From a virus: a stretch of DNA of 64,000 nucleotides. The notes under the pieces are model-generated. The model was not told the DNA's origin. It was given only the letters and a program-made list of their open reading frames with translations, and ran no database searches. Shown one piece after another: positions 1-64,000 of the stretch. The stretch lies in the IMG/VR virus record IMGVR_UViG_3300042502_001136, positions 19,239 through 83,238 of that record. One strand, given 5' to 3'. Every line of letters begins with the position of its first letter. Positions within the stretch are counted from its first letter, which is position 1. A program made the translations under genes and the position numbers.

Positions 1-643
1 TAATATTATTACTATCAAAAGTATTAGTATTCCACTGATAACCACCTTGTATTTGCCAATTTGATTTACTTTGATATACTCCAAATAAACTAAAATCTTT
101 ATTAAAAGTAGCATCTGCTCCAATACCTAATTTAACTTTAGGTTCTTCTGATAAAGTTTCAGTAACAGTTTCTTTAATAGTAATATATTCTTTTACTAAT
201 ATAGGGAATTTAGGTTTATATTCCAAATTTTGTTCCACAATTTCGCAATTCCTTGCGTCTATCACTGTTTTTATCGTTCCTGATATTAGAGTATCATTTA
301 TAGGGTTAAAGCTCGTATAAGCCACAGGAATCGATATGGGAGCATCTGAACCGGAATTTTGCGGTTTTACTTTCCATTTTATAAGGTAATTTGTCACCGT
401 ATCACGTTTAACAATAACATCAACATTAGTAACAAGTTTATTATATTTAAAATAAAGAGTATCATATTTAACACTAAGAGTATCTATTGTAGTAGTCATT
501 TCTCTTTTAGTATATCCTCCTAATAATTTTATAATATTAGGTCTAAGCCAATCTTTAGCTAAATGAAATAATAGTAATAATAACAATACTATTACTCCGG
601 TTCTAATAATCTTTTTATATTGTGTATATACAGGAATGTTCAT
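1..643 (-). CDS. Membrane-anchored lysis-cassette protein, spanin-like (3' end outside window; not in ORF track)
   Basis: ATG at 643 opens MNIPVYTQYKKIIRTGVIVLLLLLLFHL..., open to the window edge; single N-terminal TM helix, DT-rich stalk (IDTL, YDTL, RDTV, NDTL), then alternating beta-strand pattern (KLGIGADATF, FSLFGVYQ, WQIQGGYQW). Confidence 0.6.
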   Translation of the reverse strand, partial: MNIPVYTQYKKIIRTGVIVLLLLLLFHLAKDWLRPNIIKLLGGYTKREMTTTIDTLSVKYDTLYFKYNKLVTNVDVIVKRDTVTNYLIKWKVKPQNSGSDAPISIPVAYTSFNPINDTLISGTIKTVIDARNCEIVEQNLEYKPKFPILVKEYITIKETVTETLSEEPKVKLGIGADATFNKDFSLFGVYQSKSNWQIQGGYQWNTNTFDSNNI

Positions 644-645
644 AA

Positions 646-1002
646 TTAATTTACATTAAGGTTAATACTTTTTTCAACATGATTTTTATCTATAAAATTT
701 AAAATAGTACATATAATTTTTCCTAATTTAGTAAGAGTTTTATCTCTTTTGTTTTTACCTAATGCACTACTAATAGTTTCTTTAAAATTACCAAATTGGT
801 AACCTTCTTTTGTTATTAGTAGTGTATTAAGTAAAGTTCTAAAGTTATGATTACCAAATCTATCTATATCAATAGCAGTTTGTTTAAAATAACCATTAAA
901 TACTTTCCAAGTACAACCATATTTATATAATACTACTATTAGGTTTAATAGCGTTAAAGGATTAAATAGTATTATTGCAATTATGTACAATAGTATTCCC
1001 AT
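646..1002 (-). CDS. Small membrane protein of phage lysis region
   Basis: Hydrophobic N-terminus; ETISSALGKN...C..L..ID.NH pattern typical of a conserved phage protein family. Confidence 0.6.
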   Translation of the reverse strand: MGILLYIIAIILFNPLTLLNLIVVLYKYGCTWKVFNGYFKQTAIDIDRFGNHNFRTLLNTLLITKEGYQFGNFKETISSALGKNKRDKTLTKLGKIICTILNFIDKNHVEKSINLNVN

Positions 1003-1003
1003 A

Positions 1004-1414
1004 TTAAGCTAATTCCCAAGCAGCTCCATATACTTGGTCTTGATTATTAATTAATAAATGTCCTAATTCTGCATATTTAGCTCTTCTACTACTACCTGTT
1101 TCTATAATGTTATACATTTGGTCTAGTATATTAGATACATAGTCTGCTTGAGCAAAAGAATAAGTAATATCTTTATAAGCTCTACCATCGGGCTGAATAA
1201 TAATAACTTTTTTAGTAAAAGTTTGTTTTTCCATTTCACCTAATTCATTTGTAACCTCTTGTACATAAGATATATTATAAAATTCTACAATTTTAAGTTT
1301 GTAAACTTTTAAATTATCTATTGCTAGACGTTCAATAATTTCCGCATAAACAATAACAGCTTGTTCATTTGGATTTCTTCCGTAAACTTTAACGGGAATA
1401 ACTGTCTTTACCAT
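1004..1414 (-). CDS. Hypothetical protein (start probably 1414, MVKTV)
   Basis: ORF track 1004..1432; downstream ATG removes overlap with upstream gene. Confidence 0.6.
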   Translation of the reverse strand: MVKTVIPVKVYGRNPNEQAVIVYAEIIERLAIDNLKVYKLKIVEFYNISYVQEVTNELGEMEKQTFTKKVIIIQPDGRAYKDITYSFAQADYVSNILDQMYNIIETGSSRRAKYAELGHLLINNQDQVYGAAWELA

Positions 1415-1424
1415 AATGTTTAAA

Positions 1425-2753
1425 TTAAGCAATAGGAGAAAGTCCTATTGCAGTTAAATAATTGTTATATGCTGTTCTAAATAATTGTCCATCTACTACT
1501 ACTTCTGCACCCATTGAATAATATTTATACCTTCCTGCATTATTTCTATTAAGAGAAGCATAAATCCATTGTTCTCCATTATAAATAGAAGTTGAATTTG
1601 CAGTAGTATTTAATACAGTAGCTTGTTTAATTAGTGTTAAATTTGTTGAATTTATTCTATTTATTGCTACATAACCATAACCTGACGTATCTAATGAAGA
1701 TACAGGGTTATTAGCTCCTTGATTCACTCTTAGCTCAGTTGTTGAACTTCCTAATCTAATAAGATTATTAACTGTAGCTTCGGCAGAATCTAAATAATTA
1801 TTAGTACTTACATAACTATGTATTACTACATCTCTACTTGCATTATTAAGAGTATATTGATTAATCCCAACACTAGGATTAAAACCTGTTCTAATATAAT
1901 ATGTAAGAGGTACAGATGCTCCTTGAGGAATACTACCAAAGAATCCAATAGCATCATATTGTAAAGCACTATAAGAAGCACTTGTTTGTTGATAAGGTCT
2001 TAATCCATATCCTTCAGTTAATTGAGCACCCCATAACCACATAGTACCTAAAGTAACTCCTCCTGATATTCCAAAATTAATATTAGTTCCTGTTGCTATT
2101 ATATCTACACTACATCTATAAAAACCATAAGACTCTGCTGTTATAGTTGCATTAATACCATTACCTATAGCTGTTGCAGTAACAGTAGTTAAATTAAAAC
2201 TAGCTCCATTAGGAGAATTTAATTGGTCTCTTAATAAAACAATATCTTTAGTACCTGCTTTAGCATAGATACTTAAGTTGTATTTATTACCTATTAAAAT
2301 AGAGTTTATTATATTAGTAGTACCTTGTAATCTTATAGTAGTTGCAGTAGCTGTAAATAGGTCTGCTGTTAAATTTCCATCAGGAGCTGTAGTATTATTT
2401 GCTATAAAAGTACAGGATATTCTTGACCAATTACTGTTTTCAAATTCTTCACTTCTAGGAAGTAAATTATAATATAAATTAACTTCTTGTGCTAAAGCAC
2501 CGCTAGGATTTTTCCAATTAATCATTGAAAATCTTCTACAATTAATATCATTATAACAAAAGTTAAGAATTAAATCTCTTTTACCCCAATAACCACTTGC
2601 TTTCATTGCTTCTATAAGAACATCTATAGATAATAAAGTAGCTTCAGCAGGAATAATAAATCCTTCTAAATTAGCTCTATTAATTATAGCTTGTAATTCA
2701 CTAGAATATCCTGTTCCTGTAAATTGTAATAAAGTTCTGTATCTAGTACTCAT
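1425..2753 (-). CDS. Head-spike/fibre protein with carbohydrate-binding-like module
   Basis: NLLPRSEEFENSNW...TAPDGNLTAD...LWGAQLTEG signature of phage spike/fibre beta-sandwich domains; N/T/S/G-rich. Confidence 0.65.
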   Translation of the reverse strand: MSTRYRTLLQFTGTGYSSELQAIINRANLEGFIIPAEATLLSIDVLIEAMKASGYWGKRDLILNFCYNDINCRRFSMINWKNPSGALAQEVNLYYNLLPRSEEFENSNWSRISCTFIANNTTAPDGNLTADLFTATATTIRLQGTTNIINSILIGNKYNLSIYAKAGTKDIVLLRDQLNSPNGASFNLTTVTATAIGNGINATITAESYGFYRCSVDIIATGTNINFGISGGVTLGTMWLWGAQLTEGYGLRPYQQTSASYSALQYDAIGFFGSIPQGASVPLTYYIRTGFNPSVGINQYTLNNASRDVVIHSYVSTNNYLDSAEATVNNLIRLGSSTTELRVNQGANNPVSSLDTSGYGYVAINRINSTNLTLIKQATVLNTTANSTSIYNGEQWIYASLNRNNAGRYKYYSMGAEVVVDGQLFRTAYNNYLTAIGLSPIA

Positions 2754-2757
2754 AATA

Positions 2758-3399
2758 TTAAGGTTCTTGTATTATCCAACATTCAACTCTAGCAGATTCA
2801 CACCATTCAGCGTAAATAATATTATAGCTATTTATTACATATTCTCCATTAAGAATTACCCAATTAATAGGAATTGGATTATGACTACATTTACTATAAA
2901 TTTTTTGTATTATTCCAATTCTAGCACCTACTAATGAATTAGTTAAAACATTATTAATATAATTACTTGGTGTACCATATTGATATTCTTTTTCAAAATT
3001 TATAATATCTGTATTCAAAATAATAGGATATCTTTTAAAATCTAAAGTAATAGAACCATTAGTGTCAGCAGTAATACCATTTATATCTGTCACTAAATTT
3101 TCTCCATTACTCTTTGCTACATTAGCACCAATTAAATCTATTACTCCATCTGTAATAGTAATAGCAGCGACTAATTCATCGCTGCTATTAAAAAATTTAA
3201 TGCTTTTGTTGTATATCTCGATATCTTCTTTAAATTTAACAACTTCTTCTATTGTATAAAAATCTTCAAATATTACAAGTTTTCCTGCTTCTGTAATACC
3301 TATTACTTTTACATTTTTAGTAGTAGAAGTTCTATCATTAAATTTAATAATATCAGGAAATTTAATTTCCCCTTTGAGCATCTTAATGAATTTTAACAT
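2758..3399 (-). CDS. Putative virion/fibre-associated protein
   Basis: 213-aa ORF; VTDINGITADTNGSITL fibre-type linker. Confidence 0.5.
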   Translation of the reverse strand: MLKFIKMLKGEIKFPDIIKFNDRTSTTKNVKVIGITEAGKLVIFEDFYTIEEVVKFKEDIEIYNKSIKFFNSSDELVAAITITDGVIDLIGANVAKSNGENLVTDINGITADTNGSITLDFKRYPIILNTDIINFEKEYQYGTPSNYINNVLTNSLVGARIGIIQKIYSKCSHNPIPINWVILNGEYVINSYNIIYAEWCESARVECWIIQEP

Positions 3400-3410
3400 T
3401 TCTTAGATTT

Positions 3411-4046
3411 TTAAGGATAAATATGTTCACCATATAAATCAATATTAGCAGAAACTATACCATCAATAGTACATCTTGCGAGTAAATCAATGTTATTTTC
3501 ATCACTTAACCATTTGTAATCTTCATAGTTATCAAAGAACCCATATTCAATAAGAACAGAAGGCATTAAAGTAGCTCTAAGAACATACAAATTTGCTTCT
3601 TTATCTAAATCTTTATCCGTAGTATCAGTTCTTAATTTTCTATGAGGTAACATACTTTTAATTCGTTGTAATATATGTTCAGCATATATATCAGATAAAG
3701 TTTGTCCTATAGAAGTAAAAATTTCAGTTCCTTCTGCTTTTCCTGTAGGACTAGCATTATTATGTACAGAAAGAAAAAACATACTATTTTTACTAGGATG
3801 TTTATTAGCTTTAGCAACTCTTTCTGTAAGAGGTACATCTAAATGATTAGAAGGTAAAACACTATAAACTACATTAAATCCTGCTTCTTTAGCATATTTA
3901 GCAAGAGCTATAACATATTTATTGTTTTCTACACCTTCATAAACCTTTTCCCCATTAGGGAAACTTGCTCTTTTTCCGGGAGTAACATAATTTCCATTTT
4001 TATCAAGAGTTCCATGTCCTCTATCAAGCATTATCGTTGTTATCAT
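3411..4046 (-). CDS. Endolysin, N-acetylmuramoyl-L-alanine amidase (Amidase_3)
   Basis: LDRGHG, E(NNK), LSVHNNA, GTEIF, LYVLRAT.MPSVLIEYGFFDN zinc-amidase motifs. Confidence 0.92.
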   Translation of the reverse strand: MITTIMLDRGHGTLDKNGNYVTPGKRASFPNGEKVYEGVENNKYVIALAKYAKEAGFNVVYSVLPSNHLDVPLTERVAKANKHPSKNSMFFLSVHNNASPTGKAEGTEIFTSIGQTLSDIYAEHILQRIKSMLPHRKLRTDTTDKDLDKEANLYVLRATLMPSVLIEYGFFDNYEDYKWLSDENNIDLLARCTIDGIVSANIDLYGEHIYP

Positions 4047-4287
4047 TTTCTTTTGATTTTATTATGTTAATACAATCTTTTTCTTTTTCTTCTTTTTCTA
4101 TTCTTTCTTCTTCCTTTATTCTAGCTTTTCTTTTTGCATATGCTTCGTCTATTTTAAATCCTGTATAAACAATAGAAAAAGCTAGAACAAAAGTAGTAAA
4201 AACATCATTAATATTAGCATAAGCAAAAACAAGACTAATAAAAGAAATAAATAAAGCCTTATATTCAAAGAAATCTAAATTATTCAT
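4024..4287 (-). CDS. Putative holin (start probably 4287, MNNLDFF)
   Basis: Two TM segments, highly charged C-tail, overlaps endolysin start. Confidence 0.55.
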   Translation of the reverse strand: MNNLDFFEYKALFISFISLVFAYANINDVFTTFVLAFSIVYTGFKIDEAYAKRKARIKEEERIEKEEKEKDCINIIKSKENDNNDNA

Positions 4288-4612
4288 TTTCAACATTGAT
4301 TTTTCTTTTATTTTTACTAACATCTTTAACTAAATTAGAAACTCCTAATCCAAGAGTAAAAAAAGCTGCATTAGAATTAGTAATATCTAGACCTAAAAAA
4401 GTTTTAAGAAAACCTGCAGTTTCAGGTTCTAAAGTTATAACTAACCCTATAAGAATAATAGTAATACAAGACCATAACCATTTATATTTATTATCTTTTA
4501 AAAAATAAATAATATTAAAAGTATTAGTTTGTATATAAGGTAAAGCTTTAAATAGAGTATATATAATTATACCTAATAAACTTAATAAAAGTTTTATTGC
4601 AATATCCTCCAT
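4280..4612 (-). CDS. Small 3-TM membrane protein (holin/antiholin candidate)
   Basis: Three hydrophobic segments, basic C-tail, in lysis cluster. Confidence 0.5.
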   Translation of the reverse strand: MEDIAIKLLLSLLGIIIYTLFKALPYIQTNTFNIIYFLKDNKYKWLWSCITIILIGLVITLEPETAGFLKTFLGLDITNSNAAFFTLGLGVSNLVKDVSKNKRKINVENE

Positions 4613-4636
4613 AATTCGTTTGGTTAAGTTTATTAA

Positions 4637-4966
4637 TTATTTTACTACCAAAAATAAGGTAAATACAGCTAATAGTGCTCCTGCACAACCGACTGCAATA
4701 TCATTAAAATCAGTTCCTTTTTTAATTGTAATACCATCTGCCTGTTCTATGGCATCAAGACGTTCTTTAAAAACATTAATCATACCTACCATAATAAAAA
4801 CTATAATAGCTATTTCATAGGGTCTTAAAGTGTTTCTAAACATAGGTATAAAATATATGATAATAAAACCATATACACCTAATACATAACTCCATGTAAA
4901 ATGTAGTTGTTTATCTATTGCATAAACATACAAAAGATTTCTAATAAATTTTAGTGCATTTTTCAT
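4637..4966 (-). CDS. Small membrane protein, VanZ/YfiM-like
   Basis: DKQLHF...KE..D...D..DI..GCAG pattern with three TM segments. Confidence 0.5.
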   Translation of the reverse strand: MKNALKFIRNLLYVYAIDKQLHFTWSYVLGVYGFIIIYFIPMFRNTLRPYEIAIIVFIMVGMINVFKERLDAIEQADGITIKKGTDFNDIAVGCAGALLAVFTLFLVVK

Positions 4967-4985
4967 CTTTTTAATTTTAAATTAA

Positions 4986-7247
4986 TTAATCAGTTATTAT
5001 TATTTGACAAGGAGCAATATTACTAACATACCCATTTACATCAGTAAAAGTATAATAAAATAATACACTATTAGGAAAAGGAATAGCATTATTAATATCA
5101 TAAAGATATCTAAATCTATCATTTAATTGACCAACATTATAATTAAGAACTAAATTTTGATTAGCACTTAATGCAGGTAGTCCTTCAACTTCTAATATAC
5201 CTGCTGCAGGTAAAGTAATAATAGTAATAGAAGTAGGAAGTAAACCTTGACTATGTTGATAATTATTAATTAATAATTGCATTAAATTTACTGTTTCTCC
5301 TGTATAAAATCCATTACTATCAACTACTGTTAAAATATAAGCAGTGTTTAAGATATTAATAGTAGGAACATTAGAAAGAATAGCAATATTAACTTCATAA
5401 GTATAGGTATCTCCATCATTAATAATAGTTAATAATAAACTAATACTTTGTCCATTTTGTACAAATGTTAATGTAGGAGATAATGTAGTAGCATTAGTAA
5501 GAACTACACCATTAGGTGCAGCTCCAACAAAAGTCCATAAAATAGAAGATGTATTAACATTACTACTTTCTACTGCAATGATAGTAGCTAAGCTAGTACC
5601 AGCAGGTAAAACTACTTGATTATTAACAACCGGAATACTATTAACAGTATTTATACTTGCTGAATAAGTAGCTGCTTTATTTTTAACAACAGTAACAATT
5701 ATATTACCATATGCTCCAAATACATCAGAACCCTCATCAGATACTTGAAATAATAAGGTATAAGTTCCAACAGATGTAGTACTAGGAACATTAATTCCTA
5801 AATGTCCTTGAACAAAAACATCATCATAACTAATACTAGCTCCTGCAGGATAAGCAATTTCAGAATCAAGATTAGATAACAATACTCCTGCTGCGAATAA
5901 ATTAACAATTTTAAGATTCTTTAAAGCATCATTTTCAGGATCAACATATCCATCTAATATATTTTGAATAGGGACAGCAACAGTTGCATTTTCTGTATTA
6001 TCAATAATCATAGTAACACTACCAACTTTAATAGGTGGCTGATTTGCTAATCCAAATTCATTATCACTGATTACAATACTAATTCCATTTCCTGCTCCAA
6101 AGGTATTACTTCCACTATCAGAAATATTATAAGGAATAAAAAAAGAGCTAATAACATCAGTTTCATCTACTTCAATAGTTAAATTTCCTGCAATAATATC
6201 TTCAAATGAAATAACTTGATTTTCTTCTACTTCAACATCAGATAATAATAGTCTAATATAAACAGGAAGAATAAAAGTATTAATTCTTATAGCATTAGGA
6301 GGATTATTTTCAGGGTCAATATAATCAACAAGAAAATTATTACTAGTAAGTGTTACTACTTGTGTAGTCACTTGTTCAGTTTGAAATTGAGCAATAACTA
6401 GACTTGCTTGTGTAGGAGGTAAATTAGAAACTACTATTGCTTCATTATTTTCATTTGCAATATCTTCATAGATTTCTTCTAATTCAGAAAAAGAAATACC
6501 TAATACATAAATACATTCTTTAATAGCTTCAATATCATATAAGGTATCTAATGTAGTAATTTGTAATTCTGTTAAAGCAGGATTAGTAAATTTTTCACTA
6601 AAATAAGCACCTAAATAATATAAAGCTATATAATATTTATATAAAGTAACATTACTATATGGTTTACCTTTTAAAGAAATTTGTAATAATTGTTTACATA
6701 ATTCTTTATTTAATTTACAATATTGAGTAGATGTTACTAGTTGTATAAAAGTAAATAGACTATCATTACTTACAACATAAGTATTAATCATTAATCCCCC
6801 TAAATAATATTTATAGGTTTCTAATGTATTAAATAAACTTTGATGCTTTAAACAAATTTTAGCTTCTTTACTCATACAATCTCCATCATTGCAATTATTA
6901 CAATTACATTTATCACATAATAAAGATTTAATATCTTTAATTAAAGATACTCTAATATTACTATAATGATAAAATCCAATAAAATCATCAGGGTCTAAAC
7001 TAGAACCAAGACTAGGACTTACTATAAAAGATAATTTATATTTACCATCTAATACAACAGGAAGAAAAGTAAATTGTTCAAATGTTACTAAATTTCCGGT
7101 AGCTATTAATATAAAAACATTAGTATTACAATCATGCTTATATAAACTATAAGTAAGTGTAACACTATCATTAGTATTTTTAATAACTTTATAAGTATCA
7201 AGAGATTTAATTACAGTATAATTAATATTATTTATTATATTATTCAT
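4986..7247 (-). CDS. Large virion structural protein with Cys cluster and Ig/cadherin-like repeats
   Basis: CDKCNCNNCNDGDC cluster; repeated N.PP...Y.DPEN....I.I..L...G.L modules. Confidence 0.6.
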   Translation of the reverse strand: MNNIINNINYTVIKSLDTYKVIKNTNDSVTLTYSLYKHDCNTNVFILIATGNLVTFEQFTFLPVVLDGKYKLSFIVSPSLGSSLDPDDFIGFYHYSNIRVSLIKDIKSLLCDKCNCNNCNDGDCMSKEAKICLKHQSLFNTLETYKYYLGGLMINTYVVSNDSLFTFIQLVTSTQYCKLNKELCKQLLQISLKGKPYSNVTLYKYYIALYYLGAYFSEKFTNPALTELQITTLDTLYDIEAIKECIYVLGISFSELEEIYEDIANENNEAIVVSNLPPTQASLVIAQFQTEQVTTQVVTLTSNNFLVDYIDPENNPPNAIRINTFILPVYIRLLLSDVEVEENQVISFEDIIAGNLTIEVDETDVISSFFIPYNISDSGSNTFGAGNGISIVISDNEFGLANQPPIKVGSVTMIIDNTENATVAVPIQNILDGYVDPENDALKNLKIVNLFAAGVLLSNLDSEIAYPAGASISYDDVFVQGHLGINVPSTTSVGTYTLLFQVSDEGSDVFGAYGNIIVTVVKNKAATYSASINTVNSIPVVNNQVVLPAGTSLATIIAVESSNVNTSSILWTFVGAAPNGVVLTNATTLSPTLTFVQNGQSISLLLTIINDGDTYTYEVNIAILSNVPTINILNTAYILTVVDSNGFYTGETVNLMQLLINNYQHSQGLLPTSITIITLPAAGILEVEGLPALSANQNLVLNYNVGQLNDRFRYLYDINNAIPFPNSVLFYYTFTDVNGYVSNIAPCQIIITD

Positions 7248-7260
7248 ATATTTTTAAATT

Positions 7261-7300
7261 AAAAAGCTACTGATAATGAATATCAGTATCAGTAGCTTTA
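7261..7300 (-). terminator. Rho-independent terminator after auxiliary capsid gene
   Basis: aaagctactgata...tatcagtagcttt inverted repeat with A-run on left (U-tail on minus strand). Confidence 0.75.
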
Positions 7301-7325
7301 GGATTAACAACAAAATAATATCAAA

Positions 7326-8246
7326 TTATTCAACAGGAGTTTCATCAATATATGTATCTCCGGATAAATATCTTAAAAGTGTTTCAACTGTATCTATTAC
7401 AGCAGCTCCAGTAGGAAATGCAATAGTAATAGATTGTGTACCGACACCCATAGTAGAACTTGCAGTAGGAGATTCACCTTTCCAAGTAATAACAAGTAAA
7501 TCATAATTTTGACTTGCTACTGCTTCTGTAGGAGCATTATACCAAAGGTCTGTTAATTTTTCATAACCTTGATTACCAAGATGTTTAGAAAAATCTTTTT
7601 CCAAAGCTACAATATCAGCACCGTAACCATTACCAACAACAGCAGCAGTAGGATTTGTAATTAGTGTTCCTTCGAACATACCATCACATTTAATACTAAT
7701 ATCAGCTTCTCTTGTTAAAGCAGTAATATTAATAAAATAATTAGAACCACTATTAGCTAAAGTAGCAGAAAAGAATGGGACAGAAAGGGCACTAGCTTGT
7801 GTATTTAAATTAGCAACTACTCTTGCTAAATATGTAGCAGTAGTTTCAGCAGATTTTTTAGTTACATTACTGGAAACTCTTTGTGTATTAATATTTCTAT
7901 TATAAGATTTATTAAATACAGTAATTTCTCCTTCTCCGGTAGTTTCAACATTTAATCCTGTTGTACCATCTGCTAATCTAAATACAGGTAATACTGCGGC
8001 AACATAATCTTTTTTAGTAATACTTACTATATTACGTCTTTTAATTATTGCAGATGTTCTAAATTTACCACTTGTTAATTTAGTAGTAAGACAAAAAGCA
8101 TCTACACCAACACAATCAGCAGGGTCTTCTAATACAACATTATTAGTACCAAGAACTATTAATTCTCTAGCAGCTAACCCTTCAATACTTGCAGTTGTGG
8201 AAGCTTCTTTAGTTCCTACTGCACTAATAACAAATACATTTTCCAT
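7326..8246 (-). CDS. crAss-like structural protein, probable auxiliary capsid protein
   Basis: Position three genes after MCP as in the crAss capsid module; A/T/V-rich; followed by terminator. Confidence 0.55.
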   Translation of the reverse strand: MENVFVISAVGTKEASTTASIEGLAARELIVLGTNNVVLEDPADCVGVDAFCLTTKLTSGKFRTSAIIKRRNIVSITKKDYVAAVLPVFRLADGTTGLNVETTGEGEITVFNKSYNRNINTQRVSSNVTKKSAETTATYLARVVANLNTQASALSVPFFSATLANSGSNYFINITALTREADISIKCDGMFEGTLITNPTAAVVGNGYGADIVALEKDFSKHLGNQGYEKLTDLWYNAPTEAVASQNYDLLVITWKGESPTASSTMGVGTQSITIAFPTGAAVIDTVETLLRYLSGDTYIDETPVE

Positions 8247-8262
8247 AAATTTTTAAATTTAA

Positions 8263-9303
8263 TTATTCAACAAGACTATTTTCTCTAATAAACTTTTCAT
8301 AACCATCATCAGAAATAATACCTTTTAAAGTTCTAGCAACATTATCAATAACTTCTTCAAGAGCACTATCTGATATATCAGTATTATGATTCAAAAATAC
8401 ATCAACTTTTTTAGGGTTACAAAGATATGTTAAATTTACAGTACTAAGTATAACAGTATCCGTTATTGGAAAGATAACAACTTTATCTCTAAGGTAAGCA
8501 ATACGACTATTATCTTTATTACCTGATAAATTAGAATGTTTAATAGACGTTTTAAATTCTTCATCTACAATTCTTACTTCTGCATCTAAAGTGTTAGCTA
8601 ATTCATAAACATTATAAGTTTCTTGTACTTCTTCTACTGTTATGTCCGTTTCCCCAATAGAGAAAGTTGTTGTTGAGTTTGTGTAACTTGCAATAACAAT
8701 TTTATTATTAACTTTATCATATGTTACTTCAAAACCAATAGGAAGATTTCGTTCAATAAGACTTATAATAAGATTATTATAAATAAAAGCTTTTTTATAA
8801 ACACTAACATTATCAGTAGGAAAATACTCATCAGGAAGTGTAGCAGTGTCTACTAAAGTAATAGTATCATCATCTACTTCTAGTATAATAAGTATATCAC
8901 TTATATCATCCAAACCACTATCTTCTATTGGGGGAAGGTATGTAAAATACTTTACTTTCTCGACAGTTTCCACTGTTTGACAATTACAACAAACAGAGGC
9001 TTCTGCACTAATATAATATAAATGATTAAAAGGAAGCTGAATAACAGCTTCCTTTTCATTTAATTGTAGTACAGGAACTTCTATTGTTTTTACTAAACTA
9101 TTAACATCTAAGATACGTTTGATAATATCGTAAGCCCCTTGTCTTTTTTCATTAGATAAAGGACTAAGACGTTGTTTAATAAACTTTAAGATTTCTTTAT
9201 TAATAAATATATCTTTTTCTTGTGGTAAAAAGTTATTACTCCAATTACTACTAACTTCTTGTAACAGTAAGTCTATATTTACGTGTAATTCCTGTGTAGT
9301 CAT
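8263..9303 (-). CDS. crAss-like ring/neck protein
   Basis: MT..ELH....L.LQ......FLPQEKD.FIN N-terminus and TYL..P.KV C-terminus characteristic of crAss ring proteins. Confidence 0.65.
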   Translation of the reverse strand: MTTQELHVNIDLLLQEVSSNWSNNFLPQEKDIFINKEILKFIKQRLSPLSNEKRQGAYDIIKRILDVNSLVKTIEVPVLQLNEKEAVIQLPFNHLYYISAEASVCCNCQTVETVEKVKYFTYLPPIEDSGLDDISDILIILEVDDDTITLVDTATLPDEYFPTDNVSVYKKAFIYNNLIISLIERNLPIGFEVTYDKVNNKIVIASYTNSTTTFSIGETDITVEEVQETYNVYELANTLDAEVRIVDEEFKTSIKHSNLSGNKDNSRIAYLRDKVVIFPITDTVILSTVNLTYLCNPKKVDVFLNHNTDISDSALEEVIDNVARTLKGIISDDGYEKFIRENSLVE

Positions 9304-9306
9304 TTC

Positions 9307-10458
9307 TTATGTAAGATTAACTTCTTTTAATAATGTATTCTTAATATTAGTCATTTCTTCTCTACCACTATTTAACTCAATAACTGCTTCATCAATAGTT
9401 CTACCAATTAAAACTTGATTATAGTAATAAACAGAGCTATTAGTTGGATTATTTAATTTACCTTTACTAACAGCTAAGTTAATAAGATATTTTGTTTCCC
9501 AATTTGCATCACTAGCAACAGCTATAAAGAATTTAACTGTTTCGGTAGTTTTATTATAAAGTTCATCAATTTTAAGTAATTTCTCTAAAGCATCTTCATA
9601 AGCAGTAGGATTTTCTTTAAATGCTAAAAGAACAGAATCTATTTTCTTTTCATCATTAGTTAAACTTTCATATAACTTCATAGCCATACTTCTATTTTTA
9701 ACTAATAAATCTTGAGCTTTAATAGCATTAGCTTTTTCATAGATATAAAATTCTATTTTAGGAGAAGCTTCTACATCAACAAAACTATTAGCAACTCTTG
9801 AATATTTTAAACAATAGTTTAATAATAAGAAATCAGAAATAGAATCATCTAAAATTACAGCTCTTTTATTAGAATTAGTAGCTGAAATAGGAGTAATTAA
9901 TGCTTCATTAATATATTCCATTTTCTTTTCAGTACTTGTTTCTCTTTCAATTCTGTTTTTAAGTACAGCACCAACTACATGAAGTTGAATTTTAATAGGA
10001 ACTCCCATTTTATGTTTAGGAAGAAATTCTTCATCAGCAGGAACAGGAAGTCCAAAGAAAGACCAATATTCATCAACTGCTTTTTTAAATTCAGGAGCAT
10101 TATGACTAACATTAACAATACTAGGCATAATAAGAATTTCAAGTTCTCCTGAAATTCCTTTTAAAGCTCCCCTAGAACGAGCATCTAAAGAAGAACCAAT
10201 TCTATAAACTCTTTCAGCAGGGTCAGCACCAGGAAGTCCAACCATTCCAGGTCTACGTCTAATAGCAACTTCAACAGTTATTAAATATTTGGCAAAATCT
10301 TCTTTAACTTCTGCAGTTAATACATCATTAGGAGTTACAGTAGGAGCATTAGGAGAGGCATTAGTAGCAGCAGTAGAATCAGTAGCAGCATTAGCATTAG
10401 GAGTAGCACTTGGTGTGTTTATACCTTGTTGTGGTTTTACATTATTACCAGTTTCCAT
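9307..10458 (-). CDS. Conserved crAss capsid-module protein downstream of MCP
   Basis: Synteny; YCLKYSRVAN, IEFYIYE, IG.TIDEA motifs. Confidence 0.6.
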   Translation of the reverse strand: METGNNVKPQQGINTPSATPNANAATDSTAATNASPNAPTVTPNDVLTAEVKEDFAKYLITVEVAIRRRPGMVGLPGADPAERVYRIGSSLDARSRGALKGISGELEILIMPSIVNVSHNAPEFKKAVDEYWSFFGLPVPADEEFLPKHKMGVPIKIQLHVVGAVLKNRIERETSTEKKMEYINEALITPISATNSNKRAVILDDSISDFLLLNYCLKYSRVANSFVDVEASPKIEFYIYEKANAIKAQDLLVKNRSMAMKLYESLTNDEKKIDSVLLAFKENPTAYEDALEKLLKIDELYNKTTETVKFFIAVASDANWETKYLINLAVSKGKLNNPTNSSVYYYNQVLIGRTIDEAVIELNSGREEMTNIKNTLLKEVNLT

Positions 10459-10494
10459 GTTTTATTTATTTTAATTATTAAGAATAGTTTTAAG

Positions 10495-10535
10495 AAAAAT
10501 AAGACTACTAATAGGTTTAGTATTAGTAGCCTTAT
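10495..10535 (-). terminator. Terminator after major capsid gene
   Basis: aagactactaata...tattagtagcctt hairpin with A-run on left. Confidence 0.65.
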
Positions 10536-10552
10536 AATTATATTAATCAATA

Positions 10553-12064
10553 TTAGATGTTACAATATAAAGAGAAACAATGAGTATTTCTACGGATAGC
10601 TACTCCACAAGTTTTAAGGTAGTGAATAGCAGTTTTATCTTGTGATGTAGATAATTGAATATCCATTACATTTCCTTTGTAAGAACCATAATCAACACCA
10701 CTTAATAAAGTCATACCTTGTTCAATACCTCTAATTAAAGAACGACCTTTTTGAGTAACAAGTTTAACATTGTTTTCTCCATCATATGTAGACATATCTA
10801 CAAAGTGCATTTCGTGAGAAGTCATAGGTTTACCTGAAATAGGGTGTCTAGGAGCATTTTCAGCAGTACCACCAAAATCTAAATAAGGAAGGTGTACTAC
10901 ATTAATAACATGACCATCAACGTGTCTAAATCCAGTAAAGAATGCACCATATACTAGATTACGTGGTCCACCTGTAATAGTACTATTTAATGCACCATCA
11001 TATGCAGACCAACCACTCATTTCATTCATAATAGCACTAGAAAAATCTTCTTTACCACCCATACCGGTAAATAAAGTAATATTCATGTTTTCAGTATCAG
11101 TAGCACCATAAGTTACTTCAGATACAACATTTTTAATTTTTCTAGCAGTAAGAATACCAAAAGTATCTCTATTAGGAATTTGTTCTTTAATACCTGCACC
11201 AAAAGGAATAGGAAGTTGAGTATCAGGGTCTATATTCATAATAGTTCCATTCTCATCTCTATTGTATTTAGATTCCCATAAAGATTCTTCTACAGCTTCC
11301 TTAAACTGCATCTCATGTTGCCACTCCTCAAATGGTAAGTAGTAATTAGACATACCTCCTGCACCTTTAGGGAAATGAAAAGTCATCATACGTTGACTAA
11401 CATTACCACCTACTTCATAAGATTTTCTAAGAATACCAATTTGATTCTTAAGTTTTCCGGGAAATTGTTTATTACTTTCATTACCAACAGAATAACTTTC
11501 AGAAACGTTAGCTCCGGCAGACATTGCCCACATTGTATTTGGTGCTAATTCAGAAAGACTAACAAAAGCAGTATTACTTGTTCTGATAATATCTAATTGA
11601 TAACGGTATCCATTAGCTACTTTTTCAGGTTTAGACATAATACGACATTGTGTACCATTAGGAGAAGTAACATTATGTTGATACTTTAACCATCTTGTTT
11701 TAAAAGTAACAATAACAGCTGTTCCACCAAGACCCGGTTTATCACCAGTAACATATTCAGTAGAAGCAACAGCATCTGTACGTCTTAATCTACCAAATAC
11801 CGGCCAATCATATTCAACATCTTGTATTTCTACATATTTAGTTCCACCTTTTTGTCCTTCTGTAAGGAACAACAATGGGAACTTCTTACTCTCTTTACCC
11901 ATTAAATGTGTAATAACAGGATTAAGAGTATCAGGGTTTGTCATACGGGCTTTAGTTAAGGATAAGTTATTTGTATAACCTTCATCTCCAAAACTTTCGT
12001 GTTGCACAACTCTATAAGTTTGATTACCTTGAAGTGCAAATGTACTATTAGGGGTACTAATCAT
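10553..12064 (-). CDS. Major capsid protein (crAss-type HK97 fold)
   Basis: 503 aa; downstream of portal and scaffold; EYDWPV, LKNQIGILRKS, G.GIKEQIP, LFTGMGG, G..F.GF.HVDGH motifs of crAss MCPs; biased codon use. Confidence 0.9.
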   Translation of the reverse strand: MISTPNSTFALQGNQTYRVVQHESFGDEGYTNNLSLTKARMTNPDTLNPVITHLMGKESKKFPLLFLTEGQKGGTKYVEIQDVEYDWPVFGRLRRTDAVASTEYVTGDKPGLGGTAVIVTFKTRWLKYQHNVTSPNGTQCRIMSKPEKVANGYRYQLDIIRTSNTAFVSLSELAPNTMWAMSAGANVSESYSVGNESNKQFPGKLKNQIGILRKSYEVGGNVSQRMMTFHFPKGAGGMSNYYLPFEEWQHEMQFKEAVEESLWESKYNRDENGTIMNIDPDTQLPIPFGAGIKEQIPNRDTFGILTARKIKNVVSEVTYGATDTENMNITLFTGMGGKEDFSSAIMNEMSGWSAYDGALNSTITGGPRNLVYGAFFTGFRHVDGHVINVVHLPYLDFGGTAENAPRHPISGKPMTSHEMHFVDMSTYDGENNVKLVTQKGRSLIRGIEQGMTLLSGVDYGSYKGNVMDIQLSTSQDKTAIHYLKTCGVAIRRNTHCFSLYCNI

Positions 12065-12110
12065 AATAATAATAATTTAAATGTTTTTAATTAATTAAAA
12101 AGTAAGTATA

Positions 12111-13418
12111 TTAGCCTAAGAGTCTTTCTAGTGATAAATTATCATCAGCTTGTTGTGCAGTTCTTGGTACACCAGTATCTGTTATAACTTTAGCTTTTTG
12201 TTGTTTTAATCTATCTTTAAGACTTGAGACTTTTTGTTCTTTAGCAATAACTTCTGCAAGTTTGCTAATATCGTATTTTTTAAAACGTAAAAAAGAAACC
12301 ATTAATTGGAAGTTAATATCTTCTTTGGCTTCATCTAACATTTCAGCACTATTTCCTTCTGCATCTACCGGTTTAGATAGGTAAGTAAGAAAAGCATCTT
12401 TATCTTTAATAGGAATATTAATATTTCCTAATTTTCCTTCTTTTACAGTTTCAGAAACTTTATTCCAATATTGTTCTACTTGTTGTCTTTCAAGAGCAAC
12501 CTGTTGTTTAATTTGATTATCTCTTTCAGCAATATCTTGATGTTGTTTTTGGTTTAAATAGGCAACAGCAGTAGCTAATTCAGCATCTACAATTTCTTGT
12601 CCACCTTTTTTAAGTCCTTCTATAATATTAGTAGGATTTGCAATACCTTGTTTTTTATAGTAACGAGATAATAAATCTTCTTTAGAATTATTATCAAGAG
12701 CAGTTAGATTAATTTTCTTATAATCAACTATATCTTGAACAAATGTAGAAGGGTCATCACCTAATAACAAGTGTTGATAGAATTGTTTCATTCTATAATC
12801 ACTGTCTAAAAATTCTTTAATACTATTAGCTTTACCGAGTTTAACAGCTTCTTCTACTACGGTAATCATTCCTTCTATTGTATCATCTACTTGTAGATGA
12901 GATAAATCAAGACCGAATTGAGTATTTAAAGCATTTTTAGTTTCTTCTACTAAAGGTAAATCTACTTGAGCAGGTGTAACTACTTCTCCTTTTGCATTAA
13001 CTAAATCTCCTTTATCATTTAAAGGAAGATTATCATTTTCAATATATTCTTTTAATTGAGCAGCAGTAAAGATAATTTCATTCTTATCATTTAATAAATT
13101 ACCACTTTTATCAATATTACTAGCTTTAAATACATCAAGTATTCCAGCTTTAAGTTCTTTTTCTTCTGCAGATAAAGCTTCATCAGCTTTAATTAAAGAA
13201 GGTAAAGTACTTTCAAAAGATTCTACTGCCGGTTCCCCACTAGAAGAAGGTGTTTGTGTTGTTGGTACAACAGGTACAACAGGTGCTTCAGGAGCAGGTG
13301 TTTGTGCAGCGGGTTGTGCAGGTGGAGTAACTTGTTGTACTCCATCAATAATATTGTCAAGGGTTACTAATGGTTCATCTACAGCAGGTGCTGTATTACC
13401 TTGTGCTTGTCCTTCCAT
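12111..13418 (-). CDS. Putative capsid scaffolding protein
   Basis: Between portal and MCP; P/A/Q-rich acidic N-terminus and coiled coil. Confidence 0.65.
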   Translation of the reverse strand: MEGQAQGNTAPAVDEPLVTLDNIIDGVQQVTPPAQPAAQTPAPEAPVVPVVPTTQTPSSSGEPAVESFESTLPSLIKADEALSAEEKELKAGILDVFKASNIDKSGNLLNDKNEIIFTAAQLKEYIENDNLPLNDKGDLVNAKGEVVTPAQVDLPLVEETKNALNTQFGLDLSHLQVDDTIEGMITVVEEAVKLGKANSIKEFLDSDYRMKQFYQHLLLGDDPSTFVQDIVDYKKINLTALDNNSKEDLLSRYYKKQGIANPTNIIEGLKKGGQEIVDAELATAVAYLNQKQHQDIAERDNQIKQQVALERQQVEQYWNKVSETVKEGKLGNINIPIKDKDAFLTYLSKPVDAEGNSAEMLDEAKEDINFQLMVSFLRFKKYDISKLAEVIAKEQKVSSLKDRLKQQKAKVITDTGVPRTAQQADDNLSLERLLG

Positions 13419-13429
13419 CTTAATAATGT

Positions 13430-15742
13430 TTAATTAGTTTTTGCTTTTTTATTATTTTTATCGATATTAAGTTTTTTATCTTTCAATTCTAAATCTTTAT
13501 TCTCTTTTTGTATTTTATGGTCAGCTAATCTACGTTCAACTTCATTACTAGGTCTTTCTTCATTTCTACTGTTAGCTTCAGAACGAATACTAGCACTATC
13601 AACTGCTTTAGCGTATTCACTATCAATTTTATAATATTCTATTTCTCTATTTTGTGCATCATTAGCAGCAATAGAATCTTGTAATGCTTGTTGAGCATCT
13701 TCTGCTTGTTTTTGCATTAACATAGCTTGGTCGTTTTTCAACTTTTCCATCTTCTCTAAAACCTTATCTAATTTGGCTACATTATTAGTACTATATAGTC
13801 CACTTAAACTTTGATAAGGAGCATTATTTTGAATAAGATTTAAAGCTTGTCCTCTAATAGCAGTAACAGCTTCAGTATTTAATGCGGCATCTTTAACAAA
13901 AATACCAAAACTACTTTCACTTCTACTTGCTGCTTCATCAGCATTAATATTAAGAAAAGCAAGAGAACCATCAGTTCTAATATATCTTTTCTTTTTACCA
14001 TTAATCCATGCTACTTTACTATAATCTAATAAACCTGCATAATCTTTTTCAATTAATTTATCAAATTGTCTTGTAAGTTCAGCAGTAATAATAGCACTAC
14101 GAACAATAGCTTGTTCTGTAACAGCTTTACCTGCATTTTGTCCAACATCAGAATAACGTTGAGCGTTCATTCCAATCTCTTCCCAATACTCTGATTTAAT
14201 GAACTTCATTACCTCAACAGTATTACTAATATAATTACCTAAACCCATATCAACGGATTTAATCATTTGAGCAGCAAAAGATGCATTAGGAGCAGTTTCA
14301 TCTACCCATAATATAGAAGTAGCATCAGCATGATACATAGTACTTTTAGTATTCATACCTGCTTTTTTATTAATTAAACCATATGGCATAATTAATAGTT
14401 TATCTTTATTTTTATTAATAAGTTTTTCAGTTTGATAATGTAATACATTAACTAATACTTGATAAGGTAAACCTTGTTTAATAATAGATTGTAATTCACC
14501 AGTAAAACTTCTTTCTATAATACCATTATAAGAAAGTTTTTGTTCTCCATTACTATTTAAATCAGCTCTATTAACTTCAAGAGGTCCGCAATCAAGATAA
14601 AATCCTAGAGCTCTATAACCTTGCATTATTTGAGATTCATAATCCCATATAATATTAATATCTCCTTGTGCTTTATTAAGTTTATAAGTTTCATCTACTT
14701 CCATTTCTCTTTCTTGTCCAATTTCATCAATGTAAGTAAGAACACCAAATTTTCTCCAAGTTCTATATTGAACATGAAACACTTCAATACCACTAGAATT
14801 AGTTAAACCAAAAGCATCAGTATAATTAGCAGAAGCATAGTTAGCAGGTAATGTGATAATACCATTTCTTCCTGTAGCTTGAACATCAACAAAGTTCATT
14901 TCAAAACCTTTATTTATTCCTTGTTCTAAAGCTTCCATAAGTTCTTCTCCTACTCTACCTCTAAAAAAATCAACTACTTTAAATACAGGAACTATGTTAC
15001 GTCTAACAGCAAAACTATAATCTTCAATAAATCTACTATGTTTTTCATTAGGAACAAATAATTCATGTGCAGGAACAGCTTCCCACATAACATCATCATG
15101 ATTAACAGCTTTATATGTAAAAGCTCTACCGGTTACAACCCAATCCCAATATAAATCAATATATTTATTATCAAGGTCACAATTCCATCTAATATAATCA
15201 ATTGCATCTTGTCCACTAATAACTCTAGTAGTAGTATACTTTTCTTTAAATCCTGCAACATATTCTTCTAGTGGGGGAAGTTCTTGTACTTGTTGTCCAA
15301 CTTTCATACCAAGTTGAGCTAATTCATTAGCAATATGCTGAGCATAATAACCTCTAACTAAAACAGCTAAACCTTCTTTATAACTATATTCTGCATCAGG
15401 ATTAAAATCAAATACTACAAATTCATGACTTCTTCTACCAAATTCTCCCATAAGAAGATTAGCAATACCTTTAAGTATATTATAGTTACGAAGTTTAGCA
15501 CCATAAGTAGGAATTTCTCCACCTTTACCTTCTATATTAAAAGGGTTTTGAACATATTTATATTCATTAGGATGAATAATACCTTCAACAGCAGCATAAA
15601 GATTTGCTATCTCGGTGGTTTGATTTGCCCATGTACATTGACTAATATAATAATCAATAGTTTCTTCTATATTATTTTTACCAGATTTTTCATCTCTAGC
15701 TATCTTTTCAGCATAAGATAATTTTTGTGGTGGATATATCAT
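13430..15742 (-). CDS. Portal protein (start probably 15742, MIYPPQK)
   Basis: PPQKLS...LRNYNILKGIANLLMGE...IGMNAQR..VG..AGKAVTEQAI; follows terminase. Confidence 0.88.
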   Translation of the reverse strand: MIYPPQKLSYAEKIARDEKSGKNNIEETIDYYISQCTWANQTTEIANLYAAVEGIIHPNEYKYVQNPFNIEGKGGEIPTYGAKLRNYNILKGIANLLMGEFGRRSHEFVVFDFNPDAEYSYKEGLAVLVRGYYAQHIANELAQLGMKVGQQVQELPPLEEYVAGFKEKYTTTRVISGQDAIDYIRWNCDLDNKYIDLYWDWVVTGRAFTYKAVNHDDVMWEAVPAHELFVPNEKHSRFIEDYSFAVRRNIVPVFKVVDFFRGRVGEELMEALEQGINKGFEMNFVDVQATGRNGIITLPANYASANYTDAFGLTNSSGIEVFHVQYRTWRKFGVLTYIDEIGQEREMEVDETYKLNKAQGDINIIWDYESQIMQGYRALGFYLDCGPLEVNRADLNSNGEQKLSYNGIIERSFTGELQSIIKQGLPYQVLVNVLHYQTEKLINKNKDKLLIMPYGLINKKAGMNTKSTMYHADATSILWVDETAPNASFAAQMIKSVDMGLGNYISNTVEVMKFIKSEYWEEIGMNAQRYSDVGQNAGKAVTEQAIVRSAIITAELTRQFDKLIEKDYAGLLDYSKVAWINGKKKRYIRTDGSLAFLNINADEAASRSESSFGIFVKDAALNTEAVTAIRGQALNLIQNNAPYQSLSGLYSTNNVAKLDKVLEKMEKLKNDQAMLMQKQAEDAQQALQDSIAANDAQNREIEYYKIDSEYAKAVDSASIRSEANSRNEERPSNEVERRLADHKIQKENKDLELKDKKLNIDKNNKKAKTN

Positions 15743-15746
15743 ATTA

Positions 15747-18029
15747 TTATGTATTAAAAGGGTCATTAAAATAAGATTCTTCTTCTCTATCAATAACAGC
15801 AGTACTAGGAGCAACTTGTTTAAATACTGTTTCTTTAATATCAAACATACCTACAATAGCACAAGATATTCTATCAAAATTACCTTTACCATTAAATTTA
15901 AGTAGTTCCCTTAGTAGTCCTATATCAAAAACATAATGCAAATTTAATAAAGTATTCCCATTACTGTCAATACCTCTTTTTGTTAGTAACCAATCTTTAA
16001 AGTATATAACACCGTTGGCTTTTCTCTGTGGATTTGTACCAATAGAAACTCCTCTTTTTCTACCTTTACCTCCAGCAGTTATATCTTTTTGAAATTGAAA
16101 AGTTGTTTCTTCTTTAAGAAGGTCTAATAATCCTTTACTTAATGCATTATTATATACATCTCCCCTATCATTTTCATAAAGTATTTTAGCATTAAAGTAT
16201 ATAGCAGCTTGAAACATTTGATTATCATAATCTTTAGTTTCTTCTGTTCTACCATGATACCATCCTATAATTCTATCTCCTTTAGAATGTGTAAAGTTAT
16301 TAGCGTGTTCATATATATAACAAGAACCAAGAGAGTCTGTTAATTTAAATTCACCTTTATCTTTAGAAATACCAAAAGGGTCATTCCAAATACTATATAA
16401 GTTATCAGGAATACTACCACTAGCATCACGATATGGCTGTTCTACTAATACAAAACAACCTGTTAAATCTTTATCTTCGTCTCTAAGAGGATAATTATTT
16501 AATTCAGGTTTAATAAATTGTTTTTGAAATGAATCAGCAGTAGCTTCATCAATAAATTTAATATTTCCTTTATCTCCTTGTACAAAATATCCTTTTCTAC
16601 CAATACCTTGTAAACTAGGTTCATGTAAACATCTTCTTAATTGTTCATTAATTTCTTTAGAAGGATAAATGTTATTAGCAGAACGACTAAATGCTTCAGA
16701 AGGTTTTCTAGGTTCTTCCATTTCATGAGCATTAAGTTTAGAAGGATTATGTTTAACAAGAGATTTTTCATAATCATCAAAAGCAAGACTACCTTGAATA
16801 TCACTATTACCGTGTTTATCAATAAGTCCCGGCTTATTCATAAAACTACCATGAAAATAACCACAACTAGTACCTTGCATATCTTCATCCCATACATTTT
16901 CAAAAGACATAAAATGTCTAGCAAAAGTTTCATAAAATAAATCTTCAAATCCTTGCCATTGATTATCTTCTCCACCACCAGTACCAAACACAATCATAAG
17001 ACCTGTAATAAAAGCACCATCAGAAAGTGTTTTAAGTGTAGCATCTAATACAGCAGAAAGATTAGGACATTTTCCTGATTCTTCTAAAAGAAGTAAATCG
17101 GCATCTTTACCTCTCATTCCACCTGGATTAGTTTTTAATACAGCAGTATATATATTAGAAAGAAAACCTCTTGCTACATCACTACCTCTAAACTTATATC
17201 CAATTTCAATATGTTCAAGGGTGTTATGAAGTCTACCTTTATTCCAATCAGTATGTTTACAAATAAAGTTAAGATAATTCATAACTTTATTCATAGTACC
17301 ATCATCAAATAAAGAACCTGCATCATAAGCACCAACAACAGATGTACTACGTCTATATAAATTTGCTCTATTTGCTACTAACCAACCATTTTTATAACTA
17401 TATCCTTTTCTACGTGCTTTACCTACTACAAGATGTTTACCAATTTGTCTACATAATTCAATAGCTTTAAAGAAGTAATAATCACCATCCCAAAAAGCAG
17501 GAAGACTAAATGTTTTTGTATGTCCACCTTTATGAGTACTATTAATAAGTTCACCACTTGGACCAACTAATGCACCTTTTTTAATTTCAAATTCTTTAGA
17601 ACGTTTAATTTCTGCATAGTTAAGATATCCGTAATGTTCTCCTGTAATATGAACATTCTGCATAGCATAACTACCGTCAGCAGATTTAATTAATTTTCCG
17701 GGAAGAGTCATACCTTCAATACATCTCTTTTCTTCTCTATCCCAAAAAGCATTATATTCTCTACTATCGAATTTAGGGTGAGCTTTAGTATACTTTCCTG
17801 TTTTAATAAATTCTTGTCCTACTTTACTAAATTCTGCTGTATTAACAAAAGCAATATCTTCTGCTGTAAACATAGTAAGTTTACTATCATCATTAGCAAG
17901 AGTGTGTAAAGGAACTTCTTTATAAGGAGTAGTATATAAACCAGATTTAGGGTCAAGTGTTAATCTTTGAATAACACTATCTCCTAAATTATTTACAACA
18001 TCAAAAGCAGTAGAATTAATCGTTCTCAT
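15747..18029 (-). CDS. terL: Terminase large subunit
   Basis: ITGEHYGYLNY, KARRKGYSY Walker A, LLLLEESGK Walker B, FGTGG, NDPF and GNFDR nuclease motifs. Confidence 0.93.
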   Translation of the reverse strand: MRTINSTAFDVVNNLGDSVIQRLTLDPKSGLYTTPYKEVPLHTLANDDSKLTMFTAEDIAFVNTAEFSKVGQEFIKTGKYTKAHPKFDSREYNAFWDREEKRCIEGMTLPGKLIKSADGSYAMQNVHITGEHYGYLNYAEIKRSKEFEIKKGALVGPSGELINSTHKGGHTKTFSLPAFWDGDYYFFKAIELCRQIGKHLVVGKARRKGYSYKNGWLVANRANLYRRSTSVVGAYDAGSLFDDGTMNKVMNYLNFICKHTDWNKGRLHNTLEHIEIGYKFRGSDVARGFLSNIYTAVLKTNPGGMRGKDADLLLLEESGKCPNLSAVLDATLKTLSDGAFITGLMIVFGTGGGEDNQWQGFEDLFYETFARHFMSFENVWDEDMQGTSCGYFHGSFMNKPGLIDKHGNSDIQGSLAFDDYEKSLVKHNPSKLNAHEMEEPRKPSEAFSRSANNIYPSKEINEQLRRCLHEPSLQGIGRKGYFVQGDKGNIKFIDEATADSFQKQFIKPELNNYPLRDEDKDLTGCFVLVEQPYRDASGSIPDNLYSIWNDPFGISKDKGEFKLTDSLGSCYIYEHANNFTHSKGDRIIGWYHGRTEETKDYDNQMFQAAIYFNAKILYENDRGDVYNNALSKGLLDLLKEETTFQFQKDITAGGKGRKRGVSIGTNPQRKANGVIYFKDWLLTKRGIDSNGNTLLNLHYVFDIGLLRELLKFNGKGNFDRISCAIVGMFDIKETVFKQVAPSTAVIDREEESYFNDPFNT

Positions 18030-18032
18030 ATC

Positions 18033-18488
18033 TTATAAATCTGTTATATCAAAATAGTTAACAATAGCTACTTCTTCAGCAGCTTTTCTATCGTCATAAG
18101 AACTTCCAATAAAACAAGAATTTTTAATATCTAATTCATAGTCACAAGCTAATTCAAATATAAGTCCAGGATTAGGTAAAGCTCTATATGATGCTGCTTC
18201 AAAACAATAACTATAAGATATAGAGTTTTTTCTCAATTTTAATGCTTTTTCAACATTAGTAATAACATCTTCTAATTTTTTTAGAAATGCTTTAGGTGTA
18301 GTAAGTCCATAGGTAACTTGAAATTGATTACATATAATACAAATTTTATAATCTTTATTATAATAATCTTTAATAACATTTAATATATTATCTTTAAATT
18401 TCCAATCTTCACTATGAACAGAATAAGACTTTCCACTTAATGTAGTTATAAGTGTATTGTCTAATGTTATGAATACTGCTTTTTTCAT
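18033..18488 (-). CDS. HAD-IIIA polynucleotide 3'-phosphatase/GmhB-like protein (degenerate motif)
   Basis: AVFITLDNTLI..T.SG, IICNQ, R..PNPGL, FIGS..DD; start MKKAV. Confidence 0.7.
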   Translation of the reverse strand: MKKAVFITLDNTLITTLSGKSYSVHSEDWKFKDNILNVIKDYYNKDYKICIICNQFQVTYGLTTPKAFLKKLEDVITNVEKALKLRKNSISYSYCFEAASYRALPNPGLIFELACDYELDIKNSCFIGSSYDDRKAAEEVAIVNYFDITDL

Positions 18489-18512
18489 ATATATAAAATT
18501 AAAAAACAACCT

Positions 18513-19445
18513 CTACTTTAGTAAAGATTGTTTATGATGATTTAACATTATCTGTACCTCATTTTTTAAATAAGGCATTTTTAGTAGTCTAGGAGCATTA
18601 CCAACAGGAAAGTGAATTATCTCTAATCCATTCTCAATAAAATTATATCCCCACTGTTCTAATATAAAAGCATAAGTACTTAATTGTAAAGCCATAATAT
18701 TAAATTTACTAGCTTCAATCATATCAAGAGGGTATTTAAATGTTTCTCCAGTTGCTATAAATAAATCACTTTTAATCCATTTACCACCAACATTAATTTT
18801 TTTATAATAACCTGCTTGTTGTTTTATAGTATCTTTATTAGTCTTCCAATCTAATATACAAAAGTGTTTATCTTTAACAACAGGACAATCTATCATACCA
18901 GCAATACCATATTCTCTAAGAAATACTTTTTTCTCAGCAAATATAGAAAAACCTCTATCAAGATAAGCACTAAGTCTAGTATGAACTTCAGGATATTTTT
19001 CTGCTATAGGAGTACCATCTAATTCGTGCTTTAACGTTATTATCTTTTCCCCTCTAGGTGTGATGTTTGTGTTGGTCGTGGCAAAGTAATCTCCTTTACT
19101 TTGATTAATACTAAGCTCTAATTCATTGTGGGTAGCATTTCCTCTTTCACAAGCTTCAAAATTAAGTCCTTTCCATTTAGCTACAACTTCATCATACCAA
19201 TTCTTAAATCTTGTATCTAACATTAAATTCTTTAAAGGATATAAAACATTATTAACATAAATACTTCTAGTTTCAGGTTGAGGTTTAACTTTATAGTTAT
19301 GGTCTTTTAAACAAGTATACATAGCCCAAAATTCATTATCAAATTGATTAGTATATTTACCTATTAAAGTAGTAACAGATGTATAAACTGTACCTTGTTC
19401 ATCGTAATACTTATGTTCTGCTTCATTAAATAATATAGTATCCAT
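18513..19445 (-). CDS. PD-(D/E)xK exonuclease
   Basis: F.EAEHKY, YTSVTTLI, RGNATH, AGMID, ILDWKTN, LQLSTY. Confidence 0.85.
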   Translation of the reverse strand: MDTILFNEAEHKYYDEQGTVYTSVTTLIGKYTNQFDNEFWAMYTCLKDHNYKVKPQPETRSIYVNNVLYPLKNLMLDTRFKNWYDEVVAKWKGLNFEACERGNATHNELELSINQSKGDYFATTNTNITPRGEKIITLKHELDGTPIAEKYPEVHTRLSAYLDRGFSIFAEKKVFLREYGIAGMIDCPVVKDKHFCILDWKTNKDTIKQQAGYYKKINVGGKWIKSDLFIATGETFKYPLDMIEASKFNIMALQLSTYAFILEQWGYNFIENGLEIIHFPVGNAPRLLKMPYLKNEVQIMLNHHKQSLLK

Positions 19446-19447
19446 GA

Positions 19448-19828
19448 TTATCTTCTGTTATTAGAGTTAGCACTACTACTATCATTATCTAAATTTTGAG
19501 AAGATATAAAAGAACGTTGTACCTCTACTATATAATCTTCTAAACTTTTACTATAAGAAATACATTCTGTTACATGACTAAAATCTACTATTCTCATTTT
19601 ATTAAATGTATCAAGTAAATCAATAAATTTAACAGCAGTATTAATATTACTAGAAGGTATATCTCCCATACTATTATTTTCTATAATAGCATATCCTGTT
19701 TCTTCTTGTTCTGTAATAGTTTTAATAGTACTAAAGTTAATAGGAGTTATACTAACTTTAATTTCACCTTCAAACTTATTAGTTATCGGGTTAATTATTT
19801 GTATTGGTAATAATAATATTGGTATCAT
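19448..19828 (-). CDS. Hypothetical protein
   Basis: ORF tightly packed in operon. Confidence 0.6.
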   Translation of the reverse strand: MIPILLLPIQIINPITNKFEGEIKVSITPINFSTIKTITEQEETGYAIIENNSMGDIPSSNINTAVKFIDLLDTFNKMRIVDFSHVTECISYSKSLEDYIVEVQRSFISSQNLDNDSSSANSNNRR

Positions 19829-19844
19829 AATTATAATTTTATTA

Positions 19845-20528
19845 TTAATCTTCTCTATTTCCTACTTCACGTCCACCTACTGCTAATTTTAATTCTCCTC
19901 CTGCTTCTGCATATGCTGCGGCTAAATCATTTTTAACTTTAGTCATAGCAGGAAGTTCTTTAATAATTTTACTAGCATCAAGTTGTAGTTTTTGTATTTG
20001 TGAATACAATGCAATAGCTTTATCAATATTAACTAATTTTTCAGTTTCACTAAAAACATTAGTACCTTCTGCTGTAAGTTGTTTCATTGTTTCTTTACAC
20101 ATACGTTTCAATTCACTTATATCATTTTGCATATCATGTATATCTTCAGCAGTATTATAAAGATTCTTTTCTGCAGCAAGATAAGCATTAGCAGTAGAAT
20201 CTAATTTAAGATGTATCTCATAATATAATAAAGCATTAACAACAGCTTCATCAGGAATCCAATTTTGTGGTAGGGTTGCGTGTATCTTAGCTTTACGTCT
20301 TTTTTCAGTAAGAGAAAGATTGTAATATACACTTCTAGGGTCTGCTATAAGATATATGTATAATAACTCACGCTTAGCCATTGACTTCTTTCTACCATCA
20401 GCGTCACCAACAGAACCTTTATCCTTTTCTAATATTACTTTAAAAGCAGGATGTTCTCTAACTTCAGGTTTATTTATTTCAATAAGCCCTTGTTCATTAA
20501 GTATAAATATTGAATTATTTTGACTCAT
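19845..20528 (-). CDS. Conserved crAss-like hypothetical, terminase small subunit candidate (start probably 20528, MSQNN)
   Basis: ELLYIY..DPRS.Y, W.PD..V..A motifs, coiled coil; upstream of terL. Confidence 0.45.
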   Translation of the reverse strand: MSQNNSIFILNEQGLIEINKPEVREHPAFKVILEKDKGSVGDADGRKKSMAKRELLYIYLIADPRSVYYNLSLTEKRRKAKIHATLPQNWIPDEAVVNALLYYEIHLKLDSTANAYLAAEKNLYNTAEDIHDMQNDISELKRMCKETMKQLTAEGTNVFSETEKLVNIDKAIALYSQIQKLQLDASKIIKELPAMTKVKNDLAAAYAEAGGELKLAVGGREVGNRED

Positions 20529-20967
20529 TACTTCTGATTCTATGCATTGGTCTAAATTGTAGTTTATTATATGTAGAAGCATCAGGAGCTTCAAGTACTT
20601 GTTCAGCATCTAATCCAACAGGTTTATTAGTACTTTTTAATATAGCTTGTTTTTCTTTACCTTTTTGAATAATATATTCTTTTCGTAAAGCAACTTCATC
20701 TAGTTCAGGGTGAATTTGTTTTAGAGCAGTTAAATTTTTAACAAATTTAGTACCTTCTATTGCAACTTCTTTTCTTTTAACATTAACAAATTTACCAAAA
20801 CCTGTAAAGAAAACATTAAAACCTTTAAGAACACCATATTTAAAACCTTCTACTTGAGCATTTAAAACATTTAATAGTTGTTCATCTGATAATTCTATAT
20901 TATATTTCTCCATAACTATCTTTCTAGTTTCAGAGAATATACCTAATAAAGTATCATCTATTTTCAT
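20515..20967 (-). CDS. HU/IHF-like DNA-binding protein
   Basis: Helical N-terminus followed by VFFTGFGKFV beta-arm motif. Confidence 0.55.
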   Translation of the reverse strand: MKIDDTLLGIFSETRKIVMEKYNIELSDEQLLNVLNAQVEGFKYGVLKGFNVFFTGFGKFVNVKRKEVAIEGTKFVKNLTALKQIHPELDEVALRKEYIIQKGKEKQAILKSTNKPVGLDAEQVLEAPDASTYNKLQFRPMHRIRSNESK

Positions 20968-20968
20968 A

Positions 20969-21535
20969 CTATTTATTATTACCTTTATCTGTTAATATAA
21001 GTGGTGGATTTTTTTCATCTATATAGGCTTTAACTTGGTCAACTACGCCTACTATTGGTTCTGCTCTATTATTAATAATAGCAGCTTCTCTTATAGCTTC
21101 TTCTACAGTAATATCTTCAGGAGTTACTACTGGTTTACTAATACTATTAATATAAATAGCAAAGCTAGTATTAATATAACTAGCAATACCATTAAGAAAG
21201 AAATCTTTATATGCTTGTAGTTCGCATTTTGTTGCATTTTCCCCAATAGAAGGAGGATAGTAGTTATTTACTAATTCAATTCGTTTACCAATAATACTTT
21301 CACTTTTATCAGTAAGTACTAATATAAAAGCATAATAATTAGTAATAGGTTTAACTCCATCAAGAGTAATAACTTTATCACCTTTAACAAATTCAATAGT
21401 ATATGAATATTTACGTTTATTAGCATAAGCTTGATTAGTAAGAAAAGCTAATATAGATTTAGCTTGTAGACGATAATTAGTAAGTTCTTGAGGAACAACT
21501 TTATTACCTTTGTCAGTATTATTAGATTCTATCAT
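20969..21535 (-). CDS. Hypothetical protein, first gene of late block
   Basis: 188-aa ORF behind a TAnnTTTG promoter. Confidence 0.65.
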   Translation of the reverse strand: MIESNNTDKGNKVVPQELTNYRLQAKSILAFLTNQAYANKRKYSYTIEFVKGDKVITLDGVKPITNYYAFILVLTDKSESIIGKRIELVNNYYPPSIGENATKCELQAYKDFFLNGIASYINTSFAIYINSISKPVVTPEDITVEEAIREAAIINNRAEPIVGVVDQVKAYIDEKNPPLILTDKGNNK

Positions 21536-21574
21536 CTTTATAATCTTTAATAGTTATTAATATTAGTTCATAGT

Positions 21575-21612
21575 CAGTAGCAAATATACAAATACTTTTT
21601 TAATATACCTAT
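21575..21612 (-). promoter_or_regulatory. Bacteroidota sigma-A-type promoter for leftward block
   Basis: Minus-strand TATATTTG at 21588-21581, 46 nt before the ATG; -33 element weak (TAGG 19 nt upstream). Confidence 0.6.
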
Positions 21613-21862
21613 TTTAAAGCGAAAATTCGTATAATATTTTTCATTCTTACAAAACCATCTTCTATTGGGGAAAAGCCGGTACGAGTGTTAAAAATGTTAA
21701 ATTATTAGTATATCAAATCCATATACAATATATTATATATATAGTAAATTATAATATATGTATTTTTGATAGAGGTAATATAGGTGGAACTATTTAATAC
21801 TTGTAAATGTGCAAGTATAGGGTTTCTTGTGGGTGGTTTTGACGAAAGTCTTGAGGGTAATC

Positions 21863-22077
21863 GATGTTGGTGTTAGGTAGAGGTGTAAGGATTTTGTAGG
21901 AAAAAGGTAGAGGGTAAGGTGTTTAAAGAGAGGGATTTAAATGAGGTTGTATAGGGATTGTAATAAAAGGGGATTTTGTTGTAGGAGTTTATGGAGGGTA
22001 AGGGGATTTTGTTGATGGTGTTGGAAGGGTTGATGTGGGTGTAGGGATTAGAGGATTGGGGTGTAGAGGAATAGGTA
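21863..22077 (+). other. 215-nt C-less, G-rich tract
   Basis: No C between 21862 and 22078; many GG/GGG runs. Confidence 0.9.
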
Positions 22078-22317
22078 CTTATATATTAGACCCGTACACG
22101 TGTACCCACCCTAGAAAGAACCCCTACCAAGTTTTGGCGATTTAACATAGCCCGTACTATTGGCTACAATCGTTAAACAACATAATGCTTAAATTAAAAA
22201 TGAAACTATTGCCGAAATAAATGGTAATGGAGTTCGAGCTTCATTTAGGCATTAACCACGTTCTGTCATTGCTCGTTGCGATGAAAATATTATTTATTAA
22301 TCATTAATTGTTTTACA

Positions 22318-22938
22318 ATGAAAAAGTCTTTATTAATTACAGGTGTTAGAGTAATACCTGCTAACGCAAAGGTTGCAAGACCTTTAGTAATCTTCAGTGT
22401 TCAAGGACACGATGATATTGTATTAGCACCAAACCAAGCTCTTATCGGTTTACAAAACAGTGGTAGAGCATTAGGTGTTACAGACGCTATGTCAGCAGAC
22501 GCTCAACAAGCTTACCGAGAAACTATTGGTGCAATTGTTACTGCTGATATTTCTTACCATAAAGCAGGAGAATTCTATGTTATTGACGAGAATCATCCTG
22601 CTATTACAGGTAAAACTCCTCATGAACTTGCAGGACAAGTTAAAATTGGAGATAAAGTTGCTTATAAAGAAGACGGTATGCGTATTGAGGGATTTATTGA
22701 TATTCCTTATACACAAGCTGAACTTATGCGACGTGATATCTCCAAAGAAGTTGCTAAAGGTTTTATGTCCATGTTTGGAGTACAATCTTTTGCTATTCCT
22801 TCTGCTACTTCTTCTGCTACTCCTGTTATAGAGGGTGCACAAGCAGAGCCACCTTTTGAGCCTATTTCTGAACCTGCTACTGAACCTGCTACTGCTGAAT
22901 CAGAGGCTTTTGGTAAACCTGCTAGAAGAACCAAATAA
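22318..22938 (+). CDS. Hypothetical protein, first gene of rightward block
   Basis: 206 aa, strongly biased codon use, EPAT-repeat tail. Confidence 0.8.
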   Translation: MKKSLLITGVRVIPANAKVARPLVIFSVQGHDDIVLAPNQALIGLQNSGRALGVTDAMSADAQQAYRETIGAIVTADISYHKAGEFYVIDENHPAITGKTPHELAGQVKIGDKVAYKEDGMRIEGFIDIPYTQAELMRRDISKEVAKGFMSMFGVQSFAIPSATSSATPVIEGAQAEPPFEPISEPATEPATAESEAFGKPARRTK

Positions 22939-22967
22939 TCATTTCATGTAATTGTTTACGGGAATGA

Positions 22968-23098
22968 TTACGTTGACAAAGATTATGGTAACTACACGTG
23001 CTCGTGTTCGTGGTCACTTCGGTGCTACGACACGTGCTCGTGTTATGGTTACTATACTTGCTCAACATTGTGGTTACGACACGGAGCGTTACGTTGAC
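22968..23098. repeat. CpG-rich degenerate direct-repeat array
   Basis: ACACGTGCTCGTGTT at 22994 and 23030; TTACGTTGAC at 22968 and 23089. Confidence 0.75.
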
Positions 23099-23178
23099 CT
23101 CTGTCTGTGCGAGTAATCGAAGAATTAATACAAATCAAATCAATACAAATAATCGAAGTAAAATTAATAATCAAAACA

Positions 23179-23634
23179 ATGAAAAAAGTATTACCAATTA
23201 CAATTACCATCTTCTTACTAATAGCATTAGTATTAATGATGATGCAAACAGTTACAGTATATAAAGTAGAACCAGTATCACATGGTATAACTACAATGAA
23301 GTTTTATGCTAGTATATCTTTACTATTTATTAATGTTATAATAGTAGGAGGATTAATAGTTCATACATTGTTCTTTTATAAAGTATATAAACTTAATAAA
23401 AAGAAAGCTAGAATGAAAGCTATGGTTGATGATGCTATTAAGACTATATTTAAAGATGATAAATATTTTGAATCTAGTAGTATTAAGAAAGAAGATTTTG
23501 ATAAGGCTATGAAAGAGGATATATTTGAACGTAAGGTAGATGATAGTATGAAGATGAAACATGAAGATATATTTGGTAAACCTATTAGGAAGAGTAATAA
23601 GGTTAGAGTTGATGGGGATGGAGATAGTGATTAA
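23179..23634 (+). CDS. Two-TM membrane protein
   Basis: Start MKKVLPI at 23179; two hydrophobic helices; K.DIF repeats. Confidence 0.65.
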   Translation: MKKVLPITITIFLLIALVLMMMQTVTVYKVEPVSHGITTMKFYASISLLFINVIIVGGLIVHTLFFYKVYKLNKKKARMKAMVDDAIKTIFKDDKYFESSSIKKEDFDKAMKEDIFERKVDDSMKMKHEDIFGKPIRKSNKVRVDGDGDSD

Positions 23635-23783
23635 GGTGTTAAGGGTTTGGGGAGTGTTATAGCTGATTGGAATAATCGTGAGAGAGATGAACCATAGGCA
23701 CAAGCACGTAGAGGCAGGAGAGGTAGTGATAGTTAATAGTATTGTTGGTTAATACTCAAATTATACAAGTCATTTTACTCCTG

Positions 23784-23926
23784 CATTCTCCCCTAATCAT
23801 AACCCTCATAATAAACACCATCAAAACCCTACACACACACACCCTAATAACCCTATTCCTATTCCAATCCACACACAACAACCTCAACAACCTACTAAAC
23901 CTTATACACCATTAACACCAATACAC
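23784..23926 (+). other. 143-nt G-less, C-rich tract
   Basis: No G between 23783 and 23927. Confidence 0.9.
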
Positions 23927-23994
23927 GACCATTACAATACAATTACAGTAACCAATGTGATTATCAACAACTTACCTAATACTACAATATTACA

Positions 23995-24285
23995 ATGTAT
24001 AGACCAAGAAAAATACAAGTTTGTAGCACTGCTACTGCACTTAAAGCATCTAATAGAAGATTTCTTATTATTAGAAAAGAAAAAGATGATAAAACTATTA
24101 ATATGATTCATATTAAATCCTTAACAGCTGAAACAGGTGAAGAATTAGGAGCAGGTAGTCATCTATCAATTAATAAAAAGGTAAAGTATTCATCAATAGG
24201 TTTAACTGATGATGCTGCTAAAGAACTTTATGTATGTTTACATCATTATTTAAAAAATAGTATAAATATACCAAATACACAATAA
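23995..24285 (+). CDS. Hypothetical protein
   Basis: ORF track. Confidence 0.6.
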   Translation: MYRPRKIQVCSTATALKASNRRFLIIRKEKDDKTINMIHIKSLTAETGEELGAGSHLSINKKVKYSSIGLTDDAAKELYVCLHHYLKNSINIPNTQ

Positions 24286-24287
24286 TC

Positions 24288-24419
24288 ATGATGAAACACA
24301 TTATACTAAATGCAATAATAGTAATAATTATTATACTAATAGGTAATTTATATATTGGTTATTATTTGAAGATTAAATCAATTAACAATCTTAAAAATAA
24401 AGGTCATGAATCAGTTTAA
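24288..24419 (+). CDS. Small single-TM protein (43 aa, not in ORF track)
   Basis: MMKHIILNAIIVIIIILIGNLYIGYYLK...; fills gap between ORFs. Confidence 0.5.
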   Translation: MMKHIILNAIIVIIIILIGNLYIGYYLKIKSINNLKNKGHESV

Positions 24420-25158
24420 AAGAGCACAAGTAATAATGTTACCTACAAAAGATAAAAATTCAGGTATTATTCTTAGTAATAAAAAACCTTATATATATAA
24501 TAGAATAGGAAAAAATAATAATTTACTAGGTAATGATGATTCAGTATCTTTTCAACATTTATCTATTATTTCAGATGATGAAATTAAAAAAAAGGATTGG
24601 TATATTAAAGCAGGTTGTGAATTACCTATTAAGGCAAGTTATAATATAGGTTTATGTAAAAATCGTAAAAAAATTATAGCTACAATAGATACTTCATTAA
24701 AAATTACTAAATCTGTTACTCATTCAAGTCCTAATAATACAAATAGTATTAGAAAAGAATTAATTGTAGAAACATTACCTCAACCATCACAACAATTTAT
24801 TGAAAGATATATTGAATCTTATAATAAAGGTGAAGTTATTACTGATGTATTAGTTGAGTATGAAACTAAATGTATTGGTTGTGGTGCTTATGTTAATAAA
24901 GATATGAAATATTGTTCTTATCCTGTACCTGATGAACATAATAGATGTTTACATGATGTACTTAAAGTAAATTCTAAAGACAATACTATTACAATTAAAA
25001 AACTAAAAGATAGTTGGAGTAGAGAAGAGGTTATTGAATTTGCTTATAATTTATTAAAAGCTACGGGTAAAGAAATTAAAGCAGAAATGGTAGAAATTAG
25101 AACAAATCCTCATATTGAATTTACAGGAGTAGATGAATGGATTGAAGAAAACTTATAA
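24406..25158 (+). CDS. Hypothetical phage protein with Zn-ribbon-like insert
   Basis: V.MLPT, QHL.IISDDEIK..DW, LPQPSQQFI..YIE.YN; CIGC...C...C. Confidence 0.7.
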   Translation: MNQFKRAQVIMLPTKDKNSGIILSNKKPYIYNRIGKNNNLLGNDDSVSFQHLSIISDDEIKKKDWYIKAGCELPIKASYNIGLCKNRKKIIATIDTSLKITKSVTHSSPNNTNSIRKELIVETLPQPSQQFIERYIESYNKGEVITDVLVEYETKCIGCGAYVNKDMKYCSYPVPDEHNRCLHDVLKVNSKDNTITIKKLKDSWSREEVIEFAYNLLKATGKEIKAEMVEIRTNPHIEFTGVDEWIEENL

Positions 25159-25187
25159 ACAAACACAAATAAAACCAATACAAGATT

Positions 25188-25508
25188 ATGAACACAGAAA
25201 ACATAGAAACAGTAAAAGCTCCTATTGATTTAACATCTAACTTAACCAATGAGAGTGTATTAATACCTAGAAAAGTATTAGATGCTTTAATAGGTAATCT
25301 TATGATGGTTAACTTTGACTATTATAGAAAAAGTTTATCTAATAAAATATTAGATGCTAAATCAATGAAAGATTTAAAAGATATAATATTCTTTGAAGCT
25401 GAATATTGGAATACTCTTGATAAGTATGAAACTATACTAAAAGAAGAGATTGAAATAGAAGTAACAGCTGATGAAGCTACTGAAAGTGTTGAATATAAAG
25501 CTCATTAA
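25188..25508 (+). CDS. Hypothetical protein
   Basis: ORF track. Confidence 0.6.
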   Translation: MNTENIETVKAPIDLTSNLTNESVLIPRKVLDALIGNLMMVNFDYYRKSLSNKILDAKSMKDLKDIIFFEAEYWNTLDKYETILKEEIEIEVTADEATESVEYKAH

Positions 25509-25511
25509 GCT

Positions 25512-25742
25512 ATGTCAATACAAATAGCACGTTTATCAGCTGACATTGAAGTAGGAGGAACTATTCATAAAATTAACTACGTTCAAACAAAATTGGACGT
25601 AGTTAAATTTGCAGGAGGTTCTGAAAGAGGAACATCATTACAACTATCATTTCTAAATGAAGATAAAGAAAGACAACATATTCAATTAGATAATGATAAT
25701 GTAAAAGAATTAATACAAGCATTAATAGAATATTTTAAATAA
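25512..25742 (+). CDS. Hypothetical protein
   Basis: ORF track; F.GG..RG.SLQL motif. Confidence 0.6.
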   Translation: MSIQIARLSADIEVGGTIHKINYVQTKLDVVKFAGGSERGTSLQLSFLNEDKERQHIQLDNDNVKELIQALIEYFK

Positions 25743-25747
25743 TAATC

Positions 25748-25990
25748 ATGACAAAAGTAAAAGAAATAACAGTAGCTATTGCACAACATAGTTTCTTTAT
25801 AATAGAAGAAAATAATAAAGTTAATAGAATTATTGATGGTAATGAAGGAGATAATACTGTATTTAAAATAGTTAATTTATCGCCTTCAATAGCTTTAAAA
25901 CTTACTGATTTTTTATTAGATGCTGTCGATAAAGATATTCTTGTAAAGTTATTTAATGATACACATTCATTAATTTTTAATCCAAAATAA
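25748..25990 (+). CDS. Hypothetical protein
   Basis: ORF track. Confidence 0.6.
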   Translation: MTKVKEITVAIAQHSFFIIEENNKVNRIIDGNEGDNTVFKIVNLSPSIALKLTDFLLDAVDKDILVKLFNDTHSLIFNPK

Positions 25991-25994
25991 TAAT

Positions 25995-26396
25995 ATGTTT
26001 GACATGAATTATATAATACTAACTATAGCCATTATCGTTGTATTTGGACTAATAGTAACTTTATTAGTTATGAAGATATCTTCTGCTACTATTAAAGAAA
26101 GACAACATGATGTTGCATTTAATTGTGATATATATACTCCTTTTAATGATAAAGAAGTGTATGAAAGACAGTATAGTGTTACAATACACTATTTAGATAA
26201 TCTTATCCAACTTTTAGAAAGTTCAGATTATGCTATTAAAGATGGAACAATTGCAAGATTTAAGGGAAATTATTATATTTATTGTACTACTAGTATACAT
26301 AAAGATAAATGGATTCCTTGTAATGTTGTTCTTATTGCAGATAAAATTAAATTTATATCCATAAAACAAGATGTACTACTTAAACAAAAACCTTAG
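25995..26396 (+). CDS. Membrane-anchored hypothetical protein
   Basis: N-terminal TM. Confidence 0.6.
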   Translation: MFDMNYIILTIAIIVVFGLIVTLLVMKISSATIKERQHDVAFNCDIYTPFNDKEVYERQYSVTIHYLDNLIQLLESSDYAIKDGTIARFKGNYYIYCTTSIHKDKWIPCNVVLIADKIKFISIKQDVLLKQKP

Positions 26397-26781
26397 AATA
26401 TCTACACCTGCTCTTATTACTTTACTTGAAGCTAATAATTTCAAGATTAATAAAGATGAAACAAAAGTAATTATTGTAGATAAAATCAGACTTAGTGAAG
26501 CTTCTTGTACTTTAGAAGAAGCTCACACAGAATTAAAACGATTATCTCCTATTTATAATAAATATGAAAAAGTACCTGAAAATCTACTTAAACTTAAAAC
26601 AATAAATCATATGTTTATTGATATTGAGAAAGAATATAGAGAATTAAGAGAAAAACTTGTTTATTATTATTGTATTCAAAATTGTGTTAAACGATTAGGA
26701 AGAGTTAATAAAATAATCGAAAAATCTATTACTACTCCTTTTGCTATTGATAGCCCTTGTGATAGTAATACTCCGACATAA
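26371..26781 (+). CDS. Hypothetical protein
   Basis: ORF track. Confidence 0.6.
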   Translation: MYYLNKNLRISTPALITLLEANNFKINKDETKVIIVDKIRLSEASCTLEEAHTELKRLSPIYNKYEKVPENLLKLKTINHMFIDIEKEYRELREKLVYYYCIQNCVKRLGRVNKIIEKSITTPFAIDSPCDSNTPT

Positions 26782-26799
26782 TATGTGCCGATATATTAG

Positions 26800-26955
26800 A
26801 GTCACTACCTGTAAAGGTGGCAGCATAGAAATATGCCTTACACATAGTAATATGTTATCAGTTAACCAATAACACTGATATTAATGTAAGTAGTTAATAA
26901 GAATCTTATTAACATTGTGCAAATAGACAACACTCCTGCTTGTGTTTCTATTAAG
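26800..26955 (+). ncRNA. Candidate structured ncRNA
   Basis: Series of adjacent stems, three closed by GNRA loops (GTAA, GAAA, GTAA). Confidence 0.55.
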
Positions 26956-26979
26956 TATTAACAAAAAAACAACCAAATA

Positions 26980-27354
26980 ATGGAAGCATTTAAAGACTAT
27001 TACAAATTTCCACTCAAACAAGAACCAGTATTAGAAGAAGTAGTATTAACTGCTGATGATAATTTTGCTATTGAGTTTGTAGAAGAAGATGATAAAAAAG
27101 GATTATATCTTTCTGATGTAACTAAAAAAGAAATAATTCATGCTCTTAATAAAGGAAATAAAATACAACAGTATTTTCCTAATCTTAATATTGAAGGAAG
27201 TTATATTAAATCAGGTAACAAAACTCTTATATCTATAAGAGGTTGGGGTAATCTTACTGGTATTGGTGGACATAATTTAGATGTTGATAAAGCTAAATCT
27301 ATTCAACATCAATTTGCTCTTTATATAGTTAATTGTTTGACTAAATCTTTATAG
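26980..27354 (+). CDS. Hypothetical phage protein
   Basis: IRGWG.LTG.GG.NL motif. Confidence 0.7.
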   Translation: MEAFKDYYKFPLKQEPVLEEVVLTADDNFAIEFVEEDDKKGLYLSDVTKKEIIHALNKGNKIQQYFPNLNIEGSYIKSGNKTLISIRGWGNLTGIGGHNLDVDKAKSIQHQFALYIVNCLTKSL

Positions 27355-27356
27355 AT

Positions 27357-27533
27357 ATGAGCAAAGAAAAACGACCTAGAATAGCAATAGGACAATTAGT
27401 TCGTTCAACAAATGAAGTACAACAAAGTTGTATTAGACAATTATGCATTGCTCAATATTATAATCCTAATAATTATACTCGTATTAAACGAAAAGTAATA
27501 CAATCAGAAGATGAACAAGAAAAAACCAATTAA
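27357..27533 (+). CDS. Small hypothetical protein (58 aa, not in ORF track)
   Basis: MSKEKRPRIAIGQLVRS..., 2 nt after upstream stop. Confidence 0.5.
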   Translation: MSKEKRPRIAIGQLVRSTNEVQQSCIRQLCIAQYYNPNNYTRIKRKVIQSEDEQEKTN

Positions 27534-27547
27534 ATAAATAACTAATA

Positions 27548-27751
27548 ATGAAGAAGAAGCCTAAGTATGTGGTAGTAGTACCTACACATAGAAGAACAGG
27601 TGCAACAGCTCCTGCAATTACAACATCAGTAACATATGTTAATATTGATGATTTAAATAATAATGATCGAAAAAGAGCAATAGATGAAGCTGAACAAGCA
27701 TCAAGACTAAGTGCTTCTGATGAATACGATTTTAGAATCAAAGAAAACTAA
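27548..27751 (+). CDS. Hypothetical protein
   Basis: ORF track. Confidence 0.55.
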   Translation: MKKKPKYVVVVPTHRRTGATAPAITTSVTYVNIDDLNNNDRKRAIDEAEQASRLSASDEYDFRIKEN

Positions 27752-27759
27752 GATTGTAG

Positions 27760-28060
27760 AGGTTAAACATTGAAACCTTGTATCTAAATCACCTGATACA
27801 AAAGAAAGAGTATCGAAAATAGTAATATATAAGATGCTCCACACAACACTTGAAATGGTATTTGAGAGTGAACATAGGATATTAGTAGTATTTAGAGATA
27901 CTTATAGTGATATATCTGTTGATATATCTGTTGATGTGTGATGGGTTACCAGCATGACCATTATAAATAATAAAAGTATTAGATAACAAATCTAAAATTG
28001 GGATACTTAAAGTTTATGATGGTGCTAATGATTAAAAAGGAGAAATCCATAAAGATACTC
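27760..28060 (+). ncRNA. Candidate multi-branched structured ncRNA
   Basis: Closing helix GAGTATC 27808/GATACTC 28054 encloses several nested stems. Confidence 0.5.
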
Positions 28061-28100
28061 ATTTTTGGTTGAGTTTTATTTGTTTGTTTGATGTACTACC

Positions 28101-28137
28101 CCGCTACACTTACATAGTGTAGCGGAATTACATTTTT
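28101..28137 (+). terminator. Strong hairpin, probable terminator
   Basis: ccgctacact-tacat-agtgtagcgg perfect 10-bp stem. Confidence 0.6.
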
Positions 28138-28373
28138 ACCCCTTTGTAGTACTATAATATTACTTTAGATATAAAGTTCAATACAAGTGTTTAAAATAAG
28201 CCAAGAATTTTACTAATGATGATATTTACCCCAATAGAAGATAGTGTTCGTTTGAGGTAATTGAAATATATCATTATATTAGTGATAATATTAATGCTCA
28301 TATTACAGACAAAACAAACATTCCCTCTATTGGGAAAAATATTAACTATAGAAACTTTAATAATTATATATAT

Positions 28374-28706
28374 ATGGCGTTAGAACTAGAACAAATCAAA
28401 TTGAAACATGGTCTTCTACTAATAGAAGAAGAAAAACCAATGGTAGCAACACACTCAGGTGGTGTAGCTAAAACACAAGACACTATTAATGCAGAAATTG
28501 CAAAAAAACAAATTTACATAGGTAAAGTTGTTAAAGTAATTAAATCATTAAAAGACGAAGATGAAGATTGTATTGATTGCAAAGAAGGTGACATAGTATG
28601 TTATCAAAAACAAGCTTGTGACCCTTTTGATATTCCTATTAATGGATATAACAATCTTAAAACAATAAGACCTGTTTATATCATTGCTATTATTACAAGT
28701 GAGTAA
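28374..28706 (+). CDS. GroES/Cpn10-like co-chaperonin
   Basis: LLLIEE....T.SGG...GKVVKV....KEGDIV.Y....IIAII pattern. Confidence 0.65.
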   Translation: MALELEQIKLKHGLLLIEEEKPMVATHSGGVAKTQDTINAEIAKKQIYIGKVVKVIKSLKDEDEDCIDCKEGDIVCYQKQACDPFDIPINGYNNLKTIRPVYIIAIITSE

Positions 28707-29031
28707 TGTAATCACAAAATATCTATTAGAACAAGGAGAACTTATTGCACAAACTACCAGCTATGGTAGAGCAGAAAAATTCAATAAAACTCTTGAAGCT
28801 ATAGAAAAAGAAAGACCTAATTGGGTAACTAGAATAGGTTATTTTAAAAAACTTATTGTTCCAAATAAAATAGAGTTTAATAATGTTAATAAAGAACCTT
28901 ATCCTATAACTCTAAGCATACTTCCTACATTAGATGTTCCAAAAGAAAATATTAAATATGAAATACTATTTACTATTGGAAGTGAAGATGATGGAAAATT
29001 ATTAAGTTATATAGAAATAGAAGAACCTTAA
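28684..29031 (+). CDS. Hypothetical protein
   Basis: ORF track; start uncertain. Confidence 0.55.
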   Translation: MLLLQVSNVITKYLLEQGELIAQTTSYGRAEKFNKTLEAIEKERPNWVTRIGYFKKLIVPNKIEFNNVNKEPYPITLSILPTLDVPKENIKYEILFTIGSEDDGKLLSYIEIEEP

Positions 29032-29049
29032 CTATTTATACTCTCTCAT

Positions 29050-29322
29050 ATGGATAAAAATACACCCAATTTAGAACATGATAAATATCCACAAGTATTT
29101 AATAGAGAATATCCTATTAAAGATATGTCTGTTGGATATTTAAAGACTCAAATTGAAAAGATAGAAAGAACTGAAATTAATTCTGAATATCTTAAAGATT
29201 TGAAAGCTGAATATAAATTTAAAACAACTATTAGATTTGTATCTCTTACAACTAAAACTAATTGTGATTTTACAATTAAATCAAAAATTACTATAACCCT
29301 TAATCCTAATAATCTAAAATAA
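29050..29322 (+). CDS. Hypothetical protein
   Basis: ORF track. Confidence 0.55.
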   Translation: MDKNTPNLEHDKYPQVFNREYPIKDMSVGYLKTQIEKIERTEINSEYLKDLKAEYKFKTTIRFVSLTTKTNCDFTIKSKITITLNPNNLK

Positions 29323-29324
29323 AA

Positions 29325-29507
29325 ATGAACGATAGATTCAAAATCCTTAAAGGAACGCCACAAGATGTAGAAGAAGTATTAAATGAACTTGTAACAAAAG
29401 GACAATTTGTTAAAGTAATTAGTAGTTGTGCTATGGGCACAAAAGATATTGCTGTTACTTGTTTTGTTCGTCCTGATAAATTAACTGCCGGTAAAGGTAC
29501 AAAGTAA
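29325..29507 (+). CDS. Hypothetical protein
   Basis: ORF track. Confidence 0.55.
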   Translation: MNDRFKILKGTPQDVEEVLNELVTKGQFVKVISSCAMGTKDIAVTCFVRPDKLTAGKGTK

Positions 29508-29510
29508 GAA

Positions 29511-30179
29511 ATGAAAAGAATACTAATTTTTGATACAGAAACACATGATAGAGCTAAGAATTTTGGTAAACCTGAAGATGATTTAACTAATTATCCTTAT
29601 GTTTTACAAATTGCTGGTAAAATCATTGAAGTTGATGAAACTCTTGCAGATTTTAATCCTAAGATAATATATACTTTTAATAAGTATGTAAGACCTACTA
29701 GGGATAACAAAGAATTTATAATAACTCCTGCTTCTAAAAAAATACATAATTTATCAGAAGAATTACTTTTTAAAGAAGGAGAAGATATTAAAGATATTAG
29801 TTATCACTTTAATGGATTAGCAAATGCAGTAGATTATATAGTTGCTCATAACATTCAATTTGATAGAAATGTTATGGCTTCTGAATTACTTAGATTAGGC
29901 ATTAAACCTACAGCTAAAAAAGGTTGTAGAGCATTTTGTACTATGAAATATAATACTAACATTATTAAACTTCCTAATCCTAACTACCCTAATAGTTTTA
30001 AATTTCCATCATTAAGTGATATGTATTTGTATTACTTCAAAAAGGAATTAGCAGAGAACTATAAAGCACATGATGCTATGGGTGATGTAGACGCATTAAC
30101 AGATTGTGTATTAGTTATGCTATTAACTGATAATAATTTTGCTGAATGGATTAAAGGAAATGTTGAAGATATTTATTAA
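29511..30179 (+). CDS. DEDDh 3'-5' exonuclease (DnaQ-like)
   Basis: IFDTET, VAHNIQFD, AHDAMGDV. Confidence 0.9.
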   Translation: MKRILIFDTETHDRAKNFGKPEDDLTNYPYVLQIAGKIIEVDETLADFNPKIIYTFNKYVRPTRDNKEFIITPASKKIHNLSEELLFKEGEDIKDISYHFNGLANAVDYIVAHNIQFDRNVMASELLRLGIKPTAKKGCRAFCTMKYNTNIIKLPNPNYPNSFKFPSLSDMYLYYFKKELAENYKAHDAMGDVDALTDCVLVMLLTDNNFAEWIKGNVEDIY

Positions 30180-30200
30180 CATATTTTAATATTACATTTA

Positions 30201-31556
30201 ATGACTCTTACACCTGACCAAGAGTTAGCAAAAACACAAATATTAGCATGGGCTGAAAACACTATTCTTAAAACTGATTATGATTATTTTATTACACTAG
30301 CAGGTTATGCTGGTACTGGTAAAACAACTGTAATTAATAATATCTTACAACAGTTAAGACATAAAAAGATAGTGGTTTCAGCTCCTACACATAAAGCTAA
30401 AAATGTAATTGCTGCCTCTACAAATAAAACTGCTGAAACTATACAAAAACTATTAGGTTTAAGACCTGATGTTGATTTAGCAGATTTTAATCCTAATAAA
30501 CCTGTTTTTATGCAAATGGCAGAAGAAACTATTCAATTTTATAACATACTTGTTATAGATGAAAGTTCTATGCTTAATGAAGCCGCTGTTAATCTTATTT
30601 TTGAAAAAGCAGTTAAACACAGAGTTAAAGTAATTTTTATGGGAGATAAATATCAACTTCCTCCAGTAGGAGAAGTATTAAGTAAAATATTTAATCTACC
30701 CAATGTTGTATATTTAGATACTATTGTTAGACAATCTAATACTAACCCTAATCAAAAGTTAATTGAAATAGCTAGAGATGATGTTAGAAATGGAACTGAC
30801 CATATTCATAAATATATTAAAGAAGTTAAACATGATATGAATGACAAAGAAGGATTTAAAGTCCTTAATAAAGAACATTTTTATCCTGCATTAATAGAAA
30901 AGTATTATGATGCTGAATACAATCAAAATCCTAATTTAGTTAAAACTATTGCATGGACAAATAAATCTGTTAAAGCATTAAATCTTTATATTAGAAGTAA
31001 ACTTCTTCCTAATAGTGATTTAGTTACAGTAGGTGATATTCTTATGGGATATAAACCTATTACAAAAGAAATACAAGCTCCACCTTATTATATTCCATTA
31101 GTAGAAAACTCTGCTGATTATATAGTAACTAAAGTAACTAAAAAAAGTAATTTTATTGTAGGTGTTCCTATTGAAGGCTATGATGTAGAATTTAAAGATA
31201 AAAAATATCCTGTTTTTATTCTAGCTAGAGAAAGTTATCCTGTTTTTATTGAACAATATAAACAAAGACTTTCAGTAGGTAAAACACAAAGACGTTGGAA
31301 ATCTTTTTATGAATTTAAAGATGCTATTTGTATCATTGAAGATATTTATGATGAAAACCTTCAATTAGTTTGTAGTAAAGATATTGATTATGGTTATGCT
31401 ATTACAGTACATAAATCTCAAGGTAGTACGTATACAAATGTTTGTACATTATTATCTGATATTTGTCGTAATAGAACTGCTGCTGATAGAAGAAAACTTA
31501 TTTATGTAGCTCTTTCAAGAACTTCTCAAGAAAATATAATATATGATAACTCTTAA
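30201..31556 (+). CDS. SF1B Dda/RecD-like DNA helicase
   Basis: GYAGTGKTT, APTHKA, IDESSM, GDKYQLPPV, YAITVHKSQGST, YVALSR. Confidence 0.92.
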   Translation: MTLTPDQELAKTQILAWAENTILKTDYDYFITLAGYAGTGKTTVINNILQQLRHKKIVVSAPTHKAKNVIAASTNKTAETIQKLLGLRPDVDLADFNPNKPVFMQMAEETIQFYNILVIDESSMLNEAAVNLIFEKAVKHRVKVIFMGDKYQLPPVGEVLSKIFNLPNVVYLDTIVRQSNTNPNQKLIEIARDDVRNGTDHIHKYIKEVKHDMNDKEGFKVLNKEHFYPALIEKYYDAEYNQNPNLVKTIAWTNKSVKALNLYIRSKLLPNSDLVTVGDILMGYKPITKEIQAPPYYIPLVENSADYIVTKVTKKSNFIVGVPIEGYDVEFKDKKYPVFILARESYPVFIEQYKQRLSVGKTQRRWKSFYEFKDAICIIEDIYDENLQLVCSKDIDYGYAITVHKSQGSTYTNVCTLLSDICRNRTAADRRKLIYVALSRTSQENIIYDNS

Positions 31557-31576
31557 TTATAATAAATATACTCTAA

Positions 31577-31882
31577 ATGGCTAATCCTCTAATTACAACA
31601 TTAAATCAAAGTCCTAATACTTTTAAAGAGTGTAGACTATATTTATTGGCGAAATTAGGAGATAAAGAAACATTATTTAAAGTAGAAGCATCTAGTGTTG
31701 ATGCTTGTCTTAAATACTATATAAGCTTTTTAGAATATAAAGAACTTAACATTTCAAATGTTATAAGTTATTATACTTATGAACGACCAGATATTACAAG
31801 TTATTGGGAGCTACTTAAAATAAGTATAATAGGTGCTTTTAGAAAACTAGAAAAAGGAGATACTAACTTTGATATAATTTAA
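31577..31882 (+). CDS. Hypothetical protein
   Basis: ORF track. Confidence 0.6.
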   Translation: MANPLITTLNQSPNTFKECRLYLLAKLGDKETLFKVEASSVDACLKYYISFLEYKELNISNVISYYTYERPDITSYWELLKISIIGAFRKLEKGDTNFDII

Positions 31883-31884
31883 CT

Positions 31885-34212
31885 ATGATATACTTTGTAA
31901 CAGAAAGAAAAGAATATTATAGAGAACGTATTAATAAAGATATATTTTCTGATATTATTATTCTAGATAGTATCGAAGGAAAAGAGCTTTATTATAAATT
32001 ACTAGGTAAACGAAAAATACTAGCATTTGATATTGAAGCTAATGGATTGGATGCTCATACACTTAGTCCCATACTTTATGGTATTGGTGTTAAAGGTATT
32101 CAATTTATGTTTGATTGGACTGTTGATATTAAAGATATTTTTGAACACATATTAAAGTATAATATTATATTACTAGGACACAATTTAAAGTATGATATAA
32201 AGGTAATAGCAGTAAATTATAATATACTGTTTACAAAACTTTATGATACTATGATTGCAGACCAAAGAATATGGATGAAAACTGGATATAGATTTAGTTA
32301 TGCTGAATTAGTACAAAGATACTTAAATAAAACAGTTCTTAAATCTACTAGAAATGAATTTATTGATGCAGACCCTTCTACATTTAAAATAACTGCTTCT
32401 CATTTATATTATCTTAAAGGAGATTTAGTTGATTTATTTGATATTAGAAAAATACAACAAAAACACATTAAGAAATATAATATTCCTTTTCTTATTTATG
32501 GTATAGAATTTCCATTAATCTCAGTTATAGCAGAAGCAGAACTTACTGGTTTTGAATTTAACATAGATTTATGGAGAGAACGTATTAAAAAAGATAAAGA
32601 AGAATTATATAAACTTAAATTAGCTTTAGATGCTGAAGTTAAAAAGTTAAAAGAGTTTGTAAGTTTATTTGGAGATAATGGAGATATTAGTATTAATACT
32701 CTATTAGGCGGACAAAAATATAATAAAGAACGCAAACCTAGTGAATTAGAAGATTTTGTTAATACTGATGATACTGTTAATCAACCTGATTTATTTGGTA
32801 ACAAAATGACTACTAGAGCTTTTACAGGACTAAAAAAGAAGATTGATATTAATGTAGGAAATATTAATTATAAATCTAAAAAAGATATAGTTTTTATATT
32901 TGCTGCATTAAAAGAACCTCTTATTACTCCTTTAGAAACTATTGCCGTTCCACAACTAGATAAAAAAGGTAAATTAATTGGTAGCGTTGATAATTTTACT
33001 ATTAAAGCTGATTTATTACAAAAGTTTATATTGTTAAAGCCTAATTCTAAGATGATACCATTTATAGAATTAATTATAAAACATAGTAAACTTGAAAAAG
33101 CTTTAAGTACTTATGGTGAAAATTTTATTAATAAAATTAATCCTAAGACTGGTAAAATTCATACTATCTTTAGACAATGTGATGCAGATACAGGTAGATA
33201 TCAATCCGGAGGAGGAGATAATGAACCTGATAAATATAATGCACAAAACATTCCTAGAGATAATGCTTATAGAAATTGTTTTACTGTTGATACAAGTAAA
33301 TATAGTTTAGTTACTGCTGATTATGAAGGTGCAGAATTAGTAGTTATGGCATCTCATGCTCAAGACTTTAAACTAATAGAGATATCTAAACAAGATATGC
33401 ATAGCTATATGGCAACTAAATGTTGGAAAAATATTTACTATTATAGAGCTAAAAGATTATTTGATTATTTTAGTGGTAATATTGCAGGAAAAACAACAGA
33501 ATTAATAAATGAATATAAACAATTAAAAGACTTATCACAAAACTATTTAGTTACTAAAGCTATAAAATATGTTCGTGATGCTTTTAAACCTATGACTTTT
33601 GGAGTTATTTATGGTATGTATCCTAAAAAAGCAGGAGCAACCTTAAATATACCATCAGAAGAAGGTAAAATTGTTATTCAAACTATTGAAGCTGAAATTC
33701 CTGATACTATTAAAATGGTTAAACAAGCTTCTGCTTTTGCTAAAGCTAATGGTTATGTTATTTTAGAATCTAGAACTAATGCACGTGCATGGTTTCCTAA
33801 TCTTATTAAACTTCTTAAAAAAGAAATTAATGAAAAGGATAACTTTTATGATATATCTAGTGAATTATCGGCTGCTCGTAATATTAGAATTCAAGGTACT
33901 CAAGCTACATTTCTTAAAGAAGCCGCAGTAGTATTACGTAAATATTTTAAAAAACATAAAATAGATGCTATTCAATTATCTTGGGTACATGATGAATTTA
34001 TTATTCAAATACCTCTTCATTTAGATGGTCAATCAGATGAATGGAAAGAATGGAGTAAGTCAAATTCACTCAAACACCCTCTATCTATTGGGGAAACTGT
34101 TGAAAGTCTAGCAGATGTTATTAAAATTGTATTACAAGAAGTTGCTAATAAATATTTAGAAAATATTACTATTAGAGTTGATTTACAAGTAAAACCTTAT
34201 TGGTTTAAATAA
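31885..34212 (+). CDS. polA: Family A DNA polymerase with 3'-5' exonuclease
   Basis: FDIEANG, GHNLKYD, DTGRYQS, NAQNIP, ADYEGAEL (motif A), R..FK..TFGVIYG (motif B), VHDE (motif C). Confidence 0.95.
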   Translation: MIYFVTERKEYYRERINKDIFSDIIILDSIEGKELYYKLLGKRKILAFDIEANGLDAHTLSPILYGIGVKGIQFMFDWTVDIKDIFEHILKYNIILLGHNLKYDIKVIAVNYNILFTKLYDTMIADQRIWMKTGYRFSYAELVQRYLNKTVLKSTRNEFIDADPSTFKITASHLYYLKGDLVDLFDIRKIQQKHIKKYNIPFLIYGIEFPLISVIAEAELTGFEFNIDLWRERIKKDKEELYKLKLALDAEVKKLKEFVSLFGDNGDISINTLLGGQKYNKERKPSELEDFVNTDDTVNQPDLFGNKMTTRAFTGLKKKIDINVGNINYKSKKDIVFIFAALKEPLITPLETIAVPQLDKKGKLIGSVDNFTIKADLLQKFILLKPNSKMIPFIELIIKHSKLEKALSTYGENFINKINPKTGKIHTIFRQCDADTGRYQSGGGDNEPDKYNAQNIPRDNAYRNCFTVDTSKYSLVTADYEGAELVVMASHAQDFKLIEISKQDMHSYMATKCWKNIYYYRAKRLFDYFSGNIAGKTTELINEYKQLKDLSQNYLVTKAIKYVRDAFKPMTFGVIYGMYPKKAGATLNIPSEEGKIVIQTIEAEIPDTIKMVKQASAFAKANGYVILESRTNARAWFPNLIKLLKKEINEKDNFYDISSELSAARNIRIQGTQATFLKEAAVVLRKYFKKHKIDAIQLSWVHDEFIIQIPLHLDGQSDEWKEWSKSNSLKHPLSIGETVESLADVIKIVLQEVANKYLENITIRVDLQVKPYWFK

Positions 34213-34719
34213 ATGGAAGAAAAAAAACAAAATTTAGTATTTAATAGAATTGCTACAAAAGATAGTACTGATAAAGCTGTAACTTCCCCCAATAAAGGAA
34301 AGGTTAGTTCAAGTCCTCGTAATGGTACATCTAATTCTATTAGTGAATCTAGTTTAATTAAAATTACTCTTAAAAAAGGAGCAGTAGTTAAACTTGTTAA
34401 AAATGAAGAAGAAGATTATTCACATCTAACTACTTCACAGGATATTATAGATTTGGATATTAGAAATCCTAATGCTATATATAGTTTTGAACCGGCTTTA
34501 TTTAATGATTTTATTGATAAAGCTACACATAACATTAACCCTTTTGTTAAAATAGGTGATACTGTTATTGTTAAAAAGAAATATGCAAATAGTAAAGGAC
34601 ATATACCTAGAAAAGTAAAAGATATTTATTTTAAGTCTTTAGGTAATATGACTGTTATTATTGCAGTATTACAAGATGGAGAACTTGAACTTTGTAATAG
34701 ATTACAATTATGGAAATAA
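34213..34719 (+). CDS. Hypothetical protein
   Basis: ORF track. Confidence 0.6.
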   Translation: MEEKKQNLVFNRIATKDSTDKAVTSPNKGKVSSSPRNGTSNSISESSLIKITLKKGAVVKLVKNEEEDYSHLTTSQDIIDLDIRNPNAIYSFEPALFNDFIDKATHNINPFVKIGDTVIVKKKYANSKGHIPRKVKDIYFKSLGNMTVIIAVLQDGELELCNRLQLWK

Positions 34720-36119
34720 ATCAAATAAAACTAGAAAGACAATTACTAGGTAGAGATATTTGGTTTAATAATAATTGTGACGGTATACTAGATTATGCTC
34801 CCGGAGTAGGTAAAACCTATACTACATTTCTATGTCTTAAAGCATTAGAAAATATTAAAAGACACAGTTATTTAATAGTAGTTCCCGGAGCAGAACTAGT
34901 TAAACAATGGGAAGATAAACTTGTCCTTGAATTTCCTAAATATTTTTTAGATAGAATATTTGTTAAAACAGTACAAACACTTTTATCTGAAAATAATAGT
35001 TATGAAGTAGATGTTCTTGTTATTGATGAAATTCATGAATTTACATCAGAAGAAAGACTAAAAGTTATTAATGGTACTTTAGTTAAATGTAAACATTTTT
35101 TAGGTCTTAGTGGTACTACTACTAATTATAATTTTAGAAGTATTATAAAATATCATAAAATTATAGATACTATTACTATTGAAGAAGCTAAAGAAAAAGG
35201 ATTTGTTGCAGATTTTGTTGAATATAACATGGGATTAGCTTTAACTGAAAAAGAAGTAGAGAAATATAATATTTATACTAATCGTATTTCTGATAATCTT
35301 CCTAAATTTAATAATGATTTAGCTTTAGCACAAAAGATTATTACAGGTGGATATGATAAACATAAACGTTATTTTGTTGGAGCTAGTTGGGCAAGGTCTT
35401 ATGCCTATTCAAAAGGATGGAAAGAAAACTTAAATATGTCATTAGAACAGCATCAACTATTAGAAGCTATATGGAATCCTAATACTGTTATAGGTTATGC
35501 ACGAAGTTTATTAACTGCTATAAGAAGTAGAAAAGAACTATTAAATTTAGCAGAAAGTAAATATATTGCTACATTAGACCTTGTTAATAAATTCAATAAA
35601 GTTAAAACTATTATATTTTCAGAATCTACTGAATTTGCAGATATAATAGGAGATACTTTAAATAAAAATAATCATCCTACTGTTATTTATCACTCTAATC
35701 TTCAAACTAAAATTATTACTTCTGATAAAACAGGTAAATTAATTAAATTTGGTAAAACAAGATTAAAAACAAAAGCAATAGCAGATATTAAAACAGGAAA
35801 AGCTAGAGTTTTAAGTACTGCAAAATCTCTTGATAGAGGTTTAGATATTGAAGATTTAAGATTTGGAATTACTACAAGTGGTACACAAAATGCTACACAA
35901 TATAAGCAACGAAGAGGAAGAACAGGAAGAAAAGAAGCTAATATATTTGGAGATGTACCTGTATTACTTGTTAATCTATTTATAGCTGATACACAAGATG
36001 AAAAATGGTTAAGAAATAGACAAAAAGATAGTGTACATGAAATTATATGGGTTACTACTATTGATGACATATCTTATACACCTCCGCCTAATATAGAATT
36101 TACTATTAAAGATTTATAA
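34710..36119 (+). CDS. SF2 (UvsW/XPB-like) helicase
   Basis: APGVGKT, IDEIH, GLSGT, LDRGLDI, QRRGRTGR. Confidence 0.9.
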   Translation: MEINQIKLERQLLGRDIWFNNNCDGILDYAPGVGKTYTTFLCLKALENIKRHSYLIVVPGAELVKQWEDKLVLEFPKYFLDRIFVKTVQTLLSENNSYEVDVLVIDEIHEFTSEERLKVINGTLVKCKHFLGLSGTTTNYNFRSIIKYHKIIDTITIEEAKEKGFVADFVEYNMGLALTEKEVEKYNIYTNRISDNLPKFNNDLALAQKIITGGYDKHKRYFVGASWARSYAYSKGWKENLNMSLEQHQLLEAIWNPNTVIGYARSLLTAIRSRKELLNLAESKYIATLDLVNKFNKVKTIIFSESTEFADIIGDTLNKNNHPTVIYHSNLQTKIITSDKTGKLIKFGKTRLKTKAIADIKTGKARVLSTAKSLDRGLDIEDLRFGITTSGTQNATQYKQRRGRTGRKEANIFGDVPVLLVNLFIADTQDEKWLRNRQKDSVHEIIWVTTIDDISYTPPPNIEFTIKDL

Positions 36120-36120
36120 G

Positions 36121-36681
36121 ATGATATCAGAGGATGCGTATGTAGATTTTTTAGTTAAATACAATTTAACTCAAGCACAAGTTTTATTATTATATCTATT
36201 ATACAAAAATAGAGTAGATTTAATAAGAAAATATAAAGAAAAATTTCCTACTGAAAATGGTACTATGATTGAAGAATATTTTATTAAAGATTTAATTAAA
36301 AAAGAATTTTTAATAGAAAATAAAGAAACTGGTGCTATTAAATTAGGACAGAAATTTTATCTTGCTTTTATTGATAAACACGAAGCTTGTGAACATGTAT
36401 TTAGTGTTTATCCTACTCATATTACTAAAGATGGTGTTGATTTACCTCTTAGTGCTATGGATAGAAATGTTTTTGCTAATTTATATGATACTTATATTAG
36501 AAGTTCTATAAATGAACATCTTGAAGTTATTAAAGATATAGAATATGCAAAACAAAATAATTTACTTAACATAGGAATTGAAAAATTTCTTAAAAGTAAA
36601 TATTGGTTAATTTTAAGACCTAAAAGAATTGAAGGAAAATTAAAAGAAACTACTTTCTTAAAAGCTGATAATGAATATTAA
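36121..36681 (+). CDS. Replication-module protein, possible helicase loader/initiator
   Basis: wHTH-like N-terminus, F..YP and IEKFL...W motifs; overlaps dnaB start. Confidence 0.45.
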   Translation: MISEDAYVDFLVKYNLTQAQVLLLYLLYKNRVDLIRKYKEKFPTENGTMIEEYFIKDLIKKEFLIENKETGAIKLGQKFYLAFIDKHEACEHVFSVYPTHITKDGVDLPLSAMDRNVFANLYDTYIRSSINEHLEVIKDIEYAKQNNLLNIGIEKFLKSKYWLILRPKRIEGKLKETTFLKADNEY

Positions 36682-37699
36682 GAAGGCTAAAGAACCATAT
36701 GTACCAGTTTTAAAAACTAAAAAATCTATTAATGAAGAAGCTAAAATTAAAATTCAAGAAGAACGTAGTGGTAAACAACTTGGATTAAAAACAAGATTTG
36801 GTAGGCTTAATATTGCTATTGGTAGATATTTTAGATTTAAACAAGTTACTTCTATTAATGGATTATCAGGACATGGTAAGTCAACTTTACTTAATATGAT
36901 TTTAGAAGATTTTACTAATGCTAAAATTAATAGTAAATTTACTGAACCTGTTGTTATAGTTCATAATACATGGGAAATGGTTCCGGAAGATGAAGTTATT
37001 AGAGGATTAGCCTCTAAGGTAGAAAAGTCGCATTTATATCTATTAAGTTCTGAATTTGATAGAGAAACAGGTAAATACAATACTGTATCTGATTTAGAAA
37101 TAGAAGAATTCTTTAATGTATTAGATAAAGAGGAAGATAAAGACCATTATTATTTTGATGAAGCTACTACTTTAAATGGTATTATTGAAAATATTAAACA
37201 TGCTATTAGATTCTATCAAGATAAATATGCACAAGAAATAGAAGTAGGTAATAAGAAAGCTATTCCTAAAGTAGTTGTTGCATTAGACCACACATTACTA
37301 ACTGTAGGAGAAAAAGGTGAAACAATTAATGATATTATGTTTGGGCTTTCAAGACTTGCTATATACTTAAAAAAGAAAGGTTATATGGTAATTTTTGTAG
37401 GACAACTTAATAATGAAATTGAAAAGCTTGAAAGAGTTAGAAATATAGAAGGTCATTTTCCTATTAAATCTGATATATATGCACAAGCTCAACTATTTAA
37501 TGCTTGTGATACTGTTATTACTATACATCAACCTGAATTACTTGGTATTTTCTTTTATGGTAGGAATCAATATAAAACTAGTAATCTTATGCACCTTCAA
37601 ATATTAAAACAAAGATTTGGAAAAGTAGGAAGTGTTTGGCTTTATAATGATTTAGGTAAAGGTAGAGTTTATGAAACAACACCCGAAAAAAAAGAATAA
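36671..37699 (+). CDS. dnaB: DnaB-like replicative helicase (C-terminal ATPase only)
   Basis: GLSGHGKST, WEM, LDH, GQLN, LKQRFG. Confidence 0.85.
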   Translation: MNIKKAKEPYVPVLKTKKSINEEAKIKIQEERSGKQLGLKTRFGRLNIAIGRYFRFKQVTSINGLSGHGKSTLLNMILEDFTNAKINSKFTEPVVIVHNTWEMVPEDEVIRGLASKVEKSHLYLLSSEFDRETGKYNTVSDLEIEEFFNVLDKEEDKDHYYFDEATTLNGIIENIKHAIRFYQDKYAQEIEVGNKKAIPKVVVALDHTLLTVGEKGETINDIMFGLSRLAIYLKKKGYMVIFVGQLNNEIEKLERVRNIEGHFPIKSDIYAQAQLFNACDTVITIHQPELLGIFFYGRNQYKTSNLMHLQILKQRFGKVGSVWLYNDLGKGRVYETTPEKKE

Positions 37700-37751
37700 T
37701 ACTTTTTGAATAAAAATAATAGGAAATTTTTAAAAAATTATTAGTAATTAA

Positions 37752-37782
37752 TTTGGTAAAACAAAAAAAAGAGTTATATTTG
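37752..37782 (+). promoter_or_regulatory. Canonical Bacteroidota sigma-A promoter
   Basis: TTTG (37752) - 19 nt - TATATTTG (37775). Confidence 0.8.
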
Positions 37783-37854
37783 TATCACATTAAACCGGTA
37801 CAAGGCAATTAGAGAGTTTTATTATCTAATGTACTAATAATAATTGTAAAGCAC

Positions 37855-38784
37855 ATGACAAACCAAGACGAAAACAAAGTCGAAGTAGAAAATAACCAAG
37901 AGGTTATTGAAAAAGAAAAAGGAGAAGTTGTTGAAGTAGTTGAAGTAGTTACTGATGAAGATAATCAAGGGATTGAAGAAGATAATCAAAACACTAATGA
38001 AACTATTGAAAACCAATTAACTCCTTTTTTCGTTTCTAATAATGAACCTCTTACTGGTAATTTTGCTGTTATTAGAGAAACTGCTCAAGCTTTAGCAGAT
38101 ATGACTAATATAGCAAATATTATATGTAAAAGTAAACTTAGTCCTTTAAAAACATCTGCTGATATTGTATTAGCTATTATAACAGGTAATCAATATGGTT
38201 TTCCTTTTATGGTTAGTATAGCTAATATTTATCCTATTAATGGTAGACCTTCTATGGGTACTCACTTAATAAGAGGATTGATAATAAAGAATAAGATTAT
38301 TTTTAAAAAAGTTTATAACTATGAACCTGTTTATGAATATGCTAAAGCTAAAAAAGAAGATGGTAAGATAGTTTTAGTTAAAGTAAAAAAACAAGTAAAT
38401 GGTGAAACGAAAGAAGTTCCGGTATTAATAGGAAGATTTACTAAACAAGAAGCACCAGAAGAAGTACATATCAGAGGAGAAATAGTAGATTATATTACTA
38501 AATATACATTTACTAGAAAAATGAAAGATATAGACGGTTCTTGGACTTCCTTAGAAGTAGAATCTGAATATAAAATATCAGAAGCTCGAAACGCAGGTTT
38601 TCTAGATAAAGATAATTGGATTAATCACCCTGCAAGAATGTTAGATGCTAGAGCTTTTAATATAGGAGCAAAAGAAATAGCAGCTGATATACTTCTTGGT
38701 ATGTATTCAATATCTGAACTAGCAGACGAAGCAAACCTTAAATACTCTATTGATAGTTCTCTACAAGAAACTATTATTCCTTAA
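37855..38784 (+). CDS. RecT/Redbeta-like ssDNA annealing protein
   Basis: AIITG..YG.P...S..NIYPINGRPS, EA..AG...KDNW..HP.RML.ARA...A.DILLG.YS..EL. Confidence 0.75.
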   Translation: MTNQDENKVEVENNQEVIEKEKGEVVEVVEVVTDEDNQGIEEDNQNTNETIENQLTPFFVSNNEPLTGNFAVIRETAQALADMTNIANIICKSKLSPLKTSADIVLAIITGNQYGFPFMVSIANIYPINGRPSMGTHLIRGLIIKNKIIFKKVYNYEPVYEYAKAKKEDGKIVLVKVKKQVNGETKEVPVLIGRFTKQEAPEEVHIRGEIVDYITKYTFTRKMKDIDGSWTSLEVESEYKISEARNAGFLDKDNWINHPARMLDARAFNIGAKEIAADILLGMYSISELADEANLKYSIDSSLQETIIP

Positions 38785-38821
38785 CAACAAATTATTATTA
38801 AATTTTTAATTAAAAAACATT

Positions 38822-39469
38822 ATGTTACAATTTAAAAACATTACAGGTAAAAAAGAAACTAAATCTTTTACACATCCAGTTATTATTGCTAATTCTACTA
38901 AAGGAGAATGGAGAATTGCTCCACCTATTCAAGAAAAATTAGAAATTGTTGAAGGTGATTTCGTTATCATGGTTGAACACCCTGAAGATAATAAACGTGT
39001 ATTCATTGGTAAAGGTGTAAAAGGAGTTCCTGTAATTGATGCTGCAACCGGTAAACAAGCAGTAGATGGAAGAGGTCGTTTAGTTTATGAAGATAATACT
39101 TGTTTTGGTGCTGTTGTTCGTCCTGCTTCTGAAGGTAGTTCAATGTTTAAATTAACAGTTGCATCTGCTTGGAATAAATTATCAGGTAATGAAGAAACTC
39201 TTGATTACTTTACTTTATCTGAAGGTATTGAAGGAGAAATTCCATCTGATATTGTAGATGAAAATGGTGATTCTACAATGCACGTTACTACTCTTTATGA
39301 ATTGAAATTCAAAGAATCTAAAGCTAAAGCTAAAAGAGAGAAAAAAGGAGAAGAAGGTGCTGAAGAAGAAGAAGAAGATGATGCTACATTTGAATTAGGA
39401 GAAACTAATGAAGAAGGTACATCTGAAGCTCCTGAAGCAGAAGCCTCTGAATATGAAGAAGAAGTTTAA
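38822..39469 (+). CDS. Abundant protein with very acidic tail (SSB-like or DNA mimic)
   Basis: Beta-rich core, E/D-rich C-tail, biased codons, own terminator. Confidence 0.55.
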   Translation: MLQFKNITGKKETKSFTHPVIIANSTKGEWRIAPPIQEKLEIVEGDFVIMVEHPEDNKRVFIGKGVKGVPVIDAATGKQAVDGRGRLVYEDNTCFGAVVRPASEGSSMFKLTVASAWNKLSGNEETLDYFTLSEGIEGEIPSDIVDENGDSTMHVTTLYELKFKESKAKAKREKKGEEGAEEEEEDDATFELGETNEEGTSEAPEAEASEYEEEV

Positions 39470-39488
39470 TCAACTTTAAATATGTACT

Positions 39489-39520
39489 TAAAGCGTCTGC
39501 TATTGTAGACGCTTTTTTTT
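39489..39520 (+). terminator. Rho-independent terminator
   Basis: aaagcgtctgc-tatt-gtagacgc followed by T8. Confidence 0.9.
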
Positions 39521-39566
39521 GATTTAAAATTATAGCTATTATTTTAAAATTTAAAATTATTACAAC

Positions 39567-40280
39567 ATGGATTTGAATTTAAGTATTAATAAAGATACTA
39601 GAGGAAGTGCTAATAATCCTATTCCTGCTCCTCGTTTGTTAGCTCTTGCTACAACCATATTTCCTTATAAATATGAATTTCCTGTTGCTCATTTAGTTAA
39701 TGTTTCTTTTGACCCTAAGAAAGAAGTAAAACGTAATGATGTAACAGAAAATGTTCCTGCTCTTATTTTCTTATTTAAAGATAAGGATAAAAGACAATTT
39801 ACTCATATTGAGTTCCCATTAGACCCAACAGATGATAAAATTAAGAAAAAACAAGATGCTTTATTATCTCGTATTAAACATATTTGGGATGAAACTATTG
39901 GAGCTGATAAACTTCCTGCCGGTGTATTAGAAGGTAAATCTTTTGCTGAATTTTATGAAAATGTAGCAAAAGGATTTAATGCAATTACTTATACTAAAGA
40001 TGATAAAACATATAAAACTTACTCTGCTAATGCTTTATATATTAAATTATCTTATTATAATGCTAATTTGCAACTTCCTCAATACCCTAATTTCATACAA
40101 CCTGCTACTAGTGGGGGAAATCAAAAAGTATGTGAATTGAGAATTAATCCTACTTATGACTCTGTTGAGCCTAAAGCTAAAGCTAAAGCAGGAGGAAATC
40201 AAAGTGGACATAATAATGAATTTGGTGGAGGAGAAAGTTTTGGTGGTAATTTCTCTGAAGATTTACCTGATATTGAATAA
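39567..40280 (+). CDS. crAss-type ssDNA-binding protein candidate
   Basis: RIKHI, LP.YPNFI; G-rich linker and acidic EDLPDIE tail; directly before primase. Confidence 0.6.
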   Translation: MDLNLSINKDTRGSANNPIPAPRLLALATTIFPYKYEFPVAHLVNVSFDPKKEVKRNDVTENVPALIFLFKDKDKRQFTHIEFPLDPTDDKIKKKQDALLSRIKHIWDETIGADKLPAGVLEGKSFAEFYENVAKGFNAITYTKDDKTYKTYSANALYIKLSYYNANLQLPQYPNFIQPATSGGNQKVCELRINPTYDSVEPKAKAKAGGNQSGHNNEFGGGESFGGNFSEDLPDIE

Positions 40281-40301
40281 ATAGAAACAACAATTATTAA
40301 T

Positions 40302-40334
40302 AAGCAGGGTATATACGTATACCCTGCTTTTTTT
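40302..40334 (+). terminator. Rho-independent terminator
   Basis: aagcagggtata-tacg-tataccctgctt followed by T-run. Confidence 0.9.
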
Positions 40335-40341
40335 ATACTAT

Positions 40342-41475
40342 ATGATAAACTTAAAGTTACTCCCTACTTTAACAAAACCATACTTATTAGAGAGGGTAAG
40401 TCAAGAGGAAATAATGTTATATTATATAGGTATTCCTGTTAATACACAAACATTAGAAGGCAGTTCCTTTTTATCTCCATTTAGAAGTGAAAATAACCCT
40501 GATAAAAATCCAACTTGTAATTATTATTATAGTGAAAATGGTAAACTACGAATCAAAGATTGGAATGGTTCTTTTCATGGAGATATATTTGATGTTGCAT
40601 CTTGGGCAACAAAAATTAATAGTAAAACATCTCAAGGTTTTAAACTATTATTAAACAAAATTGCTTATGATTTTAAAGTACATAAATATAGTGTTGATGA
40701 AGAAAGAAAAAAATTCAATATTCTTTATAAACAACATATTACTACTAAAGAATTAAAAGTATTTAAAGTTATACCAAGACCATTTAATAAATTTGATGGT
40801 AAAACTTGGTATGATAGATGGGAAATTTCTAGTAGTTTACTTAAATTAGGAAAAGTTATTCCTGTACAAGAACTACAAGTAGAAGGAAACGATGGGTATC
40901 TTCATACTAAATATGTATATAATTCTTATAATCCTGGATATGCTTATTATGGAGGAGAAATAAATGGAATTATATTATGGAAAGTTTACTTTCCTCTTAC
41001 TAAAGATAAGAACAAAAAATTTATTACTAATTATTCTTTTATTCAAGGACTAAATCTATTAGTACCTGCTAGAGTAATTGTAATCACTAAATCTTTTAAA
41101 GATGTATTATGTTTTAGAGTATTTGGAATTGTAGCTATTTGTGTACCTTCTGAAACTTATGTAATTTCTAAGGAAATTATGTTTAAGTTAAAAAGCTATG
41201 CAGATATAGTAGTTACTAATTTTGATTACGATAAAACAGGTATATTACTTGCTAATAAATATAAGAGAGTACATAATTGTTATCCTATTATGTTTACTCG
41301 TGGTAGATTTAATCAACCTGATTTTGGAGTTAAAGATTTTACAGAGTTCCGAGAAACATACGGAACAGAAAAAACAAAAGCATTAATAATTAATACTTTT
41401 GATAAATACAAAGAATTATTCACATACATCGATAACCTAAACAAACAAGCAATAAAATGGATAGAGCCGAATTAG
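40342..41475 (+). CDS. crAss-type DnaG-family primase
   Basis: SPFR...DKNPTC, KD.NG...GDIFD, ITKSFKDV, FDYD.TG TOPRIM, KDFTE. Confidence 0.85.
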   Translation: MINLKLLPTLTKPYLLERVSQEEIMLYYIGIPVNTQTLEGSSFLSPFRSENNPDKNPTCNYYYSENGKLRIKDWNGSFHGDIFDVASWATKINSKTSQGFKLLLNKIAYDFKVHKYSVDEERKKFNILYKQHITTKELKVFKVIPRPFNKFDGKTWYDRWEISSSLLKLGKVIPVQELQVEGNDGYLHTKYVYNSYNPGYAYYGGEINGIILWKVYFPLTKDKNKKFITNYSFIQGLNLLVPARVIVITKSFKDVLCFRVFGIVAICVPSETYVISKEIMFKLKSYADIVVTNFDYDKTGILLANKYKRVHNCYPIMFTRGRFNQPDFGVKDFTEFRETYGTEKTKALIINTFDKYKELFTYIDNLNKQAIKWIEPN

Positions 41476-41963
41476 ATAAAATTAATAATTTTAACTTAAA
41501 TCAAGTTAAAAAAACTTCAGTAATAATTCTTAAGAAAAAAGTAAGTGAATTTAGAACAATCTATTACGTAGTAGTTAGTGCTACAGAAAAAGAAATAGAA
41601 GATACTAAAAGAGCTAAAGCTTTAACAGAAGGAACACTAATGGTATTAAAAGATAATAATCTTATTACTCTTAGAGAAGAGGTTAAAACTGTTGTATTCT
41701 TAGGAGAATTAGAAAATTATTATCCTAATGATGAAATTGTATATAAATTTCCAAAAAGAAAAGTAGATATACGAGAAAATAAACCTGATTACTATAGAGA
41801 TTATAGTAAAACTCTTGAACAACAAAAAAATAGTATGTGGTTAGTTAATACTGCTCCTAGTCTTAGACATTGTTGGGAATCTATTATTAGAAAATGTAAT
41901 AGTAAATACGGATTAATTCTAGAAATTGTAATAAAGAATGAGAATAATACTAGAAACAGTTAA
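41457..41963 (+). CDS. Hypothetical protein
   Basis: ORF track. Confidence 0.6.
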   Translation: MDRAELDKINNFNLNQVKKTSVIILKKKVSEFRTIYYVVVSATEKEIEDTKRAKALTEGTLMVLKDNNLITLREEVKTVVFLGELENYYPNDEIVYKFPKRKVDIRENKPDYYRDYSKTLEQQKNSMWLVNTAPSLRHCWESIIRKCNSKYGLILEIVIKNENNTRNS

Positions 41964-42291
41964 TAATGGAGTAATATCTATTATTATTGACAGAGATTTT
42001 AATTATACTAATTTAGCTATTATTAAAAATCAAACAGAATTTATTTATATTGATAGAATTAAAAAATCATCAAAAGAAATAAGAGAAAAAGTAAATCTTT
42101 TAATAAAAAAATTTGATGTTAGACTAATTACAGAACTTGATAGTCTATTTGCTAATACTCAAACTCTTCAAAGAATTCATTATGATAATGAAATTGAAAA
42201 ATTAAAATTAAAAGATAATTGTGGTATTAATAAAGAAGATAAAGAAGAGAGAGTTCTTAGATTTACTGCTTTTAATAAAATTTATAATTAA
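41938..42291 (+). CDS. Hypothetical protein
   Basis: ORF track. Confidence 0.55.
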   Translation: MRIILETVNNGVISIIIDRDFNYTNLAIIKNQTEFIYIDRIKKSSKEIREKVNLLIKKFDVRLITELDSLFANTQTLQRIHYDNEIEKLKLKDNCGINKEDKEERVLRFTAFNKIYN

Positions 42292-42298
42292 ATAACTA

Positions 42299-42538
42299 AT
42301 GAAAAATACAGCACTTTATGAAGGAAATGTTGTTGAACTTAAAAAAGATGTAAAAGGAACTTCAGAAAGTACTACGTTTACATTAGGAGAAATTGATGTT
42401 ATTACTACTATAAATATAAATACTACTTCTGATACAACTGGTATTGAAGTAGTATTTGTTAGTGGTAAAGTTTTAAATCAACAAGATGCAACAAATTATA
42501 GTAGTTGGTTGCATAGACACTTTAAATTAACAATCTAA
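42299..42538 (+). CDS. Hypothetical protein
   Basis: ORF track. Confidence 0.55.
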   Translation: MKNTALYEGNVVELKKDVKGTSESTTFTLGEIDVITTININTTSDTTGIEVVFVSGKVLNQQDATNYSSWLHRHFKLTI

Positions 42539-42549
42539 AACCATAATTA

Positions 42550-43842
42550 ATGGAAAAGCTATATAAAAAAGATAGTAAAGGTAAAATACTTGAATGGTCA
42601 GCTGAATATGAACACACTTCAAATGGTGTTGATATTCATCTATATTCAGGTGAAATAAACGGAAAAATTACAAAGACTGTAAGAGCCGGAATTAAAGGAA
42701 AAAACATAGGAAAATCTAATGAAACTTCTCCTTTAACCCAAGCAGTTAATGAAATTGAAAGTTTATATAAAAGAAAAAAAGATTTAGGATATAAATCTCT
42801 TATAGATTTAAATTATAATTTTGGTAATGGTTTTGATACTGTTATGTCTATAAGTGATTTTCTTAATCAAACACTAACAAAAGATACTACTGATGCTGCT
42901 GGTAATCTTAAACCAATGAAAGCACAACAATATTATCGTAGTAAAAAAGATTGGGTTGATAATCAAGGTAATATATGGAAAGATAGAAAATACTTTTATT
43001 TACTTAACCCATATGAAAGAAAAGAAAGAGGAGCAATAATTATAGGTTTTCCTTGTCTTATTCAACCTAAAATTAATGGTGTAAGATGCACTATTAGTTT
43101 AGATGAAAATAATAATGTTCAGATTCTTAGTAAAGAGGGTAAACGTTATAATCTTCCCCATATAGAGGAAGTGTTCGTTCAGTACAAATCAATATTTACC
43201 GTATATAAAGAAGATGAACAAGAAGAAATTTTCTTTGATGGTGAATTATATATTCATGGTGAAAAATTACAAGTAATAAGTAGTGCAGTTAAAGCACCAA
43301 ATTTAGATACAAGTAGAGTTAAATTTGTTTGTTTTGATTTAGGTACAACATTATTTAGTAATTTAAAAAGAATACAATTAATGAAACAGTTAATAACTCA
43401 ATTAACTTCTCATATAATTGATGCTTCAGTAGAATATTTAGCTACATATCGTGTTGGTTCTGATGCAATTGTACAAAGTATGACTGATAAGTTTATTGAA
43501 CAAGGTTATGAAGGTTCAATATTAAGAGAAGAATTTGGTGTATATGCTTTTGGTAAAAGACCTATGTCAATGGTTAAACTTAAAAGAGTTATGGATACTG
43601 AATTTTTAATTGTTGATATTATACCACAAGAAAAAGATAATAATCTAGGATTATATGTATGTAGAACTTCTGAAGGTAAAGAATTTAATGTTACTCCTAC
43701 TGGTAATAATGAATTCAAAAGTTTAATATTATTTCAAAAACATCTTTATATAGGTAAAATGTTAACTTGTAAATTTTATGAATATACAGAAGCAGGAATA
43801 CCTTTTCATGTATTAGATAATATTGTAAGAGATTATGAATAA
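42550..43842 (+). CDS. ATP-dependent DNA ligase
   Basis: QPKINGVRC (KxNG), FDGELY, CFD, GYEGSILR, VKLK; WGR-like N-terminus. Confidence 0.92.
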   Translation: MEKLYKKDSKGKILEWSAEYEHTSNGVDIHLYSGEINGKITKTVRAGIKGKNIGKSNETSPLTQAVNEIESLYKRKKDLGYKSLIDLNYNFGNGFDTVMSISDFLNQTLTKDTTDAAGNLKPMKAQQYYRSKKDWVDNQGNIWKDRKYFYLLNPYERKERGAIIIGFPCLIQPKINGVRCTISLDENNNVQILSKEGKRYNLPHIEEVFVQYKSIFTVYKEDEQEEIFFDGELYIHGEKLQVISSAVKAPNLDTSRVKFVCFDLGTTLFSNLKRIQLMKQLITQLTSHIIDASVEYLATYRVGSDAIVQSMTDKFIEQGYEGSILREEFGVYAFGKRPMSMVKLKRVMDTEFLIVDIIPQEKDNNLGLYVCRTSEGKEFNVTPTGNNEFKSLILFQKHLYIGKMLTCKFYEYTEAGIPFHVLDNIVRDYE

Positions 43843-44914
43843 TAAAAGTATAAAAATAGTTAATTACGGTATAGGAGAAAATTATCTTAAAGATTGGGGT
43901 ATTCAAGAGGCTCTTAGAGAAATATATCAAAACTTTATTGATTATGGTAGCTTTAAACAAAAGATTGAAGTAGATGCTAGTAAAACAGTAACAACTATTA
44001 CTCTTAGTAATGATTTTAAACCTAATGATTATTCTTTTCTTAAAATAGGAGAATCACAAAAAGTTGATAAAGAAAATTCAATAGGTCAACACGGAGAAGG
44101 ACTTAAAATGGCTTTTCTTATATTTCTTAGACTTGGTTATTGTATCAAACTTAAAGCTAATAACCATGAAATAAAACCTATTTGGCAAAAACAACCTATA
44201 TTAGGTACTACATTAGCTTTAAGATTTGCCCCTTTTGATTTAAATGATGATTTTTATATTAAATTTACTATACTTAAATCTGACTTTGATTATTTTAATA
44301 ATAATTTAATTAAAAAGAAAGATATAGTATATTCACATTCTTTTCATGGTGATATAGTAGATAAACCAATAGGTAATATTTATTCAGGTAAATTATTTGT
44401 ATGTAATCTTAAAAACATTAAAAAATCTTATAATCTTCCACCTGCTAGACTTAAATTAGATAGAGATAGAAAAGTACCAGGAAGTTTTGAGGTTAGTTAT
44501 CATACTTCTAAAATTAATGAAGCACAAGCAGAAATTAATTTTGTAGACCAAAATTATGATGATTTTAGACACGTAAGTAGTATTCCTCGTACTTATTATC
44601 CTTCTATTAGAGCTAAAGCAGTAGGAGAAAATGTAGAATTTATTGCAAAAGTGATAGATAAAGAAACTAACGAAACTAAAGAAGTTCTTATTACTAATCA
44701 AAGTATAAAAGAACATCTTAAACAACAAAGTTTCTTTCAAAAAGCAATTAATGGTATTAAAAATTTTATAGCTTCTAAATTTGGTATTAAAGAATTATTA
44801 ATTAAATTTAGAAATAATCATTGTTACAGTGATGAAGCTAAAAGAGATTTTGATATTATATTAATTAAATTAGGTATTACATTAGATAATACTCAAGAAG
44901 ATTTTCCTTTTTAA
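43835..44914 (+). CDS. GHKL (HATPase_c) ATPase
   Basis: W...ALREIYQNFID, IGESQK, IGQHGEGLKMA. Confidence 0.8.
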   Translation: MNNKSIKIVNYGIGENYLKDWGIQEALREIYQNFIDYGSFKQKIEVDASKTVTTITLSNDFKPNDYSFLKIGESQKVDKENSIGQHGEGLKMAFLIFLRLGYCIKLKANNHEIKPIWQKQPILGTTLALRFAPFDLNDDFYIKFTILKSDFDYFNNNLIKKKDIVYSHSFHGDIVDKPIGNIYSGKLFVCNLKNIKKSYNLPPARLKLDRDRKVPGSFEVSYHTSKINEAQAEINFVDQNYDDFRHVSSIPRTYYPSIRAKAVGENVEFIAKVIDKETNETKEVLITNQSIKEHLKQQSFFQKAINGIKNFIASKFGIKELLIKFRNNHCYSDEAKRDFDIILIKLGITLDNTQEDFPF

Positions 44915-45774
44915 TGATACAAAATAAACAACTTAAAGTATTAACAATAAAACCTAGTGGTAGAAGTAGTGACTTTATTAGTCCTTCTTTTGCCACTGGT
45001 TGTTTGTTAGAATGTTTATATTGTTATATGAAACGTAATACTCCTAATGGGGTTACTTTTTATAACAATACAGATGAAATTCTATTAGCTATAGATAAAC
45101 ATAGTAAAAAGAGTAAAATAATTAAACCTAATCAAACTGATGAAAAATATATAACTTATGATATAAGTTGTAATGAAGATTTTGGATTACATTTACCTCA
45201 TCATAATTGGGAACAAATATTTACATTTTTTAAACAACATCCTAGAGCTAAAGCTACATTTGCTACTAAAGTAATTCCTAAAGCATTATTAAAATTTAAT
45301 CCTAATGGTAAAGTTAGAATTAGATTTAGTCTTATGCCTCAAAGACTTTCTGATATACTTGAACCTAAATCAACTAAAATATCAGATAGAATTAAAGCTA
45401 TTAATACATTTATTGAAGCAGGTTATGATGTTCACGTTAATTATAGTCCTGTTATATTATATGCAGGTTGGGTAATAGATTACTATAAATTATTTAAAGA
45501 AATTAATATAGTAGTTAAAGATGAATATAAAAATAGAGTAAAATCTGAAGTTATATTTCTTACTCATAACAAAGAAAAGCATTATAAAAATATGCTTATT
45601 AATCCTAAAGGTGAAGAACTTCTTTGGCAACCACATTTACAAGAAGAAAAAGTATCTCAATATGGTGGTAATAATATTAGATATAAAGCAGGTCTTAAAG
45701 CTGAATATATCGAACAATTTAAAACATTACATAGTGACGTTATTGATTGGAACACGATAAGATATATCTTTTAA
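44914..45774 (+). CDS. Spore photoproduct lyase family radical SAM enzyme
   Basis: GCLLECLYCY (CxxxCxxC), YDISCNEDF, FATK, RIRFSLMP, VHVNYSPVI. Confidence 0.85.
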   Translation: MIQNKQLKVLTIKPSGRSSDFISPSFATGCLLECLYCYMKRNTPNGVTFYNNTDEILLAIDKHSKKSKIIKPNQTDEKYITYDISCNEDFGLHLPHHNWEQIFTFFKQHPRAKATFATKVIPKALLKFNPNGKVRIRFSLMPQRLSDILEPKSTKISDRIKAINTFIEAGYDVHVNYSPVILYAGWVIDYYKLFKEINIVVKDEYKNRVKSEVIFLTHNKEKHYKNMLINPKGEELLWQPHLQEEKVSQYGGNNIRYKAGLKAEYIEQFKTLHSDVIDWNTIRYIF

Positions 45775-45873
45775 AGGCTCGTACACGCACACAAGTCAAA
45801 CCAAACCTATCTTCTATTGGGGAACATACTAGAATACCAAAATACTATTTCGATTGAATACAGCCCTTTAAAA
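45769..45873. repeat. ~105-bp element with imperfect terminal inverted arms around the dispersed motif
   Basis: ttttaaaggctcgta ... tacagccctttaaaa flank TCTATTGGGGAA (45813). Confidence 0.65.
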
Positions 45874-45893
45874 TAACTCAAAATTTTAACATT

Positions 45894-46499
45894 ATGCCGG
45901 AAAATAATGAATTTGATGATAATCACGTATTTGAATTTGAACAAGAAGAAGAACAAGAACAAATATCAGGTGATGGATTACAAAAAATGGTAAATCTATA
46001 TGATGTAGACCATAATATTGTATCAGGTAATTTAGTAGAATCACTTAAAAGTGGTCAATTAAATCCTATACAGTTTCATTTATCTTTGAAAAGAATGGAG
46101 AAAATAATTGAATTAGTAGGAAAGAATACTGCTGCTAAAGATGTTATTATGGAAGAAGTTAGAAAAAACTTATCAGGTAATGTTAAAACTGTTAAAATGT
46201 ATGGAGCTTCATTATCAGTAGCTGCTACATATACTTGGTATGATTTTGCTAATTGTAATGATATTTATTTAGAAAGACTTAAAGAAATTAAGGATGAAGT
46301 TGATGCTCTTATTAAAAACAGAGAAGATGAACTAAAACTTCTTATACCTAAAGATAATTTCTTAGGTCTTGCAACTGCTACTAAAGTTATTGATAGATTA
46401 CCTAGTTTAACATGGACTGAATTAGGACAAGATTGTGTTGTTAGTCCTCCTGTTAAAATACAAAAAGAAGGAGTTAAAGTTTCATTTGATAAAAATTAA
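45894..46499 (+). CDS. Hypothetical protein
   Basis: ORF track; YDF.NC.D motif. Confidence 0.7.
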   Translation: MPENNEFDDNHVFEFEQEEEQEQISGDGLQKMVNLYDVDHNIVSGNLVESLKSGQLNPIQFHLSLKRMEKIIELVGKNTAAKDVIMEEVRKNLSGNVKTVKMYGASLSVAATYTWYDFANCNDIYLERLKEIKDEVDALIKNREDELKLLIPKDNFLGLATATKVIDRLPSLTWTELGQDCVVSPPVKIQKEGVKVSFDKN

Positions 46500-46504
46500 A
46501 TTAT

Positions 46505-47140
46505 ATGAGAGTTATTAATGAAGAATTTCCATTAACTATAGAAGAAGCTAAATCTTTTGGTTATGGAGTAAATTACATAGATAAAGTTAAAGAATTTATG
46601 ACTTTATTCGGACAACCTGTAGTAGATAAACCTGCTATTATGCCTGAAGATAGAAATAAATTACGTATTGCTTTAATTTTTGAAGAACTTAAAGAATATG
46701 CAGAAGCTAGTGGATTGAGAGGGTATTTTAATACTTTATGTGAAGAAGCTGAAGGAGAATATGAATTAATTACTAATTTAGAAGACGATGAACCACCTTA
46801 TATTGAAAAACCTATTGATATAATTGGACAATTTGATGCTTTACTTGATTTACAATATGTACTATCAGGTGCTGTAATTGAAAACGGTTTTACTAATATC
46901 TTTGATGAAGGATTTAATGAAGTTCATAGAAGTAATATGAGTAAAATTTGTAAAGATGAAAAAGAAGCAGAGCAAACTATTGAAAAATATAGTAATGAAC
47001 AAATTGAAGTGTATGCTGAACCTTGTGCACATGATGATAATGCTATTCTTATTAAAAAAAGAGGAAGTGATAAAGTACTTAAATCTATTAACTACTCTCC
47101 TGCTAATTTAGAACCAATTATTAATAAACATGATGAATAA
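46505..47140 (+). CDS. MazG-like/PRA-PH all-alpha NTP pyrophosphohydrolase
   Basis: V.EF...FGQP, LIFEELKE, DALLDLQYV, EVHRSNMSK, KVLKS..Y. Confidence 0.88.
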   Translation: MRVINEEFPLTIEEAKSFGYGVNYIDKVKEFMTLFGQPVVDKPAIMPEDRNKLRIALIFEELKEYAEASGLRGYFNTLCEEAEGEYELITNLEDDEPPYIEKPIDIIGQFDALLDLQYVLSGAVIENGFTNIFDEGFNEVHRSNMSKICKDEKEAEQTIEKYSNEQIEVYAEPCAHDDNAILIKKRGSDKVLKSINYSPANLEPIINKHDE

Positions 47141-47360
47141 TATAACAAAACAATTAGAGAATATTATATTTATACTATTGTTGCAATTATTCTTATCTTT
47201 TTTATTTGGAGTTGGATTACATTTAATTACTTGTTTAATTAATAATAATAATGTATTTTTATATAAAGATGAAATATATAAATACACTGCTATAACTTTA
47301 ATAGGAACTTGGGTAACAACAATATTAATATTAATTGTAAATAAAAGAACAAAAAAATGA
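47130..47360 (+). CDS. Two-TM membrane protein
   Basis: Hydrophobic ORF overlapping neighbours. Confidence 0.55.
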   Translation: MMNNITKQLENIIFILLLQLFLSFLFGVGLHLITCLINNNNVFLYKDEIYKYTAITLIGTWVTTILILIVNKRTKK

Positions 47361-48391
47361 TACAAGCAAAAGTAGTAGCTGACTCAATTTGTCCTAAAGG
47401 ACACCGATTAACAACTTTAGAAATAGTATTACCTCGATATATATTAGCAGAACTTAATACTCATAGAGTACTAAGTAAAAATAGTGCTAGTAGTAGAGCT
47501 ATTCCATTTAAAAAGATGATTAGAGAAGTAAAAGCTAATCCTTTTATTCCTTATGCTTTTCAAAAAGACCATTCAGGTATGCAAGGTACTGAATATATTG
47601 ATAATCCTGAAGATTTAAGAGATGTTAAATTTGCATGGTTAAAAGCCTTAGATTTAGCAGTAATGAGTGCTGAACTTCTTAATGATGGATTTAATGTTAC
47701 TAAACAATTAGCTAATAGAATAATTGAACCATTTATGTGGCATAAAGTTCTTATTAGTGGTACTGAATGGGAAAATTTCTTTAATTTAAGATGTCCTCAA
47801 TATAAAATACATCAAGGTACATATAAAAGTAGAAAAGAAGCTTTAAAATATGCTTTATCTAATGGAGAATTAAAACATTGGACTATTTTAGATTGGTTAA
47901 TTGTAAATGAAGGACAAGCTGATATTCATATGATGTTTCTTGCAGAATCTATTTATGATGCTATTAATGAAAGTACTCCTGTAAATTTAAAAGAAGGAGA
48001 ATGGCATATTCCTTATGGAGATTTAATAGACTTTACTTCTAAAGAATATTCAGAAGCTGTAGATGATAATACAGATTTAACTTGGCAAGATTATGCTATT
48101 AGAATAGGTATTGCTCGTTGTGCTAGACTTTCATATCAAACATTAGGAGATAATCCTGTTATTGATTATAAGAAAGATTTAGAACTTTATGAAGTTCTTA
48201 GTAAATCAGGACATTGGAGTCCTTTTGAACATGTTGCTAAAGTTATGACTACACAAGAATATGAACTTAATGTTAAGGGTGAATTAAAATGGACAGGAGG
48301 ACAATATGATAAACCTTTACCAGTAGATAATGCACAAGGTTGGTGTAGAAACTTTAGAGGATTTATTCAACAACGAGCTTTAATTGATTAA
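47357..48391 (+). CDS. thyX: Flavin-dependent thymidylate synthase (phage type)
   Basis: PRYILAELNTHR.LSKNSASSRAIP, KQLANR..EP, NFF.LR, ARCARLSY, GHWSPFEH. Confidence 0.88.
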   Translation: MIQAKVVADSICPKGHRLTTLEIVLPRYILAELNTHRVLSKNSASSRAIPFKKMIREVKANPFIPYAFQKDHSGMQGTEYIDNPEDLRDVKFAWLKALDLAVMSAELLNDGFNVTKQLANRIIEPFMWHKVLISGTEWENFFNLRCPQYKIHQGTYKSRKEALKYALSNGELKHWTILDWLIVNEGQADIHMMFLAESIYDAINESTPVNLKEGEWHIPYGDLIDFTSKEYSEAVDDNTDLTWQDYAIRIGIARCARLSYQTLGDNPVIDYKKDLELYEVLSKSGHWSPFEHVAKVMTTQEYELNVKGELKWTGGQYDKPLPVDNAQGWCRNFRGFIQQRALID

Positions 48392-48392
48392 C

Positions 48393-48542
48393 ATGATATT
48401 AATTCCAATAGTAGCAAAGTCTTTATTTATTAAGGACTTTGCTTTAGTTGAAGGTAAAGATTGGATAGAACATTATTATAAAGAACAATGTGCTATTAAA
48501 GAATTGTATGGTATTAAAAGTAGTATTAAATTTATTAACTAA
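48393..48542 (+). CDS. Small hypothetical protein (49 aa, not in ORF track)
   Basis: MILIPIVAKSLF..., 1 nt after thyX stop; contains hairpin 48413-48443. Confidence 0.4.
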   Translation: MILIPIVAKSLFIKDFALVEGKDWIEHYYKEQCAIKELYGIKSSIKFIN

Positions 48543-48561
48543 ATTTATTAACTAAATAATT

Positions 48562-48816
48562 ATGAAAATAGAACAAAATACAAAAAGTGAAGATATACAT
48601 ATTTATTCTGTTGGTCTTGTTGTTCTTTATTCTGTTTATGGCAGCTTATTAGAACTTAGACAAGAAACAACAGAAACTTCTACATTTAAAATAAGTGTAT
48701 TAGACCAAGACATTGATAAAGAAACTGATGGTTATAGTATAGAATTTTGTTCATCTAATGAATTAATTAAAATAATTGAAGATTTTAAAAAGAAATTAAA
48801 TAATAGTAAAAAATGA
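48562..48816 (+). CDS. Hypothetical protein
   Basis: ORF track. Confidence 0.55.
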   Translation: MKIEQNTKSEDIHIYSVGLVVLYSVYGSLLELRQETTETSTFKISVLDQDIDKETDGYSIEFCSSNELIKIIEDFKKKLNNSKK

Positions 48817-49277
48817 ATAAAATATTAATAACTCTTGTATTTAAAGGAGAAGATGATTGGAGTAGACCAGTTTTTAAACATATTCATGCTAATATTTATT
48901 TTGGTAGTACTAATATACTAATACCTAATAAAGAACTAGGATTGATAAACGAAGAAAGTATTGTTAAATATTTTAATGAAAATATAGAACAAATAGAATA
49001 TTTTGGTAGTCAATTTAATTGTGAACCTAATGGGGGAGCAATAAGAGAAAACTATGAATTAATAATTATAACTAATAAAGAAGCTAAAGAAAGAAGAGCT
49101 TTATTAGATAAAAATGTTAAAGGATTAGAAACTCATAAATATGCTCCAGAGTTAAACAGATTAGTATTAATTAATACAGCTGAATATAAAGTTAATGGTA
49201 TTACTGATTTAAAAGATGCAGTTGATTATGTATTTAGAAGTATTAGATGGGAACAATTAAAACTTAATTTAAAGTAA
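48813..49277 (+). CDS. Hypothetical protein
   Basis: F.G.DDWSRPVFK ... FG..F.CEP.G. Confidence 0.65.
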   Translation: MNKILITLVFKGEDDWSRPVFKHIHANIYFGSTNILIPNKELGLINEESIVKYFNENIEQIEYFGSQFNCEPNGGAIRENYELIIITNKEAKERRALLDKNVKGLETHKYAPELNRLVLINTAEYKVNGITDLKDAVDYVFRSIRWEQLKLNLK

Positions 49278-49465
49278 TGAAAGTATCTGATAATATTAAA
49301 AGAGAACAAAGAAAAATATTAAAACATTATAGAGATACTTTAGATAAAAGAGATATGTCTATAAATGTTATAACATTAACAAAACATAGTAAAAATCATA
49401 TTGATAGAATTATATTTGTTGTACATCAACCAGTAAGAATTATATCAATGAATAATCATAAGTAA
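49277..49465 (+). CDS. Hypothetical protein
   Basis: ORF track. Confidence 0.5.
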   Translation: MKVSDNIKREQRKILKHYRDTLDKRDMSINVITLTKHSKNHIDRIIFVVHQPVRIISMNNHK

Positions 49466-49478
49466 TTATGTTAATAAT

Positions 49479-49560
49479 AATAACTGTTAAAATTTAGTTA
49501 AATTAATCGGAATAACTGATAAAATTTATTTATCTTTGTCAGAATAACTGATAAAATTTA
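49479..49560 (+). promoter_or_regulatory. TAnnTTTG promoter overlaid by three 18-bp direct repeats
   Basis: AATAACTG(T/A)TAAAATTTA at 49479, 49511, 49543; TATCTTTG at 49531. Confidence 0.75.
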
Positions 49561-49565
49561 AAAAT

Positions 49566-50426
49566 ATGACAACAAAAATTTATGTACTTAAATGTCCTAA
49601 TACTAATGAAATTAAATATGTAGGAAAAACTAATAATCCTGAACAAAGACTAAAAGCTCATAATAATAAAACTAGAGATTTAGGAACTCATAAAAGAAAT
49701 TGGATTAATAAATTAAGAGAAGAAAAAAAGAAACCTATATTTGAAATTATAGAGGAAGTACCTATAGAACTTTGGCAAGAAAAAGAAAAATATTGGATTG
49801 AATATTATATTAATATTGGATGTAAATTAGTAAATAATATAAATTCTATAGGAAAAGGGTTAACTTTTGGAAATAAAACTTCTTTTAATGGAAGTAATGC
49901 TAGACCGATAATTGCTTTAGATAAAACTGGAGAATTTTTTGCTTCTTTTAATAGTATTAAAGAAGCAGAAGAAATTATAGGTAAAAAAGGAATTGAATCT
50001 GTATTAGCTAAAATAACTAAAACAGCAGGAAATTATATTTGGTTATACGAAGAAGATTATTATCAATTATCTTTAGAAGAAATTAATAATATTATATTAA
50101 ATGCAAATGATAATTCTTTAAAAGGCTTAAAAGGAAAAAGATTTGAAGAAGGACATATTGCTTGGAATAAAGGTAAAAAAGGTAAACTAAAACCAGATAA
50201 ACATGTATTTCAATATTCAGGTTTAACAGGAGAATTAATTAAAGAATGGAATACCGCAAAAGAAGCAGGAGTAACATTAAAAATTAATGTAGAAGGAATA
50301 GGACAAGCTTGTAGAGGAACAGCTAAAACAGCTGGAGGATATTGTTGGTCTTATAATAAATTAGAAAAATATATAATAACTTATGGTAATAAAGCTAATA
50401 CATTATCAATTAAAAATTTAAAATAA
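49566..50426 (+). mobile_element. Free-standing GIY-YIG homing endonuclease with NUMOD1/NUMOD3-type DNA-binding modules
   Basis: KIYVL..P.....YVGKT....RL..H, E.YWI; two F.S.KEA......TAGxY.W.Y repeats; AWNKGK. Confidence 0.88.
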
Positions 50427-50427
50427 T

Positions 50428-51231
50428 ATGAGTATTATAGCGATTTCGGGAAAAATAGGAAGTGGTAAAGATACTGTAGGAACAATAATAAGAAGTTTAA
50501 CTAATAAAGATGGTGCTATTTTTACTCCTAAAAGATTAGTAGAATGTATAAATACTACAGGAAGTATACCAGTAATAGGATTTAATAGTAATTGGGAAAT
50601 CAAAAAATTCGCAGATAAACTTAAAGATATAGTATGTTTACTTATTAATTGTACTAGAGAACAATTAGAAGATGCTGATTTTAAGAATACTGAATTAGGA
50701 GAAGAATGGTGGTATTTACAATTAAAAGATAATTATGGATATAAAATACCACAATTATATAATTATTTAGAATGGAAAGATATTAAATCTCCATCAATAG
50801 ATTATACTCTTTTACAACCTATTAAATTAACTCCTAGACTTTTACTTCAATTATTAGGTACAGAGTGTGGGAGAGATATTATTCATCCTAATGTATGGGT
50901 TAATAGTTTAATGAGTGAATATAAAATGAATTATGCTCAACATCCTGATATTGATTATATAGAAAGTAAACAATATCCTAATTGGATTATTACAGATATG
51001 AGATTCCCTAATGAATTACAAGCTATTAAAGATAGAGGTGGTATTACTATTAGAGTTAATAGAGTACCTTTTGATAGTATAGAAGAAACAATGAGATTTC
51101 ATCCTTCTGAAACAGCATTAGATAATGCTAAATTTGATTATACTATTATTAACAATGGTACAATAGAAGATTTAATAGAAAAAATAAAAGTAATATTAAT
51201 AAAAGAAAAAATTATAAATGAATCCAACTAA
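50428..51231 (+). CDS. Deoxynucleoside monophosphate kinase
   Basis: ISGKIGSGKDT, FADKLK, TPR.LLQ.LGTE.GR, ITDMRFPNE, HPSE. Confidence 0.92.
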   Translation: MSIIAISGKIGSGKDTVGTIIRSLTNKDGAIFTPKRLVECINTTGSIPVIGFNSNWEIKKFADKLKDIVCLLINCTREQLEDADFKNTELGEEWWYLQLKDNYGYKIPQLYNYLEWKDIKSPSIDYTLLQPIKLTPRLLLQLLGTECGRDIIHPNVWVNSLMSEYKMNYAQHPDIDYIESKQYPNWIITDMRFPNELQAIKDRGGITIRVNRVPFDSIEETMRFHPSETALDNAKFDYTIINNGTIEDLIEKIKVILIKEKIINESN

Positions 51232-51682
51232 TAATATTAAAGAAGCTAATACTAATGCTATTAATACATTAATATTAAATTTAAAATCTAATAATTTGAT
51301 TAATGAAACTCAAGTATCAGATTGTTATCATACATTTGATGAATTATATGAATTTAGAAAGATGTATAATGCTGTTCTATTTAGTGGGTGGGCAGAAGCA
51401 CACTTATCTAGTATATCTTTAGTAGAATCTAAAGTATATGATAAAGTATTAATAGAACCAAAATATAATGTTCATAAATCATGGAAACATAATGATGGAG
51501 AACTTTGTTTTGGAGGAGGTTGGTTTATTGTAAGTGCAATGTTACCTACAGGATTAATTAGTAATCATTATAAAGCTGAAGATTGGGATTTATTTAAAGT
51601 ACCTGAAGTAGAAAAAGCTTTATATGAATTTGATGGTCATACTGGTAAAGATGTATTAAAAAGATTAAAAGCTTTAATATAA
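51218..51682 (+). CDS. WDGH-domain-like phage protein
   Basis: SD.YHTFDELY..R, KS.KH.DGE, GWFIV...LPTG.ISNHY, FDGHT. Confidence 0.75.
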   Translation: MNPTNNIKEANTNAINTLILNLKSNNLINETQVSDCYHTFDELYEFRKMYNAVLFSGWAEAHLSSISLVESKVYDKVLIEPKYNVHKSWKHNDGELCFGGGWFIVSAMLPTGLISNHYKAEDWDLFKVPEVEKALYEFDGHTGKDVLKRLKALI

Positions 51683-51720
51683 AGTATTGTAGATAAATTA
51701 GAAATAACTAAATAAATATT

Positions 51721-51891
51721 ATGACAGAAGTTCAAATTAAACAAACTATTGGTCAATTAGAAGCATCTATTAATAAAGTAGAATCGTTTGCTAATGAAGA
51801 AGAATTTAAAGAATATTGTGATAATATTCAAACTTGTATTACTCACTGGAAAATAATCTTAAAAAAAGTTAAAGAAAATGAAAGGAAATAA
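51721..51891 (+). CDS. Small hypothetical protein (56 aa, not in ORF track)
   Basis: MTEVQIKQTIGQLE...; overlaps next start. Confidence 0.55.
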   Translation: MTEVQIKQTIGQLEASINKVESFANEEEFKEYCDNIQTCITHWKIILKKVKENERK

Positions 51892-52381
51892 AGTAGAACT
51901 AAATACTAAACTTTATCAAATTGATAGAAATAAAAGAGAAGAAGGCTTAGTAGAAAATAGATTTAATATTTTTAATTGTATTTTAATTACTAAATTAGGT
52001 AAATATTATTTATATCAATTTGCTTTAAATAGTTTTGGTACTATTACTACAAAATCAGCTCAAGCAGATTATAATAATATTATTAATATATTTGAATTAG
52101 ATAAACAAGACAGAAATAAAACTTTTACTGAAATTATTAAAAAGAATAAAACTAAATTAGGTTTTTATTATAGTACTTTACATTCTGTTTTTTATTTTAG
52201 TGAAACTAATCAAGTTGAAGATTCTTTTGCAGGTTTTGCTTTAAATTATAAAGATTTAAAAGAAGATGTTAATAAATTATTAATTGGAGAAATACACGCT
52301 TTAGAAACTAAAAAGAAAGAAATAGAAGAAAAACTAGATAATCTTATAAAACAAGTTAAAGAAAATGGCACACAATCTTAA
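51878..52381 (+). CDS. Hypothetical protein
   Basis: ORF track; C-terminal coiled coil. Confidence 0.6.
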   Translation: MKGNKVELNTKLYQIDRNKREEGLVENRFNIFNCILITKLGKYYLYQFALNSFGTITTKSAQADYNNIINIFELDKQDRNKTFTEIIKKNKTKLGFYYSTLHSVFYFSETNQVEDSFAGFALNYKDLKEDVNKLLIGEIHALETKKKEIEEKLDNLIKQVKENGTQS

Positions 52382-53399
52382 TTTTACAAATAATAGAGCT
52401 AGTTTTGCTTCACGTAAAGAAATAGCTTGGCACAGTCTTGGACAAGTAGTAGATGCTATGACTTCAGAAGAAGCAATTAAACTTGGTGGTTTAGATTTTG
52501 AAGTTGAAAAAAGAGCAAAATATTATCATTCTAATAAGCATATTCTTTTTGATGATGCTAAAACTTATGATGTTATTTCAAGAGTTAAACTTAAAGATTC
52601 TAATATTTATAAACAAGAATTTGTTATTCCTGATAAATTTGTAACTGTTAGAAATGATACTAATCAATATTTAGGAGAAGTAGGAGCAAAATATGAAGTT
52701 ATTCAGAATTGGGAAGCTTTTGATTTTATGGATAGTATTATAGGAAAACAAGCTTCTTATGAAACTGTTGGTGCTTTAGGTAATGGAGAAACAGTATTTA
52801 TTACTGCTAAATTAACAGAAGAATTAGTAATTAATAAAGACCAAATAGATAAATATTTACTTGTTACTATGTCACATGATGGAAGTAGTAGTATTCAAGT
52901 AATGTTTACTCCTATTAGAGTTGTATGTAATAATACTTTAACTGCGGCTATTAAAGGTAATCAGAATAAAGTTAGTATTATGCATACTAGAAATGCTAAA
53001 GTTAAATTAGAAGCAAGTAAAAAGATACTAGGTATAGTAGACCAAGGAAGTCTAGCTTATAAAGAAATATTTAGTGATATGTTTAATTGTTACGTTAATG
53101 ATAAAGATGCTAAATCTGTTATTGAAAAATCATTAGGATTAGTTCGAGATGACAAAAACAACCTTTCTACTAGAGGGGAAAATATACTATTTCAAGCTAA
53201 TAAATATTATCATCAAGGTATTGGACAACAAGAAATTGTAGGTAATTATTGGGGAGTATACAATGGTGTAACTGGATATCTTCAAAATGTAAAAGAATAC
53301 AAAAATGAAGAAGTTAAATTCAAAAATACTTTTGATTCCGGAGATAGTAATGCAAGACAAAGAGCTTTTAATATTATTACTAATTTAATATATCAATAA
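52365..53399 (+). CDS. DUF932-family phage/plasmid protein
   Basis: MAHNL, AWHSLG, GLDFEV, YE.IQN.EAF.F.D, SHDGS, TPIRVVCNNTL. Confidence 0.88.
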   Translation: MAHNLNFTNNRASFASRKEIAWHSLGQVVDAMTSEEAIKLGGLDFEVEKRAKYYHSNKHILFDDAKTYDVISRVKLKDSNIYKQEFVIPDKFVTVRNDTNQYLGEVGAKYEVIQNWEAFDFMDSIIGKQASYETVGALGNGETVFITAKLTEELVINKDQIDKYLLVTMSHDGSSSIQVMFTPIRVVCNNTLTAAIKGNQNKVSIMHTRNAKVKLEASKKILGIVDQGSLAYKEIFSDMFNCYVNDKDAKSVIEKSLGLVRDDKNNLSTRGENILFQANKYYHQGIGQQEIVGNYWGVYNGVTGYLQNVKEYKNEEVKFKNTFDSGDSNARQRAFNIITNLIYQ

Positions 53400-53405
53400 G
53401 CTAAA

Positions 53406-53942
53406 ATGACTAGACAAGAAAGACAAAACATTATTATAAATGTTTTAACAGATTGTAGTACATTTAGTGGTAGAAAACTATTAGATGAATTTTCCCCAAT
53501 AGAAGTTGTGGATTTTTCTAATCATTTGATAAATACAACACCTGATACTTTTGATGAACATATCATTAAAACAACAGAAAGAATATTTATTAATTGGAGC
53601 AAAGAAAATATTAAAAATCATTGTGTAGGAGAGATTAATAAATTATTAAGAAGTTATATTAGTCTTACTTACAATAAAGAGAAATTAATATTATTAATGT
53701 ATTATCTAGGAATACTATATAAACTAGATAATGAAAGTATTACCAAAGATTTAAACAAAGTAGAACAATACTTTGAGTCATTACTTATATTAGATACTGA
53801 TGAATTAAAAGAAGAAGTAGCTAGTAACAATATCGAAGCACAAACCAAAAATGCAGGACACTATTATACAAGAGTATTAGATAATTTTATAATACTACCT
53901 ACATTAAAAACCAAAGAACATTTTAGTAATTTTATTCCGTAA
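53406..53942 (+). CDS. Hypothetical protein
   Basis: ORF track. Confidence 0.6.
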   Translation: MTRQERQNIIINVLTDCSTFSGRKLLDEFSPIEVVDFSNHLINTTPDTFDEHIIKTTERIFINWSKENIKNHCVGEINKLLRSYISLTYNKEKLILLMYYLGILYKLDNESITKDLNKVEQYFESLLILDTDELKEEVASNNIEAQTKNAGHYYTRVLDNFIILPTLKTKEHFSNFIP

Positions 53943-53947
53943 AAAAG

Positions 53948-54523
53948 ATGCAAACAATTCAAACAATTTTAGTCATTTTATTAGTACTAGTAGCAATAAT
54001 ACTAGCATTAAAAATTAGAGAGGTTATAAAACTGAAAAAACTAGTAAAACAGAAAGACAAAGAATACAGTTTACTTAATAGTGAGTATCATGATACTAAA
54101 GACACTTTAGTAACTATTAGAAGAAATCATGTATCTCAATATGAAACTCTTCAAGATAGATATGAACAAGAAAAAGTTGATTTATTAAAAGCTAATATTA
54201 ATAAAACTATTTATTTAAAATATTTATTAATAGTTATTAATAAAGTATTTAATAATTTAGGTAAACATATTATGTATACTGATGAAACAGGTGTACCTAA
54301 AAATATTTGGCTTGTTTATAGTAAAGAGGCTAAAGCATATAAAGTACAAGCAGCTTTTGGAAAAGAAGATATTTCAAATATTCTTTCTTTTCATAATGAA
54401 AAAGAAGATATAAAAGCCTTAATAGAAAAAGGTATTATTGGAGAGTATGAAACAGAACAATTTGAGAAAACTCTCGATGTTACAGAATTTGATGTTCTTA
54501 GAGAATCAATTCTAAATAAATAA
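53948..54523 (+). CDS. Membrane-anchored coiled-coil protein
   Basis: N-terminal TM then coiled coil. Confidence 0.6.
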   Translation: MQTIQTILVILLVLVAIILALKIREVIKLKKLVKQKDKEYSLLNSEYHDTKDTLVTIRRNHVSQYETLQDRYEQEKVDLLKANINKTIYLKYLLIVINKVFNNLGKHIMYTDETGVPKNIWLVYSKEAKAYKVQAAFGKEDISNILSFHNEKEDIKALIEKGIIGEYETEQFEKTLDVTEFDVLRESILNK

Positions 54524-54532
54524 ATAAGAAAA

Positions 54533-54958
54533 ATGGAGATAGCAATTAAACTCGCTGCCTTATTTACAATAATGCTTTTATTATTTAAAATGAAAGCATT
54601 ATTAGATAAGATAAAAGTACAAAATTCTTATATTAAAAGTCTTGAAAAAAGAGATAAGACAAAAATATTAGGAGAGCAAAAATATAAAGATAATCATGAA
54701 CTCGATGAAAGATTATATGCTTTTTGTGAAGGTAAATTTTATAAAGTCTTTAATGTAAACAGTAAAGGAGAAGCATATATTAGAAACAAAGATCTTAAAA
54801 CTGGTAAAAGAGAAAATAAAATTTGTGAATTATATTTAAAAGTAAAAGGTATTGATGCTTATGTAGATTTAGAAACTGTAAAGACATATATAATTAATAA
54901 TCTTTATACTAATAAATATAAAAGTTTTGAAGATATAAAAAAAGGGACTCTTAATTGA
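54533..54958 (+). CDS. Membrane-anchored hypothetical protein
   Basis: N-terminal hydrophobic helix. Confidence 0.55.
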   Translation: MEIAIKLAALFTIMLLLFKMKALLDKIKVQNSYIKSLEKRDKTKILGEQKYKDNHELDERLYAFCEGKFYKVFNVNSKGEAYIRNKDLKTGKRENKICELYLKVKGIDAYVDLETVKTYIINNLYTNKYKSFEDIKKGTLN

Positions 54959-54968
54959 GTCCCTTTTA
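54937..54968. terminator. Bidirectional terminator between convergent blocks
   Basis: aaaaaagggactc-ttaatt-gagtccctttt. Confidence 0.88.
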
Positions 54969-55015
54969 TTAATACTTCTACCTAAAAAATTTGTAAACAA
55001 ATAACAGCTCTATTT

Positions 55016-58000
55016 TTATCGTTTATCATATGTTTGTGAAGCTGAATTATAAATACTATAAGCTTTAGATGTAAAAGGTAATAGTTTAGATGATGCTTTT
55101 ACCAATCTGCTATCCCCTGCATGAATACCTGCTTCAAATTCATCTTCTCCAATTAAAGCTTTACCACTAGCATAAAAGAAATCAGCAACTTCTTTAACAA
55201 TACTTACAGCCGGAATAATATCTCTTATTAAATTTCTAGCTTCCATAGGATTAACATATAACATTAAATCAGTTCTTAATCTAATTCCTTGATTAATTAA
55301 AACATTTAATACTTGCAATTTTTCTTCATCATCATCGTCATCTTTTAATCCTGCAACAACAAGTAATAATAAATTAAGATTAATAGCCATAGTAACTTCT
55401 GTTAAAACTTTTCTCATATTAGCAGCATCAACAGCTTTAATTTTATTATTTTCTACTAATCCTTCAAAGGTTCCACCTTTATAAGCACCGAATGTATATC
55501 TTCTTAATATTCCTTTCATAAATTCAAGTGCAAATTCTCCAACAGTAGTTCTTTTATAAACATCTCCAACTGAACGATATCTACCTTTTACTTCAACTCC
55601 TAAGATATCATCAAATCTCTCTTTTTCAACTCTTACTGCAATAGCATCTATCATCCAAGTTCTAAATTGTAATGCAAATCTACCTAATACAGAACGTTTA
55701 GCATTAATAGTTGAAGCAGGGTCATAATTACCATGATTACGTTTAATTATTTGATTTAATTTTAATCGTAATTTAATAATAACATCTTTAGGCTCTTCTC
55801 CAAATTCAGCAGTATTCCAATTAAAATCATTATCCATAGCATCCCAAACAGTAGTTTCTCCTTTTTCTGTTTGTACTTTAGTATCTTTAGCTAATGCTAT
55901 TAATAATGGAGCCTGATTAATATACTCTGTTCTCTTTTGCATATTATAAGGACTTAACCATCTAAAGCGTTTATTAAAACTATTAGGAGTAGATTCTGTA
56001 TAAAGTTCATTAGATGCATCTTTAAGTACATCCCATTTATTCATACCTGCTCTAATCTTATTAGCTACCTCTAAATCATATAATCCAGTTTCATGATTAA
56101 AACTAGCATTTCTACCAATACTATTCATTACTAATTTATAACCATAATTTAAAGATTCTTTAGTATAAACTTGTCCTCCTGCAGCTTCTATGTAATTAGC
56201 TATCCAACCAAATCCCATATTACTAAATCCACTTAATACATTCCAACCCATTAATTTTACTTGTAAATATTTAAGTAAATTATCACCTGCTTTAGAGTAT
56301 ATAAATGTTTTACCTAATTTAGCTAATTGGTCTTGTATTAATTCTGCTCCTTCTGTATATACTTCTACAGTAATTACATTATTAGCTAAATCTTCTTCTA
56401 GTTGTATTAAACTATTCTCTAATTCCTTCTTAGTAGCTTTTTCAGTAGGAGTTAATACTTTTCCACCTTTACCCTCTTCATCTCTAATATCATTATACAT
56501 ATTAGCTTTAATAAAGTTTTCAGTAGCTTGTTTAGTTTTAACAAAAGATTCAGCTGTTGGTTTCTTTTGAATTAATCCTAATCCTGCTGTAATAGGTGTA
56601 CCATCAGGTCTATAAAAAGACTCTTTATATGAATCCATTACAGTAGTAGCAATTTTAATACCGTCTTCTATTTGAGCTTTATGCTTATGTGCCATTACTA
56701 ATGCCGTATATACCTTAATTACTTTAGGTAAATCAAAAGATTTTTGTTGAGATATTTCATCAATAGCTTCTTCTTTAAATCTATATAATTCAACATTATT
56801 AGGCTCTCTTTTATTTTCAACAATAAATTCTACTGTTTTCTTTTCAACAATATCTTTAATAGCTTCATAGTTGTTTTTTATCATTGGTATTCTCATTTCC
56901 TGAACAGGTTTACCTGTATTAGGGTCAATAACACCACTACTATTATCAGAAAAAGAACTTTGCATTGATTTAATAAAAGCATCTTGAATAGGTTTAAATC
57001 CTAATTGAAAACCTTTTTCAGAATACATTTCATATAAACTCTTTTCAATAAAAGGAATACCACCATAAGCTAAAGCTTCTTGTTGACTATCAGGAACAAA
57101 TTTTTTCAAAGTACTAAAAGTATCATTAACAAATTCATAGAAAGCTAATAAAGTTTCATCACTTTTAATAATATCAAAATTACTATCAAAATAATCAGCA
57201 GTTACTGCTTCTCGTTTAGGTATTAATTCATAATATTTATGTGAATTAAAATATTTATAATCTTCTATACTTTTAGGTGCTCCTTTAAAAGCATAATGTT
57301 CTAATGAATAAGGACTATTAGCTTTTAACCAATTTTCATATTTTCTATTAGTTTCTTCAGTATTAGTAATATCAGCTTTAGATTTTAAGTTATAACTACT
57401 AACTAATATTTCTAAATATCCTTCTTTATGTTCATTATATGAATCAATTTTCTTTTGTTGATTTTTCATATATGAATTATAAGCATACTCACCTAATTCT
57501 TGTTTTAATGCTTCTCTAGCAGCAATAACTTCAGGAGTAATAACATTATTAGCAGGGAAAAGACTAGCAATATTAGTATTTAATCCTATGTTTCCAATAT
57601 GATTAAGATAAGCATTAAAATTACTAAATACATTATTAGCATTTATCCCACTAATGAGCATTGCTTTTCTTTCATAGAATTTTTTAGAATATTGATTAAC
57701 TAAATGTCCTGTCAATTTACCATTTTCAGTACGTTGTCTAAAAATATCAAATAATTCTTTATATCCTCTAGCTTTTAAATTAGCAAGAACTTTATCAGAT
57801 AATTCTTCAAAACCTTCTAATTGTTTATTAAAATCATCTTCAGCTTTAATATTAGCTGTTTGAACAGCAGCCCAAATACTAGTTAGAAGTTCATTATCAT
57901 AAGTACTAATATCTTTAAAACTATTTTGTAAAGAATTAATATCTTTAAATTCTGAAAATATTTCATCAATAGTAATATCTCTATTAATGTAAGTTTTAAC

Positions 58001-61000
58001 AAAATTTCTAAGGTATTCTTTTTCTACTAAAGATAGTTGGTCTGATAATGATTTAGCTTCTGATTCAATACCTGCATAAAGATTAGTTAATATCTTAGAT
58101 TTTTTAGCAACAGGACTAAATAGTAATTCAGTAGAATCTTTCCAAAAATTAGTAAGACTTCTTGCATATACTAAATCTTCTGAAGTTAAAGGTCTTTTTA
58201 ACATCTCTTCAACTGTCTGTAAATCTTGTTCAGCAAAATCAGCTAAATTATCTAAATATTTAACATCTCCTGCATTTTCTAATAGTTCTGCATCTTTATT
58301 ATATTGTTCTTGTAATACAGCTACTCTATTAAAATCTTCAATATCTCTAGCTTTTTTAATACTACTTTTTAACTTCTTAACTCTAATTTCTAATGCTTTA
58401 ATATAATTAGGAAAAGAATTAACACCTCCTTCAACTATTTCAGAAGTTAAACCAATATTTTCATCATAAGCAAAATCAGCAAATCTATTACTATCTAATA
58501 CTACTCTACCATCTATATTTCTTGCTACAACATTTACTATATTCTTGTTAATAAAATCTACAATTTCTTGTGCATTATCTTTTTGAATAGGAACATTGTT
58601 TTCATTTACTAGATTTAACTTCTTATTAAGATAGTCTTGTGTTCTAACATAAAGAGGAACACTAGGTACATAAAAAGCAGGATCTTTAGTAATATCATTT
58701 TCAAACAAGTTAAGAATTTCATGTAAAACAGCTTCTAAATTACTATCTTTTTTAACTCCTAATCTTTGTAATAAATCAGTAATAGCTTTAATAAAACGTT
58801 GCCAAAGAGTTTTAGCTTTTTCATTAGCAGGTTTATTTAAGTATTCTTGAAATAATTTATTATTAATAGATGCAGCAATAAATTCTTGTAAATTAATAAT
58901 AGGATAAAGAATATTACGGTCAAGTTCAGTAGTTAAACCTAATCCATGTTTAGAATTATATTTAACTCTATCAATAGCTTTTTGTCCATAAGTATTAATA
59001 AGATCATTCTCAACTGATTTTCTTAATGCTTCTAATTCTTTAACAAAAGTACTACTTCCTTTTTCTACTTCCATTGCAGTAATACCATGTATAATTTCTT
59101 CTATAACTACTAAATGTAAATCTTCTTCAGAAACAAAACTATTAGGATTAACTCTAATTTGAAAAGGTTCTGCAAACATATTACTTTTAAGTAATACTCC
59201 TCTAGCTTTTAAGTTAGTATCTACATAAAATGGTACAGCAGAAAGAAGTGGAGTAAGTCCTTTTATTTTATCAGCAAAATATTTAATAATAGGATTGTTA
59301 CTATTATTTCTAATTTGTCGCAAAATAAGTCTATATTTTTCTTCTACAGCTAAAGAATTATCATCTAAATAATATTTCTTAGTTAAATCAGCCATAGCAG
59401 TATTATATATTTTAGCTGAACTTAAATCAGAGACATTATTATCTAAAGATAAAAATTCATCAGTAGCAGTACCAGGTTGAGGAAGATTTTCAGTACTAAG
59501 TTCAGAAAGATTAGAAAATAAATCTAATTGTACTGAAGTAGTATTACTAACAGTAGGAGTACTATAATTAAGAGTATTAATACTATTTTTTGTAACAACA
59601 TATACATCTTTAATAGCTTGTTTAGCTTTATCTTCTTTTTCCTTACCTACATACTCTTGTCTTGGTTGCCACTTATCATCTTTTTTAACATTATAATTTT
59701 CAATATCTCTACTACCTATACCTGCAAAGTTTTTAGTTAATATAGGAGTTTCTGTTTTTTCAAAAACTTTATTATTAAATTTATACCATTGTTCAGTATT
59801 AATATCCCATACATAAACAGGTTTATTTAATTTAATTCCTAATTGAATTGCTGTATTAGTACCACCACTAACTGATTTATTATTACTATTTAATTTAGCA
59901 ATAGCATAAACAGCATCTGAATTATAAACTTGATAAAAGTTTCTTACTTGTAAATTACCTTCTAATGTATTAGGATATTTTTTTCCTAATAATCTTTCTA
60001 CTTCACTTCTAGCTTTATCCATTTGTTCTTTAGATAAAACTACAGCTGTAACTTTATTATTTCTTAATTGTTGAGATAAATTAGCATTACCTGCATCTTT
60101 ATAATGATTATGTTTAGTAAATCCAAGAGGTCTACCGATTATATCCCAAAAAGTATCTCCTCCATATGCTCCGCCTGAATGATTAGTAAAGTCTGATAAA
60201 CTTGTAGCTTGTTCTTGACTAGTAACAGGAGGATTAATAGATGTTATCTTAGGGATATATTCTTTTTTAATAACTTGTACCTCTTCTTCAACTTTATCAT
60301 TAAGTCTTTCAAATCCGCTATCAGCTTGATTAATATAAATAGTACTTTTACCTGCAAAAGGTAAAGTAATATCATATTCTTTCATACCTTTACTACCTAA
60401 TACATCTATTTCAATATATTCTTGAATATCAGGAATAAATTTAAATATTCTATATTTATTAGGCATAGCAGAAGGAAAAACAACAAAACTTCTAAATATC
60501 TTAGCCCTATCTTTAGCAACTAATTTATTATTAACAATCTCAAAGTTTTCTAATACTCTTTCATTATAAAATTCTTCTGGATTATGTTGAACATATTGAG
60601 TTGTAAAAGCTTCTTTAGCATTTTTACTAAATTCATCATTATCTAGTAAATTAGCAGTAGCTTCCATTTCTTTATAAAATCCTATTGTTTTAAGATAATC
60701 ATAAGGAATATATTTAATAAATTGAGCAGATTGTTGAACACCACCTGTAACTAACTGATATTGTATTAATTGTTCAGCTAATATACGAGTAGTTAAACGT
60801 TCTCCATTATAATCACCTAAATATATATCATTAACAAGCATATCAATTATACTATTAATAATAACTTCATCATTCATTTCAATAACACCTGCATTATAAT
60901 ATTTAATTTCAGTAGGTATTTTTCCTGTTCTAGTAGCAGTCATAGTACTTCTACCAATTTGAAGTTTTTCTAATAAAGGATTAGTATAAGGTTTTAATGC

Positions 61001-64000
61001 TCCGGTACGTTGACGTAAATCTAATATTATAGTACCAAGACTATCATGAGTTTCAGTATCATAAAGTAGTTTATATCTTGTATCATATATGTTGTTGTCT
61101 TTCCCCAATAGATGGTATGTGTTTGATACAAGAAATGATTTGAACTCATTAGTAGCTTTATTTAATAAATCAGCTTCTTCATTAACAGTACTAACATTAC
61201 CAAATCTAATATTAATTAAATTAGATAAAATATCTCTAATATTACCTTTATTATAAGGATAATGCTTATTCCATAATACATTATTAAATAGTACACCATA
61301 TACACCAGCAAAACCACTAATAGTAGTAGGTCTAATCCATGTATCTCCGTATCGAACAAACCCATCTTCTATTGGGGAAGAGTATTCATAATCTCCAATT
61401 AGCTTACTTACACCTCTAATTTGTTTATCGTATTCAGGTAGTTTAATAATTTGGTCAGCTTTTTGTAAACTATAAAATAAGTTTTTACCAACTCCTTTAC
61501 TATCAGAATTTAAAGTACTTTGTATAACTTTAATTACTTCTCCTTTAGTTTTAAAATCATTAAAAAAGTATAATACTGCATTTTGATATTGAGTATCAGC
61601 TTCTCCATTAAGAGCTTCTATCATTTCATTTAATGTAGTTGTTTTTAATAAAGTTCTATATTCAGGATTATAAGACGGAACATCAGTTAATCCTTTATTA
61701 AAAGCTAATACACTTGGTTGATTTATAAAAGGAACAATAATATCTTCAGTAAAACCCATTAAAGCCATAACTCTAATAACATCAAATGTATCAGAATTAA
61801 TATTAAGTTTACCTAATAATTGTTCATTCTCATCATCTAATGCAGCAGATTGAAAAGCTGATATAACATCTGATTTATATTTACCTTTTTCAACTGAATG
61901 AGGATTATTTAAATCGGAATTATTAAATCCTGCTATATTAACACTATAATCAACTTCTCTTTTTAATTTCTTATCATATCTATAGAAATTCATATTAACA
62001 GGAATATGTTGAATAAGAGCATTAAAAACGTTATCAAGTGAAAATAAACCAACAGCAGACTTACCAGCTCTAGCACGTAAATATTTAGAACTTTGGTAAG
62101 TATTACTAAAAGAAGTAAAATCAGCAGAACTCTTAGCTTGTGGTATTTTACTAACTAATTCTTTTAAATTACCAAGACCAAGAGGATTAGCTCTAGCTGT
62201 TTGTACTTCTTTAGCAGGATTATCTAATACAGCAAAGTGTACATCTAATATCTTATTCTGTAATAAATCATCTTCAATGCCAACATATTTATATATTGCA
62301 CCTTGTTTAAGTTTTCTTATTTGACTTGATACAATAGTGATTCTATTAGCAATATCTATTTTAAGATTACGATGCTTTTCTATTTTCATAGCTTTCTTTA
62401 AATCTCTACTATGATTTCTTAAAGTTTCAAGACTTTTGAGTACATTTTGTCTTCTTTTTATATGTATATCACTTAAGATTTCAAAACTACCACTAGTTTT
62501 ATCAAAATAAGTATTATACATATGTGTATAAAGTTTATCAACATCAAAGTCAGAACCCATTTGTCTAACAAAATCAAGAGGAGCAACAATAATATCTCCA
62601 TAAACGTCAGGAAGAAATCCTACTACTTTAAGTAAAGACATACTATTTAAACCTTGTGTAGGAATACGATATCCAAAAGATTCAAGAGCTTTTTCAGGAA
62701 TTTTAGTTAAATCTAACATCCCATCTACCATAAAATCTTTAACAGATAAAGCATTTCCATCATTATCCCAAAATTTAAAAGGAACAAGAATTTCAGCATA
62801 AGTAATAGTACCGTCTACTTCTTTAGTAGCCGTTAATTCCCCATTCCAACCAGGAACTCTAATAATAGCATTTTCATCAATACTATCTAATGTTTGTATA
62901 TTAGTATTAGTTTTATCTAATCTAATTCCTGCTTCAGATGCTAATATAAAAGATTTACCTTTAAATTTTCTTTTTCTTACTTGATTATCTACAATAGAAT
63001 TTAATAAAGCACTAATTTTATTTTCAGAGTTATTTAACCATAAAGGAGTAGCAAAAGCAGTACCTAATTCATTTAATTCTAAACTATTAATATCATTAAT
63101 ATTATAATTTCGAGCTAATCCTTCTTTAATAAGAATTTCTCTTAATTTATTCATATTATTAATAGTACCAGTAATAGGATTAAATTCTAAATCATTAATA
63201 AGTTTATTATACTTATTCTCGAATAACTTACCATAATAACCATTATAAGAGGTTAATAATGTTCTACCATCTACTTTTTCTCCTGTTTCAGGATGAACAA
63301 AACCTTTAATATCTAATAAGTTAGTAAATAACATTTTACTTTGTTGAGTTCCATCATTTACATGATTTTTCTCTTCATCATAAGGATTTACCTGTTGAAT
63401 ACCGTGTCCTTCTCTAGGAATATTATCTAATAAACCGTCTTTCCAATTCTTAGGAATTATAACATCTTTACCATCTTTAGTAAATAATTTAGGAATATTT
63501 CTAGGTTTACCAATTTTAACAGCAGAAGCAAAAGCTACTCTATCAATAGATTCAGTTTCCATCAATACTCTTATTTTATCTAAAGGAGTATTAACTGTTA
63601 ATTGTTTAATTAATGGATAAGAAGAAGATTTAATATGAACTCTATAATCAATACCATTACGAAGAAAGTTATTTCCATATAAAGGTTTCATAGGTTGTAA
63701 AATTATACCTAAATCTTCTTTATCTACTAATCCTGTTTTATCATAAGTAGATAAAATACTATTCATTTTAGCTTTTGTAATTTCTCCTCTTTTAAATAAT
63801 ATTTTAAGGTGTTCAGCTAATGTAGTAAATTCTTGCCCATCAGCAGCATCAATATCTTTATAAAGAGAAGGTATATCTGAATTAACTCCAAATAAACTAT
63901 TTAAATAAGATAAAGCAGTACTAGTCATTTTAACATCATCAATAACTAATACATTCATAGTTTCATCTTTATCTGATATAATAGGACTCTTACCACCATT
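55016..64000 (-). CDS. Giant virion-packaged RNA polymerase polyprotein (crAss-type), 5' end outside window
   Basis: YRIPTQGLNSM and GSDFDVDKLY (DxDxD at 62551-62537); frame stays open from 63958 to window edge (NGGKSPIISDKDETM). Confidence 0.9.
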   Translation of the reverse strand, partial: NGGKSPIISDKDETMNVLVIDDVKMTSTALSYLNSLFGVNSDIPSLYKDIDAADGQEFTTLAEHLKILFKRGEITKAKMNSILSTYDKTGLVDKEDLGIILQPMKPLYGNNFLRNGIDYRVHIKSSSYPLIKQLTVNTPLDKIRVLMETESIDRVAFASAVKIGKPRNIPKLFTKDGKDVIIPKNWKDGLLDNIPREGHGIQQVNPYDEEKNHVNDGTQQSKMLFTNLLDIKGFVHPETGEKVDGRTLLTSYNGYYGKLFENKYNKLINDLEFNPITGTINNMNKLREILIKEGLARNYNINDINSLELNELGTAFATPLWLNNSENKISALLNSIVDNQVRKRKFKGKSFILASEAGIRLDKTNTNIQTLDSIDENAIIRVPGWNGELTATKEVDGTITYAEILVPFKFWDNDGNALSVKDFMVDGMLDLTKIPEKALESFGYRIPTQGLNSMSLLKVVGFLPDVYGDIIVAPLDFVRQMGSDFDVDKLYTHMYNTYFDKTSGSFEILSDIHIKRRQNVLKSLETLRNHSRDLKKAMKIEKHRNLKIDIANRITIVSSQIRKLKQGAIYKYVGIEDDLLQNKILDVHFAVLDNPAKEVQTARANPLGLGNLKELVSKIPQAKSSADFTSFSNTYQSSKYLRARAGKSAVGLFSLDNVFNALIQHIPVNMNFYRYDKKLKREVDYSVNIAGFNNSDLNNPHSVEKGKYKSDVISAFQSAALDDENEQLLGKLNINSDTFDVIRVMALMGFTEDIIVPFINQPSVLAFNKGLTDVPSYNPEYRTLLKTTTLNEMIEALNGEADTQYQNAVLYFFNDFKTKGEVIKVIQSTLNSDSKGVGKNLFYSLQKADQIIKLPEYDKQIRGVSKLIGDYEYSSPIEDGFVRYGDTWIRPTTISGFAGVYGVLFNNVLWNKHYPYNKGNIRDILSNLINIRFGNVSTVNEEADLLNKATNEFKSFLVSNTYHLLGKDNNIYDTRYKLLYDTETHDSLGTIILDLRQRTGALKPYTNPLLEKLQIGRSTMTATRTGKIPTEIKYYNAGVIEMNDEVIINSIIDMLVNDIYLGDYNGERLTTRILAEQLIQYQLVTGGVQQSAQFIKYIPYDYLKTIGFYKEMEATANLLDNDEFSKNAKEAFTTQYVQHNPEEFYNERVLENFEIVNNKLVAKDRAKIFRSFVVFPSAMPNKYRIFKFIPDIQEYIEIDVLGSKGMKEYDITLPFAGKSTIYINQADSGFERLNDKVEEEVQVIKKEYIPKITSINPPVTSQEQATSLSDFTNHSGGAYGGDTFWDIIGRPLGFTKHNHYKDAGNANLSQQLRNNKVTAVVLSKEQMDKARSEVERLLGKKYPNTLEGNLQVRNFYQVYNSDAVYAIAKLNSNNKSVSGGTNTAIQLGIKLNKPVYVWDINTEQWYKFNNKVFEKTETPILTKNFAGIGSRDIENYNVKKDDKWQPRQEYVGKEKEDKAKQAIKDVYVVTKNSINTLNYSTPTVSNTTSVQLDLFSNLSELSTENLPQPGTATDEFLSLDNNVSDLSSAKIYNTAMADLTKKYYLDDNSLAVEEKYRLILRQIRNNSNNPIIKYFADKIKGLTPLLSAVPFYVDTNLKARGVLLKSNMFAEPFQIRVNPNSFVSEEDLHLVVIEEIIHGITAMEVEKGSSTFVKELEALRKSVENDLINTYGQKAIDRVKYNSKHGLGLTTELDRNILYPIINLQEFIAASINNKLFQEYLNKPANEKAKTLWQRFIKAITDLLQRLGVKKDSNLEAVLHEILNLFENDITKDPAFYVPSVPLYVRTQDYLNKKLNLVNENNVPIQKDNAQEIVDFINKNIVNVVARNIDGRVVLDSNRFADFAYDENIGLTSEIVEGGVNSFPNYIKALEIRVKKLKSSIKKARDIEDFNRVAVLQEQYNKDAELLENAGDVKYLDNLADFAEQDLQTVEEMLKRPLTSEDLVYARSLTNFWKDSTELLFSPVAKKSKILTNLYAGIESEAKSLSDQLSLVEKEYLRNFVKTYINRDITIDEIFSEFKDINSLQNSFKDISTYDNELLTSIWAAVQTANIKAEDDFNKQLEGFEELSDKVLANLKARGYKELFDIFRQRTENGKLTGHLVNQYSKKFYERKAMLISGINANNVFSNFNAYLNHIGNIGLNTNIASLFPANNVITPEVIAAREALKQELGEYAYNSYMKNQQKKIDSYNEHKEGYLEILVSSYNLKSKADITNTEETNRKYENWLKANSPYSLEHYAFKGAPKSIEDYKYFNSHKYYELIPKREAVTADYFDSNFDIIKSDETLLAFYEFVNDTFSTLKKFVPDSQQEALAYGGIPFIEKSLYEMYSEKGFQLGFKPIQDAFIKSMQSSFSDNSSGVIDPNTGKPVQEMRIPMIKNNYEAIKDIVEKKTVEFIVENKREPNNVELYRFKEEAIDEISQQKSFDLPKVIKVYTALVMAHKHKAQIEDGIKIATTVMDSYKESFYRPDGTPITAGLGLIQKKPTAESFVKTKQATENFIKANMYNDIRDEEGKGGKVLTPTEKATKKELENSLIQLEEDLANNVITVEVYTEGAELIQDQLAKLGKTFIYSKAGDNLLKYLQVKLMGWNVLSGFSNMGFGWIANYIEAAGGQVYTKESLNYGYKLVMNSIGRNASFNHETGLYDLEVANKIRAGMNKWDVLKDASNELYTESTPNSFNKRFRWLSPYNMQKRTEYINQAPLLIALAKDTKVQTEKGETTVWDAMDNDFNWNTAEFGEEPKDVIIKLRLKLNQIIKRNHGNYDPASTINAKRSVLGRFALQFRTWMIDAIAVRVEKERFDDILGVEVKGRYRSVGDVYKRTTVGEFALEFMKGILRRYTFGAYKGGTFEGLVENNKIKAVDAANMRKVLTEVTMAINLNLLLLVVAGLKDDDDDEEKLQVLNVLINQGIRLRTDLMLYVNPMEARNLIRDIIPAVSIVKEVADFFYASGKALIGEDEFEAGIHAGDSRLVKASSKLLPFTSKAYSIYNSASQTYDKR

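Follow-up and report, generated by a model that had tools for sequence, protein, structure and literature searches.

A dispersed, strand-specific DNA element, evenly spaced on each strand, in a lake-water crAss-like phage and in gut Intestiviridae

Genes and motif copies in the window

The DNA analysed here, referred to as the window, is a stretch of 64,000 nt from G000, a crAss-like phage genome of 83,111 bp from lake water; the genome recurs at 99-100% in six lake-water DNA runs. It was compared with G006, a syntenic relative with a portal identity of about 43%, and with other crAss-like phages. The genes below bear on the dispersed motif described in this work (window coordinates):

18513-19445, minus strand: PD-(D/E)XK exonuclease of the late module, homolog of crAssphage gp83 and candidate reader of the motif; only in motif-bearing lineages
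30201-31556, plus strand: Dda/RecD-like SF1 helicase; only in motif-bearing lineages
37855-38784, plus strand: RecT-like annealing protein; in motif-bearing lineages, with one weak match in crAss001
40342-41475, plus strand: TOPRIM-type primase with a degenerate zinc ribbon; in 14 of the 14 Crassvirales genomes compared, motif-less ones included
42550-43842, plus strand: ATP-dependent DNA ligase; only in motif-bearing lineages
52365-53399, plus strand: DUF932 protein; only in motif-bearing lineages

The primase carries TOPRIM-like motifs (E...DYD). The giant protein gave no Pfam or PDB sequence match, and its identification as a crAss-type RNA polymerase (RNAP) depends solely on a DFDVD motif and on homology with RNAP genes of G006, crAssphage and phi14:2. 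The HU/IHF-like ORF at 20515-20967 gave a sub-threshold Pfam match (E 0.005). For the DUF932 protein, no sequence match to solved structures and no functional literature were found, and its AlphaFold2 model (pLDDT 82) had no convincing PDB match (best Foldseek E 0.02; best VIA-align Z 5.8, within noise).

The exact 12-mer TCTATTGGGGAA occurs eight times in the window against 0.02 expected, and none of 100 dinucleotide shuffles reached eight. A 29-nt weight matrix identified 23 copies in the genome, of which 18 fall in the window; second-order Markov shuffles gave none at a score of at least 15. A weak copy at genome position 18566, plus strand, brings the G000 total to 24. The copies and related features of the window are as follows:

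8650-8661, minus: exact core, sense in the ORF at 8263-9303 (minus); upstream box at 8662-8677
8924-8935, plus: variant with GGGGG, antisense in the ORF at 8263-9303; stands back to back with the 8650 copy, 274 bp away
13233-13244, minus: TCTAGT variant, sense, at amino acid 60 of the gene after the portal gene
15267-15278, plus: weaker copy, antisense in the portal gene
19047-19058, minus: weak copy CCTAGAGGGGAA, within the PD-(D/E)XK exonuclease gene
21239-21250, minus: exact core, left-hand copy of the pair at the junction of the divergent modules
21661-21672, plus: exact core in intergenic DNA, right-hand copy of the junction pair; its homolog in G006 is at 20140 (minus)
21780-22077, plus: tract rich in G and poor in C, downstream of the 21661 copy; arranged likewise in G006
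28227-28238, minus: core with one mismatch, intergenic
28326-28337, plus: core with one mismatch, intergenic, 99 bp from the 28227 copy
34084-34095, plus: exact core, sense; lies in the family A DNA polymerase gene close to its 3' end
34285-34296, minus: copy antisense at amino acid 27 of the gene after the DNA polymerase; position kept in G006 (amino acid 24)
40107-40118, plus: weak copy ACTAGTGGGGGA, sense
43155-43166, minus: weak copy TCTATATGGGGA, antisense in the ligase gene
45813-45824, plus: exact core, intergenic
53169-53180, plus: copy ACTAGAGGGGAA, sense, at amino acid 271 of DUF932; position kept in G006 (amino acid 272)
53492-53503, minus: exact core, antisense in the gene after DUF932
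61101-61112, minus: exact core, sense in the virion RNA polymerase gene
61368-61379, plus: exact core, antisense; in the same gene as the 61101 copy and 267 bp from it

All eight exact copies had been placed correctly, with their strands, in the preliminary description of this DNA, and the matrix recovered every close variant named there to within 1 nt. The full element is 26-28 nt long in G000 and consists of three modules: an A/C-rich box (CAAAC/CGAAC), a pyrimidine tract and the core TCTA(T)TGGGGAA. Information content reaches about 16-20 nt upstream of the core, which upholds the A/C-rich 5' flank noted earlier. No account of the motif or of its function was found in the literature searched, in agreement with the earlier remark that none was known.

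Selection on DNA and conservation in relatives

Eleven copies with at most one mismatch lie within genes, and shuffling synonymous codons within each gene reduced them to about one. The total fell from 16 to a mean of 6.06, which includes the five intergenic copies left unshuffled. The preliminary description had proposed such a codon-preserving shuffle as a way to overturn its claim; the claim withstood it, as the intragenic copies were destroyed. The motif codons are also rare here, as it had stated, with GGG making up 3% of glycine, CCC 3% of proline and TCC 2% of serine codons. A protein motif or a codon artefact is ruled out by the synonymous shuffles, and the reading frame differs between copies. 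Eight relatives have an invariant TACGGGC.AT, in which the rare codons ACG and GGC are fixed, within a hypervariable linker that otherwise cannot be aligned. The shuffles, this island and the positions kept with an altered motif, described below, bear out the proposal of a cis-acting genome-wide signal on which selection acts at the level of DNA rather than protein.

In G006 the element reads CGAAT-N5-TCTTC-TCTAYGGGCAAG. Five sites lie at matching codon positions in G000 and G006 (within 1-3 codons) and in the same sense or antisense state, and the junction copy is also common to both; the estimated chance expectation is about 0.1 common sites. The motif changes in concert while its sites keep their place. 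The element is a genuine genome-wide DNA signal in G000, because relatives keep a diverged version of it at matching places. The position of the 13233 site is kept in G006 (amino acid 39), L074, L088, L089, L094 and L090-L092. Among closer relatives of G000, both of them short sequences, L087 has a degenerate copy at this post-portal site and no copy was seen in L086. The gene after DUF932 also holds an antisense copy in G006, but elsewhere within the gene than the copy at 53492. No enriched motif was found within 20 kb in L286 and L287, whose DUF932 proteins are 51-53% identical.

All gut Intestiviridae tested, five in number and prototype crAssphage among them, carry the motif class, which was not found in Steigviridae (crAss001, phi14:2) or Suoliviridae. 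A cultured motif-bearing phage is crAss002, grown on Bacteroides xylanisolvens. Variants of the 3' flank are GAA, CAAG, GGTC, CGGCT and GAGC. The G000 element, CCATCTTCTAT-TGGGG, corresponds to CCATCCTCTAC-GGGG in prototype crAssphage. Common to G000 and the gut phages are a pyrimidine tract, TA(C/T) and a G-run, with about 17-37 copies on both strands and even spacing on each strand. The lake lineage differs from the gut YnTACGGGG(G) motif by a one-base insertion (TATTGGGG) or by GGGC in place of GGGG, by the additional upstream CGAAT/CAAAC box, and by a back-to-back register of its plus and minus sites. This box is also present in the otherwise different dispersed element of cr127_1.

Several other origins were considered. 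A host repeat is rejected, as a search of 185,579 bacterial species genomes with a 15-mer of the motif yielded no more than single matches attributable to chance, and the same was true of IMG/VR contigs outside the lineage. A MITE or other mobile element is contradicted by the 8650-8924 segment, which aligns throughout with a site-less G006 homolog and shows no insertion, and by pair interiors that are not alike. Invertible segments of the Gin/Cin type or shufflons are rejected, as the antisense frames between pairs are closed by 1-20 stops. Breakpoints between close relatives (L073 versus L094 and L091) miss the sites, the module junction excepted. Contigs from two RNA runs show a homology break at 28327, at the 28326 copy. 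No consistent hairpin was found at the sites, with a mean folding z of -1.2 over 16 sites.

Spacing, pairing and orientation

The G000 copies are divided equally between the strands (12 plus and 12 minus), and G006 has 14 and 9. On each strand of G000 there is one copy per about 7 kb, and the per-strand spacing is even in all seven motif-bearing genomes (CV 0.17-0.59 against a null of about 0.9), with values of 0.17 and 0.30 for the two strands of G000 (p < 1e-4). Clusters of sites are also regularly spaced (p = 0.002-0.015) and the strands alternate (p = 0.0008).

An opposite-strand partner within 500 bp was observed for 71 of 189 sites against 28.8 expected, leaving about 60% of sites without one. 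Both features, even spacing and inverted pairing, are significant, and the preliminary description had laid no stress on them. In the lake lineage, plus and minus sites stand back to back, 50-420 bp apart, so that their G-run ends face the long intervals of 4-9 kb. The median back-to-back gap is 381 bp in G000 and 387 bp in G006, and the median gap between facing G-run ends is 4881 bp and 3364 bp, respectively. This rule fails in the gut Intestiviridae, where plus and minus sites form series that mostly do not pair. Inverted pairs at similar distances of 267-279 bp recur in two genomes, and the distance shrinks to 15-44 bp for some inverted copies (G006 6312/6327 and others in gut phages). Pairs straddle gene boundaries in G000 (genome coordinates 18295/18566, 53322/53523 and 72407/72730) and in G006 (28153/28432, 41610/42105, 46409/47223 and 69189/69725), with arms that share 10-15 identical bases. 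Other pairs, at 8650/8924 and 61101/61368, lie deep within single genes.

Orientation is independent of the genes. Inside genes, 74 sites are sense and 55 antisense, and between co-directional genes the ratio is 26:23. Intergenic DNA is enriched in sites about threefold (32% versus about 10%).

Candidate proteins and possible functions

Five genes accompany the motif. The exonuclease, ligase, Dda-like helicase, RecT-like protein and DUF932 protein are present in seven of the seven motif-bearing genomes and in cr127_1, and in none of six motif-less genomes save for the weak RecT-like match in crAss001. This co-occurrence spans two or three clades and therefore represents few independent events.

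Our tentative preference, somewhat short of an even chance, is that the sites are strand-specific nick or strand-initiation (primer start) sites of the phage DNA machinery. The motif would be the recognition site of a phage-encoded enzyme working on one DNA strand at a time, and this enzyme would serve replication, recombination or DNA maturation rather than transcription or coding. A programmed single-strand nick or primer start would then occur every 5-7 kb or so on each strand. As the G-run ends face the long intervals, processes that start at the sites and move 5' to 3' on the motif strand would leave no part of either strand of the genome uncovered. The late PD-(D/E)XK nuclease could make nicks, the early ATP-dependent ligase could seal them, and the Dda-like helicase could drive displacement. 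Taken separately, nicking is rather doubtful and a primer start slightly more so.

The nick motifs of T5/BF23, phiKMV-like and tf/Rembedalsseter phages offer one comparison. They are likewise short conserved words, present in 5-14 or more copies mostly within genes, with positions similar among relatives and a consensus that drifts with lineage; the G000 element is also a conserved word whose positions are common to relatives. In tf-like phages, the motifs keep similar positions and co-vary with lineage, and the drift of the consensus suggests co-evolution of site and enzyme, although the function is unclear there too (PMC3517423, PMC11780129). In phikF77, the nicks are sealed early in infection and are back late (PMC3517423). 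Against the nick reading, all sites of the described systems are on one strand and unevenly spread (PMC3517423, PMC11780129). Those motifs measure 7-19 nt, whereas the G000 element is longer, has an upstream box, forms inverted pairs and is distributed equally and evenly on both strands. The inverted copies 15-44 bp apart also speak against nicking, since nicks at both would amount to nearly a double-strand break. The preferred reading as a whole is also weakened by the failure of the back-to-back rule in the gut Intestiviridae and by the few independent events behind the gene co-occurrence.

For a primer start, the closest comparison is with the ssiA/ssiB sites of plasmid RSF1010, recognised by the RepB' primase. 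These two 40-nt sites lie on complementary strands, each with a six-base anchor at the 5' side and a start at the 3' side, and serve leading-strand-only replication (PMC8567376). The likeness lies in long, strand-specific, two-part sites (anchor at the 5' side, start triplet at the 3' side), in inverted copies on complementary strands, and in a leading-strand mode on both strands (PMC8567376). The differences are that RSF1010 has a single pair in oriV, stable hairpins and an AEP-type primase, while G000 has about 12 sites per strand dispersed over the genome, no hairpin and a TOPRIM-type primase. Priming by the phage primase is further opposed by its presence in motif-less families and by its type, which is not RepB'-like.

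An unlikely alternative is that a packaging or DNA-organising protein binds the sites, be it the terminase small subunit, a cargo protein or one of HU/IHF type. In that case bridges or loops would join the inverted pairs, and the even spacing would mirror condensation, packaging or ejection. The regular cluster spacing, the recurrent distances of 267-279 bp, the indifference of orientation to genes and the HU-like ORF are consistent with this. However, each strand alone is evenly spaced and the gut series are largely unpaired, which argues for a strand-reading process rather than duplex binding. HU/IHF proteins, moreover, rarely read an invariant G-run. The preliminary description had named the HU/IHF-like gene at 20515 as a candidate reader, but the annotation of motif-less phi14:2 also includes an IHF-like gene (bioRxiv 10.1101/2020.03.07.982082), so that, with a Pfam match below threshold, it is no specific candidate.

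Somewhat less probable still is a Chi-like role, in which a travelling helicase-nuclease recognises the site on one strand, degradation halts and recombination sets in. The Dda/RecD-like helicase of the phage would do the reading, together with its nuclease and the RecT-like protein. We know of no phage-encoded Chi reader. Both strands are populated and evenly spaced, and the helicase, nuclease and RecT-like genes mark the motif-bearing lineages. In the lake phages the G-run ends point toward the long intervals, so that an enzyme leaving a break would approach the site from the 3' side, the direction in which RecBCD encounters Chi (geometry as in PMC12315714). Chi sites, including those of Chi-rich lambdoid phages, are similarly over-represented, orientation-dependent words running through genes, one per few kb (PMC12315714). 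On the other hand, Chi is a host word of 5-8 nt (8 in those phages), while the present motif spans 20-28 nt across lineages, varies among related phages and is no repeated word in bacterial genomes. The lambdoid phages are also opposite in arrangement, with one dominant orientation, clustering at one end and no Rec module (PMC12315714), while strand counts here are equal and the strands alternate evenly.

Promoters or terminators of the virion RNAP or of other phage-directed transcription, with a T7-type start at the G-run, are improbable, and the earlier suggestion of virion-RNAP entry sites is disfavoured. In size (about -19 to +7) and layout (upstream specificity box, TA step, GGG at the start), the element resembles the promoters of single-subunit RNAPs such as those of the T7 group and the P23-45 vRNAP/nvRNAP promoters, and a lineage-specific consensus with kept positions is also shared with them. 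Sites are enriched between genes, and at the divergent module junction of G006 two copies are each directed into their own module. Single-subunit two-barrel phage RNAPs can use strongly conserved motifs (bioRxiv 10.1101/2022.12.01.518664). Such promoters, however, lie upstream of genes and in the same orientation, whereas the sites studied here are indifferent to gene direction, which argues against promoters, and antisense copies are conserved at codon resolution. Motif-less phi14:2 has the same RNAP type, and its early transcripts lack a common motif (bioRxiv 10.1101/2020.03.07.982082). A domain search of G000 detected no T7-like RNAP or sigma-70 domain; its RNA_pol part (PF00940) was also silent in all control genomes and is thus uninformative.

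The RNA evidence consists of Logan contigs from four lake metatranscriptomes, which cannot show starts or strand, so uncovered regions were not used as evidence. One low-depth contig begins at 8931, within the G-run of the 8924 copy, in favour of a promoter. The most abundant contigs begin at 22146-22251 rather than at 21667, at least 480 nt downstream of the 21661 copy; the bin directly after that copy has a depth of about zero, and contigs bridge the 13233 copy.

An RNA-level signal, in which an inverted pair would form a long-range mRNA stem round a gene boundary for RNase III-like processing or translational control, is very improbable: many pairs do straddle boundaries in both lake genomes with partly matching arms, but most sites have no near partner, some pairs lie deep within single genes, the per-strand spacing is left unexplained and a stem has no need of the back-to-back preference of the lake phages.

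crAss-like phages rank among the commonest viruses of the human gut, and to our knowledge little has been established about their replication and DNA handling. In dozens of genes codon preference gives way to this signal, which is strand-specific, evenly spaced and deeply conserved; it points to a step of DNA metabolism as yet unstudied. The present analysis adds that the signal is not confined to gut phages, that its sequence co-evolves at fixed sites, that it has a second, upstream box, that a promoter role is disfavoured, and that it accompanies five DNA-metabolism genes, which provide concrete proteins for testing. In practice, it can serve as a lineage marker and as a motif to avoid or keep when crAss-like phages are engineered. 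Extending the preferred reading of nick or strand-initiation sites, we consider it possible, if doubtful, that a large branch of crAss-like phages, made up of the gut Intestiviridae with the prototype and of lake relatives, marks both strands every 5-7 kb with a co-evolving recognition site and that a phage enzyme nicks or primes the strand at each site. The genome would then be replicated, or packaged as interrupted DNA, in strand-specific units of about 7 kb. We know of no virus for which such a mode has been described; if true, it would be a multiplied, genome-wide form of leading-strand-only initiation.

The source phage and its dispersed motif

The virus record (83,238 bp, with the window at bases 19239-83238) assembles as circular with a 127-bp overlap and has a G+C content of 27%. 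On sequence grounds, three features mark it as a crAss-like phage: the gene content and order (portal, terminase, capsid module, family A DNA polymerase, ligase and helicases), a protein of 2,916 aa that carries DFDVD, the catalytic motif typical of crAss-type virion RNA polymerases, and a portal with 25-29% similarity to gut Crassvirales, among which Intestiviridae are the best matches. DNA of this genome (G000) is present in many lake-water metagenomes at a word identity of 99-100%. In G006, a lake relative (IMGVR_UViG_3300020045_002401), the virion RNA polymerase gene (G006 51827-67825) encodes 5,332 aa versus 2,916 aa in G000, and DFDVD lies at residue 2927 versus 406, giving about 2,500 additional N-terminal residues. 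A GIY-YIG and NUMOD1 homing-endonuclease gene (window 49566-50426), adjoining the dNMP kinase gene and with no homolog in G006, is probably a recent mobile insertion.

The preliminary description had reported a motif dispersed through the genome in both orientations. The exact 12-mer TCTATTGGGGAA was found in eight copies, each where it had been placed (0.02 expected), and all the variant copies named were recovered. The proposed A/C-rich 5' flank was borne out: upstream of the core, TCT, a pyrimidine-rich stretch and a box (CAAAC, CGAAC) are conserved as well, so the element spans about 26-28 nt. By weight matrix the genome has 23 sites, of which 18 fall in the window; a further weak copy, the 24th, is at genome position 18566(+). 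Markov shuffles scored with the same matrix yielded no site at a score of 15 or above.

The preliminary description had named codon-preserving shuffles as a possible refutation. Of the 11 intragenic copies, about 10 were lost when synonymous codons were shuffled within each gene. As described earlier, the copies use rare codons (GGG, CCC and TCC, 2-3% of their codon families in G000); their reading frame differs from copy to copy, and both coding strands are used. Together, these results indicate selection on DNA and support the cis-acting nature originally proposed. The motif observation is real and robust.

Other readings of the repeats were rejected. The 8650/8924 interval aligns end to end with its homolog in a relative that has neither copy, and the sequences enclosed by different pairs have no similarity to one another; the DNA between paired copies is not an insertion. 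Inversion of the intervals would close reading frames, and the sites form no hairpin. The 15-mer was neither a repeated word in any bacterial genome of the species collection nor common to unrelated viral contigs.

Motif sites in related phages

Judged from word counts and consensus, the motif class extends beyond the G000 lineage. The prototype crAssphage (BK010471.1) contains 16 copies of CTCTACGGGG (reversed control, 0) and 31 sites of a broader motif form, while crAss002, cr271_1, cr110_1 and cr8_1 carry 17-37 sites. The crAssphage consensus, CCATCCTCTAC-GGGG, differs from that of G000, CCATCTTCTAT-TGGGG, by essentially one inserted base. Nothing comparable emerged from a de novo scan for enriched words in crAss001, phi14:2 or four Suoliviridae. 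The uncultured gut Crevaviridae phage cr127_1 (NC_055886.1) has a different 45-nt dispersed element, ACGAAT..TCGGAAC..CCTCTCG-CCCTTGTGGCC, in 10 copies, five per strand, with three inverted pairs (e.g. 1769, 11354, 11912, 28698, 28869); it has the ACGAAT/CGAAT box and pyrimidine tract in common with the lake motif.

G006 is complete and syntenic (81.8 kb; portal identity 43%). The word TATTGGGG is absent from its whole genome, and an analogous element built from its most enriched words, CGAAT-N5-TCTTC-TCTAYGGGCAAG, is present in 23 copies by matrix scan. When the sites of the two genomes were placed on the aligned proteins, five proved to be common: their codon positions agree to within 1-3 codons, and sense or antisense state is the same in both phages. 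By our own estimate, about 0.1 shared sites would be expected by chance.

Sites common to the two lake genomes
735-aa virion protein
C-terminal end of a 1,454-aa protein
gene after the portal
gene after the DNA polymerase
DUF932 gene

The two genomes also share the copy that lies where the divergent gene modules meet. Across eight G006-clade members, the post-portal copy is an invariant TACGGGC.AT island with ACG and GGC as fixed rare codons, within an otherwise unalignable linker. The conserved positions and the invariant island show that the sites are old and were kept in place while their sequence changed in concert, the hallmark of a recognition site and a phage-encoded reader evolving together.

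Across the seven motif-bearing genomes (the two lake phages and the five gut Intestiviridae), spacing on each strand taken separately is far more even than chance. For G000 the coefficient of variation (CV) of the plus-strand series is 0.17 and that of the minus-strand series 0.30, where chance would give about 0.9 (p < 1e-4), and the CV ranges from 0.31 to 0.59 in the remaining genomes; the sole exception is the sparse minus strand of cr271_1, where evenness is not significant. An opposite-strand partner lies within 500 bp of 71 of the 189 sites, against 28.8 expected when one strand's site series is rotated at random. Strands alternate in G000, with only 4 of 24 neighbours on the same strand (p = 0.0008). 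Pairs in the lake genomes are mostly back to back, with boxes facing each other (median gaps 381 and 387 bp; four pairs at 267-279 bp) and G-run ends facing long intervals (medians 4.9 and 3.4 kb), a rule that fails in the gut phages. Motif orientation ignores genes: intragenic copies are sense in 74 and antisense in 55 cases (p = 0.11), and those between co-directional genes divide into 26 and 23. Non-coding DNA holds 32% of sites in about 10% of the sequence, a 3-fold enrichment.

The junction of the divergent modules

The junction shows the same order in both lake genomes: a minus-strand copy, AT-rich DNA, a plus-strand copy, about 100-200 nt of AT-rich DNA, a G-rich, C-poor tract of 250-300 nt, a C-rich structured stretch and the first replication-module gene, whose region provides the most abundant RNA in the lake samples. 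The G-rich tract region may be an origin-like or R-loop-prone candidate.

Junction and RNA features (window coordinates; RNA from four lake metatranscriptomes, available as contigs only)
21780-22077, plus strand, G-rich, C-poor tract of about 300 nt, about 110 nt 3' of the junction motif copy; another at 23784-23926
21670-21685 and 45775-45790, word C(C/T)(C/G)GTAC beside intergenic motif copies; also in the C-rich stretch past the G-rich tract (22090-22160)
22146-23700, deepest RNA contigs (depth 58-122)
27462-28025, deep intergenic RNA contigs (depth 20-31)
22146 and 28016-28025, contig ends recurring between runs
28327, mosaic junction in two RNA runs, whose contigs match the window from here on and are unrelated before; it coincides exactly with the 5' boundary of the CTATTGGG core in copy 28326(+)

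The two deep regions may represent abundant early or non-coding RNAs, like those reported for phi14:2 intergenic regions.

Candidate readers of the motif

In a comparison of all G000 proteins with another 13 Crassvirales genomes, five genes were shared by every motif-bearing genome and cr127_1, and none was detected in the six motif-less genomes, except for one weak RecT-like match in crAss001.

Genes travelling with the motif
PD-(D/E)XK-type exonuclease, late module, beside the terminase
Dda/RecD-like SF1 helicase
RecT-like protein
ATP-dependent ligase
DUF932 protein, window 52365-53399

The primase (TOPRIM-type, with a degenerate zinc ribbon), virion polymerase and structural core are present in 14 of 14 genomes. 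With few independent clades, the co-occurrence is a lead rather than proof. The AlphaFold2 model of the DUF932 protein is confident (pLDDT 82), shows no recognisable fold and has no convincing structural match in the PDB (best Z 5.8). More than 3,800 DUF932 homologs were found, many in 81-91-kb contigs resembling further members of the phage group.

The per-strand spacing, cross-strand pairing, indifference to genes, co-evolution at fixed positions and association with DNA-metabolism genes point to a motif read on one DNA strand by an enzyme of the replication, recombination or maturation machinery. Of the acts considered, a nick or a strand start is the likeliest, a reading we hold tentatively at somewhat below even chances. 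The late nuclease could make nicks and the early ligase could seal them, which would fit a make-and-seal cycle like that reported for phikF77. Published nick motifs likewise combine positional conservation with lineage drift (PMC3517423, PMC11780129); however, known nick systems all use one strand, whereas here both strands carry sites. A precedent for strand starts is the RSF1010 primase, which uses long two-part sites on complementary strands in leading-strand-only replication (PMC8567376). Also against this reading, the distance between some inverted copies is just 15-44 bp, and phages without the motif have the primase too.

Binding of an organising or packaging protein has a small chance of explaining the sites, and a Chi-like signal for a phage helicase-nuclease (compare PMC12315714) a slightly smaller one. 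Promoter function, including the virion-RNAP entry suggested in the preliminary description, is lower still and considered unlikely. To the eye, the motif is laid out like a T7-type promoter (upstream box, TA step, G start), and strong promoter motifs are within the repertoire of single-subunit two-barrel phage polymerases (bioRxiv 10.1101/2022.12.01.518664). However, the copies show no co-orientation with genes, antisense copies are conserved at the codon level, and, as an indication at contig level, the deepest junction contigs of the four lake metatranscriptomes begin at 22146-22251, not at the 21661 copy. The phage phi14:2 lacks the motif, and its virion-polymerase transcripts have no motif in common (bioRxiv 10.1101/2020.03.07.982082). 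RNA stems spanning gene boundaries are highly improbable.

No description of this motif class, lake or gut, was found in the literature searched. What is new here is that the motif class reaches a lake lineage, that the motif has changed in concert at conserved codons and that it has an upstream box; the orientation statistics and the gene co-occurrence are new as well.

Follow-up and report, generated by a model that had tools for sequence, protein, structure and literature searches.

The window analysed here covers bases 19239-83238, a stretch of 64,000 nucleotides, of a virus contig of 83,238 bp. The first and last 127 bases of this contig are identical, and the genome is thus a circle of 83,111 bp; positions below are those of the window unless they are given as genome positions. 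The genome (termed G000) is densely packed and contains 27% G+C. Its capsid protein shares 34-37% identity with those of Intestiviridae crAss phages and 22% with that of phi14:2, which identifies G000 as a crAss-like phage. Such phages count among the most abundant human gut viruses and are also common in environmental samples; the public runs in which we found G000 are exclusively lake-water metagenomes and metatranscriptomes. A megablast search with 15 kb of G000 gave no match among GenBank phages. The main genes recognized in the window are the following.

10553-12064, minus arm, major capsid protein
13430-15844, minus arm, portal protein
15747-18029, minus arm, terminase
30201-31556, plus arm, SF1B helicase
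31885-34212, plus arm, PolA
36671-37699, plus arm, DnaB-like helicase
37855-38784, plus arm, RecT-like protein
40342-41475, plus arm, primase
42550-43842, plus arm, ligase

G000 also encodes a DEDD exonuclease beside this replication gene set, and a giant minus-strand ORF of 5,313 amino acids, containing the virion RNA polymerase, spans the contig junction.

Dispersed over the genome are copies of an asymmetric word of about 28 nt, made of tTTCCCCAATAGAaG and a G/T-rich, C-free tail. Once aligned, the copies display a T-rich lead, CCCC, two bases that are mostly AA, TAGA, aG and then a loosely conserved tail. The copies of the window are given below with their score in a position weight matrix (PWM) derived from them; G001, G002 and G003 are relatives of G000 described further on.

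3946-3973 (copy 3950), plus strand, weak and borderline copy (TTTTCCCCATTAGGG...), 11.4 bits, at least 12 bits with the retrained PWM; it fills a 9.6-kb gap in the plus series
8648-8675 (copy 8652), plus strand, 34.8 bits, antisense in ORF 8263-9303 (minus), where it encodes SIGE; orthologous site in G001
8910-8937 (copy 8924), minus strand, 38.2 bits, sense in ORF 8263-9303 (minus), encoding PPIE; partner 272 bp away, tails inward
13231-13258 (copy 13235), plus strand, core CCCCACTAGA, 37.0 bits, in ORF 12111-13418 (minus); orthologous site in G001
15253-15280 (copy 15267), minus strand, CCCCACTAGA, 26.7 bits, in the portal gene 13430-15844 (minus), encoding LPPLEE; orthologue in G001, absent from the equivalent codons of G002 and G003
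19045-19072 (copy 19049), plus strand, weak copy CCCCTCTAGG, 15.2 bits, in ORF 18513-19445 (minus); the G001 orthologue is strong
21237-21264 (copy 21241), plus strand, 26.6 bits, antisense (SIGE) in ORF 20969-21535 (minus)
21647-21674 (copy 21661), minus strand, 36.0 bits, intergenic at a divergent strand switch; partner 420 bp away
28225-28252 (copy 28229), plus strand, 33.5 bits, intergenic in the 1-kb gap 27354-28374
28312-28339 (copy 28326), minus strand, 32.3 bits, in intergenic DNA some 40 bp ahead of the ATG at 28374; forms with copy 28229 a tight 97-bp pair that resembles the crAssphage pair 28077/28183
34070-34097 (copy 34084), minus strand, 29.9 bits, antisense (SIGE) at the 3' end of the PolA gene 31885-34212 (plus)
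34283-34310 (copy 34287), plus strand, CCCCAATAAA, 29.8 bits, near the start of ORF 34213-34719 (plus); pair with tails outward
40093-40120 (copy 40107), minus strand, unpaired, CCCCACTAGT, 20.5 bits, in ORF 39567-40280 (plus); specific to G000, with no site at the G001 position
43153-43180 (copy 43157), plus strand, CCCCATATAGA, 22.9 bits, in the ligase gene 42550-43842 (plus); G001 retains this copy and a minus partner about 300 bp off, which is degenerate in G000
45799-45826 (copy 45813), minus strand, unpaired, 38.7 bits, in intergenic DNA 80 bp ahead of the ATG at 45894; found in G000 but not in G001 (gap)
53155-53182 (copy 53169), minus strand, CCCCTCTAGT, 23.4 bits, antisense in the DUF932 gene 52365-53399 (plus)
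53490-53517 (copy 53494), plus strand, 34.2 bits, sense (SPIE) in ORF 53406-53942 (plus); pair with tails outward
61099-61126 (copy 61103), plus strand, 31.5 bits, inside the giant 5,313-aa ORF (minus)
61354-61381 (copy 61368), minus strand, 39.1 bits, sense (SPIE), also inside this giant ORF; 265 bp from its partner, tails inward

A first-pass annotation of this DNA had already listed copies of the motif, all of which we found where it placed them. They have in common CCCCAATAGA, which gives 14 matches at one mismatch or less against 2.1 expected. With the PWM, a threshold of 12 bits is reached by 23 sites in the 83-kb genome, and by 0.3 in Markov shuffles. One more copy, degenerate but conserved in G001, lies at genome position 18566. 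When it is counted there are 12 copies on the plus strand and 12 on the minus strand, that is, one about every 7 kb on each strand. A second word, TGACCCTG, was also enriched in the 8-mer count; its extended form ATGACCCTGA was not enriched in the window and this candidate was set aside. Outside the phage, an exact scan of IMG/VR with the 14-mer returned single chance matches only. The 16-mer, searched across 185,579 species genomes, matched at least 120 single-copy stretches from scattered taxa unrelated to the phage, with no many-copy genome or repeated element among the matches listed. We found no published description of the word, or of nicks or promoters in crAss phages.

The location of the sites relative to genes is instructive. 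Eighteen of the 24 sites lie inside ORFs, among them those for the portal protein, PolA, ligase and the giant virion RNA polymerase protein. The intergenic enrichment of the word is about 2.7-fold. Over five genomes, 43 copies are in the sense orientation with respect to transcription, 53 are antisense and 35 lie between called ORFs. Antisense copies encode S-I-G-E in eight cases out of 10, while sense copies encode (S/P)-P-I-E in seven out of eight. One DNA word thus gives two peptides depending on the strand, which shows that selection acts on the DNA itself and that the frame chosen is the one that does least harm. Altogether, the word is very probably a selected, gene-independent and strand-specific DNA signal, and the earlier suggestion that its spacing ignores gene boundaries is borne out by the intragenic majority, by the unbiased orientation and by the regularity on each strand.

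The absence of any sense or antisense bias makes gene regulation unlikely and argues against promoters, terminators, stoperator-like sites or a function at the RNA level. The stoperators of Cluster A mycobacteriophages are oriented with transcription and serve the repressor of a temperate phage, and the 17-bp repeats of Cluster O are palindromes. In both cases, as here, tens of copies of a protein-binding word are spread across a phage genome, but the crAss word is asymmetric, is equally frequent on both strands and does not follow transcription. A more specific version of a regulatory role would be that of a promoter, pause or terminator read by the injected virion RNA polymerase. Promoters of the T7 type, to which such signals would be analogous, are asymmetric sequences of about 20 nt, present in 10-20 copies per genome, that co-vary with the phage's own reader; they are intergenic and co-oriented with transcription. 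The length and asymmetry of our word, its core changing in concert between sister phages (see below) and the intergenic enrichment would suit this possibility, as would the fact that all six minus copies of the plus arm are located 50-240 bp upstream of a gene start. However, the crAss word is mostly intragenic, as frequent in sense as in antisense, and found in both orientations inside single essential genes. In phi14:2, moreover, the regions upstream of early transcripts have no motif in common (bioRxiv 10.1101/2020.03.07.982082). The lake metatranscriptome contigs, which reveal expressed regions but no ends at the sites, leave 21.1-21.8 kb, where two strong copies are located, without cover, which is weak evidence. 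The analysis covered the assembled contigs of public runs, and contigs cannot show the ends of molecules. We therefore consider signals for the virion polymerase improbable.

We then compared G000 with its relatives. G001, also from IMG/VR, is a complete and collinear genome of 81 kb, whose capsid protein is 87% identical to that of G000; the nucleotide identity is about 73% overall and 66-78% across the aligned segments. It contains 23 sites, 20 of which are orthologous to sites of G000. Over 18 aligned orthologous pairs, TTCCCC and TAGA display 83-100% identity per position, and the fifth base of the core is A in G000 and C in G001 at 18 sites out of 18, the G001-type core being CCCCC-N-TAGA. 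Such a concerted switch at independent sites implies a common, co-evolving reader that has changed its specificity. In contrast, neither G002 (capsid 58% identical) nor G003 (71%) shows an equivalent word, be it at the orthologous codons or by enrichment. Since the equivalent codons exist there without the word, the sites were written into existing sequence and not inserted.

This last observation bears directly on the idea that the copies are the ends or remnants of mobile elements, comparable to the inverted terminal repeats of MITEs, or junctions at which modules have recombined. With their distance of 100-420 bp, the inverted pairs do resemble terminal inverted repeats, and one contig from an RNA run diverges from the window at 28327, exactly inside copy 28326. 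On the other hand, pair interiors are unrelated, ordinary coding sequence and most alignable sites have word-free equivalent codons in G002 and G003, with only two sites at alignment gaps against these genomes (genome positions 11643 and 27890, the latter being copy 8652). Nor are the sites significantly close to breaks in the G000/G001 alignment (seven of 24 within 260 bp, about 4.5 expected by chance), and no multi-copy bacterial genome is present among the 16-mer matches listed. A mobile origin is thus very improbable, and the word-free codons of G002 and G003 largely refute it.

The distribution of the copies on each strand is far more even than random. On the circular genome, the gaps between minus copies range from 5.7 to 9.6 kb, with a coefficient of variation (CV) of 0.17, an evenness that 200,000 random placements never reached (P<5e-6); without the degenerate copy at genome position 18566, P is 4e-4. 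The plus copies give a CV of 0.30 (P=3e-5). Within the window only, the gaps of the minus copies are 5.7-8.2 kb, with a CV of 0.12 (P<1e-5, again 0 of 200,000 placements), and the CV of the plus copies is 0.36 (P=0.002-0.005). The first-pass annotation had proposed that clusters recur regularly and had regarded weaker copies at 13.2, 19.0 and 43.2 kb as extras breaking the period. When all PWM matches are kept, these included, the window clusters have a CV of 0.43 (P=0.003), so that the gaps remain distinguishable from a Poisson placement. The weaker copies are real as well; they are however members of the plus-strand series rather than extras, and the periodic series is essentially that of the minus strand. 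Orientations alternate round the whole circle. This led us to reject a polar fork barrier of the Tus-Ter type, in which two opposed groups flank the terminus.

The turnover of sites between G000 and G001 also respects the spacing. A minus copy at genome position ~62.1 kb (window ~42.9 kb) has been lost from G000, while G001 retains a pair at the place equivalent to genome positions 62.1/62.4 kb. G000 has minus copies of its own at genome positions 59.3 and 65.1 kb (copies 40107 and 45813), 3 kb on either side of the lost one. The expectation that relatives keep the spacing while sites shift is in agreement with this turnover near genome positions 59.3-65.1 kb.

Copies of opposite strands are moreover mostly close to each other. 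The six pairs initially reported are real and all inverted, four with the tails facing inward (8652/8924, 21241/21661, 28229/28326 and 61103/61368) and two with the tails facing outward (34084/34287 and 53169/53494), just as described. Over the whole genome we count eight close pairs, 97-420 bp apart, all eight inverted, six of them tails-in and two tails-out; the order of the copies inside a pair is therefore not fixed. To evaluate this, the series of one strand was rotated at random against the other, which preserves the spacing of each. Eight pairs within 500 bp compare with 1.9 expected under this circular-shift null, and at least eight occur in 0.35% of the rotations (P=0.003). Other partners are 1.2-3 kb apart or missing.

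Even spacing regardless of genes had been taken to favor a physical role over gene regulation. In its most explicit form, a phage protein binding duplex DNA would recognize inverted half-sites 100-400 bp apart as a unit and, by bridging such units, give the genome some 12 loops of ~7 kb each, in the service of condensation, packaging or ejection. The even spacing itself, the constantly inverted close pairs, typically separated by a loopable 265-430 bp, and the concerted change of the core, which suits a co-evolving DNA-binding protein, are all in line with such an architecture. It is less easily reconciled with the variable order within pairs (six against two), with the several sites that are unpaired or have a partner 1.2-3 kb away, and with a tail that is compositional rather than sequence-specific (see below). 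The arrays of the gut phages crAss002 and cr271_1 are also even without being significantly paired. Of the earlier preference, the part that stands is that classical regulation is unlikely; its architectural part (looping, condensation or translocation checkpoints) is matched at least equally by a process that reads single strands. We regard looping or condensation as unlikely, yet it is a live rival.

The family of words CCCC-N-TAGA-purines is not restricted to the lake clade. We examined the gut phage records BK010471.1, NC_055828.1 and NC_055887.1 and found it in the prototypic crAssphage (Carjivirus communis), crAss002 and cr271_1. The numbers of CCCCNTAGA are 17 in Carjivirus communis, nine in crAss002 and 13 in cr271_1, against 0-1 for the reversed control. 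With one copy in phi14:2, none in crAss001 and one in Flavobacterium phage Fpv3, the word family is absent from these three phages. The consensuses of the three gut phages are CCCCGT[AG]GAGGATGGA, CCCCC[AG]TAGAGGAG and CTCCCCCGTAGAAGA, to be compared with tTTCCCCAATAGAaG in G000. Lake and gut versions share the CCCC-N-TAGA core followed by a G-rich, C-poor segment, and both occur on the two strands and inside genes. They differ in the environment of the phage, in the free middle base or bases (AA in the lake phage, G in the gut phages) and in the tail, which is G/T-rich in the former and GGATGGA-like in the latter.

With genome-specific PWMs, 32 sites were obtained in Carjivirus communis, 31 in crAss002 and 21 in cr271_1. 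In each of the three phages, the series of at least one strand is far more even than random (P<=1e-4), the evenly spaced strands having a per-strand spacing of about 5.4-6.9 kb; on the second strand, evenness is less marked in crAssphage and crAss002 (P=0.005) and absent from cr271_1 (P=0.56). Tight pairing is significant in the lake clade only (P=0.003), weak in crAssphage and not significant in crAss002 and cr271_1. As the strand arrays of the last two phages are even but unpaired, the conserved property is the spacing along each strand and not the pair. The word and a per-strand length scale of roughly 5.5-7 kb are thus common to phages with only ~35% capsid identity, and the word of the lake clade is very probably one version of a strand-specific cis-acting signal shared with the Intestiviridae gut crAss phages.

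The structure of the word gives indications about how it may be read. The copies have no dyad symmetry, both the information profile and the consensus being asymmetric, with a pyrimidine run, TAGA and a G/T tail. In G000, G makes up 36%, T 40% and C 3% of the tail, the background being 14% C, and the range is 1-3% C against a 12-14% background, with 34-36% G. The tail is thus a composition rule applied to one strand, not a specific sequence, which typifies the reading of single strands more than base readout in duplex DNA. Per-strand series, inverted pairs of variable order and the tail rule fit strand reading at least as well as an architectural protein bound to the duplex.

A parallel can be drawn with Chi sites, also strand- and orientation-specific G-rich words that are dispersed irrespective of genes. 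Copies about 7 kb apart would then bound the loss of DNA from ends, a helicase-nuclease, either RecBCD/AddAB of the host or a phage enzyme, switching from degradation to recombination at the word. Several features agree with this: the word is strand-specific, in both orientations and gene-independent, an even spacing minimizes the largest unprotected gap, the tail has its G-richness in common with many Chi sequences, and G000 possesses a RecD/Dda-type SF1B helicase, an exonuclease and a RecT-like protein. Nevertheless, Chi sites are 5-8 nt long, read by host enzymes and abundant in the host chromosome, whereas the crAss word has at least 14 conserved nucleotides besides its tail, changes between sister phages and has no host counterpart among the 16-mer matches listed. 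Tight pairing is not demanded by such a model either. A Chi-like role is hence quite unlikely and, like that of a virion-polymerase signal, less likely than the reading developed below.

Another comparison comes from the motifs associated with nicks in T5, in phiKMV-like phages and in tf and Rembedalsseter (WACTRTGAC), which are on one strand only and towards one genome end (PMC11780129). They are also short asymmetric words, present in about 10-13 copies per genome and conserved within a group beyond overall sequence similarity (PMC11780129). The crAss word differs in being strand-balanced (12 + 12) and evenly spread.

Per-strand series, even spacing, inverted co-location, the tail rule and a co-evolving reader together suggest a function that covers the whole genome strand by strand. 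As the best explanation overall, although a tentative one, we propose that the copies are evenly spaced, strand-specific entry sites for replication or recombination. The parts of the signal are the pyrimidine run ending in CCCC, one or two free bases, TAGA and the G-rich, C-poor tail. Selection has very probably written this word into pre-existing codons and spacers, one copy per ~7 kb of each strand. The reader would be a phage-encoded replication or recombination protein acting on one strand per site, either by site-specific nicking or by loading a primer or a helicase. The genome would then be entered at about 12 regularly distributed points on each strand, and an inverted pair would make a two-directional one. 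The even spacing would represent a compromise, as the whole genome has to be covered while fitting a 28-nt word into coding sequence has a cost. That the mechanism is indeed nicking or priming is possible, and we advance it with some reserve. It is rather doubtful, in its most complete form, that a dedicated phage enzyme nicks or primes each strand at a co-evolving 14-28-nt word every 5-7 kb, creating a dozen two-directional entry points; we know of no tailed phage for which a multi-origin layout of this kind has been described.

The gene content of G000 is consistent with entry sites, with its primase, DnaB-like and SF1B helicases, PolA, RecT-like protein, ligase and DEDD exonuclease. Some observations count against them. 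The nick motifs known from phages are confined to one strand and unevenly distributed (PMC11780129). phi14:2 and crAss001 carry primases without having the word, and known primases read 3-nt sites, not 14-28 nt. The DNA between the two copies of a pair, moreover, is not clearly AT-rich, a property expected of an unwinding element (GC 0.251 against 0.270, P=0.08).

To our knowledge, the replication, packaging and ejection of crAss-like phage DNA are almost unstudied, and the even pattern would point to an uncharacterized DNA-handling step in a very abundant group of viruses. A conserved and spaced word offers a testable handle on this step, its sites being exact places to seek nicks, primers, bound proteins or DNA contacts. 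The freshwater clade presents the signal in tight inverted pairs together with a clean specificity switch between sister genomes; this change from A to C amounts to a natural specificity swap for finding the reader. The signal is also strong enough to impose amino acids on the portal protein, PolA and the virion RNA polymerase, a coding constraint relevant to annotating, engineering or recoding crAss phages.

Some candidates for the reader came from gene content. The only proteins that G000 shares with the gut phages bearing the word, and that went undetected in phi14:2 and G002, are the SF1B Dda/RecD-like helicase and the DUF932 protein. Both were dropped, being widespread in unrelated phages, and G002 is incomplete. 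RepL was abandoned as well: the syntenic ORFs of G000 (53948-54523 and 54533-54958) have no similarity to RepL or to any family, and RepL is not detectable in crAss002 or cr271_1. In crAssphage, a tight pair is located about 540 bp upstream of repL.

Contigs assembled from RNA runs of three studies cover window 26975-28100, a largely non-coding region, at a depth of about 20 and end 130-210 bp short of the tight inverted pair formed by motif copies 28229 and 28326. It is possible that this region gives rise to an abundant non-coding RNA, and the candidate could be likened to the early intergenic transcripts of phi14:2. At the pair itself, a metatranscriptome contig from run X14 agrees with the window only from 28327 rightwards, and the stretch of over 255 bases before that point is unrelated. 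It follows that a co-occurring strain departs from the window sequence precisely within the core of the '-' copy, a single observation made on one contig.

The intergenic copies are also accompanied by a 15-nt word like TTTTAAAGGCTCGTA, found in both orientations at the following window positions:
21680-21694
28182-28196
45769-45783
45859-45873

The word lies at most 50 bp from three of the four intergenic copies (21661, 28229 and 45813). Across the whole window it is not enriched (6 occurrences against 4.7 expected), and what is notable is therefore only its co-location with these copies.

In the prototypic crAssphage (BK010471.1), which carries the same motif family, the tightest inverted pairs (28077-28183 and 22901-22938) are both intergenic. 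One of them lies about 540 bp upstream of gp43, annotated as a repL-like gene. The other separates gp31 (Gam-like) from gp32 and is a short way upstream of gp33, a DUF932 gene.

A second region, the 1.5 kb at window 22146-23708, reaches a word depth of about 100 in lake metatranscriptome contigs from three or four runs, whereas the capsid gene reaches only 10-15. This region is an island of higher GC and contains one ORF that is also conserved in the relatives G001 (complete and collinear) and G003 (more distant):
22318-22938, conserved ORF

The island is situated between the C-less and G-less tracts.

Three further genes of the window deserve mention:
49566-50426, GIY-YIG homing-endonuclease-like ORF, adjoining the next gene
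50428-51231, dNMP kinase gene
55016-64000, '-' strand, single ORF of 5,313 aa, running on across the contig junction to genome position 7087

Since G001 has no counterpart of the GIY-YIG ORF, the latter is probably a recent mobile insertion. The giant ORF shares 25% identity with crAssphage gp44 ('RNAP catalytic subunit fused to unknown RNAP subunit'), and it may combine the virion RNA polymerase and other virion proteins in one fusion. Its length is out of the ordinary, even among crAss phages.
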